64,000 nt of DNA, taken from contig JBFMAL010000009.1 of the NCBI GenBank assembly GCA_040755615.1, positions 3,155-67,154 of the forward strand. Direction: 5' to 3'. The DNA is from Bacillota bacterium (lineage in GTDB: Bacteria > Bacillota > Sulfobacillia > DUSP01 > DYEP01). Positions 1 through 64,000 of this stretch are shown here, one piece after another (the first letter of the stretch is position 1; the number at the start of each line of letters is the position of its first letter). The notes beneath the pieces are model-generated. The model saw nothing but the letters and a program-made list of their open reading frames with translations. It was not told where the DNA came from and made no database searches. The translations under genes were made by a program, and so were the position numbers.

Positions 1-1074
1 GCCGTGGATGAGGGCGCCACGTGCATCAACGTGCCCGACACCGTAGGCTACACCACCCCTGCTGAATTCAAACGGCTTATTGGCACCATCAGGGCAAATG
101 TGCGCGGCATCGAAAATGTTACTATTTCGGTGCACTGTCACGATGACCTGGGCCTTGCCGTCGCAAACTCACTGTCCGCCGTAGAAGCAGGTGCGGGCCA
201 GATTGAATGCACTGTAAACGGTATTGGCGAAAGAGCTGGCAACACCTCCCTCGAAGAGGTGGTCATGGCGCTGCGTACAAGGAAAGACCATTTCGGGACC
301 GACACCTCAGTAGTATCGGAACAGATCTACCGGGTGAGCAGGCTGGTCAGCGCGCTTACCGGGGTGCCGATCCAGCCCAACAAGGCGATCGTGGGCGCCA
401 ACGCGTTTGCACACCAGTCAGGCATCCATCAGGACGGGGTGCTGAAGGAAAGGCTTACGTACGAAATTATAAGACCTGAATCCATAGGTCTTTCCTCCAA
501 CCGGATCGTGCTTGGCAAGGTATCGGGCAGACACGCGTTCTCAAAGCGCCTGGAAGAACTGGGCTACACCGTCTCCCAGGAAGACGTTGACAAGCTGTTC
601 GTAAAGTTCAAGGAACTGGCTGACAGAAAGCGCGATATCTCCGACAGGGATATCGAGGCGCTGGTTGACAGCGAGCTGTTCCGCGTGCCCGAATGTGTGG
701 TACTGGACTACTACCACGTTTCTGCAGGAAACCGCACCGTCCCCACAGCCACTGTCAGGCTGAGTATCGGCTCCTCTCCCAGGGAGGAAGCGGCCAGCGG
801 AGACGGTCCGGTGGATGCGCTGTTCAAGGCGATAGACCGTTGTACGGGACTTTGCGTCACACTCACCGACTACTCGTTACGTGCGGTCACAAGCGGCAAG
901 GACGCATTGGGAGAAGTGACGCTGAAGATCGCTCATAACGGCCGGTCATTTTCCGGCAGGGGGCTGTCCATGGACGTGATCGAGGCCAGCGCCAGGGCCT
1001 ACGTGGACGCCATCAACCGCCTTTATCATTCCGGGCCTGAAGAACGGGCTCAAATCAGCGCGGTGGGGTGCTGA
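1..1074 (+). CDS. leuA: 2-isopropylmalate synthase, C-terminal part (5' end outside window)
   Basis: Translation contains the HxH...DTVG catalytic TIM-barrel region (INVPDTVGYTTP, VHCHDDLGLAVANSL, NGIGERAGN) and a LeuA-type C-terminal regulatory domain. Directly followed by leuCDB. Confidence 0.85.
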   Translation, partial: AVDEGATCINVPDTVGYTTPAEFKRLIGTIRANVRGIENVTISVHCHDDLGLAVANSLSAVEAGAGQIECTVNGIGERAGNTSLEEVVMALRTRKDHFGTDTSVVSEQIYRVSRLVSALTGVPIQPNKAIVGANAFAHQSGIHQDGVLKERLTYEIIRPESIGLSSNRIVLGKVSGRHAFSKRLEELGYTVSQEDVDKLFVKFKELADRKRDISDRDIEALVDSELFRVPECVVLDYYHVSAGNRTVPTATVRLSIGSSPREEAASGDGPVDALFKAIDRCTGLCVTLTDYSLRAVTSGKDALGEVTLKIAHNGRSFSGRGLSMDVIEASARAYVDAINRLYHSGPEERAQISAVGC

Positions 1075-1076
1075 AC

Positions 1077-2339
1077 ATGCCGAACATCACACAGAAGTTG
1101 CTTGCGGCCCATTGTGATAGAGATACGTTATACCCCGGCGATCTGATCCAGGCGAAGGTCGACTTGGTGCTGGGGAACGACATCACCACGCCCCTCGCCC
1201 TGCGCGAGTTTTTCGCGGCCGGGTTCCGCCGGGTGTTCGACCCGGAGCGCATTGTGCTCGTGCAGGACCACTTCGTACCCAGCAAGGACATAAAATCGGC
1301 GGAACAGTCAATGGTGGTCCGGCAGTTCGCCAGGGAATACCGCATCACGCATCATTTTGATGTGGGTAGTGCAGGTATTGAGCACGCTCTGCTGCCCGAG
1401 GTAGGCCTGGTGGTCTCAGGCGACCTGGTGATAGGCGCAGACTCGCATACGTGCACCTACGGAGCGCTGGGTGCGTTCGCCACCGGCATTGGCAGCACAG
1501 ATATGGCCGCTGCCATGGCAATCGGTGAAGTATGGCTCCGGGTCCCCGAAGTGATGAAAGTGGTGCTCACCGGGAAGAGGTCCCGGTGGGTCTCGGGCAA
1601 AGACATCATACTTGCAATCATAGGCAAGATCGGGACGGACGGCGCCAGGTACATGTCCATGGAGTTTCAGGGACCGCTGGTCGCAGACCTCTCCATGGAT
1701 GAACGCATGACCATCTCCAACATGGTCATCGAGGCAGGCGCCAAGGCCGGCATTTTCCAGCCCGACGGCGTCACCATGGAATACATGAATCACCGGGCAA
1801 AACGCGCACCGCGGTTGTACACCTCCGACGCAGACGCCACCTACCAGGCAGAGCTGGTGCTCGACGTCACAGGTATGGCGCCCGTCGTCGCGCTCCCCCA
1901 CTCTCCGGACAATGTGCGGCAAATCTCCGAGCTGGGCGAGATCCCCATCGACCAGGTGGTGATAGGCTCCTGCACCAATGGCCGGTACTCTGACCTCGAA
2001 ATGGCCGCGAGCGTCCTGCGGGGGAAGAAAGTGAATCCAAACGTCAGGCTCATAGTGATCCCTGCTACTCAGCAAGTCTACCTTGACGCCATGCGGGCCG
2101 GGCTGCTTGAGGTGTTCATCGAAGCGGGCGGCGTGATCAGTCCCCCCACCTGCGGGCCATGCCTCGGCGGGTACATGGGTATTCTGGGACCTGGGGAAAG
2201 GGCCGTAGCCACTACAAACCGCAACTTTGTGGGGCGGATGGGGCACCCCAAGAGCGAAGTCGTACTGGCATCGCCGTTTGTAGCAGCCGCGTCGGCTGTC
2301 CTGGGTAGAGTAGCTGCACCATGGGAGGTGGCATCATGA
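1077..2339 (+). CDS. leuC: 3-isopropylmalate dehydratase large subunit (short aconitase-family LeuC, ~420 aa)
   Basis: Aconitase-family motifs (DSHT, GSCTNGR, Fe-S Cys ligands). GGGGTG RBS 6 nt upstream of ATG at 1077; the track ORF starts at 1068. Confidence 0.85.
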   Translation: MPNITQKLLAAHCDRDTLYPGDLIQAKVDLVLGNDITTPLALREFFAAGFRRVFDPERIVLVQDHFVPSKDIKSAEQSMVVRQFAREYRITHHFDVGSAGIEHALLPEVGLVVSGDLVIGADSHTCTYGALGAFATGIGSTDMAAAMAIGEVWLRVPEVMKVVLTGKRSRWVSGKDIILAIIGKIGTDGARYMSMEFQGPLVADLSMDERMTISNMVIEAGAKAGIFQPDGVTMEYMNHRAKRAPRLYTSDADATYQAELVLDVTGMAPVVALPHSPDNVRQISELGEIPIDQVVIGSCTNGRYSDLEMAASVLRGKKVNPNVRLIVIPATQQVYLDAMRAGLLEVFIEAGGVISPPTCGPCLGGYMGILGPGERAVATTNRNFVGRMGHPKSEVVLASPFVAAASAVLGRVAAPWEVAS

Positions 2340-2830
2340 TGAAAGGACGCGCGTGGGTCTTCGGGGACAACGTGGACACAGACGCCATCATCCCCGCCCG
2401 ATACCTTAATACGTCGGACCAGGCCGAGCTCGCCCGGCACGTCATGGAAGATATAGACCCCGGTTTCGCGAGCCGGGTACGCCCGGGTGACATCATCGTC
2501 GCGGGCAGGAACTTCGGCTGCGGGAGCTCAAGAGAACACGCGCCGCTCGCCATCCGCGCGTCGGGCATAAGCTGCGTAATCGCCCGCTCTTTTGCAAGGA
2601 TTTTCTACAGAAACTCTATCAATACGGGGTTGTTTATAGTAGAATCAGAGGAAATACCCGATTTGGTGCAAGAAGGGGATGAACTGGAGATTAATGCGGA
2701 AGCCGGCATTTTGGTGAACTTAAGCCGCGGCACTGTTCACCGCATCCCTGAGCAGCCCGCGTTCGTGCGGGAGATCATCGAGGCGGGAGGACTCCTGCCG
2801 TACGTCAGGAGGAGGTTGGCCAATGACTGA
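2336..2830 (+). CDS. leuD: 3-isopropylmalate dehydratase small subunit
   Basis: LeuD-like swivel-domain sequence (GDNVDTDAIIPARYL, GRNFGCGSSREHAP). ATGA overlap with the leuC stop; GGGAGGTG RBS. Confidence 0.85.
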   Translation: MMKGRAWVFGDNVDTDAIIPARYLNTSDQAELARHVMEDIDPGFASRVRPGDIIVAGRNFGCGSSREHAPLAIRASGISCVIARSFARIFYRNSINTGLFIVESEEIPDLVQEGDELEINAEAGILVNLSRGTVHRIPEQPAFVREIIEAGGLLPYVRRRLAND

Positions 2831-3893
2831 GATCGTGTGTCTGCCCGGCGACGGTATAGGTCCCGAGGTAACCCGGGAGGCCTGCAAGGTACTGTCCGCC
2901 TGTGCAGGAAAATACGGGTGGGAGCTTTCGTTCACCACCTGCCCGTTCGGCGGCGAGGCCATAGACAGCTGCGGAGAACCGCTGCCTGAGGCGACCCTCG
3001 AGGCATGCAAGCGAGCAGACGCCGTGCTCCTCGGCGCGGTCGGTGGCCCGAAGTGGGACGGGCTGCCTCACGAGCGCCGCCCCGAAAGAGGGCTCCTCGG
3101 AATCAGGAAGGCGCTCGGCCTCTTCGCCAACGTAAGACCGGTCAAGCTCTACGGAAGCCTCGCTCCCGCAAGCCCACTTAAAGATCCGGGCGATGTGGAC
3201 ATGGTGATCTTCCGCGAGCTTACGGGAGACCTGTATTTCGGCAAAAAAGGAGTGACTGGCGAAGGAGACGGTCGCGTGGCGTTTGACGAGGCCACCTACT
3301 CTGTCCACGAGATCCGCCGCATCGCGAAGAAGGCGTTTTCGGCGGCCAGATCCCGCAGGAAGCACCTGACTTCAGTGGATAAGTCCAACGTGCTGGTCAC
3401 GTCCCGGCTCTGGCGCGAGGTAGTGGACAGGCTCGCCCTGGAGTACCCGGACGTGCAGGTAGAGCACCAGCTGGTGGACACCGCCGCCATGTTCATGGTG
3501 AGGCGGCCGGGGAAGTATGACGTGTTGGTCACGTCCAACATGTTCGGCGACATCCTGAGCGACCTCGGCGGGGCGCTGGTAGGGTCGCTTGGACTTCTGC
3601 CGTCGGCAAGCCTTGCGGAGGGGCGCTTTGGATTGTACGAGCCCGTCCACGGGTCTGCGCCTGATATCGCAGGCCGGGGCGTGGCAAACCCCGTCGGAGC
3701 TATCCTTTCAGCAGCAATGCTCATCGAATACACCCTGGGCGAAGTAGCCGTAGCTCGCGAAGTGGAACGCGCGGTGGAAGAAACGCTCAAGAGATTTCGC
3801 ACGCCGGATATCGCCGCAGCGGGCACCTCGTTGGTCAGTACAGCGGAATTCGGAGATCGCGTCACGGAAACCATAGTTGGAGGAGGAGTCTAA
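2823..3893 (+). CDS. leuB: 3-isopropylmalate dehydrogenase
   Basis: Isocitrate/isopropylmalate dehydrogenase family signature (NLFGDILSDL-like SNMFGDILSDLGG, GSAPDIAG). Confidence 0.9.
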   Translation: MTEIVCLPGDGIGPEVTREACKVLSACAGKYGWELSFTTCPFGGEAIDSCGEPLPEATLEACKRADAVLLGAVGGPKWDGLPHERRPERGLLGIRKALGLFANVRPVKLYGSLAPASPLKDPGDVDMVIFRELTGDLYFGKKGVTGEGDGRVAFDEATYSVHEIRRIAKKAFSAARSRRKHLTSVDKSNVLVTSRLWREVVDRLALEYPDVQVEHQLVDTAAMFMVRRPGKYDVLVTSNMFGDILSDLGGALVGSLGLLPSASLAEGRFGLYEPVHGSAPDIAGRGVANPVGAILSAAMLIEYTLGEVAVAREVERAVEETLKRFRTPDIAAAGTSLVSTAEFGDRVTETIVGGGV

Positions 3894-4796
3894 ATGGGCA
3901 GGACAGTCTACATTGACGGCAGGTTCGTACCCGAGGAGGAAGCGAAAGTATCTGTGTTTGACCACGGCTACCTGTACGGGGACGGAGTCTTCGAGGGTAT
4001 CCGCGCCTACAACGGCCGCGTGTTCAAACTCACCGAACACGTGGACAGGCTCTACGACTCGGCCAAGGCGATCATGCTCACCATCCCGATGAGCAAGGCG
4101 GAGATGGAAGAGACAGTACTGGAGACGCTCAGGCGGAACGGTCTCACCGACGCCTACATCAGGCTCGTAGTGTCCCGCGGCAGGGGCGACTTGGGTCTTG
4201 ATCCGAGAAAGTGCCCGTCTGCCACCGTGGTGTGCATCGTCGACAAGATCGTGCTGTTCCCGAAGGAACTGTACGATCGGGGCATTAAGGTGATGACCGT
4301 AGCCACGCGCAGGAACAACGTGGACTCCCTGAGCCCGCGGATCAAGTCGCTCAACTACCTGAATAACATACTCGCCAAGATCGAAGCGAACCTGATAGGG
4401 TGCCCGGAGGTCATCATGCTGAACTCCGAGGGCTACGTGGTGGAAGGCACAGGCGACAACATCTTCATCGTGAAGGGCAGAAAGGTCATCACCCCGCCGA
4501 CCCACGTGGGTATCCTCGAGGGCATTACGCGCGCCACTGTCATGCAAATGGCAGAAGAAGCGGGTTATGAGGTGCGAGAGGAAGTGTTCACGAGGCATGA
4601 TGTCTACACAGCAGACGAGTGCTTTCTAACAGGTACGGCAGCCGAGCTGATCCCCTGCATCGAGGCAGACGGCCGCACCATCGGGTCGGGTGCTCCCGGG
4701 CCTGTCACAAAATCGCTGATGAACGCATTCAGAAAACTCACCCATGAGACCGGCACCCCGATCTACTGCAAAACACCGGAAGCGGCGGCGATATAG
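3894..4796 (+). CDS. ilvE: branched-chain amino acid aminotransferase (fold-type IV PLP enzyme)
   Basis: Fold-type IV aminotransferase motifs ([26 protein letters not shown]). Placed at the end of the leu operon. Confidence 0.8.
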
Positions 4797-4827
4797 ATGG
4801 ACGCCTGGATAGACGCAGTCGGCGGCA

Positions 4828-4867
4828 TTAAGAGGCCGTGCAGGCACCATGCTGTGGCAGCGCTTGC
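4828..4867. terminator. GC-rich hairpin between convergent ilvE and hsp20 (possible bidirectional terminator)
   Basis: GGCCGTGCA ... TGCACGGCC 9-bp inverted repeat, followed on the plus strand by ggTTTTcag. Large loop, so only moderate confidence. Confidence 0.4.
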
Positions 4868-4888
4868 ACGGCCCGCCTTACCTGGTTT

Positions 4889-5374
4889 TCAGTGCCGGGG
4901 CTGGTTTCCGTCGTCGTCCCTGATCTCGAGCTTTCGCCCCGCGCCTCCGGGAATTGCTTTGGGCATCCTCACCTCTAGCACACCGCGCCGATAACGCGCC
5001 TCGGCCTTGTCGGGCTGGATTGGCGCAGGCAGCGGTATGCTTCGGAAGAAACGTCCAAGCCGCCTTTCGGTGTAACGCCTGCCCTCGCGCACCGTGTCCT
5101 CATCGTACCTCGTCTCCCCCTTGATTCGGACCTCCCTGTCGTAGATCCGGAGATCCAGGTCTCCCGGGGATACACCGGGGATCTCAGCAAACACCACCAC
5201 CTCGTCATCGGTCTCGTGTACGTCCACGCTGGGCCCTGCGTCAAATCCCCTCCTGTAAATGCGCTCAAACAGCGGATCGTCGAACATCCCCGGTATGAGC
5301 GTCCACGGGAACAGGGCGAGCGGGTTCGCGTACCGGTGTACCGGCAACTCACGCTCGTCTCGCTCGTCTCGCAT
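4889..5374 (-). CDS. Hsp20/alpha-crystallin family small heat-shock protein
   Basis: Alpha-crystallin domain (DVHETDDEVVVFAEIPGVSPGDLDLRIYDREVRIKGE). Internal ATG at 5374 is preceded by GGGGAGGTGAGCAC, so the real start is probably here rather than the 5482 ORF start. Confidence 0.8.
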   Translation of the reverse strand: MRDERDERELPVHRYANPLALFPWTLIPGMFDDPLFERIYRRGFDAGPSVDVHETDDEVVVFAEIPGVSPGDLDLRIYDREVRIKGETRYDEDTVREGRRYTERRLGRFFRSIPLPAPIQPDKAEARYRRGVLEVRMPKAIPGGAGRKLEIRDDDGNQPRH

Positions 5375-5430
5375 GTGCTCACCTCCCCAAGAACAGTGGT
5401 TTCGGAGCTTAGATTCTCCAGAGCCCTGGG

Positions 5431-5457
5431 GAAGTATAAGGCCCGCCTGTGGCGGGC
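5431..5457 (-). terminator. probable intrinsic terminator downstream of sucD
   Basis: GCCCGCC-tgt-GGCGGGC hairpin 15 nt after the sucD stop, followed on the minus strand by CTTATACTT. Confidence 0.4.
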
Positions 5458-5471
5458 TACTCGGATCCTGT

Positions 5472-6347
5472 TTATCTCCCAAGCGCTTCTTTGATTAAGG
5501 CCGGCACCTCCCAGGGCAGCTGCGCGATGCGCGCCCCTCCGGCTTCCAGTGCTTTTACTTTGCTTTCAAAAGTGCCCCTGCCCCGTTCGATGATGGCGCC
5601 TGCGTGCCCCATGCGCTTTCCTGGTGGCGCGCTCTTGCCCGCAAGGTAAGCCACTACGGGCTTGTTCATGCCCTTGATCAGCTCGGCAGCTTCTTCCTCC
5701 TGTGTGCCGCCGATCTCGCCCACCAGCACGCACGCCTCCGTATCCGGGTCCTTTGCGAACTGCTTTAAAATACTGACAAAACTCTGGCCCACCACCCGGT
5801 CTCCGCCCAGTCCCACAACGGTGGACTGGCCAAGGCCTGCCCTGGTGAGCGACTGCGCCACCTCGTAGCTCAGGGTGCCCGAGCGGGCAGCAATACCGAC
5901 GCATCCCGCAGCATATATCTGGTTCGGCATGATCCCGATCTTGCACTTGCCTGGGCTTATGATACCGAACGTGTTGGGCCCGATTACGGTCGTACCCTTC
6001 TCTTTCGCAAACGCCATGATGTCCAGCGTGTCGTGTACAGGTATGTGCTCGGTGATAATCACCACCACAGCGACGCCCGCGTCTATCGCCTCAAACGCCG
6101 CGTCCTTCGCAAACCGGGCGGGCACGAACAGGACTGACGCGTTGGCGCCGTGCTTTTCCACTGCGTCCTCTACAGTATCATACACCGGCAGCCCGTGCAC
6201 TTCCTGCCCGCTTTTGCCCGGAGAGACACCGGCGACCACCCGGGACCCGTAAGCCAGCATCTGGGCGGCGTGGAACGCTCCCTGGTTGCCAGTGATGCCC
6301 TGAACCACCACCTTGGTCTTTTCGTTGATTATAATGGCCACTGTCAC
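5472..6347 (-). CDS. sucD: succinyl-CoA synthetase alpha subunit
   Basis: CoA-binding and phospho-histidine region (RMGHAGAII, GPNCPGII-like GPNTFGIISPG). 4-nt overlap with sucC. Confidence 0.9.
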   Translation of the reverse strand: MTVAIIINEKTKVVVQGITGNQGAFHAAQMLAYGSRVVAGVSPGKSGQEVHGLPVYDTVEDAVEKHGANASVLFVPARFAKDAAFEAIDAGVAVVVIITEHIPVHDTLDIMAFAKEKGTTVIGPNTFGIISPGKCKIGIMPNQIYAAGCVGIAARSGTLSYEVAQSLTRAGLGQSTVVGLGGDRVVGQSFVSILKQFAKDPDTEACVLVGEIGGTQEEEAAELIKGMNKPVVAYLAGKSAPPGKRMGHAGAIIERGRGTFESKVKALEAGGARIAQLPWEVPALIKEALGR

Positions 6348-7459
6348 TCTCCTCCTCCGCGGGCAAGTGCAACAACCCTGGACGCCGCCTCATCCATCGT
6401 CTTGTAAGCGGGGAAACCGTGCTCGGATAGCAGCCGCACCCCTTCTTCCTCGTTTGTACCCACGAGCCTTATCACTACCGGCACCGGTATGCCCCTTTGC
6501 TCCTTGACCATGATGAGGGCTCTAGCCACGTCATCGCAGCGGGTGATTCCACCGAAAATGTTGATCAGGATCGCCTTTGGATTCGTCTCAAGCAGTACTT
6601 CGATGGCCCGGGCCGTGGGCTCCACCGAAGCGCCTCCACCGGCATCGAGGAAGTTGGCGGGGCGCCCGCCGTAGTGCTGCAGGATGTCTAGCGTGGCCAT
6701 GGCCATGCCTGCCCCGTTGGCCATGACGGCAATATCACCATCCAGCTCCACGTAGGAAAGGCCCATTTTTCTGACGCGCAGCTCGATCTCGGTGCCCTCC
6801 TCGATGACCGGCACGCCCTCTTGCCGGAACAGCGCTTCGTCATCAATGTTCAGCCTGCCGTCTGCGGCCACCACCCGGTCGCCGGATATCACCAGCGGGT
6901 TGATCTCGGTGAGCTCTGCGTCGTACTGCTTGAACACACCGTACAGCTTGACCAGGATGTCGGCGACCTTCGACGCGTGCGGCCCCTGCAGTCCCATCCT
7001 CCTTACTATCTGCCTCGCCTTGTAGGCCCCAAGTCCCCAGCTGGGGTGCAGGTTCACCTTTACAATATCCTTAACCGGAACCTCCTCGATGTCCATACCC
7101 CCGCGGGCGGATGCGATACAAAGCGGTGCCCGGTTTCCCGCATCCACAGTGAGCCCGAGATATAGTTCGGCATCGATGCTCAGCCGCTCTTCAACAAGGA
7201 TTGTGTCTACACGTAAACCGCGGATTTCGGTACCAAGGAGTCTTTCCGCGGCCGCTTTGGCCTCCTCAGGTGTGGACGCAAACGCGATGCCCCCGGCCTT
7301 TCCGCGTCCCCCGGCAAGCACCTGGGCCTTGAGCGCCACCGCTCCCAGTGCCCGGGCAGCTGACTCCGCCTCCTCAGCAGTCCTCGCCACCATGCCCTTT
7401 GGCACCGGGATACCGGCTTTCGACATGATCTCCTTGGCCAGGTATTCGTAAAGCTTCAA
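6344..7459 (-). CDS. sucC: succinyl-CoA synthetase beta subunit
   Basis: ATP-grasp N-terminal domain (MKLYEYLAKEIMSKAGIPVP) and CoA-ligase C-terminal domain. Confidence 0.9.
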   Translation of the reverse strand: MKLYEYLAKEIMSKAGIPVPKGMVARTAEEAESAARALGAVALKAQVLAGGRGKAGGIAFASTPEEAKAAAERLLGTEIRGLRVDTILVEERLSIDAELYLGLTVDAGNRAPLCIASARGGMDIEEVPVKDIVKVNLHPSWGLGAYKARQIVRRMGLQGPHASKVADILVKLYGVFKQYDAELTEINPLVISGDRVVAADGRLNIDDEALFRQEGVPVIEEGTEIELRVRKMGLSYVELDGDIAVMANGAGMAMATLDILQHYGGRPANFLDAGGGASVEPTARAIEVLLETNPKAILINIFGGITRCDDVARALIMVKEQRGIPVPVVIRLVGTNEEEGVRLLSEHGFPAYKTMDEAASRVVALARGGGE

Positions 7460-7465
7460 TACACG

Positions 7466-9079
7466 TCACCTCGCAAGTGGCTTCCGCGTGTAATCGGGAA
7501 GGAGCATGGGCGACATCCTGTCAGTAACAATGCCCTCGGCTTCCAGCTCGGCATGGTACTTCTTCACGTGTTCAAGCGTGAGCCTGCCGGGCTTTACCGT
7601 CCGGGCGTGTTCTGCAGCGGCAGATCCCGCCCTCTTTCCGAAGACCAGGATATCAAGAAGGGAGTTACCCATGAGCCTGTTTCTGCCGTGAACTCCGCCA
7701 GAGGTCTCTCCCGCCACAAAAAGGCCCGGGATCCGCGTCTCTCCCCTGTCATTTATGTCCACCCCGCCGTTCTGGTAGTGAAGCGTTGGGTAGACCAGCA
7801 CCGGTTGCGCGCTCATATCTATACCGAACCTCTTAAACTGTCTGAACATGGCGGGGAGCTCGCGCTGCACGGTGCCGCTGCCGTGTATCAGGTCTATCAT
7901 GGGAGAATCAAGCCATACCCCCATCTGGCCCGTTGAGGTGGTCCACCCCTTCTTCCGCTCGGTGCATTCCCGGATGATAGCGGAGGATACGGCATCCCTC
8001 GTCTCAAGCGGATATATAAATTGCTCTCCTTCCATATTCACCAGCTGAGCGCCAAGTCCTCTTACCTTTTCTGTAACAAGCTGTCCCACGATCTGCTCTG
8101 GGAACGCAACGCCGGTGGGGTGGATCTGCGTGGCGTCAAGGTATATGAGGGGTGCTCCCGCGCGGTACGCCATGACGAGCCCGTCCGCAGTGGCGCCATA
8201 ATGGTTTGTGGTGGGAAAGCCCGCTACGTGGAGCCGACCGAACCCGCCAGTAGCCAGGATCACGCACCTGGCCCTCGCCACGTGGTACTCCCCTGTCTCA
8301 AGGTTCATAAGCACCGCGCCAGCGCACTTGCCCTCGTCGTCCAGCACCAGCTCGACGGCGGGCGAAAACTCGATGGTGACAATGCCCAGGTTCCGGGCCT
8401 CGTCCCTCAGTGTGCGCATGATCTCAGCGCCCGTGTAGTCCCGCGCGTAGTGCATCCTCTTTCTGCAGGTGCCGCCGCCGTGGATGGTCATCAGGGTGCC
8501 GTCAGAGTCCTTGCTGAACATACAGCCGAGCTCGCAGAGCCAGTCGATGACCAGCGGCGCGTCGTGTACCAGGGCGCGCACCAGGTCTGGCTTGTTCACA
8601 AAACCGCCCCCGCCCATCACGTCAAGATAATGGAGCATCGGCGAGTCGTTCGACTTGGTCGCAGCTTGGATGCCTCCCTGTGCCATCATGGTATTGGCGT
8701 CACCAAGCCTCAGCTTGGTCACCTGGAGCACCCGTGCTCCTGCTAGGCTCGCCACGATTGCAGCGGACGTGCCCGCGCCGCCTCCGCCCACGACCAGTAC
8801 GTCTACGTCGTAGCTCACCTGGTCAAGCGGCACTGCGTCCGGGTCAAGCCTGCTTCTTGCCTCAAGCAAGTCCGCGAGCTCGTGCGGCACCTTTTCGCCC
8901 TTGCTCGGGCCAATCCGTATCGCCCTCATGGTATCTGGCCGGAAATCCGGGTGAAAGCCTTTGAGGAGGGCGTCTTTTTCCCCGGGAGTAAGCCTCGGGT
9001 ATGTCTCAGTCATCCTTTTCGCCCGGGTCTTCTCTACGAGTTTGATCGATTCGAGCATACCGGCATTGTACATCGTCAT
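7466..9079 (-). CDS. fumarate reductase/succinate dehydrogenase flavoprotein-family subunit (TfrA-like) with ~100-aa N-terminal extension
   Basis: FAD-binding DVLVVGGGGAG, then GGIQAA and HYxMGG-like motifs of the SdhA/FrdA family. Sits between sucC and an SdhB-like Fe-S gene. Confidence 0.75.
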   Translation of the reverse strand: MTMYNAGMLESIKLVEKTRAKRMTETYPRLTPGEKDALLKGFHPDFRPDTMRAIRIGPSKGEKVPHELADLLEARSRLDPDAVPLDQVSYDVDVLVVGGGGAGTSAAIVASLAGARVLQVTKLRLGDANTMMAQGGIQAATKSNDSPMLHYLDVMGGGGFVNKPDLVRALVHDAPLVIDWLCELGCMFSKDSDGTLMTIHGGGTCRKRMHYARDYTGAEIMRTLRDEARNLGIVTIEFSPAVELVLDDEGKCAGAVLMNLETGEYHVARARCVILATGGFGRLHVAGFPTTNHYGATADGLVMAYRAGAPLIYLDATQIHPTGVAFPEQIVGQLVTEKVRGLGAQLVNMEGEQFIYPLETRDAVSSAIIRECTERKKGWTTSTGQMGVWLDSPMIDLIHGSGTVQRELPAMFRQFKRFGIDMSAQPVLVYPTLHYQNGGVDINDRGETRIPGLFVAGETSGGVHGRNRLMGNSLLDILVFGKRAGSAAAEHARTVKPGRLTLEHVKKYHAELEAEGIVTDRMSPMLLPDYTRKPLAR

Positions 9080-9085
9080 CCCTCC

Positions 9086-9766
9086 CTACGGCTCTATGTC
9101 TCGCGCATCGTACATCGCCTTGAGCTCTTCGGTACTGGTATCGCAAAGCGCATCCAGGTCCCGGTCGAACTCGCCCGCCTTGATCCTCGAGACGACGGAG
9201 GCCAGATGCTCCGCGGGAGGAGCGATGTACCTCGCATACAGCCTTCTTGCCAGGATCGCCACGTTGTACTGCACGGTCTCAGCGGGGCAGCGGGACGCGC
9301 ACAGTCCGCACATGATGCAGTCAAACGACAGGTCCGCAACCTTCTCGATATCACCCCGCATGGCGGCTGCCATGTAATCCATTACTTTGAGTTCCTGTGG
9401 GCATACCTTGGTGCAGGTGTTGCACCCCAGGCACCTTGAGAGCTCGGGGTAGCTCTTTAGAAGCTGCGCCAGGGTGGGCGCCGCCTCCCTGATGTCGTAC
9501 CGGGCCCGGTTTGCGGGGAAAAACGGCAGCTGCGCCAGGTACATGTCGTTTTCCACCACCGTCTGGCAGGCCAGACCCACCTTTATCCTGTAATCCCCGG
9601 GGGTGCGGTAGACCGTACCGCACGCGCCGCAAAAGCCTCCCCTGCAGCCACAGCCCCTGATAAACTTGTAGCCCGCATACTCCATGGCCTTCATGATGGT
9701 GAGCCCTGCGGGCACCTCGTAGGCCTTGCCCATCACGTGGATTTTCACCATCTCCGGTTCTGCCAA
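9086..9766 (-). CDS. succinate dehydrogenase/fumarate reductase iron-sulfur subunit-like protein
   Basis: 2Fe-2S motif CGCRGGFCGACG plus two ferredoxin-type motifs, CLGCNTCTKVCP and CIMCGLCASRCP. Confidence 0.7.
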   Translation of the reverse strand: MAEPEMVKIHVMGKAYEVPAGLTIMKAMEYAGYKFIRGCGCRGGFCGACGTVYRTPGDYRIKVGLACQTVVENDMYLAQLPFFPANRARYDIREAAPTLAQLLKSYPELSRCLGCNTCTKVCPQELKVMDYMAAAMRGDIEKVADLSFDCIMCGLCASRCPAETVQYNVAILARRLYARYIAPPAEHLASVVSRIKAGEFDRDLDALCDTSTEELKAMYDARDIEP

Positions 9767-9781
9767 TTCGCTTTCCCCCTT

Positions 9782-10888
9782 TTACCTGGGTTCCAATTCT
9801 TCTTCTCTGAACGTGGACAACGGCAGAGGATCGTCCAGGCTCCGCCCAGGCACATAGTTCCAGATGGCCTGAATCCGCTCGCTTGCAGCCGCAAACAGCG
9901 TGGCCAAAGGCAAGTCCGCCGGGCAGGCGCTCTCGCACATGCCGCAGTTCACGCAGGATGTGCCCATGTGGTTCAGCCTCGTCAGATGAAACAGCAGGGT
10001 ATCTGTGGGCATCTCGATAAGTCCCTTCCGGCTCGCCCACCTGACATAGCTTGAGGACTCGTGGTCGAAGATCCTCCCGTCGAACACGCACTCCTTGCAG
10101 TAGCAGATAGGGCATGCCCTGCGGCAGTTACCGCATTTTAGGCACATGGCCATCTCGGCCATAAGAGCGGGGAGGTCCGGCACCGCCTGCCTCCACTGGG
10201 AGAACCGGGTTTTCCTCGCATCCTCTCTGCGCGTGCGGAGTGCCGCCAGCGCCTTGGCTCTCTCGCCCGCCTCGCCCGCAGAAAGCCCGAGCGCTCCCGC
10301 TATTTCATCTGCCAGCTCGTGCTTTATCTCCACTACCAGCTGGTCGGGCGATGTGCCGACAACACCGATGTTCGCGGCGACGTTGCCTGATACCGCCTCC
10401 ACGCACACCTCGCACGCGGACCGAACGCCAGAAGCGGCGCCGGACCTCATCGAGGCGACCCAGTCCTCCGAAAGGTCTTTCAGCCCGGAGCCGGAAAGCC
10501 TGGCCCTGAAGACCTCGGGGTCCAGCGTGCCGAGGCAGTCCACTCCAATGAGTAAGAGCCTTGAAAGGTCGACCTGCTTCAGCTTGACCAATTCGTAGGC
10601 CGCCCGTACCTCACAAGGCCTGCACACGGCAGCGATCCGCGCTTTTGGGTCCTTGAACGTCAAGTGCCCGAGTACCTTGGCCTGGCTGACGAGCACAAGC
10701 GGTGCGAAGGGGTCTGGCGCGACCAGTTTTTCGGGGTCGCGGACGAGCGTAGAGACCACGCTTCTGCCGGAGGAGGTTTCCTGCGGCACCAGGACCAGGT
10801 CGACCACGCCGGCTGTGAGGAGCCCGCGAAAGAAACCCCTTACGGTCCCCCAAAAGTCCCCCTGAGTGTTCAAAACAAAGCTCTTCAT
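9782..10888 (-). CDS. FrhB/FdhB-family Fe-S flavoprotein (F420-hydrogenase beta-subunit-like)
   Basis: N-terminal FrhB-like domain, C-terminal CLKCGNCRRACPICYCKEC and CVNCGMCESACP motifs. AGCGAGGT RBS before ATG at 10888 (track ORF starts with GTG at 10924). Confidence 0.55.
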   Translation of the reverse strand: MKSFVLNTQGDFWGTVRGFFRGLLTAGVVDLVLVPQETSSGRSVVSTLVRDPEKLVAPDPFAPLVLVSQAKVLGHLTFKDPKARIAAVCRPCEVRAAYELVKLKQVDLSRLLLIGVDCLGTLDPEVFRARLSGSGLKDLSEDWVASMRSGAASGVRSACEVCVEAVSGNVAANIGVVGTSPDQLVVEIKHELADEIAGALGLSAGEAGERAKALAALRTRREDARKTRFSQWRQAVPDLPALMAEMAMCLKCGNCRRACPICYCKECVFDGRIFDHESSSYVRWASRKGLIEMPTDTLLFHLTRLNHMGTSCVNCGMCESACPADLPLATLFAAASERIQAIWNYVPGRSLDDPLPLSTFREEELEPR

Positions 10889-10911
10889 GGTGTCTACCTC
10901 GCTTTGAGCCA

Positions 10912-11358
10912 TCAGATTTCCCACTGTGCCTTCATGGGATTGGGGCCAAGTTGCTTGAGAGTTGCCACCATCTTTGTCACCGTATCCGCGAACAGCTTGC
11001 CTTCGCTGGCCGAGATAAACCGGAACCAGACCCGGTCCCCGGGAATGCCGAACTGCGAAAGCACGTTCTTGGCAATGGCCACACGGCGTCGTGCCTTGTA
11101 GTTACCGTTGACGTAATGGCAGTCTCCCGCGTGGCACCCGCCCACCAGCACCCCGTCGGCGCCTTCCAGTATGGGTTTTATGATGTACAGGGGATCGACC
11201 GACCCGCTGCACATCACCCTGATCACCCTGATGTTGGGCGGGTACTGGATCCGGGAGGTACCCGCAAGGTCCGCGCCTGTGTAGGTACACCAGTTGCACA
11301 GAAGGGCGATAATCTTCGGCTCAAAATCTGAAGCTGTCTTTTGTGCCGGAACGCTCAT
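10912..11358 (-). CDS. mvhD: MvhD-type hydrogenase iron-sulfur subunit (methyl-viologen-reducing hydrogenase delta-subunit family)
   Basis: KIIALLCNWCTYTGADLAG ... CSGSVDP ... GCHAGDCHY signature of MvhD/FlpD. 4-nt overlap with the downstream hdrL. Confidence 0.75.
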   Translation of the reverse strand: MSVPAQKTASDFEPKIIALLCNWCTYTGADLAGTSRIQYPPNIRVIRVMCSGSVDPLYIIKPILEGADGVLVGGCHAGDCHYVNGNYKARRRVAIAKNVLSQFGIPGDRVWFRFISASEGKLFADTVTKMVATLKQLGPNPMKAQWEI

Positions 11359-14300
11359 TCCCGAATCACCTCCGTTATCCCGTCTGAAAGCGCTTCGTCC
11401 AGCATGGCCATGATCTGCGACTTGTCAAACCCCCGCTGGACCGACGCGCCATTTGGACAGGCGGCCACGCACGCGCCGCAGCCCTGGCACAGCACTTCTC
11501 TCACCGCCGCCACGTTTCTTTCCTCGTCGATGCACCTCGCCTCGTACGGACAGGCGGAGACACACACGCCGCACGCGGAGCAGATGCGCTCCCTGACCGC
11601 GGCGATGGTCGCTTCCGATTCGATCCTATCCTTGGACAGCAGCGTCACCGCCCTGATGGCTGCGGCCTTGGCCTGCGCTACCGACTCGGGGGCGAGCTTC
11701 GGCGAGTGGGCGAGCCCGGCCAAGTAGATGCCGTCTGCCGCGAAGTCCACAGGACGCAGCTTCATGTGGGCCTCCGAAAAGAAACCGTCCTGGTTCAGGG
11801 GCAGCTTAAACACCCGGGCCAGGTGCTCGTTGGCCCCGGCAGCTACGCCCGTAGACAGCACCAGGTATTCCACCGAAAGCCTGACCTCCCGCCCGATGGC
11901 CGGGTCCTGAGCGGTCAGGACCACCCCGTCATCGCGCGGTGACACTCGCGGTTTTTCGTCCGGGTCATACCTTATAAACAGCACCCCCGCCTCTCTTGCC
12001 TGCCTGTAGTACTTCTCCCTGAAGCCGTAGGTGCGCATGTCCCTATAGAACACGTACACCTTAGCATCAGGCCTCTTTGACTTTATATAAAGTGCGTTCT
12101 TCACCGCGTTGGTGCAGCAGATCCTGCTGCAGTACGGGTGGTCGTCATCGCGCGAGCCCACGCACTGGATCATGGCGACGGACTGTGGCACAAATCCTTT
12201 CGCCAGCATCTCCTCCAGCTCGCGTTGGGTAATCACGCGGTCGCTTTCGCCATAGCCGTACTCTTTGGGCGTCATCTCCGTCGCCCCGGTGGCGATAACC
12301 ACCGCTCCGTGCCTCACCTCGAGCGTTTCGTGCACCGAGCGCAGAGTGGTCTTGTAGTTGCCCTTGTAGCCCACGGAGTCTGCCACCTCGGTGCTGGTAT
12401 ATACCCGGATGTCTGGGCACGACATCACCGCACCGATCAGCTCCTCAAGGTACGCCCCGGGATTCTCGCCCGACAGGGCGATCTTCACGTGCCTGTAGTT
12501 GCCGCCGAGCTCGGCCTCCTTCTCCACCAGATGTACCGAAAAGCCCTGCCTGGCGAGGGAGAGCGCGGCCGTCATGCCTGTTATCCCTCCTCCCACCACA
12601 AGCGCCGTATGCTCGATCTCGGAGAACACGGTGTAAAGGGGTTCAAGCAACCTGGCCTTCGCCACAGCCATGGACACGAGCGTCTTTGCCTTGGCCGTCG
12701 CTTCGACCGGGTAATCCCTGTGTACCCAAGAGGAATGCTCTCTGATGCTGGCGAGCTCAAAGAGGAACATATTGAGTCCCGCCTCGCGCAGTGTATCCCG
12801 GAACAGCGCTTCATGGGTCCGCGGCGTGCAGGATGCAACCACTACGCGGTTTAAGCCGTACTCTTTGATGCGCTCTTTGATCTTCTCGATGCTGTCCTGA
12901 GCGCACGCGTACAAAAACTCGTCTGCGTGTACCACGCCAGGTATGGCGCAGGCGTGCGCCACCACCTCGGGTACGTTCACCACCGAACCGATGTTGCGCC
13001 CGCAGTGGCACACGAATACGCCCACCCGCGGTTCCTGGCCACGGACCTCGCGCTCCGACGGATAGCGTTTCACCCGGGTCAGCGTGTGCCTCACCCCGCT
13101 CAAAAGTTCGGATGCGCACGCCGCCGCTGCGGAGGCCTCGGTCACCGTCTCGGGTATGTCCTTCGGACCGGAGAACGCCCCGGATACGAACACGCCGGGC
13201 CGGCTTGACGCGACAGGCAGCAGCGGATCGGTCACGGGGAAGCCGTGCTCGTCCAGCAGTATCCCCGCGCTGGATGCTACCTGCTGGGCATCCGCGGCCG
13301 GCAAAAAGCCCACAGACAGCACCACCAGGTCGAACTCCTCCGTGCGGAACCCGCTTTCAGTGTGGTACCTGAGCCTCAGGTTGCCGCTTGGGTTCACTTC
13401 CTTCACCGAACTCACCATGGCACGCACGTAGCGCACCCCGTACTCCTCTTTCGCTCGCTCGTAGTACCGCTCGAAGTCCTTGCCGAAGGCGCGTACGTCC
13501 ATGTAAAAGATGGTGGTCTCGACCCCGGGCAGGTGTTCCTTGGCGATGACAGCTTCTTTCGTGGCGTGCATGCAGCATACCGCCGAGCAGTAATCGCTGG
13601 CGTGCGCACAATCGCGCGAACCCACGCACTGGATAAACGCGATCCGCTTCGGTTCTTTGTGATCGGACGGCCTCACCACGTGGCCCTGGTACGGACCCGA
13701 GGCGGACAGCATCCTCTCAAACTGGATGCTCGAGATCACGTTGGGAACCTGCCCAAACCCGTACTCGCCCTTCTTCGCCGCATCAAACAACGAAAACCCC
13801 GGCGAGAGGATCACTGACCCGACTGTGAGTTCGACTACCTCGTCGGTCATCCGGTGGTCGATGGCACCAGGACCGCACACTTTTTCGCACTCCAGGCATT
13901 CGCAGCACGCGCCGCAGGCAAGGCACCTTGACGCCTCCTCCCTGGCCGTCGCATCATCCAGCGCGAATTCCACTTCTTTGAAATCCTGCCGCCTGTCCCC
14001 AGCCGGCCGGCACATGACTTTCGCTCTCTTTTTCTTTGTGGCAGACAGCGCTTCATACGGGGCGATTTCTTCCTCCGGCACGCGCAGCGTCCTTCCCTCG
14101 CGCAGGTCCTCGCCATCCAAAAAACGCACGATGGACTCGGCGGCCCTCTTTCCCGCAGCCACCGCTTGGATCAGAAGGCCCGGCCCCGACACCGCGTCGC
14201 CCCCCGCGAATACGCCGGGAATGGACGTCTCGAGTGTCAACGGATCCGCAGCGATGGTGCCGCCTGAGAGCCTCAGCTCGTCGAGCCCTTTCGTGTCTGT

Positions 14301-15797
14301 AGCCTGCCCCACCGCCAGTATGACGGTATCCACATCCAGGTAGAACTCGGAGCCCTTCACCGGCACCGGACGCCTGCGGCCGGATGCATCCGGCTCGCCC
14401 AGTTCGTTTCTGAGGCATTCCATCCGGGCAAGCCTGCCGGATGCCCCGAGCTTCCCCGTGCCCAGAAACGCCTGTGGCGAAGTAAGCATCAAGAACCGCA
14501 CGCCCTCCTCCTTCGCCTGCTCGATCTCTTCCGGGAGCGCGGTGATCTCCTGCTCGGTGCGCCTGTAAACCACGGTCACCTCGGAGGCGCCAAGCCGCAC
14601 CGCTGTCCGGGCGGCATCCATTGCAGTGTTGCCGCCACCCACCACCGCCACCCGGGCACCGAGGGTCACCGTCTGCCCCAGTGAGACCTTTCTCAAAAAC
14701 TCCACACCGTCGATAACCCCGGGCAGATCCTCGCCCGGCACGCCCAGCCGCCGGCCGCGGTGGGCACCCACAGCCACATATACCGCCGAGAAGCCCTTTT
14801 CAAATAGGGATTTTATACTGAAGTCCTTCCCGAGCGCCTGACCCGTGCGTATATCCACCCCCAGGGAGCGGATCACGTCGATCTCTTTTTGCACAACATC
14901 CCGGGGCAGGCGGTAGGACGGGATGCCCACCACCATCATGCCGCCGGGCACGGGGAGTTTTTCAAACACCGTCACCGATATCCCTTTTCTTGCCAGGTGG
15001 TACGCGCACGACAGCCCGGCCGGTCCCGCGCCCACCACCGCCACTTTCTCGGGCCTGGGCGTTGGGGCAACAAGCTGTGGGCCGCCCTCCAACCACACCG
15101 TGTCTGCTATGGTACGCTTTAGCGCCATAATGGAAACGGGCGCATCCAAGCGGCCTCTGTGACACGCGGCCTCGCACGGGTGCTGGCACACCCGACCGCA
15201 TACCGATGGGAAGGGTAGGTCGCGGTAGATCACGTCCAGCGCCTCGCGGTACTTGCCCTGTGCCAGCAGCGCCACGTATGCCTGTGCATTGACTCCCGCC
15301 GGGCATGCCGCCCTGCACGGAGGTATGCCGCGTTTTTCCACCGCGTACGCGTTGGGAGTTGCCTGCGGGTACATCTTGTATATGGCTTTCCTCGTGCCGA
15401 GTGCGCCGTCAAACTCGCTCGACCTGTCTATGGGGCAGGCCCTGGCGCAGTCACCGCACGAGGTACACTTCTTCAAATCCACATACCGGGCTTTCTTGGA
15501 AAGCCGCACGCTGAACGCCCCGGGCTCGCCTTCTACAGAGAGCAGCGTGGCGCCGGGGATGATCTCAACATTCAAGTGCCTTCCAGTATCCACCAGCTTG
15601 GGCGACATGATGCACATGGCGCAATCGTTGGTGGGGAACGTCTTATCCAGGCGGGCCATGGTGCCGCCGATGGCGGGCGCGCTGTCGGCCAGGTACACCC
15701 TGAGCCCCGCCTCAGCCAAGTCCAGCGCCGATTGCATGCCGCTGATCCCGCCGCCCAGCACGAGCACGGCCCCGCTCTTCCGCGCGCTGTCCATCAT
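11355..15797 (-). CDS. hdrL: giant HdrA-like multi-domain flavoprotein (HdrL-type). Domain order: HdrA FAD domain + ferredoxin, NfnB/GltD-like NAD(P)H domain, then a complete HdrA
   Basis: Three Rossmann GxGxxG sites (VLGGGISGMQSA, VAVVGAGPAGLSCA, VVGGGITGMTAA). GltD/NfnB N-terminal Fe-S region (CRAACPAGV...CGRVCQHPCEAAC). HdrA N-terminal Cys motif (VFVCHCGRNIG) in the middle. Multiple CxxCxxCxxxCP ferredoxin motifs. 1480 aa. Confidence 0.8.
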   Translation of the reverse strand: MMDSARKSGAVLVLGGGISGMQSALDLAEAGLRVYLADSAPAIGGTMARLDKTFPTNDCAMCIMSPKLVDTGRHLNVEIIPGATLLSVEGEPGAFSVRLSKKARYVDLKKCTSCGDCARACPIDRSSEFDGALGTRKAIYKMYPQATPNAYAVEKRGIPPCRAACPAGVNAQAYVALLAQGKYREALDVIYRDLPFPSVCGRVCQHPCEAACHRGRLDAPVSIMALKRTIADTVWLEGGPQLVAPTPRPEKVAVVGAGPAGLSCAYHLARKGISVTVFEKLPVPGGMMVVGIPSYRLPRDVVQKEIDVIRSLGVDIRTGQALGKDFSIKSLFEKGFSAVYVAVGAHRGRRLGVPGEDLPGVIDGVEFLRKVSLGQTVTLGARVAVVGGGNTAMDAARTAVRLGASEVTVVYRRTEQEITALPEEIEQAKEEGVRFLMLTSPQAFLGTGKLGASGRLARMECLRNELGEPDASGRRRPVPVKGSEFYLDVDTVILAVGQATDTKGLDELRLSGGTIAADPLTLETSIPGVFAGGDAVSGPGLLIQAVAAGKRAAESIVRFLDGEDLREGRTLRVPEEEIAPYEALSATKKKRAKVMCRPAGDRRQDFKEVEFALDDATAREEASRCLACGACCECLECEKVCGPGAIDHRMTDEVVELTVGSVILSPGFSLFDAAKKGEYGFGQVPNVISSIQFERMLSASGPYQGHVVRPSDHKEPKRIAFIQCVGSRDCAHASDYCSAVCCMHATKEAVIAKEHLPGVETTIFYMDVRAFGKDFERYYERAKEEYGVRYVRAMVSSVKEVNPSGNLRLRYHTESGFRTEEFDLVVLSVGFLPAADAQQVASSAGILLDEHGFPVTDPLLPVASSRPGVFVSGAFSGPKDIPETVTEASAAAACASELLSGVRHTLTRVKRYPSEREVRGQEPRVGVFVCHCGRNIGSVVNVPEVVAHACAIPGVVHADEFLYACAQDSIEKIKERIKEYGLNRVVVASCTPRTHEALFRDTLREAGLNMFLFELASIREHSSWVHRDYPVEATAKAKTLVSMAVAKARLLEPLYTVFSEIEHTALVVGGGITGMTAALSLARQGFSVHLVEKEAELGGNYRHVKIALSGENPGAYLEELIGAVMSCPDIRVYTSTEVADSVGYKGNYKTTLRSVHETLEVRHGAVVIATGATEMTPKEYGYGESDRVITQRELEEMLAKGFVPQSVAMIQCVGSRDDDHPYCSRICCTNAVKNALYIKSKRPDAKVYVFYRDMRTYGFREKYYRQAREAGVLFIRYDPDEKPRVSPRDDGVVLTAQDPAIGREVRLSVEYLVLSTGVAAGANEHLARVFKLPLNQDGFFSEAHMKLRPVDFAADGIYLAGLAHSPKLAPESVAQAKAAAIRAVTLLSKDRIESEATIAAVRERICSACGVCVSACPYEARCIDEERNVAAVREVLCQGCGACVAACPNGASVQRGFDKSQIMAMLDEALSDGITEVIRE

Positions 15798-16651
15798 GCT
15801 TCCACCCCCGCCTTCAGCTTCTCAAATACCATCTTCGTGGAGACCAAATGGCGGGCGAGCCACCGCCGAGTCCCATGAAGACCCAGCGCCACTCCCATGA
15901 GTTCGGTGAAATAGAACACGGGAATCCGCTGGCTGGACGACCGCCTCATCTCCAGATTCGCCTGGCAGAGGGGGCATGCTGTGACGATAGCGTCCGCACC
16001 GGCGTCGATGGCGGCCGCTACAATTGGCTTCACCATGGCCACCACCAGCCGGCTGCTGGTCAGCGAGAGGTTGGCCCCGCAGCACTCCGTCCTGTAGGAC
16101 CACCTGACGCACGATGCGCCGAGCGCCTCCATAATGTCTTCCATCATCCGCGGGTTTTCCGGATCGGCGACCCCAGTCACCTCGGCAGGCCGCAGCAGCA
16201 GGCACCCGTAATAGCAGGCGAGCTTCAGCTTGAGCGGTTGCTTCACCTTCCGCTCGATGGCGGCTGCCGTGATGCGCCTGTGCATGAACTCAAGCAAGTT
16301 TTCCACTTCCGGTACGCGCGAAAAGCGATAATCCAAGGCATGTTCACTCATCTGCCTTATGCTGTCTCGGCGCCTGATGTGGTGCGCAGCCTTCTTCAGT
16401 CTACTGTAGCACGCCGCGCAGGGCGCCACCACCAGGTCCGCCCCTTCAGCGTCCGCCTGCGCCAGGTTCCTCGCGGCCAGCGCGATCCCCAGCTGGCCGT
16501 TGGTGCTGTGCGCTGATGTGGCGCCGCAGCAGTTCCAGTCTGACACCTCGGGTATATCCAGTTCAAACGCGGAAAACACCGCCTTTGTACTTTCATCATA
16601 TTCCTTCGCCGTGGAATGCAGCGAGCAGCCGGGATAATACTTGACGTTCAA
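15794..16651 (-). CDS. hdrB: heterodisulfide reductase subunit B-like (two CCG domains)
   Basis: CCG domain motifs (YYPGC...WNCCGA, CYYGC...ECCGA, ACPLCQANL). Confidence 0.85.
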   Translation of the reverse strand: MNVKYYPGCSLHSTAKEYDESTKAVFSAFELDIPEVSDWNCCGATSAHSTNGQLGIALAARNLAQADAEGADLVVAPCAACYSRLKKAAHHIRRRDSIRQMSEHALDYRFSRVPEVENLLEFMHRRITAAAIERKVKQPLKLKLACYYGCLLLRPAEVTGVADPENPRMMEDIMEALGASCVRWSYRTECCGANLSLTSSRLVVAMVKPIVAAAIDAGADAIVTACPLCQANLEMRRSSSQRIPVFYFTELMGVALGLHGTRRWLARHLVSTKMVFEKLKAGVEA

Positions 16652-17220
16652 CTTGTGCCCCCCCTCCTTCTGCTGGTACGCGAAAAGATCTGCCTCACCT
16701 GTTCTCTGCCCCGGAGCCGCGGGGGTAAGATGGCGAGTTTGCCCTTTAGAAACATCTTTGCGCCCACCAGGAGATCGTTTAGAAGCTGCCCCGACATCAG
16801 CTTGTACTTCCCGAGCAGGAGTACCTCATGCATACGGCCCTGGCTTTTAACGGTATCAAGGAAGATCCTGTGGAACAGCACGATCCGCTTGCCGCGCGCG
16901 ATGCCCCTCGACAGCGCCATCTCGCGGCACACGTCCATAACTTCCGCCATGTTGATACCGTTCGGACACCTTGCGCCACAGGTCTCGCAGCTCGAACACA
17001 GCCAGATGCTCTCTGAGCGGAGCACCAAGTCGCTTGCGCCGTACTGGATGTACCTCACGATCTGGTTGGGGTGAAGGTCCATGAACTCAGCCGCGGGGCA
17101 CCCCGAACTGCACTTTTCGCATTGGTAACACAGATCGAGGGGCTGACCGGACGCCTGTTTCACTCGCTCAAGAAAGTCTGCATCGAGCGTCAGCGTCCCT
17201 GACTTGTCCAACAGCTGCAC
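16648..17220 (-). CDS. hdrC: heterodisulfide reductase subunit C-like (2x[4Fe-4S])
   Basis: CYQCEKCSSGCP and CSSCETCGARCP motifs. 4-nt overlap with hdrB. Confidence 0.8.
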   Translation of the reverse strand: MQLLDKSGTLTLDADFLERVKQASGQPLDLCYQCEKCSSGCPAAEFMDLHPNQIVRYIQYGASDLVLRSESIWLCSSCETCGARCPNGINMAEVMDVCREMALSRGIARGKRIVLFHRIFLDTVKSQGRMHEVLLLGKYKLMSGQLLNDLLVGAKMFLKGKLAILPPRLRGREQVRQIFSRTSRRRGGTS

Positions 17221-17235
17221 TGGGATCCCCCCTTT

Positions 17236-19185
17236 CTAGAGCATGGCATCGATCATAGACAGGAGTTGCGGCTTGGTGAGATTCCTGTGTTTTGTCGCCC
17301 CGCTCGGGCACGCAGCTGCACAGCCGCCGCAGCCCTGGCAGAGCACCTCGAATACCGTTGCGACGCGCGTGTGTTCATCTACTGCCCTTGCGCCGTATGG
17401 GCACGCCTCCACACATATCCCACACCCCACGCAGATGTCCGGGTCCACCTCTACTACTGTGGGCGGATGCTGCAGTTCTTCGCCTGAAAACAGCGTGAGC
17501 ACCTTTGAGGCCGCGGAGCCTGCCTGCGCTACGCTATCGGGTATGTCCTTGGGCGCCTGGGCGCACCCTGTGAGGTAGATGCCTCGCGTCAGGCTCTCCA
17601 CAGGCCGGAGCTTGGGGTGCGCCTCCTGGAAGAACCCGTAGGCGTCCGTACCCAGACGCAGCACCTGCGCCAGTTCCCTGGCATCATGGCGCGGAACGAT
17701 GGCAGTAGCCAACACCACCAAGTCCGCGGCGATGCGCACGTTCTCGCAAGAGAGCGTGTCTGTACCCCACACCATGACCTTGTCCCCTTCCTGGAACACG
17801 CGGGATACGCGGCCGCGGAGGTAGAGCAGGCCGTCTTGCTCCACGCCCCTCTGGATGAACTCCTCGTAGCCCTTGCCGGCGGCGCGGATGTCCATGTAAA
17901 AAAGGTAGGCCTGCCCGTCGTGCACTTTGTGCTTGTACAGCATGGCGTGCTTTGCCGAGTACATGCAGCAGATCTTGGAGCAATATGGCATACCTTTCTC
18001 CTGGTCTCTCGACCCCACGCACTGTATGAACACAACCTCCTTCGGGACACGGCCGTCTGACGGACGCCGGATCTCGCCCTGCGTGGGACCTGAAGAGGAG
18101 TTCAGGCGCTCGAATTGAAGCCCATCTATCACATCGGGAATACGGCCGTAGCCATACTCTCCAAAATGCTCCTTCGGCAAAAGGTCGTAGCCCGTGGCCA
18201 CCACGATGGCCCCGACCTGTTCCTCGATGACCCGTTCTTCGTCTTCAAAGTTGATGGCATCCACGGGGCAGACCTTCTTGCACACCCCGCACTTGCCCGA
18301 ATTGAGGTAGATGCAGTGTTCCCTGCTTATGGCGGGTCGATAAGGCACCGCCTGGGGGAACGCCACCCCGATGGCCTTGGTCTTTCCCATGCCCCTGTCA
18401 AACTCGGAGTCCACCTTTTTCGGGCACTTGTTCATGCACTCCATGCAGCCCGTGCACCTGTCCCAGTGCACGTAGGTGGGGTGCACCTTGATCTTCACAT
18501 TGAAATTGCCTACGTAGCCCGACACTTTCACGACCTCGGAATGGGTCATAAGCTGTATGCGCTCGTGCCGCCCTACCTCAGCTGTTTTCGGAGTGAGGAT
18601 GCAGCTGGCGCAATCCAGCGTAGGGAAGGTCTCCGAAAGCTGCGCCATGCGGCCGCCGATGTGGGGCAGCCTTTCGACCAAAACCACCTGGTAGCCCGCG
18701 TCGGCGACCTCCAGCGCCGTCTGCATCCCGCTGATGCCTGCTCCTATCACCAGCGCCTTCTTGGTTACGGACACCGCTATCGGCTTCAGCGATTCATCCC
18801 TCCTGGTCTTCTCTACCACCGACCTCACCAATTCAATCGCCTTTTCGGTGGCTTCCTGCTTATACTGGGAATGGACCCAGCTGTCCTGTTCACGGATATT
18901 GCATATCTCAAGTCTGTACGGGTTGAGCCCCGCCGCCTGTGCCGCCAGCCTGAACGTGGTCTCGTGCATGTTAGGCGAACACGCCGCTACAACCACCCCG
19001 TCAAGCTGCTTTTCGGCTATGGCTTGTTTGATGAGCGCCTGGCCCGGGTCTGAACACATATATTTATAGTCTTCAGCGTGGACGACTCCTGGGTATTGCG
19101 AGATCTCCTCTACCACGGCTTTCACATCCACCGTGCCCGCGATGTTGTACCCGCACCAGCAGACAAAGACTCCGATCCTTCGCAT
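17236..19185 (-). CDS. hdrA: heterodisulfide reductase subunit A (canonical ~650-aa HdrA)
   Basis: N-terminal Cys domain (VFVCWCGYNIAG), FAD site VIGAGISGMQTA, inserted and C-terminal ferredoxin motifs (CTGCMECMNKCP, CGVCKKVCP, CVGCGICVEACP, CQGCGGCAAACP). Confidence 0.85.
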   Translation of the reverse strand: MRRIGVFVCWCGYNIAGTVDVKAVVEEISQYPGVVHAEDYKYMCSDPGQALIKQAIAEKQLDGVVVAACSPNMHETTFRLAAQAAGLNPYRLEICNIREQDSWVHSQYKQEATEKAIELVRSVVEKTRRDESLKPIAVSVTKKALVIGAGISGMQTALEVADAGYQVVLVERLPHIGGRMAQLSETFPTLDCASCILTPKTAEVGRHERIQLMTHSEVVKVSGYVGNFNVKIKVHPTYVHWDRCTGCMECMNKCPKKVDSEFDRGMGKTKAIGVAFPQAVPYRPAISREHCIYLNSGKCGVCKKVCPVDAINFEDEERVIEEQVGAIVVATGYDLLPKEHFGEYGYGRIPDVIDGLQFERLNSSSGPTQGEIRRPSDGRVPKEVVFIQCVGSRDQEKGMPYCSKICCMYSAKHAMLYKHKVHDGQAYLFYMDIRAAGKGYEEFIQRGVEQDGLLYLRGRVSRVFQEGDKVMVWGTDTLSCENVRIAADLVVLATAIVPRHDARELAQVLRLGTDAYGFFQEAHPKLRPVESLTRGIYLTGCAQAPKDIPDSVAQAGSAASKVLTLFSGEELQHPPTVVEVDPDICVGCGICVEACPYGARAVDEHTRVATVFEVLCQGCGGCAAACPSGATKHRNLTKPQLLSMIDAML

Positions 19186-19188
19186 GAG

Positions 19189-20067
19189 CTACACCCCGTT
19201 TGCGAACCCGGCCAGCACAGGCCGGGGATCTACATGATGAAGCGAAAAGTCCTGCAGCACCTCAGTACATCCCAGCGCCAGCGCCAAAAGTTGGGTGAAA
19301 TAAAGGACTGGCATCTGCCCTTTCACGTCGAGGTTGTACTGGCACAACGGACATGACGTCACTATGCAGTGAGCCCCATACCTGCCCGCGGAGCGAAGGA
19401 TGGCGCGCGCAGGCTCGCCTGACCTTTCATCTTCCGAGATGGACACGTACGCGCCGCAGCACTCAGTGCGGTACGGGTAATCCACCGGGGTAGCTCCCAG
19501 CGCTCTTATGAAGTCCTCGAAAATGGAGGGAGACTCTGCGTCGTCAAACTGCATATCCTCCGGCGGTCGAAGCAGAAGGCAGCCGTAGTACGGGGCTACG
19601 GAAAGCCCCGTGAGGGGCCGGGTGACCCTTTCTTTCAGCGCCTCGAACCCGAGGTCTGTTTTGAGCACCTCGAGCAGGTGCAGCACGCGGGCGTCCCCCC
19701 TGTAATCTGTCTCCACAAACGCAGATAATTTCCCCTGCACATCAGGGTCTTTCGCAACGCGCACGTTTGTCCTCTTCAGCACGTTGTAACAGCCGGAACA
19801 CATGGTCACAAGGTCCTCTCCCCTTGAGTGGGCGGAAGACAGCGTCCTGTACGGGGATACCAGCGCCATGTGGTTGTCGGAAGCCAGCGGGTACACAGCC
19901 CCGCAACACTGCCAATCCGGCAGTTCAACCAGCTCGATACCGAGTTCCCGGGCAGACGCAAGTGCTGAGGCCCCAAAGTTCTTCGCCTGCGTGTGCAGGG
20001 TACATCCAGGAAAGTAACTGTACCTCATTTGTCTTCCCGTGCCTTTCTTTAGCCGGGTGCCGGGCAC
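19189..20067 (-). CDS. hdrB: heterodisulfide reductase subunit B-like, second copy
   Basis: YFPGC...WQCCGA and YYGC...ECCGA CCG motifs. Confidence 0.85.
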   Translation of the reverse strand: MPGTRLKKGTGRQMRYSYFPGCTLHTQAKNFGASALASARELGIELVELPDWQCCGAVYPLASDNHMALVSPYRTLSSAHSRGEDLVTMCSGCYNVLKRTNVRVAKDPDVQGKLSAFVETDYRGDARVLHLLEVLKTDLGFEALKERVTRPLTGLSVAPYYGCLLLRPPEDMQFDDAESPSIFEDFIRALGATPVDYPYRTECCGAYVSISEDERSGEPARAILRSAGRYGAHCIVTSCPLCQYNLDVKGQMPVLYFTQLLALALGCTEVLQDFSLHHVDPRPVLAGFANGV

Positions 20068-20466
20068 CTAGCTGTATTTGCGAAGACCTCCGACCAGCGC
20101 TTGCTGTGGCATCGCCTCCAGCAGCTCGGGTGGCAGCCGGGTCGGATTCACGAAGTCCTTTCCTTCCCTTAAAAGCACCGTCCGGAGTGCCTCCATGATC
20201 CTGGAGAGGTCAACGGACCTCGGGCATCGCGACGCGCACGTATGGCAGGCCGCGCAGAGCCAGATGGTCCTTGAGGATAGCGCCACGGACTCCTGACCCA
20301 GCTGCAAGAGCCTCAGCACCCTGTGCGGCAGGTACTCCATCACTTCAGCCATGGGGCAGCCCGCAGAACACTTCCCGCACTGGTAACAGCCATGTATCTT
20401 TTCGCCGCTTATTTCCTCTACCCTGAAGACAAACTCGCTCCTTACCTTGTCAGCCGTCAGCTGCAA
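20068..20466 (-). CDS. hdrC: heterodisulfide reductase subunit C-like, second copy (TTG start)
   Basis: CYQCGKCSAGCP and CAACHTCASRCP motifs. Starts with TTG after GGGGGAG. Confidence 0.7.
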   Translation of the reverse strand: MQLTADKVRSEFVFRVEEISGEKIHGCYQCGKCSAGCPMAEVMEYLPHRVLRLLQLGQESVALSSRTIWLCAACHTCASRCPRSVDLSRIMEALRTVLLREGKDFVNPTRLPPELLEAMPQQALVGGLRKYS

Positions 20467-20523
20467 AGTCTCATCTCCCCCTTGAGTGCCCGGGAGGGGC
20501 GCTCCCTCACGGGCGACCGGTTA

Positions 20524-21765
20524 CTAAAATCTCTCGAGCGCCCGCTTCACCAGTTCCTCTGTATGTAGAGCCACTTCAGCGGGATCCACTGATAACCTAG
20601 CAACGCCGCTCTCCATGGCAGCTTTGGCCACTGCGGCAGCTACCGCGGGCGCTACCCGGCGGTCGAACGCCTTAGGTATGACGTAGTCGGCCGAGAGTTC
20701 ATCCGGGGCGATAAGATCGGCGATGGCCCTCGCTGCAGCCACCTTCATGGGCTCGTTGATATCCTTCGCCCTCACGTCCAGCGCCCCGCGCAGCACACCC
20801 GGGAACGCCAGCACGTTGTTGACCTGGTTCGGGAAGTCCGAGCGGCCCGTGCCAACAACTTCTGCGCCTCCAGCAAACGCCTCTTCCGGGAAGATTTCCG
20901 GCATGGGGTTTGCCATGGCAAACACCACCGCACGCTTTGCCATGGACTTCACCATCTCCCGCGTGACCAATCCGGGACCTGACACGCCGATGAACACGTC
21001 CGCGCCGCGCATGGCCTCCGCCAGGTCTCCCTTCACCATATCCTTGTTGGTGCGCTCCGCAATGCGTTCTTTGTAGACATTCATGCCGTGCTCGCGCCCT
21101 TTGTAGATGGCACCGGCCCTGTCGCATAAGATCACATCGCCAAGTCCCAGATCCATAAGCAAGAGCGTGGTGGCGATGCCGGCCGCGCCCGCGCCGACCA
21201 CCACCGCCTTAATACCTGAAAGCTCTTTTCCCACGATCTTAAGTGCGTTGAACATCGCCGCGGTGACTACTATGGCTGTCCCGTGCTGGTCATCGTGGAA
21301 AATGGGGATGTTGGTTTCAGCCTTCAGTCTCTCTTCGATATAGAAGCAGCGGGGGGCGGAAATGTCCTCGAGGTTTACCCCTCCGAAAGTGGGCTCAAGC
21401 TTCTTCACGAGGTCTACGATTTCGTCGGGGTCATTTGTAGCGACGCAGATGGGAAAGGCATCCACACCACCGAAGCACTTGAACAATACGGACTTGCCTT
21501 CCATTACAGGCATGGCAGCCTCGGGACCGATGTCGCCCAGCCCGAGCACGGCTGTGCCGTCGGAAACCACGGCGACCAGGTTGCTCTTGGCCGTGTACTC
21601 GTAGACCTTTGATACATCACGGTAAATTTCGATGCAGGGCTCCGCTACCCCAGGCGTGTACGCCAGGCTGAGGTCTCGCTTATCGAGTACGGGCACCTTG
21701 CTTACAACCTCCACCTTGCCCACATTGTCCCTATGCAGCTTGAGCGCGTCCTCTCGAATGGACAT
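20524..21765 (-). CDS. NAD(P)-dependent malic enzyme (short MaeB-type)
   Basis: Malic enzyme N-terminal domain (LSLAYTPGVAEPC) and NAD-binding domain (VVVGAGAAGIA). Confidence 0.85.
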   Translation of the reverse strand: MSIREDALKLHRDNVGKVEVVSKVPVLDKRDLSLAYTPGVAEPCIEIYRDVSKVYEYTAKSNLVAVVSDGTAVLGLGDIGPEAAMPVMEGKSVLFKCFGGVDAFPICVATNDPDEIVDLVKKLEPTFGGVNLEDISAPRCFYIEERLKAETNIPIFHDDQHGTAIVVTAAMFNALKIVGKELSGIKAVVVGAGAAGIATTLLLMDLGLGDVILCDRAGAIYKGREHGMNVYKERIAERTNKDMVKGDLAEAMRGADVFIGVSGPGLVTREMVKSMAKRAVVFAMANPMPEIFPEEAFAGGAEVVGTGRSDFPNQVNNVLAFPGVLRGALDVRAKDINEPMKVAAARAIADLIAPDELSADYVIPKAFDRRVAPAVAAAVAKAAMESGVARLSVDPAEVALHTEELVKRALERF

Positions 21766-21775
21766 AATCTACCTC

Positions 21776-22324
21776 CTAACGTTTATAACGCTTCTGCCCT
21801 TCCTCGTAAACATCACGTCCCTCCGTGTCGATACCAACTATCGCCGGGAAATGTTCGACTTCGAGCCTGTATACCGCTTCGGGGCCCAGGTCCGGGTAGG
21901 CCACCACTTCCGCCTTCCTGATGCGTTGAGCGAGCAGTGCTCCCGCTCCTCCGACAGCGAGAAAATACACGGCGGCCACATCTTTCATAGCGTCCTTGAC
22001 TGCCTGGCTTCTTTTGCCCTTGCCGATCATCCCCCGAAGACCCGCTTGTGTTAGCATAGCAGGGGTGTACGCGTCCATCCGTCCGCTCGTGGTGGGCCCG
22101 GCGGATCCGATGACCTGGCCTGGTTTGGCAGGGCAGGGACCGACGTAGTAAATGATCTGGTCAGTCAGGTCTACAGGCAGGGGCTGACCGGCCGCTATCG
22201 CCTCCGTCATCCGCTTGTGCGCCGCGTCGCGGGCGGTGTAGATCACGCCGGAGATGAGCACGCGGTCCCCCGCGATCAACGATCTGGCCTGGGACTTGTC
22301 AAACGGGGTAGTGATCCTTCTCAT
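21776..22324 (-). CDS. fumB: class I fumarate hydratase, beta subunit (C-terminal catalytic domain)
   Basis: Fe-S hydro-lyase beta-type sequence (LISGVIYTARDAAHKRM, GPTTSGRMD). Confidence 0.85.
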   Translation of the reverse strand: MRRITTPFDKSQARSLIAGDRVLISGVIYTARDAAHKRMTEAIAAGQPLPVDLTDQIIYYVGPCPAKPGQVIGSAGPTTSGRMDAYTPAMLTQAGLRGMIGKGKRSQAVKDAMKDVAAVYFLAVGGAGALLAQRIRKAEVVAYPDLGPEAVYRLEVEHFPAIVGIDTEGRDVYEEGQKRYKR

Positions 22325-22336
22325 CTAGGCTTCACC

Positions 22337-23179
22337 TCACAACTGGATTTCCGCGTGCCTTGCGGCGTGGCACTGGATGTTCACGGCTACGGGCAGCGCG
22401 CCGATGTGCGTAGGGTGGGTCTCCACGTGGACAGCGAGCGCGGTGATCCGGCCGCCCAGCCCCTGCGGGCCGATGCCGGTGTTGTTCACCGCCTCAAGTA
22501 TCTCGGACTCAAGTTTCTCCACCTCGGGGTCTGGATGGTGCTGGCCGACAGGTCGAAGCAGCGCCTTCTTGGCGAGCAGCGCGGCGGTCTCCATCATGCC
22601 CCCCACTCCCACCCCCACGATGATGGGGGGGCACGGGTTTGATCCCGCCCTACTCACGGTCTCGACCACGAAGTCCACCACGCCGCGCTTTCCGTCGGCG
22701 GGTACCATCATCCTGAGCTGGCTCATGTTCTCACTGCCAGTACCCTTGGGGCATACGACGATCTTTAAGCGATCCCCAGGCACGATGCAGGTGTGGACGA
22801 TGGCCGGGGTGTTATCCCCCGTGTTCTTCCTGTCAAAAGGATCCCGCACTACCGATTTCCTCAGGTACCCACGGGAGTATCCCCTGCGCACGCCCTCGTC
22901 GATGGCCTCCTGCAGAGAGCCCCCGGTAAAATGCACGTCCTGCCCGACTTCAAGGAACACAATGGCGACGCCGGTATCTTGGCAAATGGGGACCTCAGCT
23001 GACCTGGCCAGTTCGGCATTTTCAATGAGCAGTCCGATGATCTCCCTTCCGACTTCCGATTCCTCCGCTTCTTTTGCCCACCGGAGGCGTTCCAACACGT
23101 CACTGGGCAGCCGGTTGGCGGCCTGGATACACAGCTGCTCCACCGCGTCGGTCACCTTTGACACCGGTATCTCTCTCAA
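22337..23179 (-). CDS. fumA: class I fumarate hydratase, alpha subunit (TTG start)
   Basis: Fe-S hydro-lyase alpha-type sequence (ICQDTGVAIVFLEVGQ, Cys ligands). AAGGAGGG RBS 8 nt before TTG at 23179; the longer track ORF to 23380 has no RBS. Confidence 0.8.
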   Translation of the reverse strand: MREIPVSKVTDAVEQLCIQAANRLPSDVLERLRWAKEAEESEVGREIIGLLIENAELARSAEVPICQDTGVAIVFLEVGQDVHFTGGSLQEAIDEGVRRGYSRGYLRKSVVRDPFDRKNTGDNTPAIVHTCIVPGDRLKIVVCPKGTGSENMSQLRMMVPADGKRGVVDFVVETVSRAGSNPCPPIIVGVGVGGMMETAALLAKKALLRPVGQHHPDPEVEKLESEILEAVNNTGIGPQGLGGRITALAVHVETHPTHIGALPVAVNIQCHAARHAEIQL

Positions 23180-23376
23180 GTCGATTCCCTCCTTGCCGAC
23201 AAAATGAAGACCGGCTTCCCTGGCAATACCCTGTGAAGCCGGTAACCGTACCCGGTTTGCGCATGCCGGGTGACCCCGGCCCGCTGCAGGTACGAAGGCC
23301 GAATAAATCGCTTCCCGCACGCGACTTCGAGTTCCATCCCGCGCGGTCTGCACCATATTATCGGGAGATGAAGCGC

Positions 23377-23706
23377 TCAAGGTCTCCTTTTCAGATGGTA
23401 TGCCCTGAACTTCTCCCTGATGATCTTCATAGCAGTGATGATAGCCTTCTGGGCGCTCCCGTGGTAACGCTCCTCGATGTCCGCCACGATGGCGTCAAAG
23501 TCCTCCTCGAGGTTTAGCCCCTTCACCATGCGGATGAAGAAGTCCCTGCCTACCCCCGTGGCCAGCGTGCACTCAGCAGCGAGTATGTAGCCCCTTTGGT
23601 CCACCTCAAGGCCCACACCCACCACTTTGTACAGCTCAGACGCGGTGATACCTGCAGGCAGTTTTGCATACCCCGAGAAAAACAGGGTATCCCGGGATCC
23701 GCCCAA
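23377..23706 (-). CDS. small conserved hypothetical protein in the metF-fumA operon
   Basis: 109-aa ORF with good codon usage, overlapping the fumA-extension ORF by 4 nt. No recognisable motif. Confidence 0.4.
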   Translation of the reverse strand: MGGSRDTLFFSGYAKLPAGITASELYKVVGVGLEVDQRGYILAAECTLATGVGRDFFIRMVKGLNLEEDFDAIVADIEERYHGSAQKAIITAMKIIREKFRAYHLKRRP

Positions 23707-23785
23707 AATGCCCTCACCTCCACATGCGTTAGTGTTCAGAATTCTACGGCACGATTGGGAATCCTTCTATGTGCATGTTTTCACA

Positions 23786-24709
23786 TCAGGTCATCGCAGG
23801 TCTGGGCAGCAGCCCGCAGCGCTCCACGATCTCAGGCACGATGGATTCCCACGCGATGGCCATGATATGCACGCCCTTAACGCCTGGGATCTCCATGCAC
23901 TGCTTAATGATTTCAACGCAGATAGCGACGCCTTCTTCCGCCTGCCGATCCTTGGGCACGCCTTTCATGCGGGACAGCAGCTCGTCGGGCACGGCCATAC
24001 CGGGGACCTCCTTCATGTACTTAAGTGCCCCGTAGGACTTGGCCGGCACTACTCCAGCCATGATGTATACCTTTTCATGAAGTCCCATGTCGCGCACCAT
24101 CTCCATCCACTTGGCGAACCGTCTTAAATCGAAAATCGCCTGTGTCTGGATGAAGTCCGCGCCCGCAGCCACTTTCTTGGCCAGGCGCATCGCACGGAAC
24201 TCGAATGGGTCGCCGAAAGGATTCTCCGCGGCGCCGATAAACATCCTGGGCTCCACCTTGCACTCCTCGCCGGACAGAAACACGCGGTCATCCCGCAGAC
24301 GTTTCACCATGTTGATGAGCTGGATGGAATCAAGGTCGTACACGTTCTTCCCGGTCGGGTGATTGCCGAAGGACTGGTGGTCACCTGACAGGCACAGGAT
24401 GTCACGGATCCCGAGACTGTACGCGCCCAGGATATCGCTCTGCATGGCGATGCGGTTTCGGTCCCTGCAGGTCATCTGCATGATGGGCGTAGCCCCCGCG
24501 TTCAGCACGTGCACAGACGCGGCGATGGAAGACAGCCGCACAATGGCAGTCTGGTTGTCAGTCAGGTTCACGCCGTCAACAAAGTCGCGCAGGAGTTCCG
24601 CATGCTTGGTAATGCTTTTTGAGGACGCGCTCTTTGGCGGCCCGCACTCGGCCGTCACAACGAAGTGGCCAGCATGAAACAGTCTTTCCAGCTTGCTGTC
24701 TGTTTTCAC
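23786..24709 (-). CDS. metF: 5,10-methylenetetrahydrofolate reductase
   Basis: MTHFR TIM-barrel family (FVVTAECGPP, FIQTQAIFD). 4-nt overlap with metV. Confidence 0.85.
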   Translation of the reverse strand: MKTDSKLERLFHAGHFVVTAECGPPKSASSKSITKHAELLRDFVDGVNLTDNQTAIVRLSSIAASVHVLNAGATPIMQMTCRDRNRIAMQSDILGAYSLGIRDILCLSGDHQSFGNHPTGKNVYDLDSIQLINMVKRLRDDRVFLSGEECKVEPRMFIGAAENPFGDPFEFRAMRLAKKVAAGADFIQTQAIFDLRRFAKWMEMVRDMGLHEKVYIMAGVVPAKSYGALKYMKEVPGMAVPDELLSRMKGVPKDRQAEEGVAICVEIIKQCMEIPGVKGVHIMAIAWESIVPEIVERCGLLPRPAMT

Positions 24710-25374
24710 AGCGCCACGTCCTCCCTTCTCACGCGCCTCGGCCCGCCGTCGCGCGCCCGCGACCAGTCTTTAGGCGGGATGATTTCCATCATGAGCCACA
24801 GCTTCCCCAGTTCCTTCAGCCTGTCATAGATGAGCTGCCACGCGCAGTCCGTCTCCTTGGATACCTCGCACTTGCCGCCAGATGAGCCCCCGCATGGACC
24901 GTTCAGGAGGCTCTTTGAGCACCTGATGATAGGGCAGATCCCACCGGTCAGGTGGAGGATGCACTGGCCGCAGAAACCGCAGCGCTCTTCCCACTGGCCT
25001 GCGGTCACCGCACCTCCGCCGAACTTAGTATCAAGCGCGGGCACCACCCACGCGCTGCGGTAGCGCTCGGACAGAAACTGCACGCCTACACCGCACCCCA
25101 TGGAGACGATGGTATCCACGTCTTCCATGTCTTGTGCGATCTCCTCCAGGAACTCAGGGTCACACTGCCGGTTGAGCGTGGCGGTCTTGATTTCCACATC
25201 CCTTTTGGCCTGCCTGAAGTGGAGCCGGAGCAGACTGGCCAGCACCTCCACTTCGCGCTGCCCGCCGGCCTGGCATACCGTGACGCATTCGGAGCATCCG
25301 GCCACCAGTATGCGCCGGGCGTCTTTCAGAAAACCGATTATCTCAGGCAGGGGTTTTCTCTCTGCGACAATCAT
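24706..25374 (-). CDS. metV: MetV: MTHFR-associated zinc-ribbon/Fe-S small subunit
   Basis: Cys-rich MTHFR C-terminal-like protein (ILVAGCSECVTVCQAGG, CGFCGQC, NGPCGGSSGGKCE). Positioned immediately upstream of metF as in acetogen metVF. Confidence 0.75.
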   Translation of the reverse strand: MIVAERKPLPEIIGFLKDARRILVAGCSECVTVCQAGGQREVEVLASLLRLHFRQAKRDVEIKTATLNRQCDPEFLEEIAQDMEDVDTIVSMGCGVGVQFLSERYRSAWVVPALDTKFGGGAVTAGQWEERCGFCGQCILHLTGGICPIIRCSKSLLNGPCGGSSGGKCEVSKETDCAWQLIYDRLKELGKLWLMMEIIPPKDWSRARDGGPRRVRREDVAL

Positions 25375-25395
25375 CTCGCCTTTCCCCTCCTCCTT

Positions 25396-26238
25396 TTAGT
25401 ACTCCTGGGGCATCTGGCGAAGCTGTTCGTACGTGAACACGGGTCCGTCCTTGCACACGTACCTCGGTCCGATGTTGCAGCGGCCGCACTTGCCCACGCC
25501 ACACTTCATCCTCATCTCGAGGGTGGTTACGATCTGGGACGGGGAAAACCCGAGCTTCTCCAGGTTCTGCAGCACAAACTTGATCATGATGGGAGGGCCG
25601 CACGTAATGGCGATGGTGTTTTCAGGACTTGGACCTACCTCCATTAGTACCGCAGGCACAAACCCCTCCCTGCCGGTCCACGTCTCGTCACCCCGGTCCA
25701 CAGTCAGGTAAAACCGGATGTCCTCCCGCTTCTCCCATTTCTCCAGCTCCCACTTAAACACCAGGTCGCCAGGGCTTCTCGCCCCGTAGATGATCGTCAC
25801 GTCGCGGAATTTGCCGCGGTGCTCGTCATCGAGCACGTAGGTGATGAGCGACCGCAGCGGGGCAAGTCCGATGCCTCCCGCGATGAACACCAGGTGTTTG
25901 CCTTCCATGATTTCCACGGGGAAGTGGTTGCCGTACGGTCCTCGCACGCCGATGAGCTCGCCGGGCGCGGAATAGTGCAGCGCCGTGGTCACCTCCCCAG
26001 CCTTCTTTATGGAAAACTCGAGGTAACCTTTTTGGGTTGGCGACGAGGTAATAGATATGGGCGCCTCGCCCACGCCGAACACGGACAGCTCGGCGAACTG
26101 CCCCGGCCTGTACTGGAAGCTATCCCACACCGATTCGTCCTCGAACACCACCCTGAACGTTTTCACGTCGTTCGCTGCGGTTTCAGTGATGATCTCTTTG
26201 ATCCTTGCTTTGTGGGGAATATAAAGGTTTGACATCAC
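25396..26238 (-). CDS. NfnA/AsrB/HydG-like FAD- and [2Fe-2S]-containing NAD(P)H oxidoreductase subunit (PyrK family)
   Basis: Ferredoxin-NADP reductase-type FAD/NAD domains (RPGQFAEL, LVFIAGGIGLAPL) and C-terminal CGVGKCGRCN 2Fe-2S motif. 280 aa. Confidence 0.7.
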   Translation of the reverse strand: MMSNLYIPHKARIKEIITETAANDVKTFRVVFEDESVWDSFQYRPGQFAELSVFGVGEAPISITSSPTQKGYLEFSIKKAGEVTTALHYSAPGELIGVRGPYGNHFPVEIMEGKHLVFIAGGIGLAPLRSLITYVLDDEHRGKFRDVTIIYGARSPGDLVFKWELEKWEKREDIRFYLTVDRGDETWTGREGFVPAVLMEVGPSPENTIAITCGPPIMIKFVLQNLEKLGFSPSQIVTTLEMRMKCGVGKCGRCNIGPRYVCKDGPVFTYEQLRQMPQEY

Positions 26239-27245
26239 TTCACCTCCCCGATCTCGGAGATGACCTCACGGATATCTGTGTTCACAGGGCATACCTCCAC
26301 GCAGCGCCCGCAACCCACACACGCAATGGCGCCGGAGTTCACCGGGAAATAATTGAACTTGTGCATGATACGCTGGCGCATGCGCTGCTTACCCGAGGTC
26401 CTCGGGTTGTGACCTGAGGTGTGCAGGGTAAACAGCGGGAACATGCACGAGTCCCAGTTTCTCACCCGGTGGCCTTCGGTGGTCTTTGCCTCATCGGTCA
26501 CGTCAAAACAGTGGCACGTGGGGCAAAGGTACGCGCACGCGGCGCAGCCCAAGCATTTTTCGTGGATCCTGTCCCAGATCTCGTGTTCGAACATGTGAGT
26601 GAGCTTGTCGGGCAGGACCTCCGCTGGATATCTCGGCATCATATCGCGCGCGAGGTCGGCAAGGGCAGATGCGCGCGCTTCTACTTCGCCTGAACCTTCA
26701 GGCAGTTCCCCCACGAGCGCCTCGCCCCGTCCGGTCAGCGGGTACACCGCGTATTCGTCCCCTGTGTCAACAAACAGTACGTCAAGCCCTTCTGTACCGT
26801 GAGGATCCCCGGCTACGGAGGTGCAGAAACACGAGCGCAAAGGCTTGTTGCAGCCAAGCCCGACGAGCACGGTGCGTTCCCTCTTTGCCTTGTACAGATC
26901 ATCGGTGAAGCGCTCGTCAAGGAATACCCTGTCAAGCAGCGCAAGGCTTCTGGCATCACAGGGTCTTACGCCGAATACTACCGTCTGCTCATGGTCCTGG
27001 TCTATTGGTGATAGCTCCGCGTTCATCCTGTCGCCAGTATAGGCAAACATCCGCTCCGACCTCGGGAAAAACAGCTCTTTCAGGGGTTTCCAGGTGTTCC
27101 GGCCCAAATCCAACTCGGCCCCGGGTTCCCACGGAGCGAGATTTGTCATCTCATCTTGCCGCGCGGGGGCAAGCACCCTGGCCGACTGGGACCACTTACC
27201 CAAAAGGCACGGCAGGTCTTTCTTCTGTAGTATCTTGACGGCCAT
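26235..27245 (-). CDS. AsrA/HydB-like Fe-S subunit (anaerobic sulfite reductase A / sulfhydrogenase beta family)
   Basis: CLGCAACAYLCPTCHCFD and CVGCGRCVEVCPV motifs. Start at ATG 27245 (MAVKILQKKDLP, AGGGGG RBS) rather than the track start at 27326. Confidence 0.65.
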   Translation of the reverse strand: MAVKILQKKDLPCLLGKWSQSARVLAPARQDEMTNLAPWEPGAELDLGRNTWKPLKELFFPRSERMFAYTGDRMNAELSPIDQDHEQTVVFGVRPCDARSLALLDRVFLDERFTDDLYKAKRERTVLVGLGCNKPLRSCFCTSVAGDPHGTEGLDVLFVDTGDEYAVYPLTGRGEALVGELPEGSGEVEARASALADLARDMMPRYPAEVLPDKLTHMFEHEIWDRIHEKCLGCAACAYLCPTCHCFDVTDEAKTTEGHRVRNWDSCMFPLFTLHTSGHNPRTSGKQRMRQRIMHKFNYFPVNSGAIACVGCGRCVEVCPVNTDIREVISEIGEVK

Positions 27246-27258
27246 AGTAGCGCCCCCT

Positions 27259-28197
27259 CTACTTGATAAAGTCATTGGGATCATCCGCCCTGAAGGTGGA
27301 GAGCACCTGCTTTCCCTCGTGCTCAAGCCCTGCAGTAAAGCCGAACAGTTCTCTCACGTCCCGCTCTAGCTTTTTGTTCAGCGCCCGCAGGTCCACGCCC
27401 ATCGGACACGCCTTCACGCACGCGCCGCAGTCTACGCATCGGCCGGCGAGGTGCAAGGCCCTTATAATATGGAAGATCGCCGTATCGCTCGGATCGTCCG
27501 TGCCGCCCACCCACCTCGGGGCCGAGCGGTCTACGAAACACTCCTTGCAGTAGCAGCCGGGGCACGCCTGCCTGCAGGCGTAGCACCTGATGCACTTTTC
27601 AAACTGGGCGGTAAAATATGCCCAGCGCTCATCCGGCGTGAGTCTTTCCATGTCGTCCACGAGGGCAAAGGGTTCCGCCACCTGCGCCGCAGCGGCTTCA
27701 CCCAGCTTTATCGCAGCGCCCGGTGCCTCCTTCACCTCGCACGTCTCGCAGGACGGGTGGAGCACTTCAAAAAGCTGTAGCGTCTCCTCCCAACCGTCGC
27801 CGCGCACGCGGACGGTGTCGCCGTCCATCTCCGCACCGGTGATCTCCTTTCCCGAAAGCCGCCGAGAAAGCCTGTCTCGTCCGATCACTCCCTGGCACGG
27901 CACGCCGATGACCACCACGTTACCGGGGTCAAGCTGCCTCTCCCTCAGGTATTCCTGCACCGAGCGGGCGTCGCAGCCCTTAGCCACCACCGCGAGGCGT
28001 TTCCCGGCGTATCGCGGAAGGTAGGTGGACAGGTTGTTCTCGCACGTGGCGTCGAATACGGCGCACTCCGCATCTTCTGCGTTCCTTATAAACACGGGGG
28101 TCGAGCGCAGCGGCAGGCTGCCCTTTGCGTACGCGATCACCAGGTCCACTTTGCCGCCGGCCAGCATCTCACGTATAACGCGTCTAAGCTCTTCCAC
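27259..28197 (-). CDS. FrhB/FdhB-family-like Fe-S protein, second paralog
   Basis: CIRCYACRQACPGCYCKEC and CVDCGACVKACP motifs similar to the 9782-10888 gene, with an N-terminal domain resembling FrhB_N. Confidence 0.5.
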   Translation of the reverse strand: MEELRRVIREMLAGGKVDLVIAYAKGSLPLRSTPVFIRNAEDAECAVFDATCENNLSTYLPRYAGKRLAVVAKGCDARSVQEYLRERQLDPGNVVVIGVPCQGVIGRDRLSRRLSGKEITGAEMDGDTVRVRGDGWEETLQLFEVLHPSCETCEVKEAPGAAIKLGEAAAAQVAEPFALVDDMERLTPDERWAYFTAQFEKCIRCYACRQACPGCYCKECFVDRSAPRWVGGTDDPSDTAIFHIIRALHLAGRCVDCGACVKACPMGVDLRALNKKLERDVRELFGFTAGLEHEGKQVLSTFRADDPNDFIK

Positions 28198-28633
28198 GCG
28201 CCGTCCCTCCTTTCACTAGTTTGACAGAGGGACCAAGCTCTTTCACCGTCTCTGTCACTTCTTTGATCACCTGGGCGAACTTTTGCCCCTCAGCCGCCGA
28301 CACCCAGGAAAACTGGACCCGGCCGGGCTCGATCCCCATGTACTCAAGGAGGTTCTTAAGCAGCAAAAACCTCCTCCGCGCCAGCAGGTTGCCGGCGAGG
28401 TAATGGCAATCACCGGGGTGGCAGCCGGAGACGAGCACGCCGTCAGCGCCGCGCTGCAGCGCCTTCAAGATGAATATGGGGTTTATTGACCCGGAGCACG
28501 GTACCCGGATGACCCTCACGTTGGGCGGGTACTGGAACCTGGATATCCCGGCCAGGTCTGCCCCGGCGTAGCTGCACCAGTGGCAAAGGAATGCCACGAT
28601 CCGCGGTTCCCAGTTGGCTTCTTTGTTTACCAT
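28184..28633 (-). CDS. mvhD: MvhD-type hydrogenase iron-sulfur subunit, second copy
   Basis: RIVAFLCHWCSYAGADLAG ... CSGSINP ... GCHPGDCHY. Start at ATG 28633 with GGAGGTG RBS; the longer track ORF would overlap hdrL. Confidence 0.75.
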   Translation of the reverse strand: MVNKEANWEPRIVAFLCHWCSYAGADLAGISRFQYPPNVRVIRVPCSGSINPIFILKALQRGADGVLVSGCHPGDCHYLAGNLLARRRFLLLKNLLEYMGIEPGRVQFSWVSAAEGQKFAQVIKEVTETVKELGPSVKLVKGGTARGRA

Positions 28634-31600
28634 GGCAGCGCTGCCACCTCCGCCAGAATCTGTTCCTCGGTGAAGCCGCGGAGCACTATCGCGCCGCACC
28701 TGCAGTTGGCCGCGCAGCTACCGCAGCCCTTGCACACCGCGCTCTCTACTTCCGCCACTTTCTTGTCCGGGTTCACCCGGATGGCGGAGAACACGCACAG
28801 CTGCTCACATGCGCCGCAGCCTGTGCAGCGGTTTTCAATGACCGACGCCACGATGCCTCCGGCTTCAATCGACTCCTTCGATATGACTGTCACGGCACGG
28901 CCTACAGCGGCCATCGCCTGGGAAATACTCTCTGATACTGTCTTGGGCGCGTGCGCAAGGCCCGCCACGAACACACCGTCGGTGGCGAAATCCACGGGGC
29001 GAAGCTTGACGTGCGCCTCCAGGAAGAACCTGTCATCGTTCACGGGCACCTTCAGGAGTTGGGCCACGGCCTTGGAGTCGTCGTGAGGCACGATGGCCGC
29101 TCCAAGCACCACGCAGTCGGCGTCCATCTCCGCGTCGCAGCCTGATACGGCGTCGTGCACGCGCACGGTGAGACGGCCGTCCAAAGCCTGTACCACAGGT
29201 TTTGCCTGATCGTCATAGCGGATGAACGTCACGCCAGCCTCCCTCGCCGCCCTGTAGTAGTCCTCTTTCAGGCCGTAGGTCCGCATATCCCGGTACAGCA
29301 CCGTCACCTCAGCGCTCGGGTCAGCCGCCAGGATGTCCAGCGCGTTCTTCACCGCCTGCCCGCAGCATACCCTCGAGCAGTACGGCCGTTCCGGTTCTCT
29401 TGAGCCCACGCACTGGATCATCACCACCCGCCTGCCCGGCAGCGCGCCTTTTGCGAGCCGCTGTTCCAGTTGGGTCTGCGTCATCACCCGGTCGTCGGTC
29501 CCGTACAGGTACTCCGTGGGCTCGTATTCCTTGCCGCCTGTCGCTACCACTACCGCGCCGTGCTCGAAGCTGACCTTCTCGCCGCGCACCGACAGCGTTG
29601 TCTTGAAGTTGCCCACGAACCCGTCGATCGCCTCTATCTCCGCGCCCGTGTATACGGTTACCAGCTCGTTGTTGCTCACCCTGTCCACGAGCTCGGAAAG
29701 GAGTTTTTTGTAATCTGTGCCCTCGAGCGACTTTGCCAGCTTTTTCAGGTTGCCGCCCAGCGAGTCCTCGCGCTCCACCAGGTATACCGGGTATCCCTGG
29801 TCAGCGAAGCCGAGCGCCGCGGTCATGCCCGCAGGTCCGCCCCCAATGACCATCGCCTTCTGGATCACCGGTACCTTATGCCGCTTTAAGGGCTCAAGCC
29901 GCGCGGCCTTGGCCACCGCCATGGCTACCAGGTCTTTCGCCTTCCGCGTGGCGGCCGCGGGCTCGTGCATGTGCACCCATGAGCACTGGTCACGGATGTT
30001 GGCCATTTCAAACAGGTACGGGTTCAGCCCCGCTTCCCTGATGGTCTGCTGGAACAGCGGTTCGTGAGTGCGCGGTGAGCAGCTGGCGACCACGATTCGG
30101 TTCAGGTCGTGCTCCTCGATGAGCGCCTTGATCTTGTCCTGTGTATCCTGGGAGCAGGTGTACAGGTTCTCCTCCGCGTACACCACGTACGGCAGCGTGC
30201 GTGCATACTCCACTATTTCGGGCACGCGCACCACACCGCCTATGTTGATGCCGCAGTGGCACACGAACACGCCGATCCGCGGCCTCTTGTTCCTTACGTC
30301 GCGTTCCTTCGGGTACTGCTTGGCGGAGACTCGCGTGAACCTCTCGGGCGCCAGCACCGAGCCGACCGCCGCTGCGGCCGCCGAAGCCTCCATCACTGTT
30401 TCCGGTATGTCCTTCGGGCCTGCAAAAGCGCCAGAGACGAAGATTCCCGGAGTGGAGGTAGCTACCGCCGCGACTCCTGAGGACAACACATAGTTATGCT
30501 CGTCAAGGTGTAGGCCTACGCGCTTTGCCAGCTCCACTGTGTCTGCCTTCGGCCGCATGCCGACGGACAGCACCACCATGTCGAACTCTTCTGTGTCCAT
30601 GTGCCCGTCTTCGTGCGTGAACCGGACGCGCAGGTTTTGGTTGGACCGGTCCTCCTCTACTCCGTAGACCTTGGCGCGGACGAACCGCACGCCGTGCTCT
30701 TCCCGGGCCCTGTTGTAGTATTTTTCGAAGTCCTTGCCATAGGCCCTCATGTCCATGAAGAAAATGGTGATGTCAAGGTCGCCGGACACGTGTTCCTTGG
30801 CGATGACCGCCTCCTTTATTGCGTACATGCAGCACACAGAGGAGCAGTATGATTCGGCCTCTTTCACGTCCCTTGAGCCGATGCACTGCACGAAGGCGAT
30901 CCGCTTCGGCGTTCTGTGGTCAGATGGTCTCACCACGTGGCCTTCGTACGGGCCGGATGCAGACAGGATCCGCTCGAACTCAAGCGATGTCACCACGTTC
31001 TTGTATTTGCCGTAACCGTACTGGGTGAGAGGGGACGGGTCAAACGCCTCAAAGCCCGGGCACAGCACCACCGCGCCCACTTCTATCTCCCTGATCACGG
31101 GCTCATCGTCATGCATTACCGCGTTTGCGCGGCAGGCCGCCTCGCACTCGAGGCACTCCGAGCACACGCCGCAGTCGAGGCACCTTGAGGCCTCCGCCAC
31201 GGCCTGCTCGGCAGTATATGGCAGCTCTACTTCCGCAAAGCCTGAAAGCCTCTCTGAGAGCGGGAGCGTGGGCCATTTCTTTCTCGCTTCCCTCGCGCGT
31301 TCCTTGGGGACATCACCCACTACCATATGGGGCTTATCAAACACCCGGTCCTCACGCAGGTCTCTCCCTTCGAGGTACCGCAGGATGCTCTCCGCGGCCC
31401 TCTTGCCCGCCGCCACGGCTTCCACCACGGTAGCAGGCCCCGTCACCGCGTCGCCGCCGGCGAACACACCGGGGACAGAGGTTTCGAGTGTATCCGGGTC
31501 CGCCTTCAGCCATCTTCCCCTGTCGGTGATCTCTGGCGCTTCATCTGCGAAGCTGAGGTCCGGCACCTGGCCGATGGCTGATATGATGGTGTCGCCCGCG

Positions 31601-33051
31601 ACGGTGAACAGAGAACCCGGGATGGGCTCGGGCCTTCTCCTGCCGGAGGCGTCGGGCTTGCCAAGCCGCATGCGCACACACTCAAGTCCGCGTGCGACCC
31701 CGTTTTCCGCAATGACTCGGTGCGGCGCCGTGAGGAACTGTATCTCTATTCCCTCACGCTGCGCTTCTTCGACCTCGTGCTCGTTTGCGGGCATTTCGGC
31801 CCTGGAGCGCCTGTAAAGGATGGTCACTTTCTTCGCGCCCAGCCTGAGCGCGGACCGCGCCGCGTCGATGGCCACGTTGCCGCCGCCGATGACCAGCACG
31901 GACTCTCCGACCTTCACGGGCTTTTGGAGGTTCATCTCTCGCAGGAAATCCACGCCCGATAGCACGCCGGCGGCGTCCTCTCCCTCAATGCCCAGCCTTT
32001 GCTCGCGGTGAGCGCCCACCGCGATGAACACGGCCCTGTAGCCCTGGGCCTTCAGGTCGGAAAGGCTCACGTCGCGGCCCAGCGCGGTGTTGCACCTGAT
32101 CTCCACGCCCAGCCTTTCGATGGCGCCGATCTCCGCTCGGATCACGTCCTTCGGCAGCCTGTAGGGCGGGATGCCCACGGTGAGCATGCCGCCTGCCACA
32201 GGCAGCGCCTCAAACACCGTGACGTCAAATCCCTCGAGCGCCAGGTCGTAGGCGCATGTCAAGCCAGCGGGACCTGAACCCACCACGGCCACCTTGACGC
32301 CGCGGGAGGGCTTGGGCTCGGGATCGACACACACGCCCCTTTCATATTCATAGTCAGCGATAAACCTCTTCAAATGACATATGGCGATTGGGTCGTCTAT
32401 GAGGCCGCGCTTGCAGCTGGCCTCGCACGGGTGGTGACACACCCTCCCGCATATGGCGGGCAGGGGGTTGTTTCGCTTCACCAGCCGTACCGCCTCTTTG
32501 AACTTGCCATCCCGGATGAGTGCCACGTAACCCTGGGCGTGCACTCCCGCAGGGCAACTCACAGTGCATAACGCCCTGTCCTTCTTCTCTATGCTGAACG
32601 CGTTGGGGTACGCCTGGGGGAATGGCCGGAACACGGCCTTCCTCTCGCCCAGCCCGTACTCGTACTGGTTTTTCACCCTGACCGGACAGGCCTTTTCGCA
32701 GTCCCCGCAGCCCGTACATTTAGACAGGTCGATATACCGGGGATTCTGCCTGATCTTCACCTTGAACTGGCCTTCGGTCCCTTCGATATCCAGGACTTCG
32801 GCGTTCGTCAGGCTCTCTATGTTGAGGTGCCTGCCGCATTCCACAAGCTTTGGAGAAAGGATGCACATGGCGCAGTCGTTGGTGGGAAAGGTCTTATCAA
32901 GGCGCGCCATGGTACCGCCGATGGATGGGGACTTCTCCACCAGGTAGACGTAAAACCCGGATTCGGCCAGGTCCAGTGAGGCCTGCATGCCCGCTATGCC
33001 CCCGCCGACCACCAACGCCGCTCCCACTTTGTTCTTTCTGTCAGCGGCCAC
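28627..33051 (-). CDS. hdrL: giant HdrA-like multi-domain flavoprotein, second paralog (HdrL-type, 1474 aa)
   Basis: Same architecture as 11355-15797: VVGGGIAGMQAS, VAVVGSGPAGLTCA, VIGGGPAGMTAA, NfnB-like CGRVCHHPCEASC, internal VFVCHCGINIG, multiple ferredoxin motifs. About 55-60% identity to the first paralog in the N-terminal region by eye. Confidence 0.8.
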   Translation of the reverse strand: MAADRKNKVGAALVVGGGIAGMQASLDLAESGFYVYLVEKSPSIGGTMARLDKTFPTNDCAMCILSPKLVECGRHLNIESLTNAEVLDIEGTEGQFKVKIRQNPRYIDLSKCTGCGDCEKACPVRVKNQYEYGLGERKAVFRPFPQAYPNAFSIEKKDRALCTVSCPAGVHAQGYVALIRDGKFKEAVRLVKRNNPLPAICGRVCHHPCEASCKRGLIDDPIAICHLKRFIADYEYERGVCVDPEPKPSRGVKVAVVGSGPAGLTCAYDLALEGFDVTVFEALPVAGGMLTVGIPPYRLPKDVIRAEIGAIERLGVEIRCNTALGRDVSLSDLKAQGYRAVFIAVGAHREQRLGIEGEDAAGVLSGVDFLREMNLQKPVKVGESVLVIGGGNVAIDAARSALRLGAKKVTILYRRSRAEMPANEHEVEEAQREGIEIQFLTAPHRVIAENGVARGLECVRMRLGKPDASGRRRPEPIPGSLFTVAGDTIISAIGQVPDLSFADEAPEITDRGRWLKADPDTLETSVPGVFAGGDAVTGPATVVEAVAAGKRAAESILRYLEGRDLREDRVFDKPHMVVGDVPKERAREARKKWPTLPLSERLSGFAEVELPYTAEQAVAEASRCLDCGVCSECLECEAACRANAVMHDDEPVIREIEVGAVVLCPGFEAFDPSPLTQYGYGKYKNVVTSLEFERILSASGPYEGHVVRPSDHRTPKRIAFVQCIGSRDVKEAESYCSSVCCMYAIKEAVIAKEHVSGDLDITIFFMDMRAYGKDFEKYYNRAREEHGVRFVRAKVYGVEEDRSNQNLRVRFTHEDGHMDTEEFDMVVLSVGMRPKADTVELAKRVGLHLDEHNYVLSSGVAAVATSTPGIFVSGAFAGPKDIPETVMEASAAAAAVGSVLAPERFTRVSAKQYPKERDVRNKRPRIGVFVCHCGINIGGVVRVPEIVEYARTLPYVVYAEENLYTCSQDTQDKIKALIEEHDLNRIVVASCSPRTHEPLFQQTIREAGLNPYLFEMANIRDQCSWVHMHEPAAATRKAKDLVAMAVAKAARLEPLKRHKVPVIQKAMVIGGGPAGMTAALGFADQGYPVYLVEREDSLGGNLKKLAKSLEGTDYKKLLSELVDRVSNNELVTVYTGAEIEAIDGFVGNFKTTLSVRGEKVSFEHGAVVVATGGKEYEPTEYLYGTDDRVMTQTQLEQRLAKGALPGRRVVMIQCVGSREPERPYCSRVCCGQAVKNALDILAADPSAEVTVLYRDMRTYGLKEDYYRAAREAGVTFIRYDDQAKPVVQALDGRLTVRVHDAVSGCDAEMDADCVVLGAAIVPHDDSKAVAQLLKVPVNDDRFFLEAHVKLRPVDFATDGVFVAGLAHAPKTVSESISQAMAAVGRAVTVISKESIEAGGIVASVIENRCTGCGACEQLCVFSAIRVNPDKKVAEVESAVCKGCGSCAANCRCGAIVLRGFTEEQILAEVAALPW

Positions 33052-33054
33052 CGT

Positions 33055-33537
33055 CTACTCCTCCCCCGAACCTAAAGAGTTTACCACTCCCGCAAGCAGC
33101 GCGCGAAAGTCGACGCTCTCTGACTTTGCCTTGCCGGGAAGCATGGACAGCACCAGCGCGCGCCTCACCTTCTGCGAGAACTCGTCGGCCTGCTCCATCC
33201 TTTCGAGGAAGGATGGGTGCACGAAGCCGTGCTCCACGGCCATCTCACGAAGTACTCCCATGATGTCCGTGAACCGGACGTCTTGCGGGCAGTGCGCGTG
33301 GCAGGTGTGGCACGTGGTGCAGAGCCATATGAGATCCGACGAGAGCACTTCCTCGCGGAGGCCAAGGAGTACCTTTCTTATAATCCGCCTCGGGTTGTAT
33401 TCTTCGTCCACTTCCGCCACCGGGCAGCCGGCGGTGCACACGCCGCAAGCAAAACATGTCTTGATCCTGTCTCCGCCGGGCCGGCTTGCCACCTCATACT
33501 TGAACCTGGGATCCACTTTTGTCTCACACAAGGCCAT
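33055..33537 (-). CDS. HdrC-like 2x[4Fe-4S] ferredoxin subunit
   Basis: CFACGVCTAGCP and CTTCHTCHAHCP motifs. 160 aa. Confidence 0.7.
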   Translation of the reverse strand: MALCETKVDPRFKYEVASRPGGDRIKTCFACGVCTAGCPVAEVDEEYNPRRIIRKVLLGLREEVLSSDLIWLCTTCHTCHAHCPQDVRFTDIMGVLREMAVEHGFVHPSFLERMEQADEFSQKVRRALVLSMLPGKAKSESVDFRALLAGVVNSLGSGEE

Positions 33538-33555
33538 ACAATTCTCCCTCCTCGG

Positions 33556-33972
33556 CTATACCGCGTCAAAACCTGCGCGGGAGGATATTCCGTTCAACTT
33601 GACTGCCATTTCGTCTATGGCGCGGACGAAGCGTGCGGGCGTCGCAGGGGAAACATTCACCATGGAAAGCCTATCCGGGTCAAGCCCTGCGTCCTGAAGC
33701 TGCGCCTTCAGATATTCCACTCTCTTGCTCGCACGCACGTTGCCTGAGACAAAGTTGCAGGCGTCCTCGAAACAACCGAACACCAAGACTCCGTCGGCGC
33801 CCTGCTCGAATGCCTTGAGAATGTGGATCGCGTCCACCCTTCCTGAACACTCCACAGGATAAAACATTACGCCACCGTCAAGCCTTGCGCCCTTGCTCAC
33901 AGCCTCAAATAAGCACTTGCTCGCCGAATGTTCGCAACAAAAAGCCACTATCCGGGGCGACCTGTCGCTCAC
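33556..33972 (-). CDS. MvhD-like iron-sulfur subunit (GTG start overlapping upstream stop as GTGA)
   Basis: RIVAFCCEHSASKC ... CSGRVD ... GCFEDACNF MvhD-like pattern. GGGAGGGAG RBS before GTG at 33972. Confidence 0.65.
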   Translation of the reverse strand: MSDRSPRIVAFCCEHSASKCLFEAVSKGARLDGGVMFYPVECSGRVDAIHILKAFEQGADGVLVFGCFEDACNFVSGNVRASKRVEYLKAQLQDAGLDPDRLSMVNVSPATPARFVRAIDEMAVKLNGISSRAGFDAV

Positions 33973-35513
33973 AGCGCTCCCTCCCCACTCGATGCGAGTT
34001 CTGCCAGGAATTCCTCGTCGGTATATGCGATGACACTTATGGCCCGGGCGGGGCAGGCCGAGGCGCACACGCCGCAACCTTTGCATTTTGAGCCGTCAAC
34101 CCTGGCAGCGGATTTGTCCGACATGCTGTAGCTGTCGATAGCGATGGCTCCGAACGGGCAGAGCCTCACGCAGGTGAGGCACCTGGCACACAGCGCCGCG
34201 TCCACCGCCACCTTGTCGCTCGTGTCCACGCACGAAAGGAAGCGTTCTATCTCATCCGCAGCCTGGTACGCATCAAGCGCCTGTTCGTAGTCGTCAAGAT
34301 CCGCCCTTGCCTCGCCCACCACAAAGATACCCACGCGCGCGCTGTTCACCCCGGAAAACCTCACGTTGCCGGGCTGCACAGGCGAAAGCCCGAGCACCCT
34401 GGCAGCGCCAGCCAGTGCCTTCGAGGGTACCAGCGTCTCGTCAACGACCAGGATGTCAAGGGGCAAATGGAGCGGTTGTTCCATCCACTGCCCGCCAAGA
34501 GACGGCAAATGGCAGCTGACGACGAGAGCGTCTTCCTCTGTTGACACCGAAAACGCTCGCCCTTCTTTCTTGATCACCAGCACTCCCGCTTCCCGCGCCT
34601 GCCTGTACTTGGCTTCAAGTCCTTTGCCCGCAACCTTTACATCCCGGCAGAACACGTACGCTTCGCCGCCAAAGCGCGTGACAACGTCTTTGGCTAGGTC
34701 AAGCGCCTGAGTTACATATCGCTTGGAGTGCTCGGTGGAAACGTCCACCATGAAGCCGACACGGCGTCCCCTGAGCCTCGGTACGCATACTGTACTCTCG
34801 CTGTTTAAAAGACACGAAAACCCTGTCATGGAGTATATGCCCATGCCCAGTTCAAAGCCGTGATCCGCCTGACGGTACTCCGAGTTTTGGGACTCGGCCA
34901 GCACCAAAGCTCCGGCGGGCAGGTCCAACTTTTCGCCGGCCTTCTCCACCGTGAGCGAAAAGCGCCCAGGGCCGCCCTCGAGCCTGATGAGACTCGCGCC
35001 AGCGAGCACCGATACGCCCGCTGTATCAAGCAGCGCAGCTTTCTCCGGGGGCATGCCGCCTTCCGCCTCGGTGATCAGAGTCACCTTCTTGCCCCGTCCG
35101 GCCAGCAGCCCGGCGACATGAAGCCCCGCAGGGTTATCACCCACCACGACCACTTCATCCGAGGTCACACATGAAGATGCCGGCTTCCTGGCAGCCTTTG
35201 CGCGAGCCCGGGCCACAGCGCGGGCGAGTAACTCTCTGGCCTTGTCGCCGGGTTCCCGGTACATGAACGCGCAGCCTTCCCGGAGGTCCAAGAACACGCT
35301 GTCAGTCCCTGCGCTGCCTGCTAGAAGCCTTCTTGCGAGAAACGGCGGGCACGCGCCGATCACCGCGGGGCCCCCGTCCAACACGCCTTTATCCTCTCCG
35401 CAGAGGCACTCCACCGCCGTGCCGCCGAACTCAGACGCAAGCGCGTTAATGTCGATGCGGTCCGAGATGGCGCCCCTGCAGCCGCACAGCACCAGCTTGA
35501 ATTCATCCATCAC
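33969..35513 (-). CDS. degenerate HdrA-like protein (N-terminal Cys domain + degenerate FAD fold + C-terminal 2x[4Fe-4S])
   Basis: LVLCGCRGAIS N-terminal motif, degenerate VVVVGDNPAG dinucleotide site, C-terminal CARCLTCVRLCP and CKGCGVCASACP. Confidence 0.55.
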   Translation of the reverse strand: MMDEFKLVLCGCRGAISDRIDINALASEFGGTAVECLCGEDKGVLDGGPAVIGACPPFLARRLLAGSAGTDSVFLDLREGCAFMYREPGDKARELLARAVARARAKAARKPASSCVTSDEVVVVGDNPAGLHVAGLLAGRGKKVTLITEAEGGMPPEKAALLDTAGVSVLAGASLIRLEGGPGRFSLTVEKAGEKLDLPAGALVLAESQNSEYRQADHGFELGMGIYSMTGFSCLLNSESTVCVPRLRGRRVGFMVDVSTEHSKRYVTQALDLAKDVVTRFGGEAYVFCRDVKVAGKGLEAKYRQAREAGVLVIKKEGRAFSVSTEEDALVVSCHLPSLGGQWMEQPLHLPLDILVVDETLVPSKALAGAARVLGLSPVQPGNVRFSGVNSARVGIFVVGEARADLDDYEQALDAYQAADEIERFLSCVDTSDKVAVDAALCARCLTCVRLCPFGAIAIDSYSMSDKSAARVDGSKCKGCGVCASACPARAISVIAYTDEEFLAELASSGEGAL

Positions 35514-36733
35514 GACGACACCTCCGCCTCAAGCCGGGATACGAGCGACATTGCCGCGCCCTGCGCGTGGGCGATGGCGTCCGCGATGGTCATGGGCTTG
35601 GCGCACGCCCCTGCCACCACCACGCCTGGCCTGCGCGTGGCGAAATGGCCGGTCTCGTCAAAGAATCCGTGCTCGTCAAGGTTCAGCCCAAGTCGCCTGC
35701 CGACCAGCGCCGCGTCTTCGCGCGGCCAGATGCCTGTGGACAGCACCACCAGGTCAAACTCGGCATGCGCGACCCGGGCGCTTGATTGGTCCTCGTATCT
35801 GACCAACACGCCCTGCTTTCCCTTCTTGATCTCCACCGGCATCCCCGACACGAACCTGGCGTGTGCCTTGCACTCTTCATATACCTTGGAAAAGCCTTTA
35901 CCTGCCGACTGTATGTCCATGTAGAACAGGGTAAACTCGGTGTCAGGCCGCTCTTTCCTTAGGGCGTTGATCATCCTCAGCGCATACTTGCAGCACACCT
36001 CGGAGCAGTAGTTTCTCCCGAGGGGGATGTTACGGGAACCCACGCACTGCACGAACGCGATGCGCCGGGGCGCTTGGCCATGAAGGAGCAGCGTCCCGTG
36101 CTGTCTCAGCGCTTCCTCCGCCTCCATGGCCGTCATCACGCCGGGTATCCTGCCGTAGCCCAGGTCCCATGCGTTCGCGGCATCGAACGGGGAGAACCCG
36201 GTCGCCACCACCACTCCGTCCGCGCGCAGCGTAAATGTCCGGGCCGGCAGGAGCTGTATCGCCCCGAAAGCACATGCAGTCCTGCACTTTCCGGCGCAAT
36301 CTGCGGGGCATTCTGCTTCGTTCATCACCACGGCCTGCGGATATGCACTCGCAGGCGCTCTCTTTATGGCGCCGGCGGTGCAGCTGTCCATGCACTGGCC
36401 GCATGCCGTACATTTGTCAGGGTCCACCCATCTTTCCCTCTGGGTCACCTCGACGGTGAAATCTCCGGGGAAGCCCCGGAGGGCGGTTACCGATGCCCTG
36501 GTGTGCACCGCCACTCCAGACAGGTCTCCGAGCTCCTCCATCTTATCGCTAACCAGGCAGACACCGCACATGGTGCAGCTTGATGACGCCTTACACCCGT
36601 AGGTGATCGCGCGTCCGCCCAGGTAGTCGGCTCTGTCGACGATGTGCACGTCGATTCCCCGTCGCGCGAGGGAAAGGGCGGCGGAAACCCCGGCTATACC
36701 TCCACCAATGATGATGACAGTACGTTTTGCCAA
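35510..36733 (-). CDS. HdrA-like FAD oxidoreductase core (lacks the N-terminal Cys domain and C-terminal ferredoxin)
   Basis: VIIIGGGIAGVSAA FAD site, inserted ferredoxin motifs (CTACGQCMDSC), HdrA-like CVGSR and CSEVCC motifs. Confidence 0.65.
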   Translation of the reverse strand: MAKRTVIIIGGGIAGVSAALSLARRGIDVHIVDRADYLGGRAITYGCKASSSCTMCGVCLVSDKMEELGDLSGVAVHTRASVTALRGFPGDFTVEVTQRERWVDPDKCTACGQCMDSCTAGAIKRAPASAYPQAVVMNEAECPADCAGKCRTACAFGAIQLLPARTFTLRADGVVVATGFSPFDAANAWDLGYGRIPGVMTAMEAEEALRQHGTLLLHGQAPRRIAFVQCVGSRNIPLGRNYCSEVCCKYALRMINALRKERPDTEFTLFYMDIQSAGKGFSKVYEECKAHARFVSGMPVEIKKGKQGVLVRYEDQSSARVAHAEFDLVVLSTGIWPREDAALVGRRLGLNLDEHGFFDETGHFATRRPGVVVAGACAKPMTIADAIAHAQGAAMSLVSRLEAEVSS

Positions 36734-36760
36734 AGGTCAAAGCCCCCCTTTTTTTGCTTT

Positions 36761-37567
<807 letters not shown>

Positions 37568-38587
37568 TTAAAAGTGGTTCGGAACCATCATCTGGTCGAT
37601 ATGCTTCTTAACTAGCTGGACAGCCTTTGGGTGCCTTAAGACCAGCACGTGAGCACCGGCCTGGAGCAGCGCGCCCGCGGTGACCGCTTCCCAGAGCACG
37701 GATCTGGTATCCACCTCGCCCCACGTGGGGAATTCTGATGCGGGTGCGTTGGCCTCTTTGGACCTCCATGATTCATAACCGACATTGCATATAACGGGCA
37801 TGGACAGCATCTTATCCCCACCTAGCGCGCCCAGGCGTATCCGTTCCATGATGGAGTACACGTACTCGATGCCGTAGCCGAGCCCCGCCACCGTCGGGTC
37901 GATGAGCACGCGCTCAAAGGGCAGGTTCATCTCGGTGATCAGGATGTTCAGCTGCTTGCATATATTGATGTCGATCGGCGATTGGGCGATGATCGTGTGC
38001 TTGTGCACCATGCAGGCGGCGGTAAGCGTCTTGTAGTTCTCCTGGGTAGCCGTGCCGAGCACCAGGTTTTCGCCTGCAGCGGCCTCCGCCACCACTGGAA
38101 GCACCTCGTTGTCCTTTTCGTCGTCACCGCATCCGATAACGATCAGCGGGACTGATACGGCGGAAAGCACGCTCTTCACTGTGCTCGCGCATGCTTCGGG
38201 CGATCTGTTCTCCCCTTCGGGGTCCGCCCCGTTGAGCCGGAGGCAGATGAGGTCCGCCCCGTAATCCTCAACACACTTTTTGGCCCAGGCCGCGGGATCA
38301 TCAAGTACGCCGGCGAAGGGCTCCGTAAGGTGCGCTGCCCAGCCTTCTGGCTGGACGTCCAGGACCTCCATGGCGACTACCGGCCTGTTTGCCACCTCTC
38401 CCTCAAAATGGAGGAAAGGTAGTGTGCTGTCTCCGCCGACCTTTATTACGTGAGACCTGGTCCCGCCCATCTCCTTGGTAGCCCCGAGCACGACCTCACC
38501 GACCCTGCTCGTGTACCGTTCCTTGAGCTTTTCAACAGCCATGGCTACTCCCCTTTCTTTAAGACAAGCCTTATGATCAAATGCCAC
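37568..38587 (-). CDS. acsD: corrinoid iron-sulfur protein small (delta) subunit
   Basis: TIM-barrel CFeSP small-subunit-like sequence in the canonical position between cooC and acsE. Confidence 0.8.
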
Positions 38588-39329
38588 GCGCCTCGAGGAT
38601 GGCGCCGACCGCTACTACTGACGGGGCGTCATCCGGCAGTTCGAGCAGGGCGCGGCCCTTCAAATCATATTCAGATACCAGCGGATCAAAGGGCACGGTG
38701 CCGGCGAGCGTAAGGCCCTGCGCCTCTATCTCAGGCATTAGCGCGACGAGATCGCCCTCGCGCGCCCGCGTGACCACCAGGTACATCTCTCTTACATCAA
38801 GTCGCAGCGCACCGACAAGCGCCCTCACCCTGCCTGCGGAGCGAATGCCCCTCACCGTCGGGTCCGAAGTAACAAAGAGCACGTCCACATCCCTGGCCAC
38901 GCGACGTGACAAGTGCTCAAGCCCTGCCTCATTGTCCATAACGAGGTAGGGGTAGTTCCGCGACAGGATTTCCATGTGCCTTCGAAGCAAATCATTAGGA
39001 AAACAGTAGCAGCCCGGTCCCTCGGGCCCTCCCATAACCAGAAGGTCTACGTCCTTGCCTTCCGACAGCGCCGCGTTCAGCCTGTACTCTATGAACTGGT
39101 CTTTGCTCATGCCCGCGGGCAGCGCCTTACTCTCCTTTGTCTCCGAAATAATTTCTGAGATGGTATGGGAAACCGGAAGCCCCAGGGCCTCGTTCAGGTT
39201 GGCATTGGCATCGGCGTCCACTGCCAAGACCGGCTTCTTCCCGTTTTTCACAAGCCAGCCTACAGTCAGTGCGGCGAACGTCGTTTTGCCCGTGCCCCCT
39301 TTGCCCGCGAGAGCGATATGCTTCTTCAC
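38577..39329 (-). CDS. cooC: CODH/ACS nickel-insertion ATPase (CooC/AcsF)
   Basis: Walker A ([12 protein letters not shown]) and MinD/ParA-type deviant ATPase with a CxC motif (GCYC). Confidence 0.85.
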
Positions 39330-41239
39330 CTGATTCCCTCCTTCGCGCCTTCGACCGACGGGAAGAGCGAAAGGTCTGTGTGTGGTATGAACATGGCGCT
39401 CACAAACTCTTCCATAAAGGTATTCCCCACACTGAGCTCGAGGTACGTGATCTTCCTGGCTAGTTCATCCGCCTCTGCAAGCGCCTCCTCGGACAGAAGG
39501 CACATCCGGGCGCCTTTTATGGAGCTGTTCCCCAGGAACACGTACTTCTCGGGCGACACGTCGGGAATCAGGCCGATGGCCACCGCGTCCTGCACGTTCA
39601 GGTAAGACCCGAAGCCCCCCGCGATGTAAATTCGCTCCACCGCCTCCATCGGCAGGTCCACGGCGCGCAAGAGGCTTCGTATGCCAGCGTACACCGCGCC
39701 CTTTGCCCGCAGCAGATTCTTTACGTCGTCTTCGGTGATGGCGATATCCTCGCCATTGCGGGAATCCCTGCCCCACACCAGCACATACTCCCAGCCGTCG
39801 GGGGTTTGGCGCATGCGCGGAAAACCTGCGTCAGTCTGAAACTGTCCAGACCTATCGATAACCCCTGCCCTGCGGAGGCTTGAAAGGCAGTCGACCAGCC
39901 CCGAACCGCATACCCCTGACGGCCGTTCGCCGCCCACGGTCGACACGTACACCTCCCCGTCCGCGTCCACACGGACGCGCTGTATGGCGCCGGGAGTGGC
40001 CCGCATACCGCAGGAAATGCCGCCGCCCTCAAAGCAAGGGCCGGCCGAGCACGCGCACGCGACCATCCAGTCCCTGTTGCCCAGCACCATCTCACCATTG
40101 GTGCCGATGTCTATGAACAGCGCCACCTCATCGGAGTGGGCAAGGTCCGAGGCGAGCACTCCTGAAACGATATCGCCACCTACGTAACTGGCTACGGAAG
40201 GTACGGTATGCACCACTGCTTCTGGGTGCGCGACGAGCCCGATCTCCCGGGCGCGCACCACCCCGAAATGGGTCGCCGCCGGGATGTATGGCTCAAGCCG
40301 GATGAAATCAGGCGGCACCGCCAGCGCAAGATGCGACATGGTGGTATTCCCCGCCATCACGACTGCTATCACGTCATCCTTGCTCCGTCCGGTCTCAGAC
40401 AGCGCCTCAGCTGTTAGGTCGTTGATCGTCCCGATGACCGCCTGCTGCAGCTCTGCCAGTTTTTCTCCGCCCTCGGAGGCGTGGATGATCCTCGAGATCA
40501 CATCGTCGCCGTACCGGGCCTGCCTGTTGTAGCTGCCGCGCCGCTCAAGCGTAATGCCGCTGGAAAGGTCCACCAGGTGCACCACACAGGTGGTGGTGCC
40601 GATATCCACCGCCAGCCCGAGCGCGGAAGTCTCCTTGTGCCCCGGTCGGACGTCCACGATGGAATAGCCGTGCCCGGTGCGGGCGGCGTATACGTCCGCC
40701 CGGAACGAGCACTCCCGGAGCACTCTTGGAAGCCGCCTGAGAGTGGAAAGAGGCGTCTCCACCTCGTCCAGGCCGCCTTTCTTGAGCCTTGCCGTAAGCC
40801 TAGCCAGATCAGCTGCATTCTCAGTCAGAGTGGGTTCGTCAAGGCTCACGCTGACCTTCTTTCCGAGCGGAGAGAAGGCATAGCGCCCCGCGCCCTCCGT
40901 CTCCTTCTCCGTGAGGAGCCGGGCGTGCTCCGCGTCCCCGGTGAGTACGTGGTGCGTGGCCACCTTTGATTCCTCCGGCACAAACACCACTGTGTCGCCC
41001 ATGACGCGAGCCCTGCACGCAAGCACAAGACCGCGCTTTCGGAGTTTTTCCGGGATGCTGGCGTTGCCTTCGTCCACCCGGCCCTCCCTGATGGAGACAG
41101 CGCACCTTCCACACACGCCGTCGCCACCGCAGGAAGACTTGATCTGAAGACCCGCGAGAGTGGCCGCTCTCAGCAGGTCTGTGCCTTCCGGAACGAGCAC
41201 TTCCGCGTTATCCGGAACGAACCTCACTCTGTAAGCCAT
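39326..41239 (-). CDS. reductive activator of corrinoid Fe-S protein (RACo / AcsV-like: 2Fe-2S ferredoxin + ASKHA ATPase)
   Basis: N-terminal plant-type ferredoxin (CGGDGVCGRC), ASKHA-fold middle/C-terminal domains. Start ATG 41239 with GAGGAGG RBS. Confidence 0.8.
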   Translation of the reverse strand: MAYRVRFVPDNAEVLVPEGTDLLRAATLAGLQIKSSCGGDGVCGRCAVSIREGRVDEGNASIPEKLRKRGLVLACRARVMGDTVVFVPEESKVATHHVLTGDAEHARLLTEKETEGAGRYAFSPLGKKVSVSLDEPTLTENAADLARLTARLKKGGLDEVETPLSTLRRLPRVLRECSFRADVYAARTGHGYSIVDVRPGHKETSALGLAVDIGTTTCVVHLVDLSSGITLERRGSYNRQARYGDDVISRIIHASEGGEKLAELQQAVIGTINDLTAEALSETGRSKDDVIAVVMAGNTTMSHLALAVPPDFIRLEPYIPAATHFGVVRAREIGLVAHPEAVVHTVPSVASYVGGDIVSGVLASDLAHSDEVALFIDIGTNGEMVLGNRDWMVACACSAGPCFEGGGISCGMRATPGAIQRVRVDADGEVYVSTVGGERPSGVCGSGLVDCLSSLRRAGVIDRSGQFQTDAGFPRMRQTPDGWEYVLVWGRDSRNGEDIAITEDDVKNLLRAKGAVYAGIRSLLRAVDLPMEAVERIYIAGGFGSYLNVQDAVAIGLIPDVSPEKYVFLGNSSIKGARMCLLSEEALAEADELARKITYLELSVGNTFMEEFVSAMFIPHTDLSLFPSVEGAKEGIR

Positions 41240-41255
41240 CTGGATCCTCCTCGCT

Positions 41256-42590
41256 TTAGCCCGCGTACCTCTGTCTCGCAAACGCCGGGATGCCCGACGC
41301 CTCGCGCGGGCCTACCACCACTTTCCAGCCGGAGAGCTCGGCGAGCTTGCCGCTCAACACCGCCACGTGTCCGGGGAGCACCAGCTCGCGGTGGCTGACC
41401 TTTCCCTCAATTCCGGATTTCTTCAAAAAGTCTGCGATGGTCTCGGCAACGAACTTGCCCGCAGCCCAGGCTGTGAGCACTGATGTGCCGTCCGTATCCA
41501 CGGGCAGGATGTACGCAGGGATCTTGGAGCCTTCGACCTCGCCTTCCACGCTGTAGTAGGTGAGCGAGAAGTTGGTGGTGACATACACCGGCGAATTCTC
41601 GCTAACCGCTCCCACTTCATGTACCTTGGCTTCCACCTGGATGGGCTTTTGCGGGTCTGTGTAGATGTTGGCTCTCCAGGAAAGAAGCGGCAGGAGTTCT
41701 TCCTTCCGGCACGCCTTCACCACGACGGCGCTGGCGTACTTTGCCACGTACATCTGGGCCTCCATGATCTCCTCAAGCGGGTCCGTCGCGCTCGTGAACG
41801 CGAGAGTGGGATAGCCCAGCGGGCGGAACTTCTTCTTTATAGAAAGTCTTCTCATTTGTGTGAAATCGGCCAACGCCGCGGATAGCCCTGTTACGGACGG
41901 CGCAAGTACCAGTTCTTTCCACCCAGCGCCCGCACACTTCTGGGCCAGGTCTGCCAGCCCGTCAAGCCCTGATGCGCTCACCGCCAGCGGGCATGCATGC
42001 TTCTTTGCCAGTTCCACCAGAAGCTCGTAATTCTCTGGCGTAGCGGCAAAAAGCAGCGGCTTTCTCGCAGCTACCGTTTTTACCACGTTGTCGGCTGTCG
42101 CGCCGTCAAACCCCTTCACGTCGAGGATCAGTGCGCCGGCATAACCTGCAGCTACCTTCTCGAGCGCGGCCTGATAGCGGCTGGCGTCGCCCGACCTGCA
42201 GCGCAGAGCCACACCGTCCACCTTGTACTGCTGCCCCACCCGCTCGAACACCAGATCGTTAACCAGGGGAATTTTCTCGTCAAGCGCCTCGTCGTCCGAG
42301 ACCTCAATGAAGATGCCCGTGGGGTGCAGGAACGTTTTATCGTGCCTGAATATGACGGTCTCGTCTCCAAGTTCTACATCGCCCACACGCACCAGCTTGA
42401 TGGGCGGAGCAGAGGCAGAGGCCAGGTTCTCCCTGGCCTGGTCCGTGACATACGGGCACGACTCCAGCGATGCCTTGCCCGCGGCCAGCGCCATGGCAAA
42501 GGCAAGGCAGGTGGGCGGTCCGCACTCCCCACAGTTCTTCTTTGGCAGCTGTTTGTAAATGTCAAGACCGGTAAGTGCCATAAGGCTCAT
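41256..42590 (-). CDS. acsC: corrinoid iron-sulfur protein large (gamma) subunit
   Basis: N-terminal 4Fe-4S motif CGECGPPTC...C, TIM-barrel and B12-binding C-terminus. 444 aa. Confidence 0.85.
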   Translation of the reverse strand: MSLMALTGLDIYKQLPKKNCGECGPPTCLAFAMALAAGKASLESCPYVTDQARENLASASAPPIKLVRVGDVELGDETVIFRHDKTFLHPTGIFIEVSDDEALDEKIPLVNDLVFERVGQQYKVDGVALRCRSGDASRYQAALEKVAAGYAGALILDVKGFDGATADNVVKTVAARKPLLFAATPENYELLVELAKKHACPLAVSASGLDGLADLAQKCAGAGWKELVLAPSVTGLSAALADFTQMRRLSIKKKFRPLGYPTLAFTSATDPLEEIMEAQMYVAKYASAVVVKACRKEELLPLLSWRANIYTDPQKPIQVEAKVHEVGAVSENSPVYVTTNFSLTYYSVEGEVEGSKIPAYILPVDTDGTSVLTAWAAGKFVAETIADFLKKSGIEGKVSHRELVLPGHVAVLSGKLAELSGWKVVVGPREASGIPAFARQRYAG

Positions 42591-42607
42591 CCCCCTTTAC
42601 CTTGAAG

Positions 42608-44812
42608 TTACATAAGCGGAGGCATGGTGAGAGCCGGATGACCCTTCTCCTCAAGGAACGGAAGGATCTCCTCGGCTGTGCAGCCTACGTCCTCGTCAGC
42701 GATCTTATCGATGAAGTCCGCTCCGAGTCCTTCCTCTTCAGACCTCTTCACGAATTCATCGCGCAAGAATTCTTTCAGCTCTTTGGGCATCCACACGATC
42801 CGTCTGATGCCCCCGTCCGCGGCGATAAACTTCCTTGAGTTGATGTAGCTGCGCCCGATACCCATAAAACCAGGTGTCTGCGCCCCGCCGCCTACCATGC
42901 CAGCGAGCGTGGAGAAGGTCATCCCAACCGGTGTCATCAGCTTTGAGGACTCGCGGGTGGTGATCATGATGCCGTTGGCCTCCGGCACAATCGCCATGAT
43001 CGCCTCGAAGCAGCCGCAGGATGTCATAGGCTTCTCCATGAGGGTGTAGATACACACGCCCTCCACACTCCTGTTGGAGTTCTTGTAGACGAACTCGTCC
43101 ACGGACTTCCACACGCCCTTGACCTCGTCCTCGCAGTATCCCTTGGGAATGGGCTGGTTGGGGCCTGTCGGGTTGATCTGGTAAGACGCCTTGCCGTCAA
43201 GCCAGGTCACCGCGCCGCAGAGTCCCACCCGCTCGGGCGTCACCACGCATACGTGGTTGGGCGCGAATGACTGGCACAGCGAGCAGCTGTAAAACTCCTG
43301 CACTGCATCGTCAGTGAGCCCGCGCATGCGCGCGTCTCTGGTGGCGTAGCGTTCTTTCGCCACTTTCAGTTTCTCCCTGACCAGCGCTTCGTCGGTGATG
43401 ATGGTCACCTGCACCCGGTCTACGATGGAAGGAAACTCCGACTTGAACTTGGCGACCAGGATGTCCCCGATGTGTCTCATCCGGAAGCCCTTTGCGAATG
43501 CCTCCTTCGATACGCGCACCCAGGCCAGATCTCTTTGCGCTACGTGCCAGAGCCCCTCGGCGTAGTTCACAAAGTAGTGGATGCGCCGCTCGAGGACAGG
43601 TTCGAAGTCCTCCTGCATCTTCCTGCCGTAGATATCCACCATGAGCCCAAGCGGCAGCGCGCTGCCTTCGGGTATAGAATCCACGTCCGGGCCTATGAGC
43701 TCCACTTTTTCGTCTTCAATCTCATCCAGGTTTACCATGCGCAAGAGTTCGAACGCGGGTGTCTTGCCTCCACCGAATTCCGCGTGCACGTCAGCCTTGC
43801 GGATGGTCTCGCCCTCGAACGCGGGGCCGAAGTTGAGCGGTATGGGTATCTCTACGGAAGTCAGCTTGATACCCCTGAGCTCCATGGCAAACTTCACCAG
43901 GTCGCTGTAATCGGGGTGTGACACGTACCAGTCGGGCACTTCCTCATCCAGCTCCTGGTCGGTGATGACGGGAAAGCCCAGGAATATGGCGCCGAAATGG
44001 GCCGCCACCTTGACTTCGTCGATCTCGCCGAGCTGCAGCACGAATGCGCGCACCCGGCGCCTTTGGTAATCCCTCTGCTCCGCGCGCTTGCCTGGCTGTA
44101 TGCCGCCGAACGCAAGTCCCGCGCGAAGCGCGTAGTTTACAGCATGAACCACCTGCGTGAAGTTACCCACCGGGAAGCAGATGTAGTCCACGCCCATCTT
44201 CATATCTTCTTCGAGAAGCTGTTCGATGATCTCGTCAGAGAGGAAGATCATCATGCCCTTGCCCATGAGCTCCTCGACCAGCTTCTTTGCAGCTTTTGAA
44301 TCTTTCGCGCGTCCAAGGATGACGGCCTGACCAGGTATGGTCCAGTCCACCAGCTTGATGCCGTAACGCCGCACGGCAGGATCAGGCAGAAAGCCCGTCC
44401 AGGGCTCGTGCTTGGGCTCGTCGTTGTTGACGTAATGCAGCGCCTCAATTATCTCTGCCGCATAGAGCGTGGCTTCACCAGCGAGCCGGGCGTTTTCGAA
44501 CGTCAGCTCCTCCTTAATCTGAGACCGAATGCGGTTTAATATGGGGACCAGTTCCCCGAGCCGTGTGACCCTCTCTCCGCTCAAGGCGGTGATCACCGGC
44601 AGGTTGTACGCGGTGTCTGGGTAAGCCACTTCCTTGTCGGGGCCGTGCTCCCTGAGGGCCTGGCTCAGGAGGATCTCGGCGTAGCTAGTGGCGATGATGG
44701 CACCGTCGTAGCACCGCTTGAACAGCTTCTTTGGCGCCTTGTCCGGGTCCTTGATCGCCCCTTCATAGATTTTGTCAAACTCCGTTATACGGGGTTCCCA
44801 TGTGTTAAGCAT
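42608..44812 (-). CDS. acsB: acetyl-CoA synthase catalytic subunit (ACS, A-cluster subunit)
   Basis: 734 aa with the A-cluster Cys region (CGCFE, CSLCQSFAPNHVC). Adjacent to cooS. Confidence 0.9.
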   Translation of the reverse strand: MLNTWEPRITEFDKIYEGAIKDPDKAPKKLFKRCYDGAIIATSYAEILLSQALREHGPDKEVAYPDTAYNLPVITALSGERVTRLGELVPILNRIRSQIKEELTFENARLAGEATLYAAEIIEALHYVNNDEPKHEPWTGFLPDPAVRRYGIKLVDWTIPGQAVILGRAKDSKAAKKLVEELMGKGMMIFLSDEIIEQLLEEDMKMGVDYICFPVGNFTQVVHAVNYALRAGLAFGGIQPGKRAEQRDYQRRRVRAFVLQLGEIDEVKVAAHFGAIFLGFPVITDQELDEEVPDWYVSHPDYSDLVKFAMELRGIKLTSVEIPIPLNFGPAFEGETIRKADVHAEFGGGKTPAFELLRMVNLDEIEDEKVELIGPDVDSIPEGSALPLGLMVDIYGRKMQEDFEPVLERRIHYFVNYAEGLWHVAQRDLAWVRVSKEAFAKGFRMRHIGDILVAKFKSEFPSIVDRVQVTIITDEALVREKLKVAKERYATRDARMRGLTDDAVQEFYSCSLCQSFAPNHVCVVTPERVGLCGAVTWLDGKASYQINPTGPNQPIPKGYCEDEVKGVWKSVDEFVYKNSNRSVEGVCIYTLMEKPMTSCGCFEAIMAIVPEANGIMITTRESSKLMTPVGMTFSTLAGMVGGGAQTPGFMGIGRSYINSRKFIAADGGIRRIVWMPKELKEFLRDEFVKRSEEEGLGADFIDKIADEDVGCTAEEILPFLEEKGHPALTMPPLM

Positions 44813-44841
44813 CCTCGTTTTCTCCTCCCTTCTCCCGTGGC

Positions 44842-46851
44842 TTACCAGTGGACCGCGACCGGCGTCTCATACTTCTCCGCCGCGGCCCTGTGGATTTTCA
44901 GCTTCCACACCCTGTACTCGAGGGCGTCGATGATCTTCCGGGCACCCTCTGCCGGGTCTTGCTCGAGGATGAAGTGCCCGCCGTAAACATCGTGGGCGAT
45001 CTGGGTGGCGATGCCGTATACCAGCTGGCTGCCTTCGAGGGGTGGCATCACGCCGACGTGTACGGGCAGTCCCATGGCGACGCACCAGGACCCGATGGAC
45101 ACGGCCTTTTCATGCATAGCCTCCGGCGCGCTCGCTGCGAACGGTACCTTGGGGACGTCCACTCCCAGGTCGTTCGCCATATCGGTGCACAGGTCCATCG
45201 CCCTCGTGTTGTCCACGCAGGAGCCCATATGCAGCACTAAAGGCAGCTCGACTCCAGCAGCCCCGCCCACGCGCTTCAAGAACGACTTAAGCCCTTCGCC
45301 GGCGTACGCGTCCACTGCTGCGGGTGTCAAAAGGCCCGACTTGGCGAATGCGCCTGCGGCGCAACCGGTTGCAAGGAGCAGCACGTTGTTCTTTGCCAGT
45401 TCCGTTGCGATGTAGACATGGGATTCATCCTGCATGATCCGCAGGTTGTTGCACCCTGCGAATAGGCAGACGCCAAGGAGCTCGCCGGAGAGTATGGCGT
45501 CGTTAATCACCCTCACTGGGTTTTCGCGGTTAGTCGCAGAGAGGATCTCATAGATCGCTTCCCTGCTGAAGCCCGCGATGGCTTCGTTCTTCACCGAAGG
45601 TATCCTCACGCGCTTTTCATCTCTCTCGCGGAACGCCGAGATGGCCAACCTCACCATCTCTTTGGCAGTCTCAAGCGCGCGTTCCTCCTGGAAGTCGAAG
45701 TGGTAGGAGGATGGGATCTTCGCCGTCTCAGAAGTAGTGATGAACCTGGTGTGGAAGCACTCAGAAAGTGGCTTGAGAGCGGGCATGATACACTGGACGT
45801 CCACTACCATGGCGTCGAGCACGCCGGTCAAGACCGCCAGTTCCTGGGAGGCCTGGTTGCCGGCGAGCGCCACGCCCTGGCGCATGAGCAGCTCGTTTCC
45901 AGTGCAGCAGATGCCGCACACCTTGATTCCTTTGGCCCCTACGCTCCTGGCTTCAGCCTGGAGCTGTTCTGCGGCCTCAACGATCATCTCAGACAGCGTG
46001 GGGTTATGCCCGTGTACTGCGATGTTCACATATTCCTTGTCTAGGACGCCGAGGTTCGCCTCAGTCTTTATGGGTCGTGGGGTGCCAAAAAGGATATCGG
46101 ATAGGTCTGTTGTGATGTGCATTCCGGTAAAGTCCACGAGAGAGGTCTTAAGAGCTCCGAAAATGATGTTCACGGGATCGGAGTCCATGCCCATAGTGGT
46201 CTGGTCCATGATCTCCACGACGGCCCTGTCGACCGCGGTGGGCAGGATGTCACAGTGTTTGAACTTCTTCCTTCTGCCCTCTGTGATGTTGTTCCAGAGC
46301 CATTTGGGCGGGTCGTCAGTAAAGCTGTGGTAGTCATCAAGAGCGGCCAGCGCCACCTCGCGCACCAGTTCCCGGTCAGACTTGCCTTCTGTCTCTATGC
46401 CCATCTGCCGGGCCACAGCAGACAGCTTATTCGGGTCTGATACCTTGTAATCCGGCGCCTTGCCTTCCGCCATCTTAAGCACTGTCTTGGCGACGTGGTG
46501 CCCGTGCTGGGAATGGCACGCTGCGCCTCCTGCCACCAGCCTCGCGTAATTACGTGCGACGATGGTGTAGTCCGAGGCGCCGCAGATACCCTTCTGGTTC
46601 GCCTCGCTCTTTGAACTGATGCGGCACGGACCCTGGATGCAGTTCCTGCAGCAGATACCTGTCAGCCCGAAGCCGCACTGGGGCTGCTGCGCGACGTACC
46701 GTTGGAATGCGGTGATCGCGCCCTGCTCCTCCGCCATACACAGCACCTCATGACATGCCGCGTCGGACGTGCGCTTGGGGTCGGTAATCTTCTGCCTGCT
46801 GGTGGCTTGATTCTTCAAGTCACCGAGCCGGACGTTCCTGAATCTCGGCAC
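44842..46851 (-). CDS. cooS: Ni-dependent carbon monoxide dehydrogenase catalytic subunit (GTG start)
   Basis: B/D-cluster N-terminal Cys motifs (CGFGLTGICCRNCIQGPCRI), C-cluster ligands. GGGGGT RBS before GTG at 46851. Confidence 0.9.
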   Translation of the reverse strand: MPRFRNVRLGDLKNQATSRQKITDPKRTSDAACHEVLCMAEEQGAITAFQRYVAQQPQCGFGLTGICCRNCIQGPCRISSKSEANQKGICGASDYTIVARNYARLVAGGAACHSQHGHHVAKTVLKMAEGKAPDYKVSDPNKLSAVARQMGIETEGKSDRELVREVALAALDDYHSFTDDPPKWLWNNITEGRRKKFKHCDILPTAVDRAVVEIMDQTTMGMDSDPVNIIFGALKTSLVDFTGMHITTDLSDILFGTPRPIKTEANLGVLDKEYVNIAVHGHNPTLSEMIVEAAEQLQAEARSVGAKGIKVCGICCTGNELLMRQGVALAGNQASQELAVLTGVLDAMVVDVQCIMPALKPLSECFHTRFITTSETAKIPSSYHFDFQEERALETAKEMVRLAISAFRERDEKRVRIPSVKNEAIAGFSREAIYEILSATNRENPVRVINDAILSGELLGVCLFAGCNNLRIMQDESHVYIATELAKNNVLLLATGCAAGAFAKSGLLTPAAVDAYAGEGLKSFLKRVGGAAGVELPLVLHMGSCVDNTRAMDLCTDMANDLGVDVPKVPFAASAPEAMHEKAVSIGSWCVAMGLPVHVGVMPPLEGSQLVYGIATQIAHDVYGGHFILEQDPAEGARKIIDALEYRVWKLKIHRAAAEKYETPVAVHW

Positions 46852-47011
46852 TTAGGTTTACCCCCTTTGCAATAAATAAATGATACAACAAAGCCAGGTC
46901 CTCTGGCATTGACATACATAGAACAGGCCGTGTATGCTTTCGACAATTGTTACACAAATCCTCTTACAGAACCTACTCCCCGCCCTGCCATATAACGTAC
47001 ATGCTGGTGAT

Positions 47012-47620
47012 TCACCCCTCGGAACGGGCGAGGGCCATCAGGGTGTACACCGTCTGCGCTGCCAGTACTACGAGGTCCTCCGTACAAAGATAGGTGGGCG
47101 CTGTGGCGTCAAACAGGATGTTACCCTGGGCAGGCACCTCGTCGTCGCCCTGCCACAGCACGAAAGTGAGTGGCACCCTGGGTAATGCGTCAAGCGCCAC
47201 CGAGCAATGTCCTATCTCCTCCTTTCTTCCTCCCAGGGCAAGTGCCGCCCTGACCAACACCTCGGGACGCGCGCGGAAACACCGCACCATCGGCTGGACG
47301 GTACGCGCAATGAACGGCCCGGTATAGATCTCGCCTCCAGGGAGCCGGCGAAATGACAGGTATTCTCCCCTGACAGGCAGGCCGCTGGCACCGAGCAGAT
47401 AATGGAGGATAAGGATCTCATCAACGGGGTTTTCGTACCTATCCCCGCCTAGAAATACCAGGCCTTCTTGAGCGTCCACCGAGAATTCCCGGCCGATGTA
47501 CGTGAGGTGTAGCCGATGCCCGTCATACCTTGCACCAGCCAGCCTGGCGCTTTCAGCTGGATCAAGTGCCTTCATTCTGGCTCTGGCGAGACGGAGTGCT
47601 GCCGTATAGTTCATTGGCAT
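47012..47620 (-). CDS. DUF3786-type protein commonly found at the head of CODH/ACS operons
   Basis: 202-aa ORF directly upstream of cooS on the same strand. Resembles the conserved acs-associated hypothetical family; call from memory. Confidence 0.55.
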   Translation of the reverse strand: MPMNYTAALRLARARMKALDPAESARLAGARYDGHRLHLTYIGREFSVDAQEGLVFLGGDRYENPVDEILILHYLLGASGLPVRGEYLSFRRLPGGEIYTGPFIARTVQPMVRCFRARPEVLVRAALALGGRKEEIGHCSVALDALPRVPLTFVLWQGDDEVPAQGNILFDATAPTYLCTEDLVVLAAQTVYTLMALARSEG

Positions 47621-47663
47621 CTGGTATCAACCTTTTTGTGAAATTTCTGTATCCTATCAATGG

Positions 47664-47688
47664 AAAAAGCCGGATATCTATTCCGGCC
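47664..47688 (-). terminator. intrinsic terminator / attenuator hairpin in the acs-operon leader
   Basis: Minus strand reads GCCGGA-auagaua-UCCGGC followed by UUUUU, about 45 nt upstream of the DUF3786 start. Confidence 0.6.
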
Positions 47689-47797
47689 TTCCTGATTCGC
47701 GTCCCTATTACAGTGGTATTTCCTCCGTTTTACCCCCAAGAGCTTTTCCCCGCTTTATCTGATTTTACGTCTTTAGCGTACTTATCATTATGATGAT

Positions 47798-47814
47798 TAT
47801 AACATTGTTATAAT
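47798..47814. promoter_or_regulatory. perfect 8-1-8 inverted repeat TTATAACA-t-TGTTATAA overlapping extended -10 elements (TGTTATAAT on both strands), in an AT-rich island
   Basis: Directly read from sequence. A flanking imperfect Fur/PerR-like palindrome CTTATCATTATGATGATTATAAC lies at 47780-47802. Confidence 0.5.
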
Positions 47815-48041
47815 AATGAGTCAAAGAATAACGTATGTTCTGCATTTCACATTCTTCACTCGCGGATTCGTGTTCATCCTGCTCTTTGGCATTTGAAAGC
47901 ACATTTGTTGGACTTGCATCGCAAACGAGACTCCAGTGCCCCACCGTTTCTATAGCCAACACCGGTACGGGAGGCCTGCTGCACGTACCCAGCTGCACCG
48001 AGAACAGACTGCAGCAGACGAACGCCTCGTCGCCGAGCAGT

Positions 48042-48455
48042 TTAGCCTTCGATCCTATAAGATGATATCACCCGTATGTCAGGATGCAGCGAATGCCTGA
48101 CGGTGCAGTACTTGTCCGCAAGCTGCAGCGCCCGTTCCAAAGCCTCGGGCGCAAACGGACCGCCGGACAGCACGTACTCAAGATGAATCTCCTGAAACCG
48201 CGCGGTCGCTTCCTCCGGCCGGGTAGCCTTGACCTCCACCCTCAACCGTGTCACGAGGAACTTCATCTTGTCCAATATGTCAAGCAGCGTGATGGCGCCG
48301 CAGGCAGCCAGCGCCTCAAGCAGCAGGTGAGTGGGCAGCGGCTTGTCCTTACCCACCAGTGTGGGCGGTCCATCGTCAACTGTGGCATGGAAGTTCCTAT
48401 TTCCTATCCACGTTATATCGAGCGCGTAGTGTTTCACCTTTTCATCCTCCCCCAT
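48042..48455 (-). CDS. OsmC/Ohr-family peroxiredoxin-like protein
   Basis: OsmC-like fold sequence with paired Cys (ALAACGAIT ... KYCTVRHSL). Confidence 0.65.
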   Translation of the reverse strand: MGEDEKVKHYALDITWIGNRNFHATVDDGPPTLVGKDKPLPTHLLLEALAACGAITLLDILDKMKFLVTRLRVEVKATRPEEATARFQEIHLEYVLSGGPFAPEALERALQLADKYCTVRHSLHPDIRVISSYRIEG

Positions 48456-48667
48456 CTTTCTTTCGGTGTCCTCTCAGAAAGTCCTAACCGCCGGTAGTTT
48501 GAGCTTTCGGAAGACGCATCTCAGGTTTTTCTCGATTTCCCCAAACGGATGCATGCCGTCCTCGAGCCGTCAAGGCTCCTGCTCTCCTCAATCACTTACT
48601 TCGGCTCTATTCCCACGTCTTCCCAGGGAGTTTCTGCGTGTTTCCGAGAGCACTCTTTCGCTGAAGA

Positions 48668-48701
48668 CGAAAATGGGGCGCCGGTCTCCATACAGCGCCC
48701 C
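48668..48701 (-). terminator. intrinsic terminator downstream of the aminotransferase gene
   Basis: GGGGCGC-N13-GCGCCCC hairpin followed by AUUUUCGUCUUC on the minus strand. Confidence 0.6.
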
Positions 48702-48712
48702 CGCGTGACTGA

Positions 48713-49906
48713 TTATGCCCTAAGCACCCGGGCTATTCTCTCCGTTGCCCAGTCCATTTCCTCTTCGGAGATGATAAGAGGCGGAGCAAACCGGATGATG
48801 TTGTAGTGCGTCTCCTTGGCGAGCACTCCCGCCTCCATAAGTCTTTCGCAGTACGGGCGCGCATCCGTATCCAGCTCCACTCCGAGGAGCAGGCCCCTGC
48901 CACGTATCTCCCTGATATGCGGATTCTGGATGGCCAACAGCCTCTCTTTAAACAGCTGGCCCATCTTGAGGGATCTCTCCACCAGGTTTTCCTCAATGAT
49001 CACCTCGATCGCCGCGACGCCCACCGCTGCAGCCAGCGGGTTGCCGCCGAAGGTAGAGCCGTGGGAACCGGGTTCAAATACGCCGAGAATATCGTCGTCG
49101 GCGGCGACTGCCGATACAGGATACACCCCTCCGCCGAGCGCTTTACCCATCACATAGACGTCGGGTTTGACGCCTTCCCAGTCGCAGGCGAACATCTTGC
49201 CGGTGCGTCCAAACCCGGTCTGTATCTCGTCCGCGACAAACAGTACGTTGTTCTGCTTGCACAGCTCGTATGCCTCCCGCAGGTAGCCCTCGGGCGGTAT
49301 CCTGATGCCAGCTTCGCCTTGGATGGGCTCTACCAGGAACGCCGCAGTGTTCTCGTTAATGGCCCCTCTTAAGGCCTCTATGTCGCCGTAGGGTACAACG
49401 CGGAATCCCGGGGTGAACGGTCCATATCCTCTTCTGTAGGCTTCTTCAGACGAGAAGGAGACGATGGTCACCGTGCGGCCGTGGAAATTACCCTCGCAAG
49501 CGATGATTTCCGCTCTGTCCTCGGGCACTTTCTTCGTCCTGTAGGCCCAGCGCCTGACAGCCTTTATCGCCGTCTCCACCGCCTCGGCGCCGGTGTTCAT
49601 CGGGAGCACTTTCTCCTTACCGGTCACCTCCGCCACTTTGGCATAAAACAGGCCGAGTTTGTCATTGTGGAACGCCCGCGATGTCACGGTAACCCTGTCT
49701 GCCTGCTCCTTGAGAGCGGAGATGATCCGGGGGTGCCTGTGCCCCTGGTTCAGTGCGGAGTATGCGCTGAGCATGTCCATGTATCTCCGGCCTTCGGGAT
49801 CCTCTACCCAAACCCCCTCTGCCTTGGAGATCACAATCGGCAGGGGATTGTAGTTGCGCGCACCATATTTCTCTGTAAGTTCAATGATTTGGCGGGTACT
49901 TGTCAT
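48713..49906 (-). CDS. ornithine/acetylornithine-family class-III aminotransferase
   Basis: Class-III PLP aminotransferase motifs ([22 protein letters not shown]). Closest in overall pattern to ornithine--oxo-acid transaminase. Confidence 0.8.
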
Positions 49907-50081
49907 CGTCGGCTACCTCCTTTGGTTTCTTGTTGCCTCATCCAGCATGGTCCATGACGGTTCCGCGAGGTACGGCACAAAGCCAAAACCACTATCCATC
50001 TTTGTATATTCTGGGTCCGAGCACGTTTTTCCTTTGTGCGAGCAACACTTTTGGATACTGGCAGACAACCAAATGGAGGGT

Positions 50082-51260
50082 TCAGGAGCGCTGCGGTTCG
50101 GGAAGTGGGTGAGTCTCACCGGCGCGCTCAACGGCCGCCCGGGCTGCAACTGGCCCCACAAACTCGTAGAACAGCACCGAGGCCAGAAGCAACGTGGTAA
50201 TGACGGCTCCTACCTCGGGAAACTTCTGCTGTACCGTGAGCGCGAGCCCAACGCCCACGCCGGCCTGCGGGAACAGCCCGAGCCCCATGTTCTGGCTTAC
50301 CGATGCAGGCAGTTGAAGGAGTCTGCCGCCCAGGTACGCGCCGGTGACCTTACCCAGCGCCCTGGACAGGATGTAAACAAAGCCTGCCAGCCCCACCCGC
50401 GGTAGTATACGCACGTCAAGTTCTGCGCCTGCCACCACAAAAAAGGCGACCAGGAGCGCCTGGGCCATCTCTTCCATGTCGCGGGGGACCCGCTTCCTGG
50501 CTCCAGGCCAGTTGGACATCACCATCCCCAGGGCCATTGCGGATAGAAGCGGAGACAAGTCGAGCGCCAGAGAGAGTCCAACCGTGAGCGAAATGGACGC
50601 AAGGTTCGCCGTGATCAGTTCCCCCCTGTCCCTCATGTCAGAAGTCAGGAGCACAAGCGCAGTCCCGACGAATGCGCCAAGGGCAATGGACCAAAACACT
50701 TCGACAAGGGGAGGAATGAAAATGGAAAGCCCCGCTACGGTACCCCGAAACAGGGACCTCGATAGGGAGAGGATAAAACCGAAGAACAATATGGCTATCA
50801 CATCACCGATGCCCACCAGCACCAGCAGCTTGTCAGTAAATGGTCCATGCGCATGGTACTCCTTGGCGATAGCGAATATGGTGGCGGGGGACGCCGCGAT
50901 GGCTAGGGCGCCCAGGATGAGGGCAACAGGCAGCACGATGCCAGCCAGCGAAAGACCGGCCACCACTGCGGTCGCGGTCACCAGCCCCTGAAACAGGGCG
51001 AGCGCGAGGACCCTCGTATTCTTCCTGAGCAGCACCACCTCAAATTCGCTTCCGACAGAAAACGCGACAAATCCCAGCGCAAACATGGTAAGCGGCCGGA
51101 GCAGCACCAGCGTCTCCTCGGATAGCACTCCGAGCCACGACGGGCCTGCCAAAAGTCCTACTAGCAGGTAGCCCGTGACCGAGGGCAGCCCGAGCCTCCT
51201 CAGGAGCACAGATCCCGCCAGCCCGGCAAAGAGTATCGCACCGAGCAGTACGAGGTTCAT
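50082..51260 (-). CDS. cation:proton antiporter family membrane transporter
   Basis: About 12 predicted TM helices, CPA-type N-terminus (LLGAILFAGLAGSVLLRRLGLPSVTGYLLVGLLAGP). Confidence 0.75.
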   Translation of the reverse strand: MNLVLLGAILFAGLAGSVLLRRLGLPSVTGYLLVGLLAGPSWLGVLSEETLVLLRPLTMFALGFVAFSVGSEFEVVLLRKNTRVLALALFQGLVTATAVVAGLSLAGIVLPVALILGALAIAASPATIFAIAKEYHAHGPFTDKLLVLVGIGDVIAILFFGFILSLSRSLFRGTVAGLSIFIPPLVEVFWSIALGAFVGTALVLLTSDMRDRGELITANLASISLTVGLSLALDLSPLLSAMALGMVMSNWPGARKRVPRDMEEMAQALLVAFFVVAGAELDVRILPRVGLAGFVYILSRALGKVTGAYLGGRLLQLPASVSQNMGLGLFPQAGVGVGLALTVQQKFPEVGAVITTLLLASVLFYEFVGPVAARAAVERAGETHPLPEPQRS

Positions 51261-51604
51261 CGGGCTTCACCCCCGAACGCCCCTCCTATCACTTCATCCA
51301 CGGGAATACTGAACAGGAGGCCCGTCCCGGGCCTTTCAAAGTGTTCCATCACTTCCGCAACAGCGGCCATGGCGCGCCGTATGACCCCGTCCTCTGCCAG
51401 GGCGATAAGGGTGGTGTTATGGGACCTGTTCCTTCGCATCAGCCGCCTAAGCCCCACCAGCACCGGCCCTGCGCCGCTATGCCCTCCCCGCCCTACCCCT
51501 GCGCTCTCTACCACAGTGACCCCGGCGACCCCTGATGCATGCAACGCCTCGATCACTTCGTCAAGCCGCTCGCTGCTGTTTACTACGATGAACAGTGCCT
51601 TCAA
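51257..51604 (-). CDS. P-II-like signal-transduction protein (GlnB-fold) adjacent to the antiporter
   Basis: GlnB-like pattern ALFIVVNSSERLDEVIEALHASGVAGVTVVESAGVGRGGH. Start uncertain (TTG at 51604 or GTG at 51613); 4-nt overlap with the antiporter. Confidence 0.5.
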   Translation of the reverse strand: MKALFIVVNSSERLDEVIEALHASGVAGVTVVESAGVGRGGHSGAGPVLVGLRRLMRRNRSHNTTLIALAEDGVIRRAMAAVAEVMEHFERPGTGLLFSIPVDEVIGGAFGGEAR

Positions 51605-51644
51605 ATGAATCACCCCGGGGTTATTCTTCCCCGGGGCGCTGTCA

Positions 51645-52049
51645 TCACTCAAGCCACTCCAGGACTTCCTCAATCGGTGCGTCCCACGCTGCGCGGGACG
51701 CTTCTTTCTCTCCCAATTCCTGCACCATCGTCTGAAAGCGCTTTCTCGCCTCCGGCTTGACCCGGACCCGCACTCGCCTATCCTGCCAGAAGAACTCCGC
51801 CTCGGGAACGCCGTCCTCGACGGCCTTGATGTTCCCCTTGCCGAAAGTGCAGCCGGTGCCCAGCTGAATCCCGTCGTTCAAACAAGATACCGGCGGTGTG
51901 GTGCCCGCTTTAGAGAGCACGCGCGGCCCGAAATACCGGGGAGCGCCCAGCCTGTCTATGGCCGCTTGTCCCATTCTGTATCCGAGTACGACGAAGGGAC
52001 CGAGGTGGCCGTGGAAGCGTTCCACTTCATCTATTGTCCACGCGCTCAT
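51645..52049 (-). CDS. FmdE-domain protein (formylmethanofuran dehydrogenase subunit E-like, no zinc ribbon)
   Basis: FHGHLGPFVVLGYRMG and C..DG.QLGTGCTFGKGN FmdE signature. Confidence 0.65.
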   Translation of the reverse strand: MSAWTIDEVERFHGHLGPFVVLGYRMGQAAIDRLGAPRYFGPRVLSKAGTTPPVSCLNDGIQLGTGCTFGKGNIKAVEDGVPEAEFFWQDRRVRVRVKPEARKRFQTMVQELGEKEASRAAWDAPIEEVLEWLE

Positions 52050-52639
52050 CTTGCGTTCTCTCCTCTTACGTATCTTAAAGCGTGTGACTTCTCCACAAGG
52101 TACACCAGGCCGGGTATGAGCACCACTTGCAGCAGCACGCCAGGCAGCCCAGACACAAGTCCCGCTGTGATTGGATACAGAATTGGCACCCGGCTGATCC
52201 CAAACAGGGGCAGCACCAGGTAAGCCACTGTGCCGTAGGCAAGCCTGCCTGCCAGGGCCACAATAGTTACAACAAAGAAGGGGTTCAACCTGAACCTCGA
52301 ATAAAGAAGGCCTGCTAATCCCCCATAGATCGCGAGTTCGAACACCATGCCCTGGGCTACCGGCGGCATAAGCGGCGGCATACCCGTGAGCAGCGCTGAC
52401 AACATGGGCGTCACCGCGCCGACCGCAAGCCCCACTTCCGGGCCCACCAGCATACCCCCGAGAATCACGGGGATGTGCATAGGCAAGAATACCTTGCCCA
52501 GCCCAACCATGTGAAACGAAATAGGCAACAGGATCCCAAGCGCCACGAAGAGAGCCGTCAGTATCAGTTTTCGTGTGGTCTTCAAACTAGTACCTCCCTT
52601 TTCATCCGGCGCTGCTGGTCTCCAGCGCAGGAAGGCCAC
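52046..52639 (-). CDS. ECF-transporter S-component-like small membrane protein
   Basis: 197 aa, about 6 TM helices, Gly/Pro-rich helices typical of ECF substrate-capture proteins. Substrate not assignable. Confidence 0.45.
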   Translation of the reverse strand: MAFLRWRPAAPDEKGGTSLKTTRKLILTALFVALGILLPISFHMVGLGKVFLPMHIPVILGGMLVGPEVGLAVGAVTPMLSALLTGMPPLMPPVAQGMVFELAIYGGLAGLLYSRFRLNPFFVVTIVALAGRLAYGTVAYLVLPLFGISRVPILYPITAGLVSGLPGVLLQVVLIPGLVYLVEKSHALRYVRGENAR

Positions 52640-52713
52640 AGCCAGACCGGCCGCAGCCCTCCGTTTGACGGATTGATCCGCCGTTTCCCCACTATGTGCT
52701 GCAGGTCAGCTCT

Positions 52714-52902
52714 TTACCTGCTCTCAAGAATGATCCTGTGATCGACCAACCTCAGTTCTTTTATGTGTGCTTTCAGTCTTTTTTGTTCACCGAAAATGCT
52801 CTCAAGGTAGACCTCGTCGCCCTCTGGCCTCAGTACGTCCACCGATTCCATCACAAGCTCTTCCTTGCCATCGCGGACGACGTACGCGTTGGACTCGCAC
52901 AT
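52714..52902 (-). CDS. cooT: CooT-family small nickel-binding protein
   Basis: 62-aa protein starting MCESNAYV with Cys2, the hallmark of the CooT family. Confidence 0.55.
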   Translation of the reverse strand: MCESNAYVVRDGKEELVMESVDVLRPEGDEVYLESIFGEQKRLKAHIKELRLVDHRIILESR

Positions 52903-52905
52903 GTC

Positions 52906-53316
52906 TCATGCCTCCATCTTCTGGATCTGTGCAACTAGCATATCGATTAAGTGTGGAAGCGGCTCATCAGGGGTCCCGGCCACCCAGACTCCGGATCGGT
53001 TCAGGGGGAGCAGGTACTTCTTCGCCTTGGATTCGCCCACCGCCTTCACCATACGTACGGTGACCTCGCCCATCATTGAGTTGGCCAAGAGGATGGAGAG
53101 GGTCCCCACTATCACGTCCACTTCAAAGCAGGAGTGACATATGGCGTTCTCACCCGTGCCTCCCATGTTCGCTCCGGCCTTCATCATAGCCGATGTAGCA
53201 TGGGCATTCGTGCCCAGCGCCCACACTTCTGTGCCTTCAGGCATCGCCTTTCTTATCTTTTCCACGAGCCGTGCCCCTATTCCTCCTCCCTGACCGTCGA
53301 TCACCGCGATCCTCAT
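52906..53316 (-). CDS. conserved hypothetical protein (GGGIG-motif family; DUF3842-like from memory)
   Basis: MRIAVIDGQGGGIGARLVEKI start with 4-nt ATGA overlap to lgt. The track ORF is extended to 53520 without support. Confidence 0.45.
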   Translation of the reverse strand: MRIAVIDGQGGGIGARLVEKIRKAMPEGTEVWALGTNAHATSAMMKAGANMGGTGENAICHSCFEVDVIVGTLSILLANSMMGEVTVRMVKAVGESKAKKYLLPLNRSGVWVAGTPDEPLPHLIDMLVAQIQKMEA

Positions 53317-54050
53317 TGTCCAGCCCTTCCTTTCGCGTAAACCGATATGGCCAGCGCAATCCCTATGATAAACAGACTGCCGAGCTGCGCGACACTCAAG
53401 AACGGTGTGAGCCGCCACACTTCCCGGAATGACTCCACGATGATGCGCACTACTGAGTATCCTATGAGGAAGTACACGAATTGCTGCCCCGGGTAGGCTG
53501 TGCGTGTTCTTCGGAGCCACAGGAACACAAAAAGTCCGAACGAAAGCAGCATCTCATAAAGCTGTGTCGGATGCCTAAGTCCCGCAACGTACCTCGTGGC
53601 AACCGCCCAAGGAAGATCCGTGGGCAGGCCGTAACAGCAGCCATTCAGGAAACAACCGATCCTCGCGATGGCAATCGCCAGTGCGATGGCAGGGCTTACC
53701 AGGTCTGCAAGAGTGAAGAAGGAGATCTTATACTTCCTCGTAAACCAGATGCCCATAAGTACTCCGGCGGCGAGTCCGCCGTGGAGCGAGAGGCCCCCTT
53801 CGTACACCACCAGGATCTGCCTCGGATTGGCGAGGTAAGTCCTCCAGTCAAACAGGACAAACAGGAGCCTTGATCCGATCACCCCTGCGATCAGGCTGTA
53901 GAACGAAAGGTCAATGATAGCTTCGGGCTTTACGCCTAACCTCGGGGCGTCCCTGGCAGCCACCAACGTGGCTGCCAGGAACCCCAATCCCAGCATGAGC
54001 CCGTAGCTGTACACGTTCAGAGGGCCGAACCGAAATAGTACGGGGAACAT
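53313..54050 (-). CDS. lgt: prolipoprotein diacylglyceryl transferase
   Basis: Lgt signature (YGLMLGLGFLAA, H-103/Y-235-like conserved residues, G-rich Lgt motif GLRHPTQLYE). Confidence 0.85.
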   Translation of the reverse strand: MFPVLFRFGPLNVYSYGLMLGLGFLAATLVAARDAPRLGVKPEAIIDLSFYSLIAGVIGSRLLFVLFDWRTYLANPRQILVVYEGGLSLHGGLAAGVLMGIWFTRKYKISFFTLADLVSPAIALAIAIARIGCFLNGCCYGLPTDLPWAVATRYVAGLRHPTQLYEMLLSFGLFVFLWLRRTRTAYPGQQFVYFLIGYSVVRIIVESFREVWRLTPFLSVAQLGSLFIIGIALAISVYAKGRAGQ

Positions 54051-54066
54051 TGAGCCGCCTCCCGCC

Positions 54067-54393
54067 CTATATCTTGGCGTCTATGTGACGTTTGATCTCT
54101 TCCTTCGGCATGTACCCTATAAGCCTTTCGGTCGGCTTTCCATCCTTGAACAGTATGAGCGTAGGTATGCTCATGACCCCGTACCTGGAAGCCGTCAACT
54201 GGTTTTCGTCTACGTTCAGTTTGGCCACTTTCAAGTTGTCCGCATACTCCGAGGCGATCTCCTCGATAACGGGGGCGATGCTACGGCAGGGGCCGCACCA
54301 GGGCGCCCAGAAATCCACCAACACCGCTTTTTCAGACTTGAGTACATCCTGCTCGAAACTGCTGTCCGTCACCTTCACTACGTTTTCGCTCAC
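54067..54393 (-). CDS. trxA: thioredoxin
   Basis: WAPWCGPCR active site. 108 aa. Confidence 0.9.
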   Translation of the reverse strand: MSENVVKVTDSSFEQDVLKSEKAVLVDFWAPWCGPCRSIAPVIEEIASEYADNLKVAKLNVDENQLTASRYGVMSIPTLILFKDGKPTERLIGYMPKEEIKRHIDAKI

Positions 54394-54408
54394 AAAAGAT
54401 CCCTCCCG

Positions 54409-54720
54409 CTATTTCATGAACCGCTTGAGCACCTGTACCAGCTCATTTATGGCTTCGTCCACCCTGTCGTTCTTGAACGCTTGAGCGACGCAACCTCGCG
54501 TGTGGTTTTCAAGGATGGTCAACGCCACTTTGCTAAGGGCCGCCCTGGCGGCGGAAACCTGGATGAGCACATCAACACAATACCTGTCGTCTTCAATCAT
54601 GCGCTGGATTCCCCTGACCTGACCCTCGATCTTGCGGAGCCTTTCGAGGAGCTCGGCACGGCTTTTCGCCACCGACCCCCGCGGGGGACCTGTGTGCAGT
54701 TCATCGTGCAACATACCCAC
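54409..54720 (-). CDS. csoR: CsoR/RcnR-family metal(loid)/persulfide-sensing repressor, CsoR-like C-H-C ligand set
   Basis: RLRKIEGQVRGIQRMIEDDRYCVDVLIQVSAARAA ... ENHTRGC closely parallels B. subtilis CsoR, including the Cys/His/Cys positions. Confidence 0.75.
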   Translation of the reverse strand: MGMLHDELHTGPPRGSVAKSRAELLERLRKIEGQVRGIQRMIEDDRYCVDVLIQVSAARAALSKVALTILENHTRGCVAQAFKNDRVDEAINELVQVLKRFMK

Positions 54721-54770
54721 CCCTTCGCCAGATTGCCTCTTCGATATTTCACTTTTCTCCAGCCGTATTG

Positions 54771-54784
54771 CATACCCAGGTATG
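54771..54784. promoter_or_regulatory. candidate CsoR operator (CATACC-ca-GGTATG inverted repeat) in the csoR upstream region
   Basis: 6-bp arms with 2-nt spacer, ATACC/GGTAT arms like known CsoR boxes. 50-63 nt upstream of the csoR start. Confidence 0.5.
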
Positions 54785-54797
54785 GTACATATCCATC

Positions 54798-55697
54798 CTA
54801 AACCGGCCCGGCGTTCTTGTCAATATGCTGTTGCATATAATGCCCAAAAGACAAGTGCTCTAAGAGAGCCAAGTAGTCTTCGCGCCGGGGTACCCTCCCT
54901 AGTATGGCGACGAGCACGGCTTCCAACACGTTGGCGGCCAGCGACATGCCCTCAAGCTTGTTCATGGCGATCGCCCGGCCTTTCCTGCTCTCTATGAGCT
55001 TTTCGTCGGCCGGTCTGAGCGATGCAGATATGACTGTAACGCCGTCAAGGCGTGACGGCATGCGTCTTCTGAGCAGATGGATGTCTCCCACAATATATGA
55101 AAAACCGCGAATGCCTGGGGTATTCCCAGCTGTCGTCTGGTCCCTCAGTGGATAAAGGAGCCTCAGGGGAATCCTGGATAGCAGCGGCATGGTGACCCTG
55201 GCCAGGGCTGTGAACGCCGAAATGGGCAGCACTAGCGGTACGCCCAGCGCGAACAGCGGGTCGCCCGCCCAGACGTCCGCTCCGAGCGCTCGCATCCGGA
55301 GAGCGGAGTCGTATCTGTCAAGCACCGACACGAACAGCACGCGATGTCCCCTTACGTCTATCTCTCCGCTTGCCTGCATGTGGCAGATGATCTCTGGCTC
55401 GATATACCTCTTCACTCCGGAACCGTCTACCACGGGCGTACGCTCAGCGCACGCAAGAGCGGCCGCGCCCGGCACCGGGTATTTCCTCTCGCCCAACCGG
55501 TAGTAGTAGTTCACCCCGCCGAGGGAGATGCACGAGACCTTGCCGTCATACTGCCTCACAAGGGCTTTAGCCAGGCCCAGGTCCCCCGCCGTGCCCACCC
55601 TTTTTATGCGCACGCGCTCACCCAGCACGCCTACTATCACGTCAAAGTCTCGTTCGGGCGCACCCAAGGATACCTCGATTACTTCGCGCTCACTCAT
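54798..55697 (-). CDS. conserved hypothetical protein
   Basis: Long ORF with consistent codon usage. No motif recognised. Start uncertain: ATG 55697 chosen, track start 55775. Confidence 0.35.
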   Translation of the reverse strand: MSEREVIEVSLGAPERDFDVIVGVLGERVRIKRVGTAGDLGLAKALVRQYDGKVSCISLGGVNYYYRLGERKYPVPGAAALACAERTPVVDGSGVKRYIEPEIICHMQASGEIDVRGHRVLFVSVLDRYDSALRMRALGADVWAGDPLFALGVPLVLPISAFTALARVTMPLLSRIPLRLLYPLRDQTTAGNTPGIRGFSYIVGDIHLLRRRMPSRLDGVTVISASLRPADEKLIESRKGRAIAMNKLEGMSLAANVLEAVLVAILGRVPRREDYLALLEHLSFGHYMQQHIDKNAGPV

Positions 55698-56295
55698 GTA
55701 AGGTGTCTCCAGACGGGCCCGCCATGAAAAGACCCATCGTGAACGCCAAGGTAGTAATAACAGAGAATGCGGCAACGTAAGGCAAAAGCCCTGGGCTCGG
55801 GAGAGCAGGGTGTGTACCTATCACGTAGTCCATGAAATCATTAAACAAAAACCACGACCCCCCTAGGAGCACGTAAGCCCGGCCCGGCCTCCAGTACCTG
55901 GCGAACAGAAGCGCCTGGACGAACATACCACCGTGGGACAGCATGAGGTGCACGTTTTCGAAATCGTACACCCGCCCGACAAAGAAATGCTGGCCTATGA
56001 CGAATACGGTCCACAGCCCATACTTCGCCGAGGAGATCAACGCGTAGGCCAGAAGCAGGGGCCATCGTCTCCCGGCACGCAGCGAGAGGAGCAGCACACC
56101 GAAGGACAGCACAGCAAGTGGCGAGTCGGGTATCACCGGCCACAGCACTGGCGAGCTGCTCGCCAGCTGCTGCGCGTACCACGAAAACCCATATACCGCC
56201 CCGCCCAGGTTCAGGATGATCAGCGGGAGGTACCACCGGGGATTCTCTGGGATTGTAATTATATGGTCAAGCATGCGTCTCATACGACTCACCAC
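55690..56295 (-). CDS. integral membrane protein (DUF1405-like)
   Basis: About 5 TM helices. Weak recollection of similarity to the YpjA/DUF1405 family. Confidence 0.4.
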   Translation of the reverse strand: MVSRMRRMLDHIITIPENPRWYLPLIILNLGGAVYGFSWYAQQLASSSPVLWPVIPDSPLAVLSFGVLLLSLRAGRRWPLLLAYALISSAKYGLWTVFVIGQHFFVGRVYDFENVHLMLSHGGMFVQALLFARYWRPGRAYVLLGGSWFLFNDFMDYVIGTHPALPSPGLLPYVAAFSVITTLAFTMGLFMAGPSGDTLHE

Positions 56296-56317
56296 GCCCT
56301 CTTCAGGATAACCGCTC

Positions 56318-58699
56318 TTATTGCATCCCGCGCGCGAGTACTTCCACAGGTTTTTCTGTGAGGTACGTCTGGGAGACGGTGAACGTCTCGCCTTCTATCC
56401 GGTATCTTACTCGCACCGTGCACGCAGCACGCACCACGTAACTACCCGGGCGCTCCCATTCTACCGTAAACTGCTCGCCGGGGTCAAAGGAAACCGTTAC
56501 GTCTTCCGCATCCGGAGGCCTGCTCACGTGTGCGAGTACCCGGTAGCGCGCAGCTGTTGCGGTTACCCATTGCGCCGGTCCCTCGATCTCCATCTTGACA
56601 GAGGGTTCGCTTGCTGTCCGTGCGGTGAAACGCTTGACTTCGCCGGCGGTAGCAGATACCTCCCACGTGTACCGCTTCAAGACCTTGTCCTTGTTAGACA
56701 CCGATACGGCCGTGACCCTGTACTCGCCCGGGTTATTGTATACATGTTCGACGGACATGGTGGTCTCGCCTTCACCTTCCCGGACATACGTCTTCCCGTC
56801 GCCAAAATCCCACTCCCACCTCACGTGGTAGGTACGGTCCTCTTTCTTCAGGGTGGTCAACTTGGTGACCCGTTTCACCTGTACGTGCGGGATATGAGCG
56901 CTCTCATGCACCGTTGCCGGAGGTGCCTTCTCCGGTTCATCCAGCGTGTAACCTGCGCTCACAGTGAAGCTGTGCCCCCCTTTGCCCAGAAAACTCGATA
57001 CGCTGTGGCGATCCAACTGGCCGGAGACCGCCCGCACGCCTACGTGCAGGCGTGACACATCAGGACCAGGACTGATCACCAGCCTGCCGCTGTGGCTCAC
57101 CCCTGAGACCCTGACCTCCATGTCCTGGTATTCGGTCTCTCCCCTCAGGGTCTCCCGCACTACCCACACGTCAAAGCTCACCGGGTCGTTTCTTCTTGAA
57201 GACACGCGCGCAGAAAACTCAACGTAGAGGTTTTTGTCTTCGCCCTTTGCAGGGATAAAGCTGCAATATGTGGGGGAAAGGTACCCCGCCTTACCTTGAA
57301 ACCTTGCCTTCTGGTCAAACGGCCACCCCCAAGGGTCGATTTGCAGGCGCGGTGCAGAGGCCCACGGCTTTTGCACCGCCTTTAGTATTTCAGAGACACC
57401 TCGTTGTGAACGGAACAGCGAGAAATGGGAGGTGGAGGTAAGACCAGAGACCGCCACGAACGAGTCATCCCTGAACAGCGGCAGAAACGCCGAGGAGAGC
57501 TCAACTACCAGGTCGCCTGGTCCGACAGCTGGGCTGAGCGCTGAGACCGGGCTCGGCGTGATTCCAGTGATGCACGCGTACCGGACACGGCGCTCTGCGC
57601 GGGATTCGGCGTCCGTCTCGTTCAAAACTGATACAAGGTAATTCGCCACTAAGCGCAATGGCCGTACATCTGACGGCAATTCGAACCACTCGCGCACCAT
57701 CCGGTCTACGCCTACCCCGGCGAAGCTGAACCCCATCTTCTGCTCGGCTCGTTCCAGCGCCCAGCGACCCAATACAGTTCGTGCTCGAAGGGCCGCCTGC
57801 TCCAGCAGGTAACTGCCGGCGCGTTTCAGGTAGGCTAAAATTAGAGACTTCACGTCAAACGCCTCAGGGATTTCTCCAAACACGTAGGTAAACAGATCCC
57901 TTTCCTCGAGCCGTGCCCTAATATAGTTGTTCCGGCCGGCGTGCATCGCGAGGAATTCGTAGTATGCGGAGGTGAGATCCTGCCCCTCTGCCGGGCTTTC
58001 TTTTGGAAGATGCCCACCGGACCAGCGGAGCACCGGCTGCTGGGCATCAATGAAATGTGCGTGGAAGTGCTCGCTCCTGTTAGTAACGATCCAGTGCTCG
58101 AACGTGGGGGCCCGGTTCCCCGACGGCTTCATCTCGTTTTCAAAGATGTAATCCCAGTACAGCGCCTCGTATACCGCCGCCCGGCTCCAAATGTGGTTCT
58201 CTGCGTCAAACGCAGCAACAACGCGCGGCTGCCTTGCCCCGAACCGTAGCTCCTCCTGAGTCAGCACTACATCTGCTAGCTTCAAAAAATGCGAGAGGTA
58301 CGAGCCCGCGTTGGGCGGCGACACCATAACCAGGCTATCTATTCGCTCGTCAAGCCCAGGCTGGTTCAGGTAGTATCTGGCGGCCAGCGCCGCGGACCCC
58401 ATCGCAACAATGGAGATCTCGTCCGCATCCAGCCGCTCCAGGTATTCCCCGAGCCGTCCGGCAAGTACCACGAAATCCTCTTCACCTCCGGTATCCACTA
58501 CGAACAGGTTCACGCCCTCGGTGTAGCCGTGGTGGCCCAGTTGCTCAATAAGGGGGGACGGCTCCTGAAGGGCGTCCGGGACGATGAGAAGCGCGGGTGA
58601 GGGTTCAATGCTGACAGTGCCCGCAACAGACGGCAGGAGCGCGTACGCGCCAAGGAGCAGTGTGGCAAGCGCCGCCTTCACCCACCTCATTTCCTCCAC
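56318..58699 (-). CDS. secreted multidomain protein: N-terminal alpha/beta-hydrolase-like domain + C-terminal PKD-like domain
   Basis: Signal peptide (MEEMRWVKAALATLLLGAYALLPSVAG), AMGSAA nucleophile-elbow-like motif, WEWDFGDGKTY...YNNPGEYRVT PKD signature. Confidence 0.5.
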   Translation of the reverse strand: MEEMRWVKAALATLLLGAYALLPSVAGTVSIEPSPALLIVPDALQEPSPLIEQLGHHGYTEGVNLFVVDTGGEEDFVVLAGRLGEYLERLDADEISIVAMGSAALAARYYLNQPGLDERIDSLVMVSPPNAGSYLSHFLKLADVVLTQEELRFGARQPRVVAAFDAENHIWSRAAVYEALYWDYIFENEMKPSGNRAPTFEHWIVTNRSEHFHAHFIDAQQPVLRWSGGHLPKESPAEGQDLTSAYYEFLAMHAGRNNYIRARLEERDLFTYVFGEIPEAFDVKSLILAYLKRAGSYLLEQAALRARTVLGRWALERAEQKMGFSFAGVGVDRMVREWFELPSDVRPLRLVANYLVSVLNETDAESRAERRVRYACITGITPSPVSALSPAVGPGDLVVELSSAFLPLFRDDSFVAVSGLTSTSHFSLFRSQRGVSEILKAVQKPWASAPRLQIDPWGWPFDQKARFQGKAGYLSPTYCSFIPAKGEDKNLYVEFSARVSSRRNDPVSFDVWVVRETLRGETEYQDMEVRVSGVSHSGRLVISPGPDVSRLHVGVRAVSGQLDRHSVSSFLGKGGHSFTVSAGYTLDEPEKAPPATVHESAHIPHVQVKRVTKLTTLKKEDRTYHVRWEWDFGDGKTYVREGEGETTMSVEHVYNNPGEYRVTAVSVSNKDKVLKRYTWEVSATAGEVKRFTARTASEPSVKMEIEGPAQWVTATAARYRVLAHVSRPPDAEDVTVSFDPGEQFTVEWERPGSYVVRAACTVRVRYRIEGETFTVSQTYLTEKPVEVLARGMQ

Positions 58700-59157
58700 C
58701 CCCTGTTAGCTATCTCCACAGAAAGTAGAGGCGCCCCCGCTCTCAGCATATCGAGTACGTCCTGGCCTTCCACATGTGCCCACGGAACGGTTGACACCGC
58801 GAATACCCAGAACGCGGACTCGCCCGGTCCAAGCAAGGCGCTCTGTCCAGCCAGGCTGACTTCAATCACCCCGCTCCTTGCAGGCTTGTGTATGACGAGG
58901 CCGAGCACAGGGTCTTCGTACGGGAAGCGGGCAATGCGGGTACTGTATGTACCCGCGCTAACACCCAGAGTCCTGCTTTCTCTAACCAGCAATACAGAGG
59001 CTCTTGCGTGACTTGGCTGGCTGTTTGTCACCGGAGGCTCCCTATAGAAGCTACTCGAGTCCGTGATAGCAACTTCCAGCAAGGGCGTGCCGCGGCCAAA
59101 GAACAACAGAGCCAATACAGCAAGGAGCACGGATACGACCAGTAACAGCCTTCTCAT
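58687..59157 (-). CDS. signal-anchored hypothetical protein
   Basis: N-terminal TM/signal (MRRLLLVVSVLLAVLALLFF). No other features. Confidence 0.3.
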   Translation of the reverse strand: MRRLLLVVSVLLAVLALLFFGRGTPLLEVAITDSSSFYREPPVTNSQPSHARASVLLVRESRTLGVSAGTYSTRIARFPYEDPVLGLVIHKPARSGVIEVSLAGQSALLGPGESAFWVFAVSTVPWAHVEGQDVLDMLRAGAPLLSVEIANRGWRK

Positions 59158-59382
59158 CAGATCTCCCCCGACTGTGCCGGTGAACCCAAGAAGGGCCCGG
59201 CACGTTTAGTTGCCGGACCCTTCAGGTAATCAATTCTGCAAGTGTTTCCAGATTCCTCCAGCCCCCTGGAGAAAATCTACTGGCTCGGATTACTCTTCAT
59301 ATCAGCCAGACGTAACCCCCATAAGTTCAGAAACACCCAAAAAGCGCTCCCATCATTGTTTCCTGGCACATTTCTCCATAAA

Positions 59383-60054
59383 TTATATCTCGATATACCC
59401 ATCGGGAGGCTGTTCTTTGAACGCATCCAGTTCCATGCCTTCCACGGCGCTCTTGATGTGAAGCGCCATGCTTTCACAGGCCTGTGCTGCGTCCTTCGTG
59501 GCGAGCGCGTCGATAATACGTGAGTGCTCCTTCATGGATGGGTTGACCTCCATCTGGTAGAACGGGTCAAATAGGATAAGGTAAATAGTGGTCTTGCTCA
59601 CGATATCAACGATGTACTGCTTGAGAACGAGGTTGCCGGAGGCTTCCGCGATCGCGTAATGAAACCTATCATTAATCTTGTAGTAGGCCTCAACGTCCCT
59701 CTGTTCGAATACCCTGGACTCCTCAGCCACGCACTGCCTGAGCTGTTCGAGCAGCTCGGGTGTTACAAAAGGCGCGGCTAAAGCGGCGGCATGCTTCTCC
59801 AGGATCTCGCGCACCTCAAATGCCCAGAGCACCTCTTCCTTGGTAGGCTTTATGACGAACGCCCCCCGGTGGGGGATGATCTCCACAAAGCCTTCGTACA
59901 CGAGCCTTCTTATGGCACCTCGGACTGGAGTGCGGCTCACACCGAGCTGCCGGGCGATGCTCTCCTCCACCAGCTGCCCCCTCGGCCTTATGTACCTCTT
60001 TATGATCGCCTTCTTCAGCCTGGCATAGACCAGGTCCTCCATGGTTTCGGACAA
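59383..60054 (-). CDS. GntR-family transcriptional regulator (FadR/FCD-type C-terminal domain)
   Basis: wHTH ESIARQLGVSRTPVRGAIRRLVYEGFVEI. Confidence 0.8.
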   Translation of the reverse strand: MSETMEDLVYARLKKAIIKRYIRPRGQLVEESIARQLGVSRTPVRGAIRRLVYEGFVEIIPHRGAFVIKPTKEEVLWAFEVREILEKHAAALAAPFVTPELLEQLRQCVAEESRVFEQRDVEAYYKINDRFHYAIAEASGNLVLKQYIVDIVSKTTIYLILFDPFYQMEVNPSMKEHSRIIDALATKDAAQACESMALHIKSAVEGMELDAFKEQPPDGYIEI

Positions 60055-60091
60055 CAGACAGCCTCTCCTTTTCTGAAGATATGCTCTTTTC

Positions 60092-61264
60092 TCAAATGTA
60101 CCGTACCGATTCCCTTAGATCAAACCCGCGCTTTCGCATCTCTTCTGCAAACCTTGGCCCGTCCACCGCGATCTCTACGGGCTTTGCACCTTTCGGCGTC
60201 TCACCGTGCGCCATCATGATGGCGACAATAGATGCGTGCCATCCGGTGGTGCGCTCCATAGCAGTGAAGTGTGTCTTCTCGTCGTAGAAGTCCATGAGGT
60301 CAAGCTGCACCTCAGCGCGCCTTCCGTCCTTTTCGCCAAGACACTTCACCCTGATAACCACCAGGTCCCTGTCCTCGGGCGTTGCCAGGATCTTGGGCTC
60401 CAGCAACGTATGTAATACCTGCCGGGGGGAGACCTTCACCCCCTGGACCTCTATGGGTTCCTCTTCCAAAAGCCCAAGATCAAGGAAGGCCTTCCACTGG
60501 GCATAATGGCCCTTGTAGCGCACGGTCTTATTCTGGTAGGTCTTGAGCTTGCCAAGAAACGTCCACGGCGCGGTGGAAGTGCCTCCGGCAGTGGTAAAGG
60601 CCTCGAGCCGCCCGACGGGAGGCGGGAAATCGATCTCCTCGTACTCCTCGAACGTGGGCACTTCGACCAGCTTGCCGTCTCTGATGAACGTCGTGGAACC
60701 GTAGTACTCATTGGTGAGTCCCGCAATGTTGAAGGTGAGGATATAGTTGAACGGGGGTCTCGGGTTGCTGTCAAGCCCTCCATCCCACAGGAATACCTCT
60801 TCAGGCTCGTCAAGAAGGCTCATCGCGTAGACGCACAGCGATGTACCCATGCCCGGCACCTGGCCACAGTCGGGCACGATGCTGATGCCCGCCCGCTCGG
60901 CCTGTTCGTCCAGCGCCAGCTCTCTTTTCACGATCTCAGTGTTCCCGCCTAGGTCGCACATGCTCGCCCGGGCCTGGACAGCCGCCTTTGCTATGTCTAA
61001 GTTGAAGTAATAGGGGACGGCGCTCAAGAACGCGTCAATGCCTGTGAGTGTAGAAACCAGCGCTTTTTCGTCAGTCACATCGACCTGCACCGCCCGGGCG
61101 ACGGACCTCCCTGCCAGTGCGTTTACCCTCTCCGCCGAGCGTCGTGCTGCATCCAGATCCTTGTCCGCGATGATGACCGCATCGGCATCTCCCCATACAG
61201 CCATGTCGTATGCCGCGGCAGTCCCCTGCCTTCCGGAGCCGACTACTCCGTACGTCTTACCCAT
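60092..61264 (-). CDS. saccharopine dehydrogenase-family NAD(P)-dependent oxidoreductase
   Basis: Rossmann VVGSGRQG N-terminus and Sacchrp_dh-like C-terminal domain. Confidence 0.65.
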   Translation of the reverse strand: MGKTYGVVGSGRQGTAAAYDMAVWGDADAVIIADKDLDAARRSAERVNALAGRSVARAVQVDVTDEKALVSTLTGIDAFLSAVPYYFNLDIAKAAVQARASMCDLGGNTEIVKRELALDEQAERAGISIVPDCGQVPGMGTSLCVYAMSLLDEPEEVFLWDGGLDSNPRPPFNYILTFNIAGLTNEYYGSTTFIRDGKLVEVPTFEEYEEIDFPPPVGRLEAFTTAGGTSTAPWTFLGKLKTYQNKTVRYKGHYAQWKAFLDLGLLEEEPIEVQGVKVSPRQVLHTLLEPKILATPEDRDLVVIRVKCLGEKDGRRAEVQLDLMDFYDEKTHFTAMERTTGWHASIVAIMMAHGETPKGAKPVEIAVDGPRFAEEMRKRGFDLRESVRYI

Positions 61265-62673
61265 GATGACGCCTGCCTTTCATACGTTTTTATGATCCGT
61301 TCCATCTCCTCCGGCAGCCCTTCTTCGAGTGGGGCCGCCCGGTGGCTCTGTCTAATGCTATCTGCAAACTCCTTCGCGTCGTCGCTTCCTGATTGTCTGT
61401 TTATCACCGAAGGCTGCCAAAGGCTTCTCATATGCTTTCTTGTGTGCTTTTGAGCGAGGAAGTGGCCGTGAGGGCCCACTCTGCAGATGACCTCAGCAGC
61501 TTCGGGGTCCGGCCCTACCCCTTGCACGTAACGTCTGACCATCTCGAAAATCTCGCAGTCGCGCACCAGCTGCTCAAAAGAAAACACCCTGGCGCCGTCG
61601 AGCAACCCTGCTCCGCACATCATGTCCGCTCCAGCCAAAGCGCTGGCCATTCCTGAGAGGGCATTTTCGGCCCCGCATCGCCAGCCCGCCGTCCTGGCCC
61701 CGGTGGCGAAAGTGCCTACATTCGACGGTATGCGGTAGAAACGCGCCATCTGGCACGCAGCCGACTGGAGCACGAAATCCTCCGGCCCCCCACACGTGGC
61801 AGCTCCCGTCATCAGATCCATCGTAGTGGCGCACGAGCCATAGAAAGTGGGTGTCCCCGGAGCAATGGCCTGCAGCGCGGTGATACCCGCCAGTATTTCG
61901 GCGTTACCGAGCACGAGGTTCCCATACAGCGTGGACGGAGCCGTAGCGCAGCCGATCTGCATGGTGACAAACCCAGTGGGTATGCCCGCCTCTGCGTACA
62001 CGAGAAGCGCGTCAAGAGCGTCATGAGCGTACGAAAGGGGGCTGGTGCTGCAAAGGAAACTGGATATCACCGGGTTCTGCCTGAGCCGGTCCGTACCCCC
62101 AGCCACTGCCCTGGCTATCTCGACGGACCCTCTGGCAGTCAACCCGGTGACAGCCGTCATCGCTTGTATGTGCTTGGTGGTGTTCTCAATCTGGGCGTAC
62201 AACTCCCAGAGTGGCTGCACGCTCTCCGGGCAATCGCGGGCCGCAACTACAGGCCACATAAAGGCGATCTGCGGGAGAGCGTCAGCCACACGAGTCGCCT
62301 CCCGGAGGTCGTCCAGTGTAGATGGCCGTACCGCCCCGGTCTCCGGATCCATCACCGAAAGCCCTGACCCGTCAAGCGTCAGGTAGCCTGTCCGCCCGTC
62401 GATGTGCAGCGCCTGCGTCCCATCCCGTGCCCCCAACGTATAGCGGGGAGGGCAGAGCGACAGCGCACGATTGAGTACGTCCTCTCCGATGAACACGCGG
62501 GTGCCTGACACACGCGCGCCGGCCAGAGAAAGTGCGGCAAGTACCTTTTCGTGCGGCATATTGACTCCAGCCCGGTCAAGCACTGAAAGGGTGTCTGCGT
62601 GAATCGCCCTTACCGTATCTGCCTCTAAAACATCAACGAAAAACCTGTAGTGGACGGCCTGTATCTGTGACAC
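61243..62673 (-). CDS. MttB-superfamily methyltransferase, non-pyrrolysine type (GTG start)
   Basis: MttB-like TIM-barrel sequence (IHADTLSVLDRAGV ...). No in-frame TAG. AGAGGAGG RBS 8 nt before GTG at 62673; the track ORF to 62772 overlaps the upstream gene. Confidence 0.7.
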   Translation of the reverse strand: MSQIQAVHYRFFVDVLEADTVRAIHADTLSVLDRAGVNMPHEKVLAALSLAGARVSGTRVFIGEDVLNRALSLCPPRYTLGARDGTQALHIDGRTGYLTLDGSGLSVMDPETGAVRPSTLDDLREATRVADALPQIAFMWPVVAARDCPESVQPLWELYAQIENTTKHIQAMTAVTGLTARGSVEIARAVAGGTDRLRQNPVISSFLCSTSPLSYAHDALDALLVYAEAGIPTGFVTMQIGCATAPSTLYGNLVLGNAEILAGITALQAIAPGTPTFYGSCATTMDLMTGAATCGGPEDFVLQSAACQMARFYRIPSNVGTFATGARTAGWRCGAENALSGMASALAGADMMCGAGLLDGARVFSFEQLVRDCEIFEMVRRYVQGVGPDPEAAEVICRVGPHGHFLAQKHTRKHMRSLWQPSVINRQSGSDDAKEFADSIRQSHRAAPLEEGLPEEMERIIKTYERQASSWVRRTE

Positions 62674-62708
62674 TTGCAGGACCTCCTCTTGTATACAATT
62701 ATTGTATT

Positions 62709-63815
62709 CTATAGTCGTGTACGGTTTTCCTGCTCCCACAGCTGCCGGATCGGATCTCTTTTCACCACCCACCTCCCCCCTGGAGTGAGCCCGAGTATTA
62801 CCGGCAGCTTTGTGCGGCGGCTGCTCCCACCCTTTTCAAACCTTACCAATACGTCGGCGGTTATGTTCACGCCCTCCTCCGTTTCTACCGGTTCGCCAAG
62901 CCCCAACACCCGGAGGTAGTCGACATTCGCCGTCAGCCAGTCAAGCGACGCGGACGTGCAAAGCAGCCTCAGCGTCCCGGTATCCTTTTCATTGATAAGA
63001 GCAAGGTACAATTCAGCCACCTCCCTCGGCCCCGCTCTCTCAAGCCTCAAAAGCAGCGTACCCGCTGCCTTGTCCACCATCGCCTGGTGCGCGATGTCAT
63101 GGAGCCTGCTGCCATGAGTAGTACTGCCGTCGAAGTGAATACAGAAGTGACCAGGGAAATCGTTCTTCATGATGTCCTGGTCACCGTGGGGCATGCCGTT
63201 CATGGACGCTGCGATCCGCCTGCCGTCTATGAGCAGTAAGATGGGGCGTCTTCGCCAGCTCCAGCCGCCGTAGATCTCAAAAAGCACTGCGGCGTCCGGG
63301 GCAGTTACGGGTTCGACGTCGGCGTGATACGAACCGCCATACCTCCTTACGGAAAACCGCTTTCCTGTCTGGAGGTCTACCACCTGCGCCACAGATTTCT
63401 TGGTAAACAAGCGCAGCGCGTCGCGCCATGAAACCGGCTCTCCAAAATATTCCTTTGAAATGGACATAACAAGCGCCCAGAGCGCGTCCCTGTCCGGAAG
63501 CAACCCGAAACAGTTCACCACTTGCCCACCAGCGCTGAACTGGACCTCCGACCTTGAGCCGTCAGACAGCCTGAGCGACACGGTATATTGCGCAGGACCC
63601 GGGGACTCCCGGGTTGCCTGCCACTGCGCAAGTACCCTGGGAAGAGAGAGGACAGTCTCCTCGGGGAGGGTCCGGTTGTACTCAAGGCCTGCAGCGTGAA
63701 TGCTGACGGTACAGCTTACGACCACAAGCCTCCTTTGCTTTCGGTGCAGGGACAGAAATACCCCGATGATGCATAAAGAGACGAGCCAGATGACGATGAC
63801 GTATTTTGTCTTCAA
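62709..63815 (-). CDS. membrane-anchored hypothetical protein, possible L,D-transpeptidase-like catalytic region
   Basis: N-terminal TM helix. MPHG...GHFCIHFDGS loosely resembles the YkuD His/Cys motif. Confidence 0.3.
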   Translation of the reverse strand: MKTKYVIVIWLVSLCIIGVFLSLHRKQRRLVVVSCTVSIHAAGLEYNRTLPEETVLSLPRVLAQWQATRESPGPAQYTVSLRLSDGSRSEVQFSAGGQVVNCFGLLPDRDALWALVMSISKEYFGEPVSWRDALRLFTKKSVAQVVDLQTGKRFSVRRYGGSYHADVEPVTAPDAAVLFEIYGGWSWRRRPILLLIDGRRIAASMNGMPHGDQDIMKNDFPGHFCIHFDGSTTHGSRLHDIAHQAMVDKAAGTLLLRLERAGPREVAELYLALINEKDTGTLRLLCTSASLDWLTANVDYLRVLGLGEPVETEEGVNITADVLVRFEKGGSSRRTKLPVILGLTPGGRWVVKRDPIRQLWEQENRTRL

Positions 63816-64000
63816 CGCGATCCCCCTGGCACACCTTATTGGTGGGCGTATGGTAATATGACCACCCGGGGAAAAGGTGAAAGAGGAGTAGGATGAACAT
63901 GGGTCGAAGATCAGGCGGGGAGGTTTTGGTCTTGCCTTATGCCATTATTGAAGTGGATAATACACGGGCGAAAATCACAGGAGACTACTCAAGGAGCATG

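Follow-up and report, generated by a model that had tools for sequence, protein, structure and literature searches.

A bifurcating fumarate reductase (FR) linked to Hdr and Flx proteins was proposed in 2019–2020 (Koendjbiharie & van Kranenburg 2019 preprint; PMC7282089). In the succinate producer Pseudoclostridium thermosuccinogenes, fumarase, FlxABCD-HdrABC and a two-subunit FR constitute a co-regulated "succinate operon" (PMC7282089), for which NADH-dependent fumarate reduction coupled to ferredoxin reduction has been put forward. Tubeworm symbionts and Thioflavicoccus mobilis have rTCA clusters in which tfrAB is interspersed with flxABCD-hdrABC-korABCD (PMC6315080), and co-expression has been reported as well (PMC11636981, after the summary in PMC13147460). 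HdrABC/HdrL modules have been described in sulfate reducers (HdrL of D. autotrophicum and Sfum_0819-0824 of S. fumaroxidans; PMC5947623). The concept has thus been published for the Flx-Hdr layout but is biochemically unproven, with no characterized enzyme of the Hdr-coupled FR kind in the literature that we searched. Here, we describe a Bacillota locus with a different, apparently new, arrangement of such genes, and find that the pairing of an anchorless FR with Hdr bifurcation genes is conserved across many anaerobes.

Gene content and packing of the locus

The locus lies in a 64,000-nucleotide stretch of contig JBFMAL010000009.1 (hereinafter the window). In the order of transcription, its minus-strand block at 7466–20466 reads HdrC1-HdrB1-HdrA-HdrC2-HdrB2-HdrL-MvhD-FdhB/FrhB-like-FrdB′-FrdA′ (Table 1). 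ORF and domain checks reproduced the gene content, coordinates and single-strand placement given in a first-pass annotation; the order listed there is, however, the reverse of transcription, as frdB′A′ are located 3′ of the hdr genes. Likewise, the 4-nt overlaps that it noted are present at only three junctions inside the block and at sucC/sucD, the others being gaps of 0–15 bp, or a 1-nt overlap with the mvhD stop if, as is likely, the true start of the FdhB-like gene is the ATG at 10912. Fumarase and malic enzyme genes flank the block upstream, the latter 57 bp from hdrC1, and sucCD downstream, such that everything from fumA to sucD is tightly packed on one strand. A terminator-like hairpin downstream of sucD (5457–5441) is a match to the consensus only; promoter and terminator scans of the locus performed no better than on shuffled sequence, and co-transcription is accordingly deduced from spacing only.

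Table 1. Genes of the FR–Hdr block and its flanks, in the order of transcription from HdrC1 to SucD with the upstream flank last (window positions).
Gene product	Position	Strand	Features
HdrC1	20068..20466	-	132 aa; Pfam Fer4_8/17, Fer4 dicluster; NCBIfam HdrC 73 bits; two CxxCxxCxxxC motifs
HdrB1	19189..20067	-	PF02754 twice (2 CCG domains), E 4e-20; both CCG motifs complete
HdrA	17236..19185	-	NCBIfam HdrA2 792 bits, residues 3-648; Pfam Fer4, Pyr_redox_2, FAD domains
HdrC2	16648..17220	-	second HdrC-like subunit; 4-nt overlap with hdrB2
HdrB2	15794..16651	-	PF02754 E 1.5e-26; both CCG motifs intact; 4-nt overlap with hdrL
HdrL	11355..15797	-	1480 aa; NCBIfam HdrA2 945 bits in 4 stretches; PRK12771 558 bits
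MvhD	10912..11358	-	PF02662 E 3e-51; VhuD 144 bits
FdhB/FrhB-like	9782..10924	-	weak PF04432; PDB 7bkb_E E 4e-32; two CxxCxxCxxxC motifs
FrdB′ (SdhB-like)	9086..9766	-	Pfam Fer2_4 + Fer4 dicluster; TfrB N-terminal half 34 bits
FrdA′ (SdhA/FrdA-like)	7466..9079	-	PF00890 residues 93-474, E 2e-72; TfrA 341 bits
SucC	6344-7459	-	succinyl-CoA synthetase; 6 bp after frdA′; Pfam ATP-grasp_2, Ligase_CoA, CoA_binding for SucC + SucD
SucD	5472-6347	-	succinyl-CoA synthetase; 4-nt overlap with sucC
FumA + FumB (class I fumarase) + malic enzyme	20524..23380	-	PF05681 E 2.5e-116, PF05683 E 1e-61, malic/Malic_M

The window as a whole is a CODH/ACS-MetVF-fumarase-malic enzyme supercluster, in which we saw neither kor nor acl genes and, among the Pfam-annotated ORFs (several smaller ones being unannotated), none of the methylmalonyl-CoA pathway. 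Next to MetVF, 3 kb upstream of the block, is a paralogous HdrL2-MvhD-Flx-like set, suggesting that a single design has been put to use in two exergonic reductions. Among named organisms, the closest relative is an actinobacterium from a serpentinite spring, described as having the Wood–Ljungdahl pathway and an incomplete TCA cycle (PMC7325909). The absence of a nearby membrane anchor, flagged earlier as a point to check, holds for this window: none is encoded within about 40 kb, and between positions 1 and 44000 the sole ORF with at least two predicted TM helices is an antisense one inside hdrL. Genes for an anchor or for quinone synthesis may still be present in the rest of the source genome, outside the window.

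The flavoprotein and its iron–sulfur partner

The top NCBIfam match of FrdA′ is the TfrA model, at 341 bits against a cutoff of 718. As none of the equivalog cutoffs for TfrA, TfrB, SdhA, FrdA and NadB is reached, we predict its substrate from active-site residues and synteny. Alignment to E. coli FrdA indicates that all the fumarate-site residues are retained: the HPTG motif (H320, T322), E337, R340, R361, H434 and R468 correspond to H232, T234, E245, R248, R287, H355 and R390 of the E. coli enzyme, and the catalytic residues are invariant in 62 homologues. The position of the histidine that covalently binds FAD is occupied by Asn129, predicting a non-covalently bound FAD. The N-terminal extension is real and conserved across the family, though about 90 aa long rather than the approximately 100 first reported, and FrdA′ additionally lacks the SdhA C-terminal domain (PF02910), which had been overlooked. 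An AF2 model (pLDDT 87.5) has E. coli FrdA as its best Foldseek match (TM 0.70), and its best 50 PDB matches are all FR/succinate dehydrogenase flavoproteins or flavocytochrome c3. FrdB′ combines a [2Fe-2S] motif (C41-x4-C46-x2-C49...C67) with two [4Fe-4S] motifs (CxxCxxCxxxCP); reading of its motifs yielded no [3Fe-4S] motif. A second [4Fe-4S] motif in place of the [3Fe-4S] one is also a feature of type E SdhB.

Hdr-type modules and adaptors

HdrC1 is predicted to be a small HdrC-like subunit with two [4Fe-4S] clusters; it is the paralogue most often found beside FrdB′A′ in other genomes and the best-match label in most related loci. HdrB1 matches the NCBIfam HdrB (155 bits) and SdhE (158 bits) models, both below cutoff, and its CCG motifs are predicted binding sites for non-cubane [4Fe-4S] clusters. 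By its domains, HdrA is expected to be the FAD/Fe-S subunit of the type carrying the bifurcating flavin in HdrABC. HdrL displays two fused HdrA-like units (E 1e-188 with PDB HdrA chains; 1e-150 with 7bkb_A), into which an NfnB/GltD-like NAD(P)H-FAD-2x[4Fe-4S] module is inserted at about residues 158–640, a region covered by NfnB (4ylf_B), NfnI (5jca_L) and StnC (8oh5_C). MvhD is predicted to be the [2Fe-2S] adaptor through which partner modules dock onto HdrA. The FdhB/FrhB-like protein, a predicted Fe-S adaptor possibly also carrying a flavin, aligns over most of its chain, in two stretches, with 7bkb_E, the FdhB of the Fdh-MvhD-HdrABC supercomplex. In the structure of that supercomplex, FdhB reportedly connects the catalytic module to MvhD and HdrA.

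Conserved gene neighborhoods

A relative of FrdA′ is found in at least 596 GTDB species genomes, and synteny was assessed in the 80 best loci. All 80 have FrdB′ encoded directly upstream of FrdA′, and a fumarase adjoins the pair in 27. Of the 68 loci whose upstream flank extends to 3 kb or more, 63 have co-directional Hdr genes directly before frdB′A′; the spread of this association over bacterial and archaeal phyla indicates that the coupling is not due to chance. Four layouts recur, the commonest being HdrBCA-FlxDCBA-FrdB′A′(-FumAB) with a single HdrBC pair (35 of the 80), while a minimal HdrC-HdrB-FrdB′-FrdA′ stands alone in six (e.g., L001, L002, L028 and L039); in most of the 80, HdrA, MvhD, Flx or HdrL co-occur with FrdB′A′. 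Ca. Hakubella shows the identical order HdrA-HdrC-HdrB-HdrL-MvhD-FdhB-like-FrdB-FrdA, and frdB′A′ also directly follow an HdrABC/HdrL module in several MAGs assigned to Chloroflexota, Bacillota and Thermoplasmata. Five related loci (from Dehalococcoidia, WOR-3 and Syntrophomonadaceae) have FrdB′A′ with fumarase and no Hdr nearby. The operon packing, the Ca. Hakubella order and the 63 loci thus uphold the first-pass proposal of a functional link between a fumarate/succinate flavoenzyme and Hdr-type modules.

Mechanism and alternatives

We consider it fairly probable that FrdA′B′ is a cytoplasmic, quinone-independent FR electrically coupled to Hdr-type modules, with NAD(P)H as the donor and with reduction of ferredoxin by flavin-based bifurcation. 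The conserved core, HdrC1B1 with FrdB′A′, is a thiol:fumarate reductase (TfrAB) whose parts are encoded separately, and the HdrA-HdrC2B2-HdrL-MvhD-FdhB-like unit encoded between its halves is the HdrABC/HdrL module of sulfate reducers. Gene content, catalytic residues, the missing nearby anchor and conserved synteny are direct observations; donor, bifurcation, exact wiring and direction are our inferences, as follows. On the most likely path, NAD(P)H would be oxidized at the NfnB/GltD-like insert of HdrL and the electron pair split at an HdrA-type flavin; the high-potential electron would reach the FAD of FrdA′, and from there fumarate (E0′ +33 mV), via MvhD, the FdhB-like protein and the clusters of FrdB′, and the low-potential one would be passed on to ferredoxin by the C-terminal ferredoxin domain. 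The net reaction would be 2 NAD(P)H + fumarate + 2 Fd(ox) → 2 NAD(P)+ + succinate + 2 Fd(red), at about −33 to −49 kJ/mol. MvhD is on the electron input path in solved Hdr complexes; its use here as an output to fumarate is an assumption. Such an enzyme would serve a reductive branch of a Wood–Ljungdahl organism leading from pyruvate/malate via fumarate and succinate to succinyl-CoA, with fumarase and malic enzyme supplying the presumed substrate and SucCD using the presumed product. Bifurcation would recover low-potential reductant where the large NADH-to-fumarate potential drop would otherwise be wasted.

Two intact HdrBC pairs would be superfluous in a purely hard-wired complex and hint at thiol/disulfide chemistry. 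An alternative, which we regard as unlikely but deserving of some weight, has the same net chemistry coupled by a diffusible disulfide rather than Fe-S wires: HdrC1B1-FrdB′A′ would be a true thiol:fumarate reductase oxidizing a thiol pair or protein dithiol, and HdrA/HdrL-HdrC2B2-MvhD would regenerate the thiols as a distinct bifurcating disulfide reductase that uses NAD(P)H. This would give each HdrBC pair its own role and is consistent with the retention of both CCG motifs in both HdrB paralogues, with the minimal six-locus layout, which amounts to a split TfrAB, and with the routing of Flx-Hdr electrons to "ferredoxin (and thiols)" in PMC7282089. Against it, no gene for a thiol carrier (DsrC, lipoate-binding or GcvH-like) was detected in the block, the commonest layout has one HdrBC pair, and the position of mvhD and the FdhB-like gene right before frdB′ argues for direct docking. 

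The first-pass annotation had envisaged a confurcating succinate dehydrogenase, which would use succinate and reduced ferredoxin to form NAD(P)H; in a syntroph oxidizing propionate, this would take the place of reverse electron transport at the membrane. In principle, flavin-based bifurcation can also run backwards, an oxidative route would equally be served by sucCD and fumarase, and confurcation has been proposed for HdrABC/HdrL in S. fumaroxidans (PMC5947623). Nevertheless, we find this direction distinctly improbable: succinate oxidation to NADH by confurcation is calculated to be uphill by about 33 to 49 kJ/mol under standard conditions (E0′ of +33, −320 and −420 to −500 mV), requiring a mass-action ratio near 1e-7, and the one set of physiological data comes from an organism that produces succinate (PMC7282089). 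The syntrophic frame likewise fits poorly with a window offering CODH/ACS, MetVF and malic enzyme in lieu of annotated methylmalonyl-CoA genes, and with the Wood–Ljungdahl lifestyle of the closest named relative.

It is very unlikely that FrdA′ acts on something other than fumarate/succinate, whether as an enzyme like L-aspartate oxidase or as another enoate/amino-acid oxidoreductase, or that its hdr adjacency is fortuitous. NadB models do score 283 bits, near the Sdh/Frd models, with equivalog cutoffs unmet, and in the alignment His200 stands where E. coli FrdA has Phe and where NadB presumably has Glu121. However, the invariable Fe-S partner, the recurrent fumarase, the absence of L-aspartate oxidase from the first 50 Foldseek matches and the Hdr synteny all speak against these options.

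Finally, a type E-like quinol:FR, in which an HdrB-like amphipathic membrane "anchor" (SdhE) exchanges electrons with menaquinone and HdrA/HdrL form a separate system, might be read from the marginal lead of the MFR anchor SdhE model in HdrB1 and the second [4Fe-4S] motif of FrdB′, but is highly improbable given that MFR/type E models score far under cutoff (SdhE 158/500, SdhA 223/1100), that the MFR SdhB model is absent from the best 25 NCBIfam matches of FrdB′ and is matched by the HdrC pair alone (42 and 23 bits, with a cutoff of 600), that FrdA′ lacks the covalent-FAD histidine and C-terminal domain, that no SdhF-like or TM protein was found near the block, and that HdrA, MvhD, Flx or HdrL co-occur in most of the 80 best loci.

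Comparison with known systems

The favored reading, a bifurcating Hdr-coupled FR, draws on several known designs, though we found no description of an HdrL-MvhD-FdhB-like layout joined to Frd in the literature searched. The likeness to archaeal thiol:fumarate reductase drawn at the outset is borne out by the TfrA match and by the equivalence of HdrC1B1 plus FrdB′ to a split TfrB, whose N-terminal [2Fe-2S] and 2x[4Fe-4S] part corresponds to FrdB′ and C-terminal CCG part to HdrB. As far as they present Heim et al. 1998, PMC6315080 and PMC8542988 describe TfrAB of Methanothermobacter as soluble and anchorless, like the window enzyme. The latter differs in spreading the TfrB functions over FrdB′, HdrC and HdrB, in adding HdrA, HdrL and MvhD, and in a flavoprotein that carries the N-terminal extension and ends some 120 residues short of the C terminus of the TfrA model. 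With a host that is no methanogen, CoM-SH and CoB-SH are unlikely donors.

The P. thermosuccinogenes operon shares the anchorless two-gene FR beside hdrABC and fumarase, and its layout is the one that recurs most often (35 of 80 loci) among the FrdA′ homologues; comparing layouts, HdrL with its NfnB-like insert and the FdhB-like adaptor replace the NADH-input FlxABC in the window, which also has a second HdrBC pair. The tubeworm-symbiont clusters similarly place putative Tfr-type FR genes among those for bifurcating NADH dehydrogenase/Hdr, with TCA genes nearby, but are Flx-type and belong to an autotrophic rTCA cycle with ATP-citrate lyase and OGOR, whereas the window is HdrL-type with a Wood–Ljungdahl setting. 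Hydrogenobacter thermophilus FrdABCDE (Miura et al. 2008), as related in PMC13147460, was biochemically shown to be a soluble, five-subunit FR with an A subunit homologous to complex II SdhA; likened here by description only, it is reported there as a plain NADH-dependent enzyme without demonstrated ferredoxin coupling.

The sulfate-reducer HdrABC/HdrL modules share hdrABC, an Fe-S protein like Fdh/hydrogenase beta subunits, MvhD and an HdrL with NAD(P)H domains, but have no FR attached, DsrC being the suggested acceptor, whereas frdB′A′ follow directly in the window. In the account of Moorella thermoacetica MetVF-HdrABC-MvhD (Mock et al. 2014) given in PMC7325909, an exergonic cytoplasmic reductase is joined through MvhD to HdrA-type proteins as in the window, with MetVF in the place of FrdB′A′ and bifurcation unproven there as well. 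The Methanospirillum hungatei Fdh-MvhD-HdrABC(-Fmd) supercomplex (PDB 7bkb) shares HdrA, HdrB, HdrC, MvhD and the FdhB-type adaptor; there, formate dehydrogenase is the donor and CoM-S-S-CoB the acceptor, whereas in the window the NfnB-like insert would be the donor module and the FR presumably the acceptor.

Gene order and packing of the block

Every long ORF in the region from 4.9 kb to 23.4 kb lies on the minus strand; the flavoprotein FrdA' and its Fe–S partner FrdB' close the block, behind the hdr genes and directly ahead of sucCD (see the table). Its junctions range from -13 to +15 bp, the sole larger gap, 57 bp, separating the malic enzyme gene from hdrC1. The first-pass annotation had the gene content right but gave the order against the direction of transcription, and the 4-nt overlaps that it described throughout are found at three block junctions, with sucC/sucD as a fourth, but not at the remaining ones. 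Its claim that no membrane anchor is encoded nearby is borne out: within positions 1-44000 of the window, no ORF has two or more predicted TM helices except one antisense ORF inside hdrL, and no multi-TM anchor adjoins the frd genes of Ca. Hakubella thermalkaliphila.

Scans for promoter and terminator consensus sequences gave match counts no higher than in shuffled sequence, and a tRNA scan of the window found none. A sigma-70-like hexamer pair ~60 bp before the start of the fumA ORF, in the 405-bp gap following metF, and a GC-rich hairpin directly after the sucD stop would bound an 18-kb fumA-to-sucD transcription unit; as consensus matches of background-level frequency, they are suggestive of such a unit.

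Features of the window, with positions in window coordinates
Feature	Position	Strand	Remark
MttB-family methyltransferase homologue	61243-62772	-	
Saccharopine-dehydrogenase-like gene	60092-61264	-	
PKD-domain protein	56318-58699		
Complete acs cluster	36761-47620	-	
CODH, ACS, CFeSP, RACo, methyltransferase	46851-36761	-	supercluster
Second, paralogous Hdr cluster	23786-36733	-	directly upstream of fumarase-to-sucCD genes
Split HdrA-like genes	36733-33969	-	second Hdr cluster
MvhD-HdrC-HdrL2-MvhD-FlxC/B/A-like-MetV-MetF	34086-23786	-	supercluster
MvhD (second cluster)	34086-33556	-	
HdrC-like (second cluster)	33537-33055	-	
HdrL2	33051-28627	-	53% identical paralogue of HdrL
Sigma-70-like hexamer pair	23438-23467	-	
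FumA	23380-22337	-	strong domain assignment
FumB	22324-21776	-	strong domain assignment
Malic enzyme	21765-20524	-	strong domain assignment
HdrC1	20466-20068	-	strong domain assignment
HdrB1	20067-19189	-	strong domain assignment
HdrA	19185-17236	-	strong domain assignment
HdrC2	17220-16648	-	strong domain assignment
HdrB2	16651-15794	-	strong domain assignment
HdrL	15797-11355	-	strong domain assignment
MvhD	11358-10912	-	strong domain assignment
FrhB/FdhB-like protein	10924-9782	-	strong domain assignment
SdhB-like Fe-S protein (FrdB')	9766-9086	-	strong domain assignment
SdhA/FrdA-like flavoprotein (FrdA')	9079-7466	-	strong domain assignment
SucC	7459-6344	-	strong domain assignment
SucD	6347-5472	-	strong domain assignment
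GC-rich hairpin	5441-5457	-	

The FrdA' and FrdB' subunits

FrdA' is a 537-aa protein in which Pfam recognizes a FAD_binding_2 domain at residues 93-474 (E 2e-72) and no Succ_DH_flav_C (PF02910) domain. When aligned to E. coli FrdA, it has Asn129 at the position of the covalent-FAD residue His44, and matches the catalytic residues H232/T234 (H320/T322 in FrdA'), E245/R248 (E337/R340), the proton donor R287 (R361), H355 (H434) and R390 (R468); these positions, Asn129 included, are invariant across 62 homologues. By sequence, FrdA' keeps the fumarate-site residues and is predicted to bind FAD non-covalently. Its best NCBIfam family is the archaeal TfrA of thiol:fumarate reductase (NF004900; 341 bits against a cutoff of 718, covering model positions 6-426 of 546), with the SdhA and FrdA models scoring 144-285 bits against cutoffs of at least 541; it reaches none of the equivalog cutoffs of TfrA, SdhA, FrdA and NadB.

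The N-terminal extension of ~90 residues is conserved family-wide, for example in an FHPD motif at 42-45, and neither it nor the C-terminal tail matched Pfam or PDB sequences. An AlphaFold2 model of FrdA' (pLDDT 87.5, pTM 0.89) renders the extension confidently as helices and short strands (block-mean pLDDT 82-97 over residues 1-90). A Foldseek search with this model recovered E. coli FrdA as the best match (TM 0.70), and the top 50 PDB matches are all fumarate reductase/succinate dehydrogenase flavoproteins or flavocytochrome c3. The presence of the extension (residues 1-92), in a protein whose C-terminal tail spans residues 475-537, coincides with the loss of the SdhA C-terminal domain, and the extension may serve as a substitute for that domain or as a docking surface for the Hdr partners. 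The recently deposited PDB entry 9lay, whose chains A/B are labelled "succinate dehydrogenase or fumarate reductase flavoprotein" (657 aa) and "4Fe-4S ferredoxin" (260 aa), matches less well (E 9e-34) than E. coli FrdA does.

FrdB' (226 aa) combines a [2Fe-2S] motif, C41x4C46x2C49...C67, with two CxxCxxCxxxCP motifs, and is therefore expected to hold two [4Fe-4S] clusters but to lack a [3Fe-4S] one. A dedicated [3Fe-4S]-type motif is missing from it, and the looser Cx5Cx3CP pattern matches only inside both [4Fe-4S] motifs. This cluster set resembles that of the N-terminal half of TfrB.

The Hdr-type components

Both CCG motifs are intact in each of the two HdrB paralogues, and both HdrC paralogues carry two [4Fe-4S] motifs each. 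HdrL is an HdrA-like protein with an NfnB/GltD-like NAD(P)H-FAD module inserted at ~residues 158-640, the region covered by NfnB PDB chains; behind this module comes a second HdrA-like unit that carries a ferredoxin domain at its C-terminus. HdrL scores 945 bits in four stretches against the HdrA2 model and 558 bits (cutoff 516) against PRK12771 over residues 150-657. The protein initially termed FrhB-like aligns with most of chain E of 7bkb in two stretches (E 4e-32) and is best described as FdhB-like. 7bkb is the solved structure of an Fdh-MvhD-HdrABC supercomplex, in which FdhB connects a catalytic dehydrogenase with MvhD and, through it, with HdrA.

Conservation across related loci

Scanning one genome per GTDB species, we found relatives of FrdA' in at least 596 genomes, and searched six-frame ORFs of the best 80 loci, which are the most similar ones (57-73% identity) and not a random sample, with the window proteins in order to classify their layouts. 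These 80 loci derive from Bacillota, Chloroflexota, WOR-3, Cloacimonadota, Planctomycetota and Fibrobacterota, as well as from Thermoplasmata, Theionarchaea, Thermococci and Culexarchaeia. FrdB' lies directly upstream of FrdA' in all 80, same-strand Hdr genes occur upstream in 63 of the 68 with at least 3 kb of upstream sequence, and fumarase is adjacent in 27 of the 80. With 57-83% identity across phyla, this large clade is strongly conserved; it includes members from human-gut Lachnospiraceae, Christensenella and Sporomusa, as well as from Thermoplasmata, and is usually annotated just as "FAD-binding protein" or "succinate dehydrogenase flavoprotein". Its cultured carriers include Sporomusa rhizae DSM 16652 (L016), Christensenella tenuis NSJ-35 (L054) and Lachnospiraceae bacterium 3-2 (L043).

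It is found with four Hdr front ends. Layout I, HdrB-C-A-FlxD-C-B-A-FrdB'A'(-FumAB), accounts for 35 of the 80 loci (Lachnospiraceae, Sporomusa, Christensenella, Ruminococcus and others) with homologues at 57-63% identity; the minimal layout II, HdrC-HdrB-FrdB'A', for 6; layout III, HdrC-B-A(-MvhD)-FrdB'A', for 13; and layout IV, (HdrCB-)HdrL-MvhD-FdhB-like-FrdB'A', to which the window block belongs, for 9 (Chloroflexota, one Bacillota and one Thermoplasmata). By comparison with locus L002 (72% identity), which reads FumAB-HdrC1B1-FrdB'A'-SucCD, the window looks like a layout-II-type cluster with HdrA-HdrC2B2-HdrL-MvhD-FdhB-like inserted between hdrB1 and frdB'. In Ca. Hakubella thermalkaliphila (83% identity) the order HdrA-HdrC-HdrB-HdrL-MvhD-FdhB-like-FrdB-FrdA is identical and sucCD is absent, and it is therefore the Hdr-Frd linkage that constitutes the conserved part.

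Several loci depart from these arrangements. L017 and L018 (Dehalococcoidia), L022 and L060 (WOR-3) and L025 (Syntrophomonadaceae) couple FrdB'A' to fumarase, and sometimes to malic enzyme/sucCD, with no Hdr genes upstream in the ~3.5 kb searched in L022 or the ~10 kb searched in the others. Some Anaerolineae and Thermoflexales loci carry a second, divergent FdhB-like gene between frdB' and frdA' (L014 3174-4208, L026 4347-5429, L057 8118-9191). Clostridia-typical layout-I clusters also occur on contigs binned to unrelated gut taxa, namely L063 (labelled Bacteroides uniformis) and L059 (Treponema sp.), which could reflect mis-binning or horizontal transfer.

Genomic context and host

The remainder of the window is a same-strand supercluster with the fumarase, malic enzyme, Hdr, Frd and sucCD genes. 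The complete acs cluster codes for CODH, ACS, both CFeSP subunits, RACo, a CooC-like ATPase, a methyltransferase and a DUF3786 protein; with the two Hdr clusters and the TCA genes, which share its orientation, it makes up a block of ~42 kb. In the second Hdr cluster, HdrL2 is followed by an MvhD/FlxD-like protein, two FlxC/B-like Fe-S proteins, a PyrK/FlxA-like NAD-binding protein, MetV and MetF, and the whole resembles a methylene-THF reductase that is linked to HdrL and Flx and has two distinct NAD(P)H-binding modules. Further upstream, the MttB-family methyltransferase homologue adjoins the saccharopine-dehydrogenase-like gene; these and the PKD-domain protein are unrelated to the frd-hdr block. 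A Syntrophobacter origin, which a GC content of ~60% and the framing of the first-pass annotation had suggested, is rejected: the closest proteins belong to a JGI metagenome (97%) and to Ca. Hakubella (83%).

Proposed activity and its alternatives

We propose that the block most likely encodes a bifurcating fumarate reductase that depends on NAD(P)H and reduces ferredoxin, with the net reaction 2 NAD(P)H + fumarate + 2 Fd(ox) -> 2 NAD(P)+ + succinate + 2 Fd(red). Electrons would enter at the NfnB-like insert of HdrL, reach an HdrA-type flavin, and pass via MvhD, the FdhB-like protein and FrdB' to FrdA' and fumarate; the low-potential electron would be delivered to ferredoxin. The E0' of ferredoxin is -420 to -500 mV. 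With E0' values of +33 mV for fumarate and -320 mV for NADH (PMC5861303), the net reaction is calculated to yield -33 to -49 kJ/mol. The flanking genes fit a reductive branch from malate through fumarate and succinate to succinyl-CoA. A more specific possibility, which we hold tentatively and do not favor outright, is that HdrABC/HdrL is hard-wired via MvhD and the FdhB-type adaptor to the fumarate reductase in a supercomplex of at least 10 subunits, a C4-dicarboxylate replacing the heterodisulfide as the high-potential acceptor and HdrBC offering a possible second thiol/disulfide outlet, possibly reversibly.

What the two intact HdrBC pairs do is the chief point of doubt in this scheme; they may be wires. 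Alternatively, HdrC1B1-FrdB'A' may be a true thiol:fumarate reductase, with its disulfide product re-reduced by the HdrA/HdrL-HdrC2B2 unit. TfrAB and FrdA' share the fumarate-site residues and non-covalent FAD, TfrA being the best-scoring family yet short of its equivalog cutoff. However, TfrB is a single polypeptide with an SdhB-like Fe-S domain and two CCG domains, whereas FrdB' corresponds to the Fe-S part only and the CCG domains reside on the separate HdrB1 and HdrB2, so that every part occurs, though on different proteins. TfrAB takes its electrons from CoM-SH plus CoB-SH; none of the annotated ORFs of the window is a methanogenesis gene.

The first-pass annotation had tied the fumarate/succinate couple to the Hdr genes, as conserved synteny upholds, but suggested that the system could run in reverse, by confurcating succinate oxidation in a propionate-oxidising syntroph. 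This direction is not supported: it is endergonic by 33-49 kJ/mol, calls for a mass-action ratio close to 1e-7, and draws no support from the gene context. The syntroph premise is likewise unsupported, with no methylmalonyl-CoA pathway gene among the Pfam-annotated ORFs of the window (several smaller ORFs are unannotated) and the closest relatives lying elsewhere. L-aspartate oxidase (NadB, a stand-alone flavoprotein; FrdA' scores 283 bits against the NadB cutoff of 452.75 and has an Fe-S partner adjacent in 80/80 loci), the CCG-protein-anchored type E SQR/MFR (SdhE 158 of 500 and SdhA 223 of 1100 bits of cutoff) and chance adjacency were rejected as primary explanations. The MFR SdhB model is matched by the two HdrC proteins only (42 and 23 bits, cutoff 600) and is absent from the best 25 NCBIfam hits of FrdB'.

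NADH-driven fumarate reduction wastes ~350 mV unless coupled, and classical organisms couple it at the membrane via quinones. If the proposal is true, the Hdr-type bifurcating enzyme would store this energy in the form of reduced ferredoxin, in the cytoplasm and free of quinones, with relevance to energy-limited Wood-Ljungdahl organisms, to TCA branches that are reductive or incomplete, to succinate formation in gut Clostridia and to the engineering of succinate producers.

Comparison with known systems

Classical complex II has anchor subunits (SdhC/D or FrdC/D), covalent 8-alpha-histidyl FAD, PF02910 and a [3Fe-4S] cluster in SdhB; in contrast, positions 1-44000 of the window encode no multi-TM anchor and FrdA'B' lacks the other three features. 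Closer is the "succinate operon" of P. thermosuccinogenes, in which fumarase, a seven-gene Flx-Hdr complex and a two-gene fumarate reductase are co-regulated ~4-fold (PMC7282089) and which corresponds to layout I. As in the window, its anchor-less two-gene reductase adjoins hdrABC and fumarase; however, it has flxABC (NADH-binding FlxA, Fe-S FlxB and FlxC) between hdr and frd, whereas 7466-20466 contains only an MvhD/FlxD-like gene, with HdrL and the FdhB-like gene in place of flxABC. The Flx-like genes upstream in the window adjoin metVF.

Related arrangements include rTCA clusters in which tfrAB genes are mingled with flxABCD-hdrABC and korABCD (Rubin-Blum et al. 2019, PMC6315080), co-expression of tfrAB-flx-hdr clusters being reported later according to a summary in PMC13147460; clusters of TFR, OGOR, fumarase, SucCD, Mvh and Hdr in Cloacimonadota (Williams et al. 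2021); and SdhA adjoining HdrBC and hydrogenase genes in the Culexarchaeia papers. PMC7325909, which describes Ca. Hakubella, the closest named relative, as a Wood-Ljungdahl organism with an incomplete TCA cycle, draws no link to hdr. The bifurcating principle is already published as a genomic hypothesis. The literature searched, which misses most subscription-journal papers, yielded no biochemical demonstration, no paper with the phrase "bifurcating fumarate reductase" and no description of an HdrL-MvhD-FdhB-like layout joined to a fumarate reductase. Novel in the window, within this already hypothesised kind, are the HdrL front end and the two HdrBC pairs; with FrdA'B' modular across its front ends, the finding widens the question rather than opening it.

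Abundant in sulfate reducers and syntrophs, the HdrABC/HdrL module is not known to have an acceptor. The window encodes its defining HdrL type (HdrA-like with GltD/NfnB-like NAD(P)H domains), with hdrABC, mvhD and an Fdh/hydrogenase-beta-like Fe-S gene likewise adjacent. Syntrophobacter fumaroxidans Sfum_0819-0824 comprises HdrABC, FdhB-like, MvhD and HdrL without a fumarate reductase (PMC5947623); the window has this same set and adds frdB'A', which, if the proposed coupling is true, would provide a candidate acceptor for this orphan module.

Follow-up and report, generated by a model that had tools for sequence, protein, structure and literature searches.

The co-occurrence of mvhD and hdr genes in this stretch of DNA raises the question as to which protein serves as the partner of MvhD when no hydrogenase is encoded alongside. 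The window, i.e. the whole 64-kb stretch that was analysed, carries three MvhD-type genes, all of which match PF02662 (Table 1). The earlier note had listed these genes and remarked on the lack of a hydrogenase large or small subunit in the 64 kb, and both observations hold. Pfam scans of the long window ORFs judged likely to be genes detected neither a molybdopterin FdhA nor any subunit of a [NiFe] or [FeFe] hydrogenase, and a six-frame scan of the window found no ORF with both NiFe large-subunit motifs or with an H-cluster motif. Matches to the NiFe 'L1' motif in HdrL and other ORFs are actually Fe-S motifs; none has the C-terminal DPCxxCxxH, and they were therefore rejected as hydrogenases.

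Gene organisation of the two hdr clusters

The genes form two clusters, at 5.5-23.4 kb (cluster 1) and 23.8-33.1 kb (cluster 2), in which genes are closely spaced or overlapping. Cluster 1 has the order HdrCBA - HdrCB - HdrL - MvhD - FdhB/FlxC-like - Fe-S subunit - fumarate-reductase flavoprotein. It comprises HdrABC, a second HdrBC and HdrL, and hence two complete HdrBC pairs, and is without FlxA and FlxB. It sits between malic enzyme/fumarase, directly upstream of its hdr genes, and succinyl-CoA synthetase, whose genes start 6 nt past the flavoprotein gene; one strand block holds the cluster together with the fumarase, malic enzyme and sucCD genes. Cluster 2 is ordered HdrL - MvhD (=FlxD) - FlxC-like - FlxB-like - FlxA-like - MetV - MetF. 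Its Hdr complement consists of HdrL and an HdrC-like protein only, and no CCG-domain protein (HdrB) was found between 23.7 and 36.8 kb.

All genes lie on the minus strand, so that in transcription order HdrL comes first, then MvhD and then the FrhB-like gene; the earlier note had the FrhB-like gene preceding MvhD. MvhD overlaps or abuts the FdhB-like gene. The start of MvhD #1 overlaps the stop of HdrL #1 by 4 nt, and its own stop lies 23 nt upstream of the FdhB-like #1 ATG (10888), with an alternative GTG start at 10924 that would overlap. For the FlxB-like gene of cluster 2 the true start is probably at ~27245, matching the gene call in a related locus (L084). MvhD #3 lies between the split HdrA-like gene and the HdrC-like gene and has no FdhB-like neighbour. 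The notion that every MvhD is paired with a FrhB/FdhB-family gene therefore overstates the case, as it applies to two of the three genes and fails for the third.

Table 1 Features of the window discussed in the text (positions count from the first nucleotide of the window).
Feature	Position	Strand	Remarks
SucC + SucD (succinyl-CoA synthetase)	5472-7459	-	context: succinate formation
Fumarate-reductase-like flavoprotein, 537 aa	7466-9079	-	best family TfrA
226-aa [2Fe-2S] + 2x[4Fe-4S] protein (FeS226)	9086-9766	-	presumed Fe-S subunit of fumarate reductase
FdhB/ElpB/FlxC-like Fe-S protein #1, 368 aa	9782-10888	-	FrhB fold
MvhD #1, [2Fe-2S] connector protein	10912-11358	-	PF02662 FlpD/MvhD E = 3e-51
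HdrL #1, 1480 aa	11355-15797	-	HdrA modules + GltD/NfnB-like domain
HdrB paired with HdrL #1	15794-16651	-	both CCG motifs intact
HdrC paired with HdrL #1	16648-17220	-	
Canonical HdrA	17236-19185	-	E = 7e-204 vs methanogen HdrA
HdrB adjoining canonical HdrA	19189-20067	-	
HdrC adjoining canonical HdrA	20068-20466	-	
Malic enzyme + class I fumarase alpha/beta	20524-23380	-	reductive C4 branch context
MetF (methylene-tetrahydrofolate reductase)	23786-24709	-	PF02219 at 1e-43
MetV (methylene-tetrahydrofolate reductase)	24706-25374	-	PF12225 at 2e-36
FlxA/ShyC/HydG/AsrB-like FAD + NAD(P) + [2Fe-2S] flavoprotein, 280 aa	25396-26238	-	
FlxB/ShyB/HydB/AsrA-like Fe-S protein	26235-27326	-	PF17179 (Fer4_22)
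FdhB/FlxC-like Fe-S protein #2, 312 aa	27259-28197	-	
MvhD #2 (FlxD equivalent)	28184-28633, ORF to 28699	-	PF02662 E = 7e-58
HdrL #2, 1474 aa	28627-33051	-	architecture as HdrL #1 and Moorella 'HdrA'
HdrC-like gene	33055-33537	-	
MvhD #3	33556-33972, ORF to 34086	-	PF02662 E = 1e-33
Split HdrA-like genes	35510-36733 + 33969-35513	-	directly after acsE

Fold and cofactor sites of the FdhB-like proteins

Pfam places the two FdhB-like proteins in the family only marginally. FdhB-like #1 and #2 score 24.7 and 24.1 bits against part of the PF04432 (FrhB_FdhB_C) profile, with a gathering cut-off of 23.3 bits, and neither matches the N-terminal domain PF04422 at E <= 1e-3. Single-sequence searches of the PDB are far clearer, with FdhB (7bkb_E) matched at E = 5e-32 by #1 and 7e-26 by #2, and ElpB (8rvu_E) at about 1e-26. 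A profile of 23 homologues aligns over its full length and in a single stretch with 9t1s_M (1e-49), 7bkb_E (5e-45) and 8rvu_E (4e-41). In addition, an AlphaFold2 model (pLDDT 82.5) superposes on 7bkb_E and 8rvu_E with a TM score of 0.68 in Foldseek, the next matches being FrhB/Fsr/HCAR (E = 1e-8 to 1e-4). PDB, profile and structure-model matches alike confirm that the two window proteins belong to the FrhB/FdhB family, and both are homologous to archaeal FdhB and ElpB along their entire length. They are paralogues (25% identity, E = 5e-28) and belong to the Hdr-associated FdhB/ElpB/FlxC lineage; their identity with FlxC appears likely from synteny, sizes and the secondary literature, including a comparison with D. 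reducens. The best match among the GTDB representatives scanned, which do not include the species of the window, is from Ca. Hakubella (62%); a protein with 100% identity is encoded in an NCBI MAG labelled Bacillota, and many homologues carry the database label 'formate dehydrogenase subunit beta'.

These proteins lack two of the three loops that bind FAD in FrhB/FdhB, and every Fe-S cysteine is retained. FdhB-like #1 has 15 invariant cysteines (4 + 11), namely C92, C118, C159 and C162 plus 11 C-terminal ones; the first four align with the archaeal cysteines and correspond to the [4Fe-4S] cluster beside the flavin site, the equivalent of the FrhB Cys134 loop. The FAD pyrophosphate loop is QDGG in FrhB (residues 24-27) and ECGG in FdhB/ElpB. 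FdhB-like #1 has DFWG here, at a position that shows no conservation in its subfamily (subfamily 1), and FdhB-like #2 begins downstream of it. The second FAD loop (FrhB G73-T77; GSLHC in FdhB/ElpB) is gone from both bacterial subfamilies and is replaced by an invariant 'AP' within a PLAPV-type motif (subfamily 1) or by 'CxNN' (subfamily 2). Archaeal FdhB/ElpB, for their part, keep both loops as 'GECGGAVTA' and 'GSLHC'.

The absence of two FAD loops in both subfamilies speaks against the proposal in the earlier note that the FrhB-like protein is a flavin-dependent two-electron donor served by a soluble cofactor. Entry of electrons from such a cofactor via this protein is likewise disfavoured, as the sites recognisable from sequence lie elsewhere, in the predicted GltD-like NAD(P)H domain of HdrL and, for cluster 2, also in the FlxA-like FAD/NAD(P) flavoprotein. 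Judged by its motifs, the FdhB-like protein is most likely a flavin-free Fe-S connector. Its N-terminal domain has many invariant, mostly charged residues (R90, R95, E99, K102, Q105, D117, T121 and R156) and is more conserved than a passive wire would seem to need, so that it may bind some other ligand, or a flavin in a different way.

Pairing with MvhD across bacteria and alternative partners

MvhD lies upstream of the FdhB-like gene in 76/76 related loci with enough upstream DNA, which cover at least seven phyla and include Chloroflexota, Bacillota, Thermodesulfobacteriota, Gemmatimonadota, Omnitrophota, Verrucomicrobiota and Ca. Hakubella. When the concatenated MvhD and FdhB-like sequences were used as the query, all 117 newly retrieved top database matches (117/117) were natural fusions of 445-535 aa with MvhD at the N-terminus and the FdhB-like part at the C-terminus, and such fused polypeptides occur in many lineages. 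FdhB-like ORFs of 450-610 aa in eight loci, considered as further fusions, proved to be artefacts of upstream ORF extension; tblastn located a separate MvhD gene directly upstream in those loci, in one case with an in-frame TGA. The MvhD–FdhB-like pairing is not due to chance. In the cryo-EM structures of Fdh-Hdr and Elp-Hdr, FdhB/ElpB and MvhD/ElpC together take the place on the Hdr arm that the MvhAG hydrogenase would have, and in Elp-Hdr ElpB and ElpC (=MvhD) replace MvhAGD (PMC12350162). Taken with the homology to FdhB/ElpB, the invariant gene pair and the fusions bear out the suggestion that a FrhB/FdhB-family protein, and not a hydrogenase, is the partner of MvhD.

We favour, with a probability of roughly 0.6, a reading in which the two proteins are flavin-free connectors of the FdhB/ElpB/FlxC lineage that wire the MvhD/HdrL arm to neighbouring catalytic modules. 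The genes that follow the pair in related loci bear on this. The conserved downstream partners are FeS226/TfrA-like proteins, HdrCB, EtfBA or FlxBA, with a FeS226 or TfrA-like gene present within 7 kb downstream in 41/66 loci with enough DNA. Ten sampled unlabelled neighbours in related loci encode EtfBA, a PEP-utilising enzyme, a transporter, HypD and similar proteins, and none of these ten downstream ORFs is FdhA or a hydrogenase subunit.

The true partner of MvhD could be a [NiFe] hydrogenase of the MvhAG type with genes beyond the window, the FrhB-like genes being unrelated neighbours. The presence of hypD near one related locus (L076), from which it follows that some carriers own [NiFe] hydrogenases, fits this idea; the constancy of the gene pair, the frequent fusion of its products, the absence of hydrogenase motifs from the window and from the 83 related loci scanned, and the occupation of the hydrogenase position by FdhB/ElpB in solved structures make it very improbable. 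Only slightly better placed is the view that the FdhB-like protein serves as beta subunit to a formate dehydrogenase, with FdhA encoded elsewhere, giving a bacterial Fdh-MvhD-Hdr complex. Clusters of the hdr-mvhD-fdhB-fdhA type are indeed known from D. autotrophicum, D. toluolica and deep-sea Chloroflexi, and the database label borne by many homologues points the same way. However, no molybdopterin protein is present among the scanned long ORFs of the window or the ten sampled downstream ORFs, and the conserved downstream partners are of other kinds, which renders a formate dehydrogenase improbable here.

The strongest of the alternatives, though still unlikely, is that the FrhB-like protein is itself an ElpB-like flavin/Fe-S dehydrogenase that oxidises e.g. 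F420H2 and feeds MvhD/HdrL. It is homologous over its full length to ElpB/FdhB, which carry FAD and oxidise F420H2, members of the bacterial family show strong conservation in the N-terminal domain, and close relatives are found in Chloroflexota and Ca. Hakubella (Actinobacteriota), phyla in which F420 is common. Against this, the FAD pyrophosphate (GG) loop and the second FAD loop are unconserved or missing in both subfamilies, PF04422 is undetected, dedicated NAD(P)H modules (the GltD domain of HdrL and the FlxA-like protein) are encoded alongside, and the source MAG is labelled Bacillota.

Proposed electron paths in the two clusters and known relatives

For the flavin-free connector reading, the multi-[4Fe-4S] FdhB-like subunit would sit with MvhD on the donor/acceptor arm of HdrL and would wire this arm to the adjacent catalytic module, i.e. 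fumarate reductase in cluster 1 and Flx/MetVF in cluster 2. In HdrL #1, the TrxR-like module of HdrA is interrupted by a GltD/NfnB-like NAD(P)H-FAD-FeS domain and is followed by a second HdrA-like module that includes the HdrA N-terminal cluster domain. This architecture is that of the 1487-aa HdrA of Moorella, which oxidises NADH. Canonical HdrA shows a clear E/K bifurcation signature, and each of the two HdrL proteins carries one in its first module. In cluster 1, the GltD-like domain of HdrL would take electrons from NAD(P)H, and these would pass to fumarate via MvhD, the clusters of the FdhB-like protein and FeS226. Flavins of the HdrA type may couple this exergonic step to the reduction of ferredoxin (flavin-based bifurcation), to disulfide chemistry mediated by HdrBC, or to both. 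In the archaeal structure the HdrA N-terminal clusters relay electrons between ElpB and ElpC (PMC12350162), so the FdhB-like protein may not directly contact the MvhD cluster. That the subunits assemble in this organism, which way the electrons run, whether they bifurcate and which substrate HdrBC acts on are matters of inference.

The cluster 1 arm would end in a fumarate-reductase-like flavoenzyme, an acceptor and not a donor, which is at odds with the donor role that the earlier note had assigned to the FrhB-like protein. In an alignment with E. coli FrdA, the Frd/Sdh dicarboxylate-site residues are retained in the 537-aa flavoprotein (His of HPTG, T/E/R of TE..RG, Arg of RD, His of HY and Arg of NRL); Asn replaces the covalent-FAD His44, there is an 88-aa N-terminal extension, and the C-terminal domain is lacking. 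It scores 341 bits against the TfrA equivalog, which has a cut-off of 718, and L-aspartate oxidase is comparable at 283 bits. FeS226 resembles the N-terminal Fe-S half of TfrB/SdhB without the CCG domains, and its matches are generic polyferredoxins and, weakly, TfrB/SdhB. It was also considered as a remnant of ElpA/FdhA and does not match those PDB chains; no ElpA-like protein was found in the window. The gene order of cluster 1 is identical in Ca. Hakubella and similar in Chloroflexi, and in another related locus (L088) a canonical hdrCBA-flxDCBA is followed by a fumarate reductase pair 59% and 49% identical to that of the window. As a tentative proposal, with less than even chances, cluster 1 might encode one megacomplex of HdrABC, HdrL-HdrBC, MvhD, the flavin-free wire and a two-subunit fumarate reductase with non-covalent FAD, the MvhD arm being the electron exit to fumarate and not the point of entry from a donor. 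If so, it would be an NAD(P)H-dependent, ferredoxin-reducing (electron-bifurcating) fumarate reductase, in an HdrL-based version conserved from Ca. [quoted passage not shown]

For cluster 2, the FlxB-like (Fer4_22) protein matches ShyB/HydB/AsrA (ShyB at 4e-48), the FlxA-like protein matches HydG/ShyC/AsrB (PRK08345/HydG at 4e-82 and 3e-70), and the order HdrA/L-MvhD-FdhB-like (subfamily 2)-Fer4_22-FAD/NAD recurs in two related loci (L087 and L088). On these similarities, the cluster most likely combines a Flx-type NAD(P)H module with a Moorella-type 'Hdr-type' methylene-THF reductase in one operon. It shares with the HdrCBA-MvhD-MetVF loci of Moorella thermoacetica and Sporomusa ovata the arrangement acsE-hdr-mvhD-metVF within a Wood-Ljungdahl cluster and a giant HdrA with a GltD-like insert, but FlxC-, FlxB- and FlxA-like genes are inserted between mvhD and metV, and HdrB is absent from the sub-cluster. 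According to papers that cite Ramos et al. (2015), FlxABCD-HdrABC of Desulfovibrio vulgaris is an NADH dehydrogenase/heterodisulfide reductase, a hydrogenase-independent MvhD (FlxD) complex in which FlxCD (DVU_2401) is a single protein of 54.1 kDa and FlxC an Fe-S protein. Cluster 2 has FlxA/B/C/D-like genes of matching sizes in mirror order; the differences are that HdrL replaces HdrA, that cluster 2 is without HdrB and has metVF, and that cluster 1 has no FlxA/FlxB.

The closest archaeal systems are ElpABC-HdrABC of Methanothermobacter marburgensis (PDB 8RVU/8RVY; PMC12350162) and FdhAB-MvhD-HdrABC of Methanospirillum hungatei (PDB 7BKB). As in both, the FdhB-like gene adjoins mvhD and all Fe-S cysteine sets are kept, and as in Elp-Hdr, HdrL retains the HdrA N-terminal cluster domain. 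Unlike these systems, which bind FAD and oxidise F420H2, the window proteins lack the FAD loops, there is no ElpA/FdhA homologue, the partner is a 1480-aa HdrL with a built-in NAD(P)H domain, and the neighbours are fumarate reductase and Flx/MetVF. In sulfate reducers, HdrABC/HdrL loci (S. fumaroxidans Sfum_0819-0824, D. reducens Dred_1325-30 and the D. autotrophicum hdrL loci) have the same content of HdrABC, HdrL, MvhD and an Fe-S 'FdhB-like' protein with no MvhA; their proteins have been detected in proteomes, and NADH oxidation has been assigned to the large HdrA/HdrL. The acceptor proposed there is DsrC, whereas the window continues into fumarate reductase and C4-dicarboxylate genes and contains no dsr genes.

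For Flx/Hdr-linked soluble fumarate reductases, published work has proposed that NAD(P)H-dependent reduction of fumarate is coupled to that of ferredoxin. Systems of this kind are the 'succinate operon' of Pseudoclostridium thermosuccinogenes (PMC7282089) and gammaproteobacterial rTCA clusters in which tfrAB is interspersed with flxABCD-hdrABC (PMC6315080). Such operons, like cluster 1, unite fumarase, an Hdr/MvhD/FlxC module and a two-subunit soluble fumarate reductase. In the window, however, NAD(P)H entry would be through HdrL and not FlxAB, and HdrA and HdrL are both present, along with two HdrBC pairs. Fdh-Hdr (2021), Elp-Hdr (2025), bacterial FlxABCD-HdrABC and the HdrL loci have already established the general principle that a module other than a hydrogenase docks on the MvhD arm of Hdr. 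The arrangement described here, in which the FdhB-like protein probably wires MvhD/HdrL to fumarate reductase and methylene-THF reductase, is real but largely anticipated. The data add wide comparative support for bacterial MvhD as the fixed partner of a FdhB/FlxC-type Fe-S protein and not of a hydrogenase, and the labels 'formate dehydrogenase subunit beta', 'F420 hydrogenase beta subunit' and 'hydrogenase iron-sulfur subunit' are therefore misleading when given to these gene pairs. They also draw attention to a widespread HdrL-MvhD-FlxC-fumarate reductase operon, known from genes, as a candidate for energy conservation at the fumarate step, with quinone-poor anaerobes using the Wood-Ljungdahl pathway as candidate hosts. 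Cultured carriers include Desulfotomaculum/Desulforamulus and P. thermosuccinogenes.

MvhD genes and their FrhB-like neighbours

With few exceptions, the genes between 4.9 and 47 kb are carried on the minus strand, and the ORF map shows small gaps or overlaps between them. The three MvhD genes that the earlier note placed here are confirmed by PF02662 (see table). The title of that note pairs each of them with an FrhB-family gene, which is true for two of the three: in those, the order of transcription is HdrL, MvhD, FrhB-like gene, so that the FrhB-like gene follows MvhD, and MvhD 3 is instead flanked by a split HdrA-like gene and an HdrC-like gene. In substance, then, the observation stands, and only its title went too far. 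A pairwise comparison shows the FrhB-like proteins to be paralogous (25% identity, E = 5e-28), and a Pfam scan gave no match to the N-terminal domain PF04422 in either. The claim that the 64 kb encode no hydrogenase held up: a Pfam scan of the long ORFs judged likely to be genes found no [NiFe] or [FeFe] hydrogenase subunits and no molybdopterin formate dehydrogenase, and a six-frame motif scan of the window agreed in finding no hydrogenase. MvhD 3 itself has a deviant cysteine pattern, FCCEHS in place of CxWC; the split gene before it (ORFs of 407 and 514 aa) lies directly after acsE, and the HdrC-like gene after it comes without an HdrB.

Features of the window and their supporting matches
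Feature	Position	Strand	Match or remark
MvhD 1	10912-11358	-	PF02662, E = 3e-51
MvhD 2	28184-28633	-	PF02662, E = 7e-58
MvhD 3	33556-33972	-	PF02662, E = 1e-33
FrhB-family gene 1	9782-10888	-	PF04432, 24.7 bits (cut-off 23.3), part of profile only
FrhB-family gene 2	27259-28197	-	PF04432, 24.1 bits (cut-off 23.3), part of profile only
HdrL 1	11355-15797	-	
HdrL 2	28627-33051	-	
Flavoprotein gene	7466-9079	-	537 aa
DUF3870 gene	23377-23706	-	
Split HdrA-like gene, MvhD 3, HdrC-like gene	33055-36733	-	
DUF3786 gene	47012-47620	-	
PKD-domain protein gene	56318-58699	-	793 aa
ORFs near the PKD-domain protein gene	54798-55775, 58687-59157, 62709-63815		
MttB-family gene and neighbours	59383-62772	-	MttB 509 aa

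Relatives were sought in one genome per species; at least 546 species had them, and the best 80 loci were fetched and queried with the window proteins. Each of the 76 loci whose upstream DNA was long enough has MvhD upstream of the FdhB-like (that is, FrhB-like) gene, no more than 300 bp away in 72 cases, and MvhD is generally preceded in turn by an HdrL or HdrA-like gene in the same orientation. When FdhB-like protein 2 joined to MvhD 2 was used as query, all 117 new top matches were natural fusions of 445–535 aa with MvhD at the N-terminus and the FdhB-like part at the C-terminus; the D. vulgaris counterpart is likewise given as a single 54-kDa 'FlxCD' protein, DVU_2401 (PMC10920352). Comparative genomics could hardly tie MvhD and the FdhB-like protein together more firmly, physically and functionally, and the feature is real and robust. 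Some MvhD genes of the related loci contain an in-frame TGA. These homologues, with TGA at the cysteine position of 'GG*HPGDCH' or with truncated ORFs of 70–92 aa (L059, 9424-9837; L014, L016, L020, L046, L068 and L069), are probably selenocysteine-containing MvhD proteins as reported for D. autotrophicum.

FdhB/ElpB homology and the flavin site

In single-sequence PDB searches only three chains matched both FrhB-like proteins strongly: 7bkb_E, which is FdhB of the Methanospirillum hungatei Fdh-Hdr-Fmd complex, 8rvu_E, which is ElpB of the Methanothermobacter marburgensis Elp-Hdr complex, and 9t1s_M. With a profile built on 23 homologues (alignment A1) these rise to E = 5e-45 (7bkb_E), 4e-41 (8rvu_E) and 1e-49 (9t1s_M), each as one full-length alignment; classical FrhB-type proteins are far weaker (8rja_E, 6e-10; Fsr, 2e-4). 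An AlphaFold2 model (pLDDT 82.5) gives a TM-score of 0.68 against both 7bkb_E and 8rvu_E, followed by FrhB, Fsr and HCAR. ElpB and the MvhD homologue ElpC have been shown experimentally to take the place of MvhAGD on the Hdr arm and to pass on electrons from F420H2 (PMC12350162). The central idea of the earlier note, an FrhB-like protein instead of a hydrogenase as the MvhD-side module, is thus right in principle and already a demonstrated mechanism in methanogens.

Its further proposal that the FrhB-like protein is itself a flavin donor oxidising a soluble cofactor is probably wrong. According to the cryo-EM structure of FrhB there are three FAD loops: 24-QDGG-27, which surrounds the pyrophosphate; G73-T77, which is highly conserved; and I132-F138, which contains the cluster ligand Cys134 (PMC3930138). 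Archaeal FdhB and ElpB retain 'GECGGAVTA' and 'GSLHC' in the alignment. Across the bacterial family to which protein 1 belongs, the first loop position is unconserved and devoid of glycines (DFWG in the window protein), and a family-specific PLAPV-type motif with an invariant Ala-Pro occupies the place of the second; subfamily 2 begins past the first loop and has 'CxNN' for the second. The cysteines are kept: C92, C118, C159, C162 and 11 C-terminal cysteines are all invariant and align with archaeal cysteines. The simplest reading of these motifs is that the FrhB-like proteins are flavin-free, multi-cluster connectors, with about four [4Fe-4S] clusters predicted.

Fumarate-reductase-like and Flx-type modules

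In cluster 1 (5.5–23.4 kb), the gene for a 226-aa [2Fe-2S] plus 2×[4Fe-4S] protein (FeS226) starts 15 nt after FdhB-like gene 1, followed after 6 nt by the flavoprotein gene and after another 6 nt by sucCD. Among protein families the flavoprotein scores best against TfrA, the thiol:fumarate reductase flavoprotein, at 341 bits, which is under the equivalog cut-off. Aligned with E. coli FrdA, it retains the dicarboxylate-site and catalytic residues and has Asn at His44, the carrier of covalent FAD; by the established biochemistry of Frd and Sdh, non-covalent FAD suits a fumarate-reducing more than a succinate-oxidising enzyme. It represents a distinct subfamily, with a conserved N-terminal extension of ~88 aa and without the FrdA/TfrA C-terminal domain, and also occurs after the flx-hdr cluster in the related locus L088. 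Upstream of the hdr genes are fumarase and malic enzyme, so that one strand block encodes the complete path between pyruvate and succinyl-CoA, broken only by the Hdr, HdrL, MvhD and FdhB-like genes. A DUF3870 gene lies between the metF and fumarase genes of this block. HdrA belongs to the methanogen type (E = 7e-204) and has the E/K bifurcation signature, which both HdrL proteins carry in their first, GltD-interrupted TrxR-like module; only its Lys is evident in the second. The CCG motifs of both HdrB proteins are intact. Ca. Hakubella has exactly this gene order, HdrC-HdrB-HdrA-HdrC-HdrB-HdrL-MvhD-FdhB-like-FeS-flavoprotein, and Chloroflexi have a similar one. Of the 66 loci with sufficient sequence, 41 have an FeS226 or TfrA-like gene within 7 kb downstream, and in L088 the pair (59% and 49% identity) stands after a canonical hdrCBA-flx(DC)BA cluster. 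Other loci continue with HdrCB, HdrD-like/HdrA and EtfBA. This HdrC-HdrB-HdrD-like-HdrA-EtfB-EtfA series, seen instead of fumarate reductase in L005, L007, L008 (13761-15523), L011 and L048 (Anaerolineae, Gemmatimonadaceae), suggests an ETF-linked variant; the Etf pair was identified by Pfam in L008 and matched by ORF sizes in the other four.

In cluster 2 (23.8–33.1 kb), FdhB-like gene 2 is followed by genes for a Fer4_22 protein resembling ShyB/HydB/AsrA, an FAD/NAD(P)/[2Fe-2S] protein resembling HydG/ShyC/AsrB, MetV and MetF. The series from HdrA/L through MvhD, FdhB-like 2 and Fer4_22 to the FAD/NAD protein is shared with relatives L087 and L088 and is the mirror image of flxABCD-hdrABC. 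Domain mapping shows that HdrL has exactly the architecture of the 1487-aa 'HdrA', a protein with a GltD NAD(P)H domain that oxidises NADH, in the HdrCBA-MvhD-MetVF methylene-THF reductase of Moorella (PMC9430772). In cluster 2, therefore, an NAD(P)H module of the Flx type and a methylene-THF reductase of the Hdr type come together inside a Wood-Ljungdahl gene cluster (acs genes, 36.8–46.9 kb). In L086 and L087, aldehyde:ferredoxin oxidoreductase genes flank the Flx-like clusters upstream of HdrL/HdrA-MvhD-FdhB-like, echoing the ethanol/aldehyde link of Desulfovibrio Flx-Hdr.

Proposed electron flow, precedents and other genes

A possible mechanism builds on what was observed: the homology, the cluster ligands, the loss of FAD motifs, the paired and fused genes, and the partner modules. 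NAD(P)H would be oxidised at the GltD-like domain of HdrL and, in cluster 2, possibly at the FlxA-like protein too, and the MvhD/FdhB-like arm would conduct electrons between the attached module and the flavin of HdrA type. In cluster 1 they would flow to fumarate, whose reduction would release enough energy to drive that of ferredoxin by flavin-based bifurcation. Electrons in the archaeal structure travel from ElpB via the N-terminal clusters of HdrA to ElpC (PMC12350162); this N-terminal domain is retained in HdrL (residues 924-1158).

Parts of this arrangement have precedents. A 2009 report on D. autotrophicum noted MvhD without hydrogenase, adjoining 'FdhB' genes; the proteome of S. fumaroxidans contains HdrABC/HdrL together with MvhD and an Fe-S protein similar to FdhB; an Flx-like/HdrL locus of D. 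reducens is induced on sulfate; and HdrBCA-MvhD-FdhBA has been described in Chloroflexi. Gammaproteobacterial rTCA clusters have tfrAB amid flx-hdr genes (PMC6315080), and a ferredoxin-coupled fumarate reductase was proposed for the Flx-Hdr 'succinate operon' of P. thermosuccinogenes (PMC7282089). The window contributes two further candidate systems, an HdrL-based form of this succinate operon and the combined Flx/HdrL/MetVF cluster.

Elsewhere in the window, a DUF3786 gene lies directly upstream of the CODH/ACS genes. PKD domains are the only recognisable family in the 793-aa protein, and the three ORFs near it have no match in Pfam. An uninterrupted MttB-family methyltransferase gene of the non-pyrrolysine type, with a saccharopine-dehydrogenase-like gene and a GntR/FCD regulator as neighbours, may serve quaternary-amine demethylation feeding the Wood-Ljungdahl pathway.

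Follow-up and report, generated by a model that had tools for sequence, protein, structure and literature searches.

We have found that two giant genes in a 64-kb stretch of DNA from a Bacillota MAG (the window) encode further members of the widespread, already described HdrL family. As read from sequence, the N- and C-modules of each protein are complementary, half-degenerate HdrAs that would make up a covalent HdrA pseudo-heterodimer, with a GltD/NfnB-like unit of the StnC type nested in the first. It is probable that the HdrL-type "long HdrA" as a whole provides the flavin/Fe-S core for a soluble oxidoreductase of several subunits, belonging to the HdrA family and working by flavin-based electron bifurcation or confurcation. 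The two proteins and their parts are as follows.

11355..15797, minus strand: ORF A, HdrL-type protein, 1480 aa, ATG start
15324..15797, minus strand: ORF A residues 1-158, N-module part 1, FAD fold with GGGISG at 15
13908..15323, minus strand: ORF A residues 159-630, nested GltD/NfnB-like unit, StnC type by motifs and PDB matches
13083..13907, minus strand: ORF A residues 631-905, N-module part 2, rest of the TrxR-like FAD domain
11358..13082, minus strand: ORF A residues 906-1480, C-module, HdrA N-terminal domain with C930, C932, C965 and C990
28627..33051, minus strand: ORF B, HdrL-type paralogue, 1474 aa, GTG start, colinear with ORF A
~32575-33051, minus strand: ORF B N-module part 1
~31165-32574, minus strand: ORF B GltD insert
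~30334-31164, minus strand: ORF B N-module part 2
~28630-30333, minus strand: ORF B C-module

A preliminary description of the window had placed two giant ORFs at exactly these positions and had read both as HdrA-NfnB/GltD-HdrA fusions of the HdrL type, with which the alignments to HdrA and to StnC/NfnB agree. The motifs that it quoted are found in both ORFs: the GltD/NfnB-type motif as CGRVCQHPCEAAC (ORF A, 200-212) and CGRVCHHPCEASC (ORF B, 201-213), and the second motif as VFVCHCGRNIG (ORF A, 927-937) and VFVCHCGINIG (ORF B, 928-938). Aligned over their full length, the paralogues are 53% identical (779/1475). The three Rossmann dinucleotide sites first reported are an undercount, as ORF A has four GxGxxG/A motifs of the dinucleotide fold, at 15, 256 and 1069 (FAD) and at 387 (NAD(P)H). 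The proposed minimum of five ferredoxin motifs is too high for the classical CxxCxxCxxxC type, of which ORF A has four (111, 631, 1406 and 1437), although GltD-type, TrxR-type (CSxxCC) and N-domain cysteine sets are present besides. The flavin- and NAD(P)-binding residues are retained, as had been supposed.

The domain order departs from the one first proposed, in which a truncated HdrA, NfnB and a complete HdrA followed one another. Part 1 of the N-module of ORF A holds FPTNDCAMC, with C59/C62 equivalent to HdrA Cys197, and the first CxxCxxCxxxCP motif of the inserted ferredoxin domain (111-122). Part 2 holds the second such motif, CxxCxxCxxxCGP (631-642), together with E694, K747 and the cluster cysteines C724/C737/C741/C742. 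When residues 159-619 are removed, the N-module aligns in one piece to residues 146-562 of HdrA (5ODC; E 9e-125), and the NfnB-like unit thus sits inside the inserted ferredoxin domain of the first HdrA, with one of that domain's two cluster motifs on either side. The N-module has neither the HdrA N-terminal domain nor the C-terminal ferredoxin domain.

Nor is the C-terminal HdrA complete, as had been claimed. It has the FAD fold at 1069, E1195, C1212/C1223/C1227/C1228, K1233 and a C-terminal 2x[4Fe-4S] ferredoxin domain (1406-1447), and it aligns to 5ODC residues 5-242 and 322-655, where 3 residues stand in place of the ~80-residue inserted ferredoxin domain. Alignment to HdrA and a motif check found neither that domain nor the FPTxDCxxC (Cys197) motif in this module. 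A canonical methanogen HdrA combines four domains and Cys197 in one module of ~650 aa, and each module here is without two of these features. In line with this, the NCBIfam HdrA2 scores of 945 and 1014 lie below the cut-off of 1100, and the NCBIfam HdrA score is likewise under its cut-off. Since the modules are without different ferredoxin domains, they are complementary. In all two-module forms found, Cys197 occurs only in the module without the N-domain, whereas single-module HdrA+GltD forms have Cys197 and the N-domain in the same module. Each chain is predicted to carry 3 FAD, one NAD(P)H site and ~9 [4Fe-4S] clusters.

The nested unit of ORF A comprises C161/C165, C200/C204/C208/C212, K227, R296, the FAD fold at 256, the NAD(P)H fold at 387 with YRR at 411-413, and a permuted segment, RRQDFKEV...RCLAC, at 598-628. 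This last is the N-terminal CxxC segment of canonical NfnB, relocated so that it runs straight into the CxxCxxCxxxCGP motif at 631-642. PDB matches of the insert are 9BOV, 9N5U, StnC 8OH5_C (E 5e-108) and NfnB 4YLF/5JCA (E ~1e-92), the top ones being StnC-type permuted forms rather than NfnB; the alignment to 8OH5_C spans residues 101-576 and includes RCLxCG. With both StnC (Sporomusa ovata StnABC, 8OH5) and NfnB (4YLF, 5JCA), the unit shares a FAD and NADPH Rossmann pair, two [4Fe-4S] clusters and a conserved Arg near flavin N5. Three features it shares with StnC only: the CxxC segment follows the flavoprotein body, the proximal cluster has a Lys, and the whole unit is embedded in a larger Fe-S protein. 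It differs from StnC in its scaffold, which is HdrA rather than NuoG/FdhF-like, in having Ala or Val at the Cys114 equivalent, and in retaining an extra Cys (C200) that is present in NfnB and absent from StnC. Unlike NfnB, it has no NfnA partner (PyrK-like, FAD/[2Fe-2S]): none was found near ORF A, and near ORF B only a sulfhydrogenase-gamma-like protein.

Residue conservation was scored over 30 diverse homologues. All 37 cysteines that are invariant in this set fall inside cofactor motifs. R296 is conserved in 30/30, YRR in 26/30 and the full NfnB-like Cys set containing C200 in 26/30; E694 and K747 never vary, and conservation of E1195 and of K1233 is 90% or more. At the position of K227, where NfnB has Glu, 28/30 have Lys and 2/30 His.

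ORF A shares 4 nt with hdrB upstream and 4 nt with mvhD downstream, and stands among the following genes.

5472-7459: sucCD, next after the frdBA-like genes
7466-9079, minus strand: TfrA/FrdA-like flavoprotein
9086-9766, minus strand: FrdB-like protein (2Fe-2S plus 4Fe-4S)
9782..10924, minus strand: FdhB/FrhB-like Fe-S flavoprotein, 380 aa, downstream of ORF A's mvhD
10912..11358, minus strand: MvhD (FlpD family; PF02662, 3e-51), immediately downstream of ORF A
15794..20466, minus strand: hdrC-hdrB-hdrA-hdrC-hdrB, directly upstream of ORF A
17236-19185, minus strand: hdrA of the canonical four-domain type, 649 aa, within the preceding block

The operon reads fumarase-malic enzyme-hdrCBA-hdrCB-hdrL-mvhD-fdhB-like-frdB-tfrA-like-sucCD, and thus has hdrCB and no metVF. 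It is syntenic in a second Bacillota MAG and has an echo in a Thermoplasmata locus. The gene content suggests that ORF A is part of an HdrABC/HdrL-type complex like that of Sfum_0819-0824, linked to a Tfr/Frd-like fumarate reductase. As a side lead, the best that the window offers, it is conceivable though doubtful that this operon encodes a soluble, quinone-independent, NAD(P)(H)-linked fumarate reductase/succinate dehydrogenase, coupled to bifurcation or confurcation via HdrL/HdrABC. We know of no demonstrated enzyme of this type. If real, it would allow anaerobes to conserve energy when fumarate is reduced with NAD(P)H or, alternatively, would power the difficult oxidation of succinate without reverse electron transport.

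ORF B lies between acsE and metVF, in a different setting.

23786-24709, minus strand: metF, methylene-tetrahydrofolate reductase
24706-25374, minus strand: metV, methylene-tetrahydrofolate reductase
25396-26238, minus strand: sulfhydrogenase-gamma-like NAD(P)H/FAD/2Fe-2S protein
26235-27326, minus strand: sulfhydrogenase-beta-like protein
27259-28197, minus strand: FdhB-like protein
28184..28699, minus strand: MvhD, downstream of ORF B
33055-33537, minus strand: HdrC-like protein
33556-34086, minus strand: third MvhD
33969-35513, minus strand: C-type HdrA, 514 aa, without GltD insert, one half of a split HdrA pair
35510-36733, minus strand: N-type HdrA, 407 aa, without GltD insert, the other half of the pair
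36761-37555: acsE, with the split HdrA pair directly downstream

The order hdrC-like, hdrL, mvhD, three extra genes and metV-metF is co-directional, with gaps of at most 21 nt, and no hdrB adjoining ORF B was found in its gene cluster. Because the listed start of mvhD overlaps ORF B by 73 nt, the true start is probably internal to the listed ORF. The plus-strand ORF 32987-33697, which a greedy ORF caller proposed, runs over the minus-strand hdrC and mvhD genes, and we take it to be spurious.

By homology with methanogen HdrA, the N- and C-modules would fold back on each other as in the HdrA homodimer, and C62 of the N-module would complete the N-terminal-domain cluster of the C-module. Folded as such a pseudo-dimer, the protein would be left with one complete bifurcating centre, the FAD of the C-module. 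The arm that leads to free ferredoxin in canonical HdrA would in HdrL be wired permanently to NAD(P)(H) by way of the GltD unit, the C-terminal ferredoxin domain would contact MvhD and thereby the partner enzyme, and the TrxR-type clusters would contact HdrC/HdrB-type subunits. The GltD flavin is most likely a simple two-electron/one-electron converter, as in StnC, and not a second bifurcating site. ORF B would couple NAD(P)H, MetFV and a third redox partner.

It is quite improbable that the nested NfnB-like flavin instead bifurcates as in NfnAB, which would give HdrL two or three bifurcation sites. Chadwick et al. proposed two such sites in HdrA-NfnB fusions of ANME-1, and both the invariant, N5-contacting R296 and the mostly present NfnB-like Cys set would suit them; R296 and YRR do not discriminate, however, because non-bifurcating StnC has both too. 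At the FAD-proximal cluster, NfnB has Glu and StnC, the GltD domain of which is experimentally non-bifurcating, has Lys (PMC10482914). The Lys of HdrL is suggestive of non-bifurcation rather than decisive, because the N5-proximal Arg is common to both types, and the nearest structures, being StnC-type, point the same way. In the ORF B operon, the sulfhydrogenase-gamma-like protein (PyrK/NfnA-like) would on this reading be the partner in an Nfn-like transhydrogenase fused to Hdr; three genes downstream of ORF B lies the gene of this FAD/NAD/2Fe-2S protein, and in pattern I loci the pair is again found with HdrL. Its match to sulfhydrogenase gamma (E 3e-70) is nevertheless far better than that to NfnA (E 7e-15), by which an NfnA-like partner near ORF B was ruled out, and the ORF A operon has no [2Fe-2S] partner of that type.

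We consider it distinctly unlikely that HdrL does not bifurcate at all and is an NAD(P)H:acceptor oxidoreductase in which the HdrA flavins and clusters are a mere wire to MetFV, Frd or a disulfide, like QmoA/B and sHdrA. Non-bifurcating HdrA homologues are known, sHdrA (6TJR) is among the PDB matches, the sole ferredoxin-delivery domain is taken up by the GltD unit, and coupled bifurcating activity has never been demonstrated for the Moorella or Sporomusa complexes. Against this, the E/K pair that separates bifurcating from non-bifurcating HdrA flavins is kept in both TrxR-like domains, three docking modules are conserved (HdrBC, MvhD and NAD(P)H), and the Moorella complex fails in the simple downhill reaction from NADH to methylene-THF, as tightly coupled bifurcating enzymes do.

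It is virtually impossible that separate hdrA and gltD genes were joined into the long ORFs by an assembly or sequencing error: although the N-module with GltD and a C-type HdrA are adjacent, separate genes in four other loci, and the window itself has the separate 407 + 514 aa HdrA pair, identical ORF A and ORF B proteins occur in two NCBI MAG records each and in Logan assemblies, variants on other JGI metagenome contigs are gap-free and of equal length (ORF A, 94% identical with 84 substitutions; ORF B, 96% with 55), full-length homologues at 52-74% identity form more than 100 clusters that include complete genomes, and the module-junction residues are kept, with P913, P914 and E915 nearly invariant and the 625-641 motif invariant (ORF A numbering).

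HdrL-type proteins had been described as noted only sporadically and as biochemically uncharacterised. A genome scan found the architecture at at least 600 loci in many phyla, bacterial and archaeal, and the second statement is overdrawn, in that the Moorella thermoacetica HdrA of matching architecture has NADH:benzyl viologen activity (190 U/mg for the isolated subunit; PMC9430772, PMC8760232). The two diverged paralogues do share the window, but this is less notable than was suggested, as Desulfofalx alkaliphila and Desulforamulus aeronauticus also have two on one contig. mvhD follows hdrL in most related loci, and a contiguous hdrL-mvhD-metV-metF occurs in 7 other loci from 3 phyla. In a rough NJ tree, the MetVF-linked HdrLs are polyphyletic; the neighbours of ORF A are Hakubella and Bacillota forms, and those of ORF B, more loosely, Desulfobacterota forms. 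With no clean functional split in this tree, the idea that HdrL subfamily tracks gene context was ruled out.

HdrL-type proteins act where the Wood-Ljungdahl pathway is least understood, and the electron donors and acceptors of the Hdr-type methylene-THF reductase have been in question since 2014. The window's genes add little beyond two more family members from an uncultured Bacillota lineage, in which one organism keeps two old HdrL paralogues in different metabolic contexts. The anatomy, however, extends to the whole family and yields a testable wiring, in which one complete bifurcating centre would have its "ferredoxin" arm ending at NAD(P)(H), MvhD joining it to MetFV, and HdrBC-type subunits on the third arm. 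Such a wiring agrees with published work in which no ferredoxin dependence was seen, and with recent proposals of confurcation onto methylene-THF from NADH and a co-reductant of high potential (quinol or thiol).

Going by published descriptions, ORF B appears to be the counterpart of the M. thermoacetica HdrA (Moth_1194; 1487 aa, 162.8 kDa; PMC9430772) of the type IV (Hdr-type) methylene-THF reductase. In that protein, a GltD domain interrupts the N-terminal TrxR-like/Fd domains, the C-terminal HdrA (aa 922-1487) is without the inserted Fd domain, and its authors predicted 3 FAD, 1 NAD(P)H site and 8 clusters (PMC9430772), the last against the ~9 counted in ORFs A and B. The domain order of ORFs A and B is the same, as judged from those descriptions rather than from direct alignment, and the E/K pairs 696/750 and 1204/1246 correspond to 694/747 and 1195/1233 of ORF A. 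The gene neighbourhood, acs...hdr-mvhD-metV-metF, is also that of ORF B. Moorella, however, has a contiguous hdrC-hdrB-hdrA-mvhD-metV-metF, whereas around ORF B there is no neighbouring hdrB, mvhD and metV are separated by FdhB-like and sulfhydrogenase beta/gamma-like genes, and an additional split HdrA pair lies upstream. [quoted passage not shown]

In S. fumaroxidans (Sfum_0824) and Desulfobacterium autotrophicum HRM2 (HdrL1-3), a large HdrA/glutamate-synthase-like fusion is followed by mvhD, as here; for Sfum_0824 the likeness rests on the published description rather than on sequence alignment. Sfum_0819-0824 comprise hdrABC, an FdhB-like Fe-S protein, mvhD and hdrL, the set found around ORF A, and the S. 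fumaroxidans HdrABC/HdrL proteins were seen by proteomics (PMC5947623). ORFs A and B come from another host, a Bacillota MAG, and contain no selenocysteine, unlike HdrL1 and HdrL3 of Db. autotrophicum. Fumarase and malic enzyme genes stand before the ORF A operon, which extends into frdBA-sucCD. Of a tie to DsrC and sulfate reduction, as proposed for those two organisms, there is no sign within the 64-kb window.

The ANME HdrA9-11 (Chadwick et al. 2022) carry, like HdrL, an NfnB-like insertion of ~500 aa in the inserted ferredoxin domain, and in the fused or tandem HdrAs, with the fused self-heterodimers HdrA3/4 among them, the presence of the N-terminal domain and that of Cys197 are likewise complementary, a principle that has been published for ANME (PMC9012536). 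In ANME the insertion and the fusion are found in different proteins, whereas HdrL unites both, and the Cys197-bearing module comes first in HdrL while the N-domain-bearing module comes first in ANME HdrA3/4.

Compared with methanogen HdrA (HdrABC-MvhAGD, 5ODC; Fdh-Hdr, 7BKB and 8RVU), HdrL has its domains spread over two fused modules rather than duplicated in a homodimer, bears an NAD(P)H module at the ferredoxin exit, and has no hydrogenase and no FdhA beside it. It shares with methanogen HdrA the TrxR-like FAD domain, the E/K pair, the CSxxCC cluster and, each once, the N-terminal, inserted and C-terminal ferredoxin domains, and MvhD and FdhB-like partner genes adjoin it as well.

The preliminary description had reported two long reading frames, both of which were found where it placed them, together with the motifs that it cited in each:

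11355-15797, minus strand: ORF A, ATG start, 1480 aa
28627-33051, minus strand: ORF B, GTG start, 1474 aa

Pairwise alignment showed A and B to be colinear, with 53% identity (779/1475) and 24 gap positions. The GC content of the ORF regions is uniform with that of their flanks. An artefactual fusion of separate genes was rejected based on recovery of the same proteins in independent assemblies, gap-free variants and many full-length homologues. ORF A (MEW6243410.1 and MFZ5435808.1) and ORF B (MEW6243426.1 and MFZ5435824.1) each occur twice in NCBI, where all four records are named 'MAG: NAD(P)-binding protein [Bacillota bacterium]', and both are also present in Logan assemblies. Variants of equal length and without a gap were located on other contigs in JGI metagenome data for A (94% identity, 84 substitutions) and B (96% identity, 55 substitutions); their ligand cysteines are retained and non-ligand cysteines (e.g., C950 and C1422) vary.

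A protein database search (E <= 1e-50) returned 7,980 proteins. The best 120 of these are mostly full-length (1,460-1,530 aa; 52-74% identity across 98-100% of the query); some come from complete genomes of Desulforamulus and Desulfotomaculum, and a Ca. Hakubella thermalkaliphila homologue reaches 74% identity; approximately one fifth of the 120 are archaeal variants of ~1,650 aa that match 75-80% of the query. A scan of species-representative genomes gave at least 600 hits, and the matches listed include Desulfobacterota, Bacillota, Chloroflexota, Thermotogae and Actinomycetes, plus the archaeal Bathyarchaeia, Thermoplasmata, Methanomassiliicoccales and Asgard archaea. The paralogue pair had been considered notable; however, two copies also share a contig in both Desulfofalx alkaliphila and Desulforamulus aeronauticus, so the situation is not unusual. 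In a rough neighbor-joining tree, ORF A groups with Hakubella and Bacillota forms, ORF B falls loosely with Desulfobacterota forms, and HdrLs linked to MetVF are polyphyletic. Either A and B are old paralogues, or one of them was horizontally acquired.

Domain annotation of both ORFs was performed using Pfam and NCBIfam. HdrA-type signal occurs in four separate stretches, and the HdrA2 model NF040770 scores 945 and 1014 bits on the two ORFs, neither of which reaches the cut-off of 1100. A GltD/NfnB-like unit at approximately residues 150-657 (ORF A numbering is used unless otherwise labelled) scores 558 and 580 bits with PRK12771, above the cut-off of 516, with a Fer4_20 (DPD/GltD-type Fe-S) domain at residues 159-235. 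When residues 159-619 were excised from the first 920, the first HdrA-like half (N-module) aligned in one piece to residues 146-562 of M. thermolithotrophicus HdrA (5ODC; E 9e-125), spanning the thioredoxin-reductase-like (TrxR) FAD domain and the inserted ferredoxin domain. [quoted passage not shown] The second half (C-module; residues 901-1480) aligns to HdrA 5-242 and 322-655, with the ~80-residue inserted ferredoxin domain swapped for three residues, and the FPTxDCxxC motif containing HdrA Cys197 was not found in it. The fusion of HdrA-type and GltD/NfnB-like parts proposed earlier thus holds, but the order of a truncated HdrA, an NfnB-like unit and a complete HdrA does not, because the unit is nested and the C-terminal HdrA has no inserted ferredoxin domain. 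By our own count, predicted cofactors total three FAD, one NAD(P)H site and about nine [4Fe-4S] clusters.

The nested unit best matches the GltD-like domains of 9BOV_A (E 6e-133), 9N5U_A (3e-123) and Sporomusa ovata StnC (8OH5_C, 5e-108), with NfnB ranking next (4YLF_B, 2e-93; 5JCA_L, 4e-92). The RRxNFxEV...RCLxC segment that opens canonical NfnB is found in HdrL at residues 598-628, behind the flavoprotein body, as in StnC. This segment passes gaplessly into C631-x2-C634-x2-C637-x3-C641-G-P, whose exact agreement with the second cluster motif of the HdrA inserted ferredoxin domain indicates that the unit is seamlessly spliced between the halves of that domain.

The two modules are complementary. 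In methanogen HdrA, the N-terminal-domain cluster of one protomer is ligated by Cys197 of the other, and the same complementarity was described by Chadwick et al. in tandem and fused ANME HdrAs, for which self-heterodimers were proposed (PMC9012536). In HdrL, Cys197 is present in the N-module, which is without the N-terminal domain, and the whole protein has one inserted and one C-terminal ferredoxin domain. Motif counts across the retrieved homologous loci support this reading, as every two-module form displays the complementary pattern, including ~20 GltD-less fusions of ~1,000 aa. The rule is kept throughout a modular series that also contains single complete HdrAs of ~1,125-1,165 aa with a nested GltD (L049, L050, L051, L053, L069) and N-module plus GltD as its own gene adjoining a C-type HdrA (L019, L057, L060, L061). 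The window itself encodes a split pair directly after acsE:

35510-36733, minus strand: N-type HdrA half without GltD, 407 aa, 34% identical to the ORF A N-module
33969-35513, minus strand: C-type HdrA half without GltD, 514 aa

Behind the pair lie a third mvhD (33556-34086) and an hdrC-like gene (33055-33537), and the pair's counterpart in the Bacillota MAG locus L002 is a single 1008-aa fusion.

The alignment of 30 diverse homologues has 37 invariant cysteine positions, all within cofactor motifs. Other conserved residues are listed below.

Conserved non-cysteine residues (ORF A numbering)
R296, 30/30: equivalent of NfnB R187/R201 near flavin N5
K227, 28/30: at the position of StnC K170 and of the NfnB Glu cluster ligand
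YRR 411-413, 26/30: NAD(P)H Rossmann fold
E694 and K747, invariant: HdrA E356/K409 pair of the N-module
E1195 and K1233, at least 90%: HdrA E356/K409 pair of the C-module

The aligned copy of YRR is CLE in four sequences, presumably the ~1,650-aa variants. In five such proteins (P0045, P0070, P0029, P0088 and P0096; two carry the annotation Thermoplasmatota/Thermoplasmata archaea), the GltD unit contains an insert of ~150-165 aa after residue 486 that duplicates its NAD(P) Rossmann subdomain.

Both ORFs lie in an array of 36 co-directional, tightly packed genes running ~42 kb from 47620 down to 5472 on the minus strand, with a largest gap of 160 nt. It starts with DUF3786, cooS, acsB, acsC, RACo, cooC, acsD and acsE, and continues with the split HdrA pair, mvhD, hdrC-like, ORF B, mvhD, fdhB-like, sulfhydrogenase beta-like and gamma-like, metV and metF. 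DUF3870, fumarase alpha and beta and malic enzyme come next, then hdrC, hdrB, a canonical hdrA (649 aa), hdrC, hdrB and ORF A, and finally mvhD, fdhB-like, frdB-like, tfrA-like, sucC and sucD. The array joins a complete carbonyl Wood-Ljungdahl branch, MetFV, four HdrA-type systems and C4-dicarboxylate enzymes. Comparison with solved structures and curated families identified the accessory subunits as follows:

27259-28197, minus strand: FdhB-like; FdhB of methanogen Fdh-Hdr supercomplexes (8RVU_E), E 1e-26
26235-27326, minus strand: 'AsrA-like'; P. furiosus sulfhydrogenase I beta, E 8e-43
25396-26238, minus strand: 'AsrB-like'; P. furiosus sulfhydrogenase I gamma, E 3e-70
7466-9079, minus strand: Frd flavoprotein; TfrA (thiol:fumarate reductase), 341 bits, below the cut-off of 718

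Hydrogenase alpha and delta genes are absent near the sulfhydrogenase homologues (25396-27326), which provide the ORF B operon with a second NAD(P)H-binding module. One FdhB/FrhB-like protein stands behind the mvhD of each HdrL (9782-10924 and 27259-28197, both minus strand; 25% identical); no NCBIfam model names either, and FdhA and F420-related genes are absent near both.

Uncharacterised families are also embedded in this redox array, namely DUF3786 (47012-47620, minus strand), upstream of cooS, and DUF3870 (23377-23706, minus strand), between metF and fumarase and in the same place relative to fumarase in the Bacillota MAG locus L081. Elsewhere in the window are an MttB-family (trimethylamine methyltransferase-like) gene (61243-62772, minus strand) and a small FmdE-domain protein (51645-52049, minus strand) adjoining a P-II-like protein and a Na+/H+ exchanger. 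Two minus-strand ORFs, 54798-55775 (325 aa) and 62709-63815 (368 aa), gave no Pfam match.

Among loci with full-length HdrL, mvhD is the next gene in almost all. One recurrent pattern is hdrL-mvhD-fdhB-like-(hdrC-hdrB)-sulfhydrogenase beta/gamma-like, as in Smithella, and the beta/gamma-like pair recurs in other Desulfobacterota loci. Another, hdrL-mvhD-metV-metF, occurs in seven loci (Desulfobacterota, Anaerolineae and Bacillota). L002 (acsDE...hdrL-mvhD-metVF-fumAB-frdA) has nearly the layout of the window. L081 (GCA_040756655.1, 1958-18309), whose HdrL is only 60% identical to A, is syntenic with the ORF A operon (5472-23706, minus strand) from DUF3870 through the FrdA-like gene, in the order DUF3870-fumarase alpha/beta-malic enzyme-hdrC-hdrB-hdrA-hdrC-hdrB-hdrL-mvhD-fdhB-like-frdB-like-tfrA-like; the window operon runs on into sucCD. 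In the Thermoplasmata locus L062, frdB-frdA adjoins an HdrL-like gene and hdrCB.

With domain content, cofactor motifs and their conservation, GltD nesting and permutation, module complementarity and conserved neighbours established, we based a proposed electron wiring of HdrL on the structure of methanogen HdrA. In that protein, electrons divide between a high-potential route via the TrxR-domain cluster to HdrBC and a low-potential route via the N-domain cluster and the inserted ferredoxin domain to ferredoxin (summarised in PMC9012536). By analogy, only the C-module FAD of HdrL would have all three connections, the GltD FAD/NAD(P)(H) site would lie at the end of the arm that otherwise serves ferredoxin, and the N-module FAD would be left with the TrxR cluster as its sole connection. 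The StnC-like lysine and the permutation point to a role of the GltD flavin as a plain hydride/one-electron converter. We hold this wiring tentatively, at somewhat under an even chance.

For ORF B, NAD(P)(H) would occupy one arm, an HdrC/B-type partner the third arm, and MetFV the stem via MvhD, an arrangement that fits the conserved mvhD-metV adjacency. The partner set of ORF A (HdrABC, HdrBC, FdhB-like and Tfr/Frd-like) suggests, speculatively, coupling to fumarate/succinate. Fumarate has a potential of +33 mV, which might argue for the high-potential arm. The ORF A-type operon may encode a soluble fumarate reductase with Hdr/NAD(P)H coupling. A related idea comes from tubeworm symbionts, in which tfrAB is interspersed with flxABCD-hdrABC (PMC6315080). 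This operon and the reaction of the HdrL family merit further study.

The name HdrL was introduced with the Db. autotrophicum HRM2 genome for a 'heterodisulfide reductase/glutamate synthase fusion' whose gene always precedes mvhD (PMC2702500). In S. fumaroxidans, hdrL shares the cluster Sfum_0819-0824 with hdrABC, mvhD and the gene for an FdhB-like Fe-S protein, and proteomics found the products of this cluster abundant only in the presence of sulfate (PMC5947623). These proteins had been called only sporadically noted and biochemically uncharacterised, but Kremp et al. described the HdrA (162.8 kDa, 1487 aa) of the M. thermoacetica MetFV-HdrCBA-MvhD (type IV) methylene-THF reductase, with an NADH:benzyl viologen activity of 190 U/mg (PMC9430772). 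In this protein a GltD domain interrupts the N-terminal TrxR-like and Fd domains, the HdrA at the C-terminus (aa 922-1487) is without an inserted Fd domain, and there are three FAD, one NAD(P)H site and E/K pairs 696/750 and 1204/1246 (PMC9430772). By this description, its architecture is that of ORFs A and B almost residue for residue, and the two very probably belong to this HdrL/Moorella-type long-HdrA family. The Moorella complex does not reduce methylene-THF with NADH, ferredoxin is not the missing partner, and quinol co-reduction has been proposed (PMC8760232, PMC13040438). The wiring suggested for ORF B agrees with this absence of ferredoxin dependence and with published proposals of NADH and quinol/thiol confurcation onto methylene-THF. 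ORFs A and B are a further pair in a known, widespread and partly characterised family.
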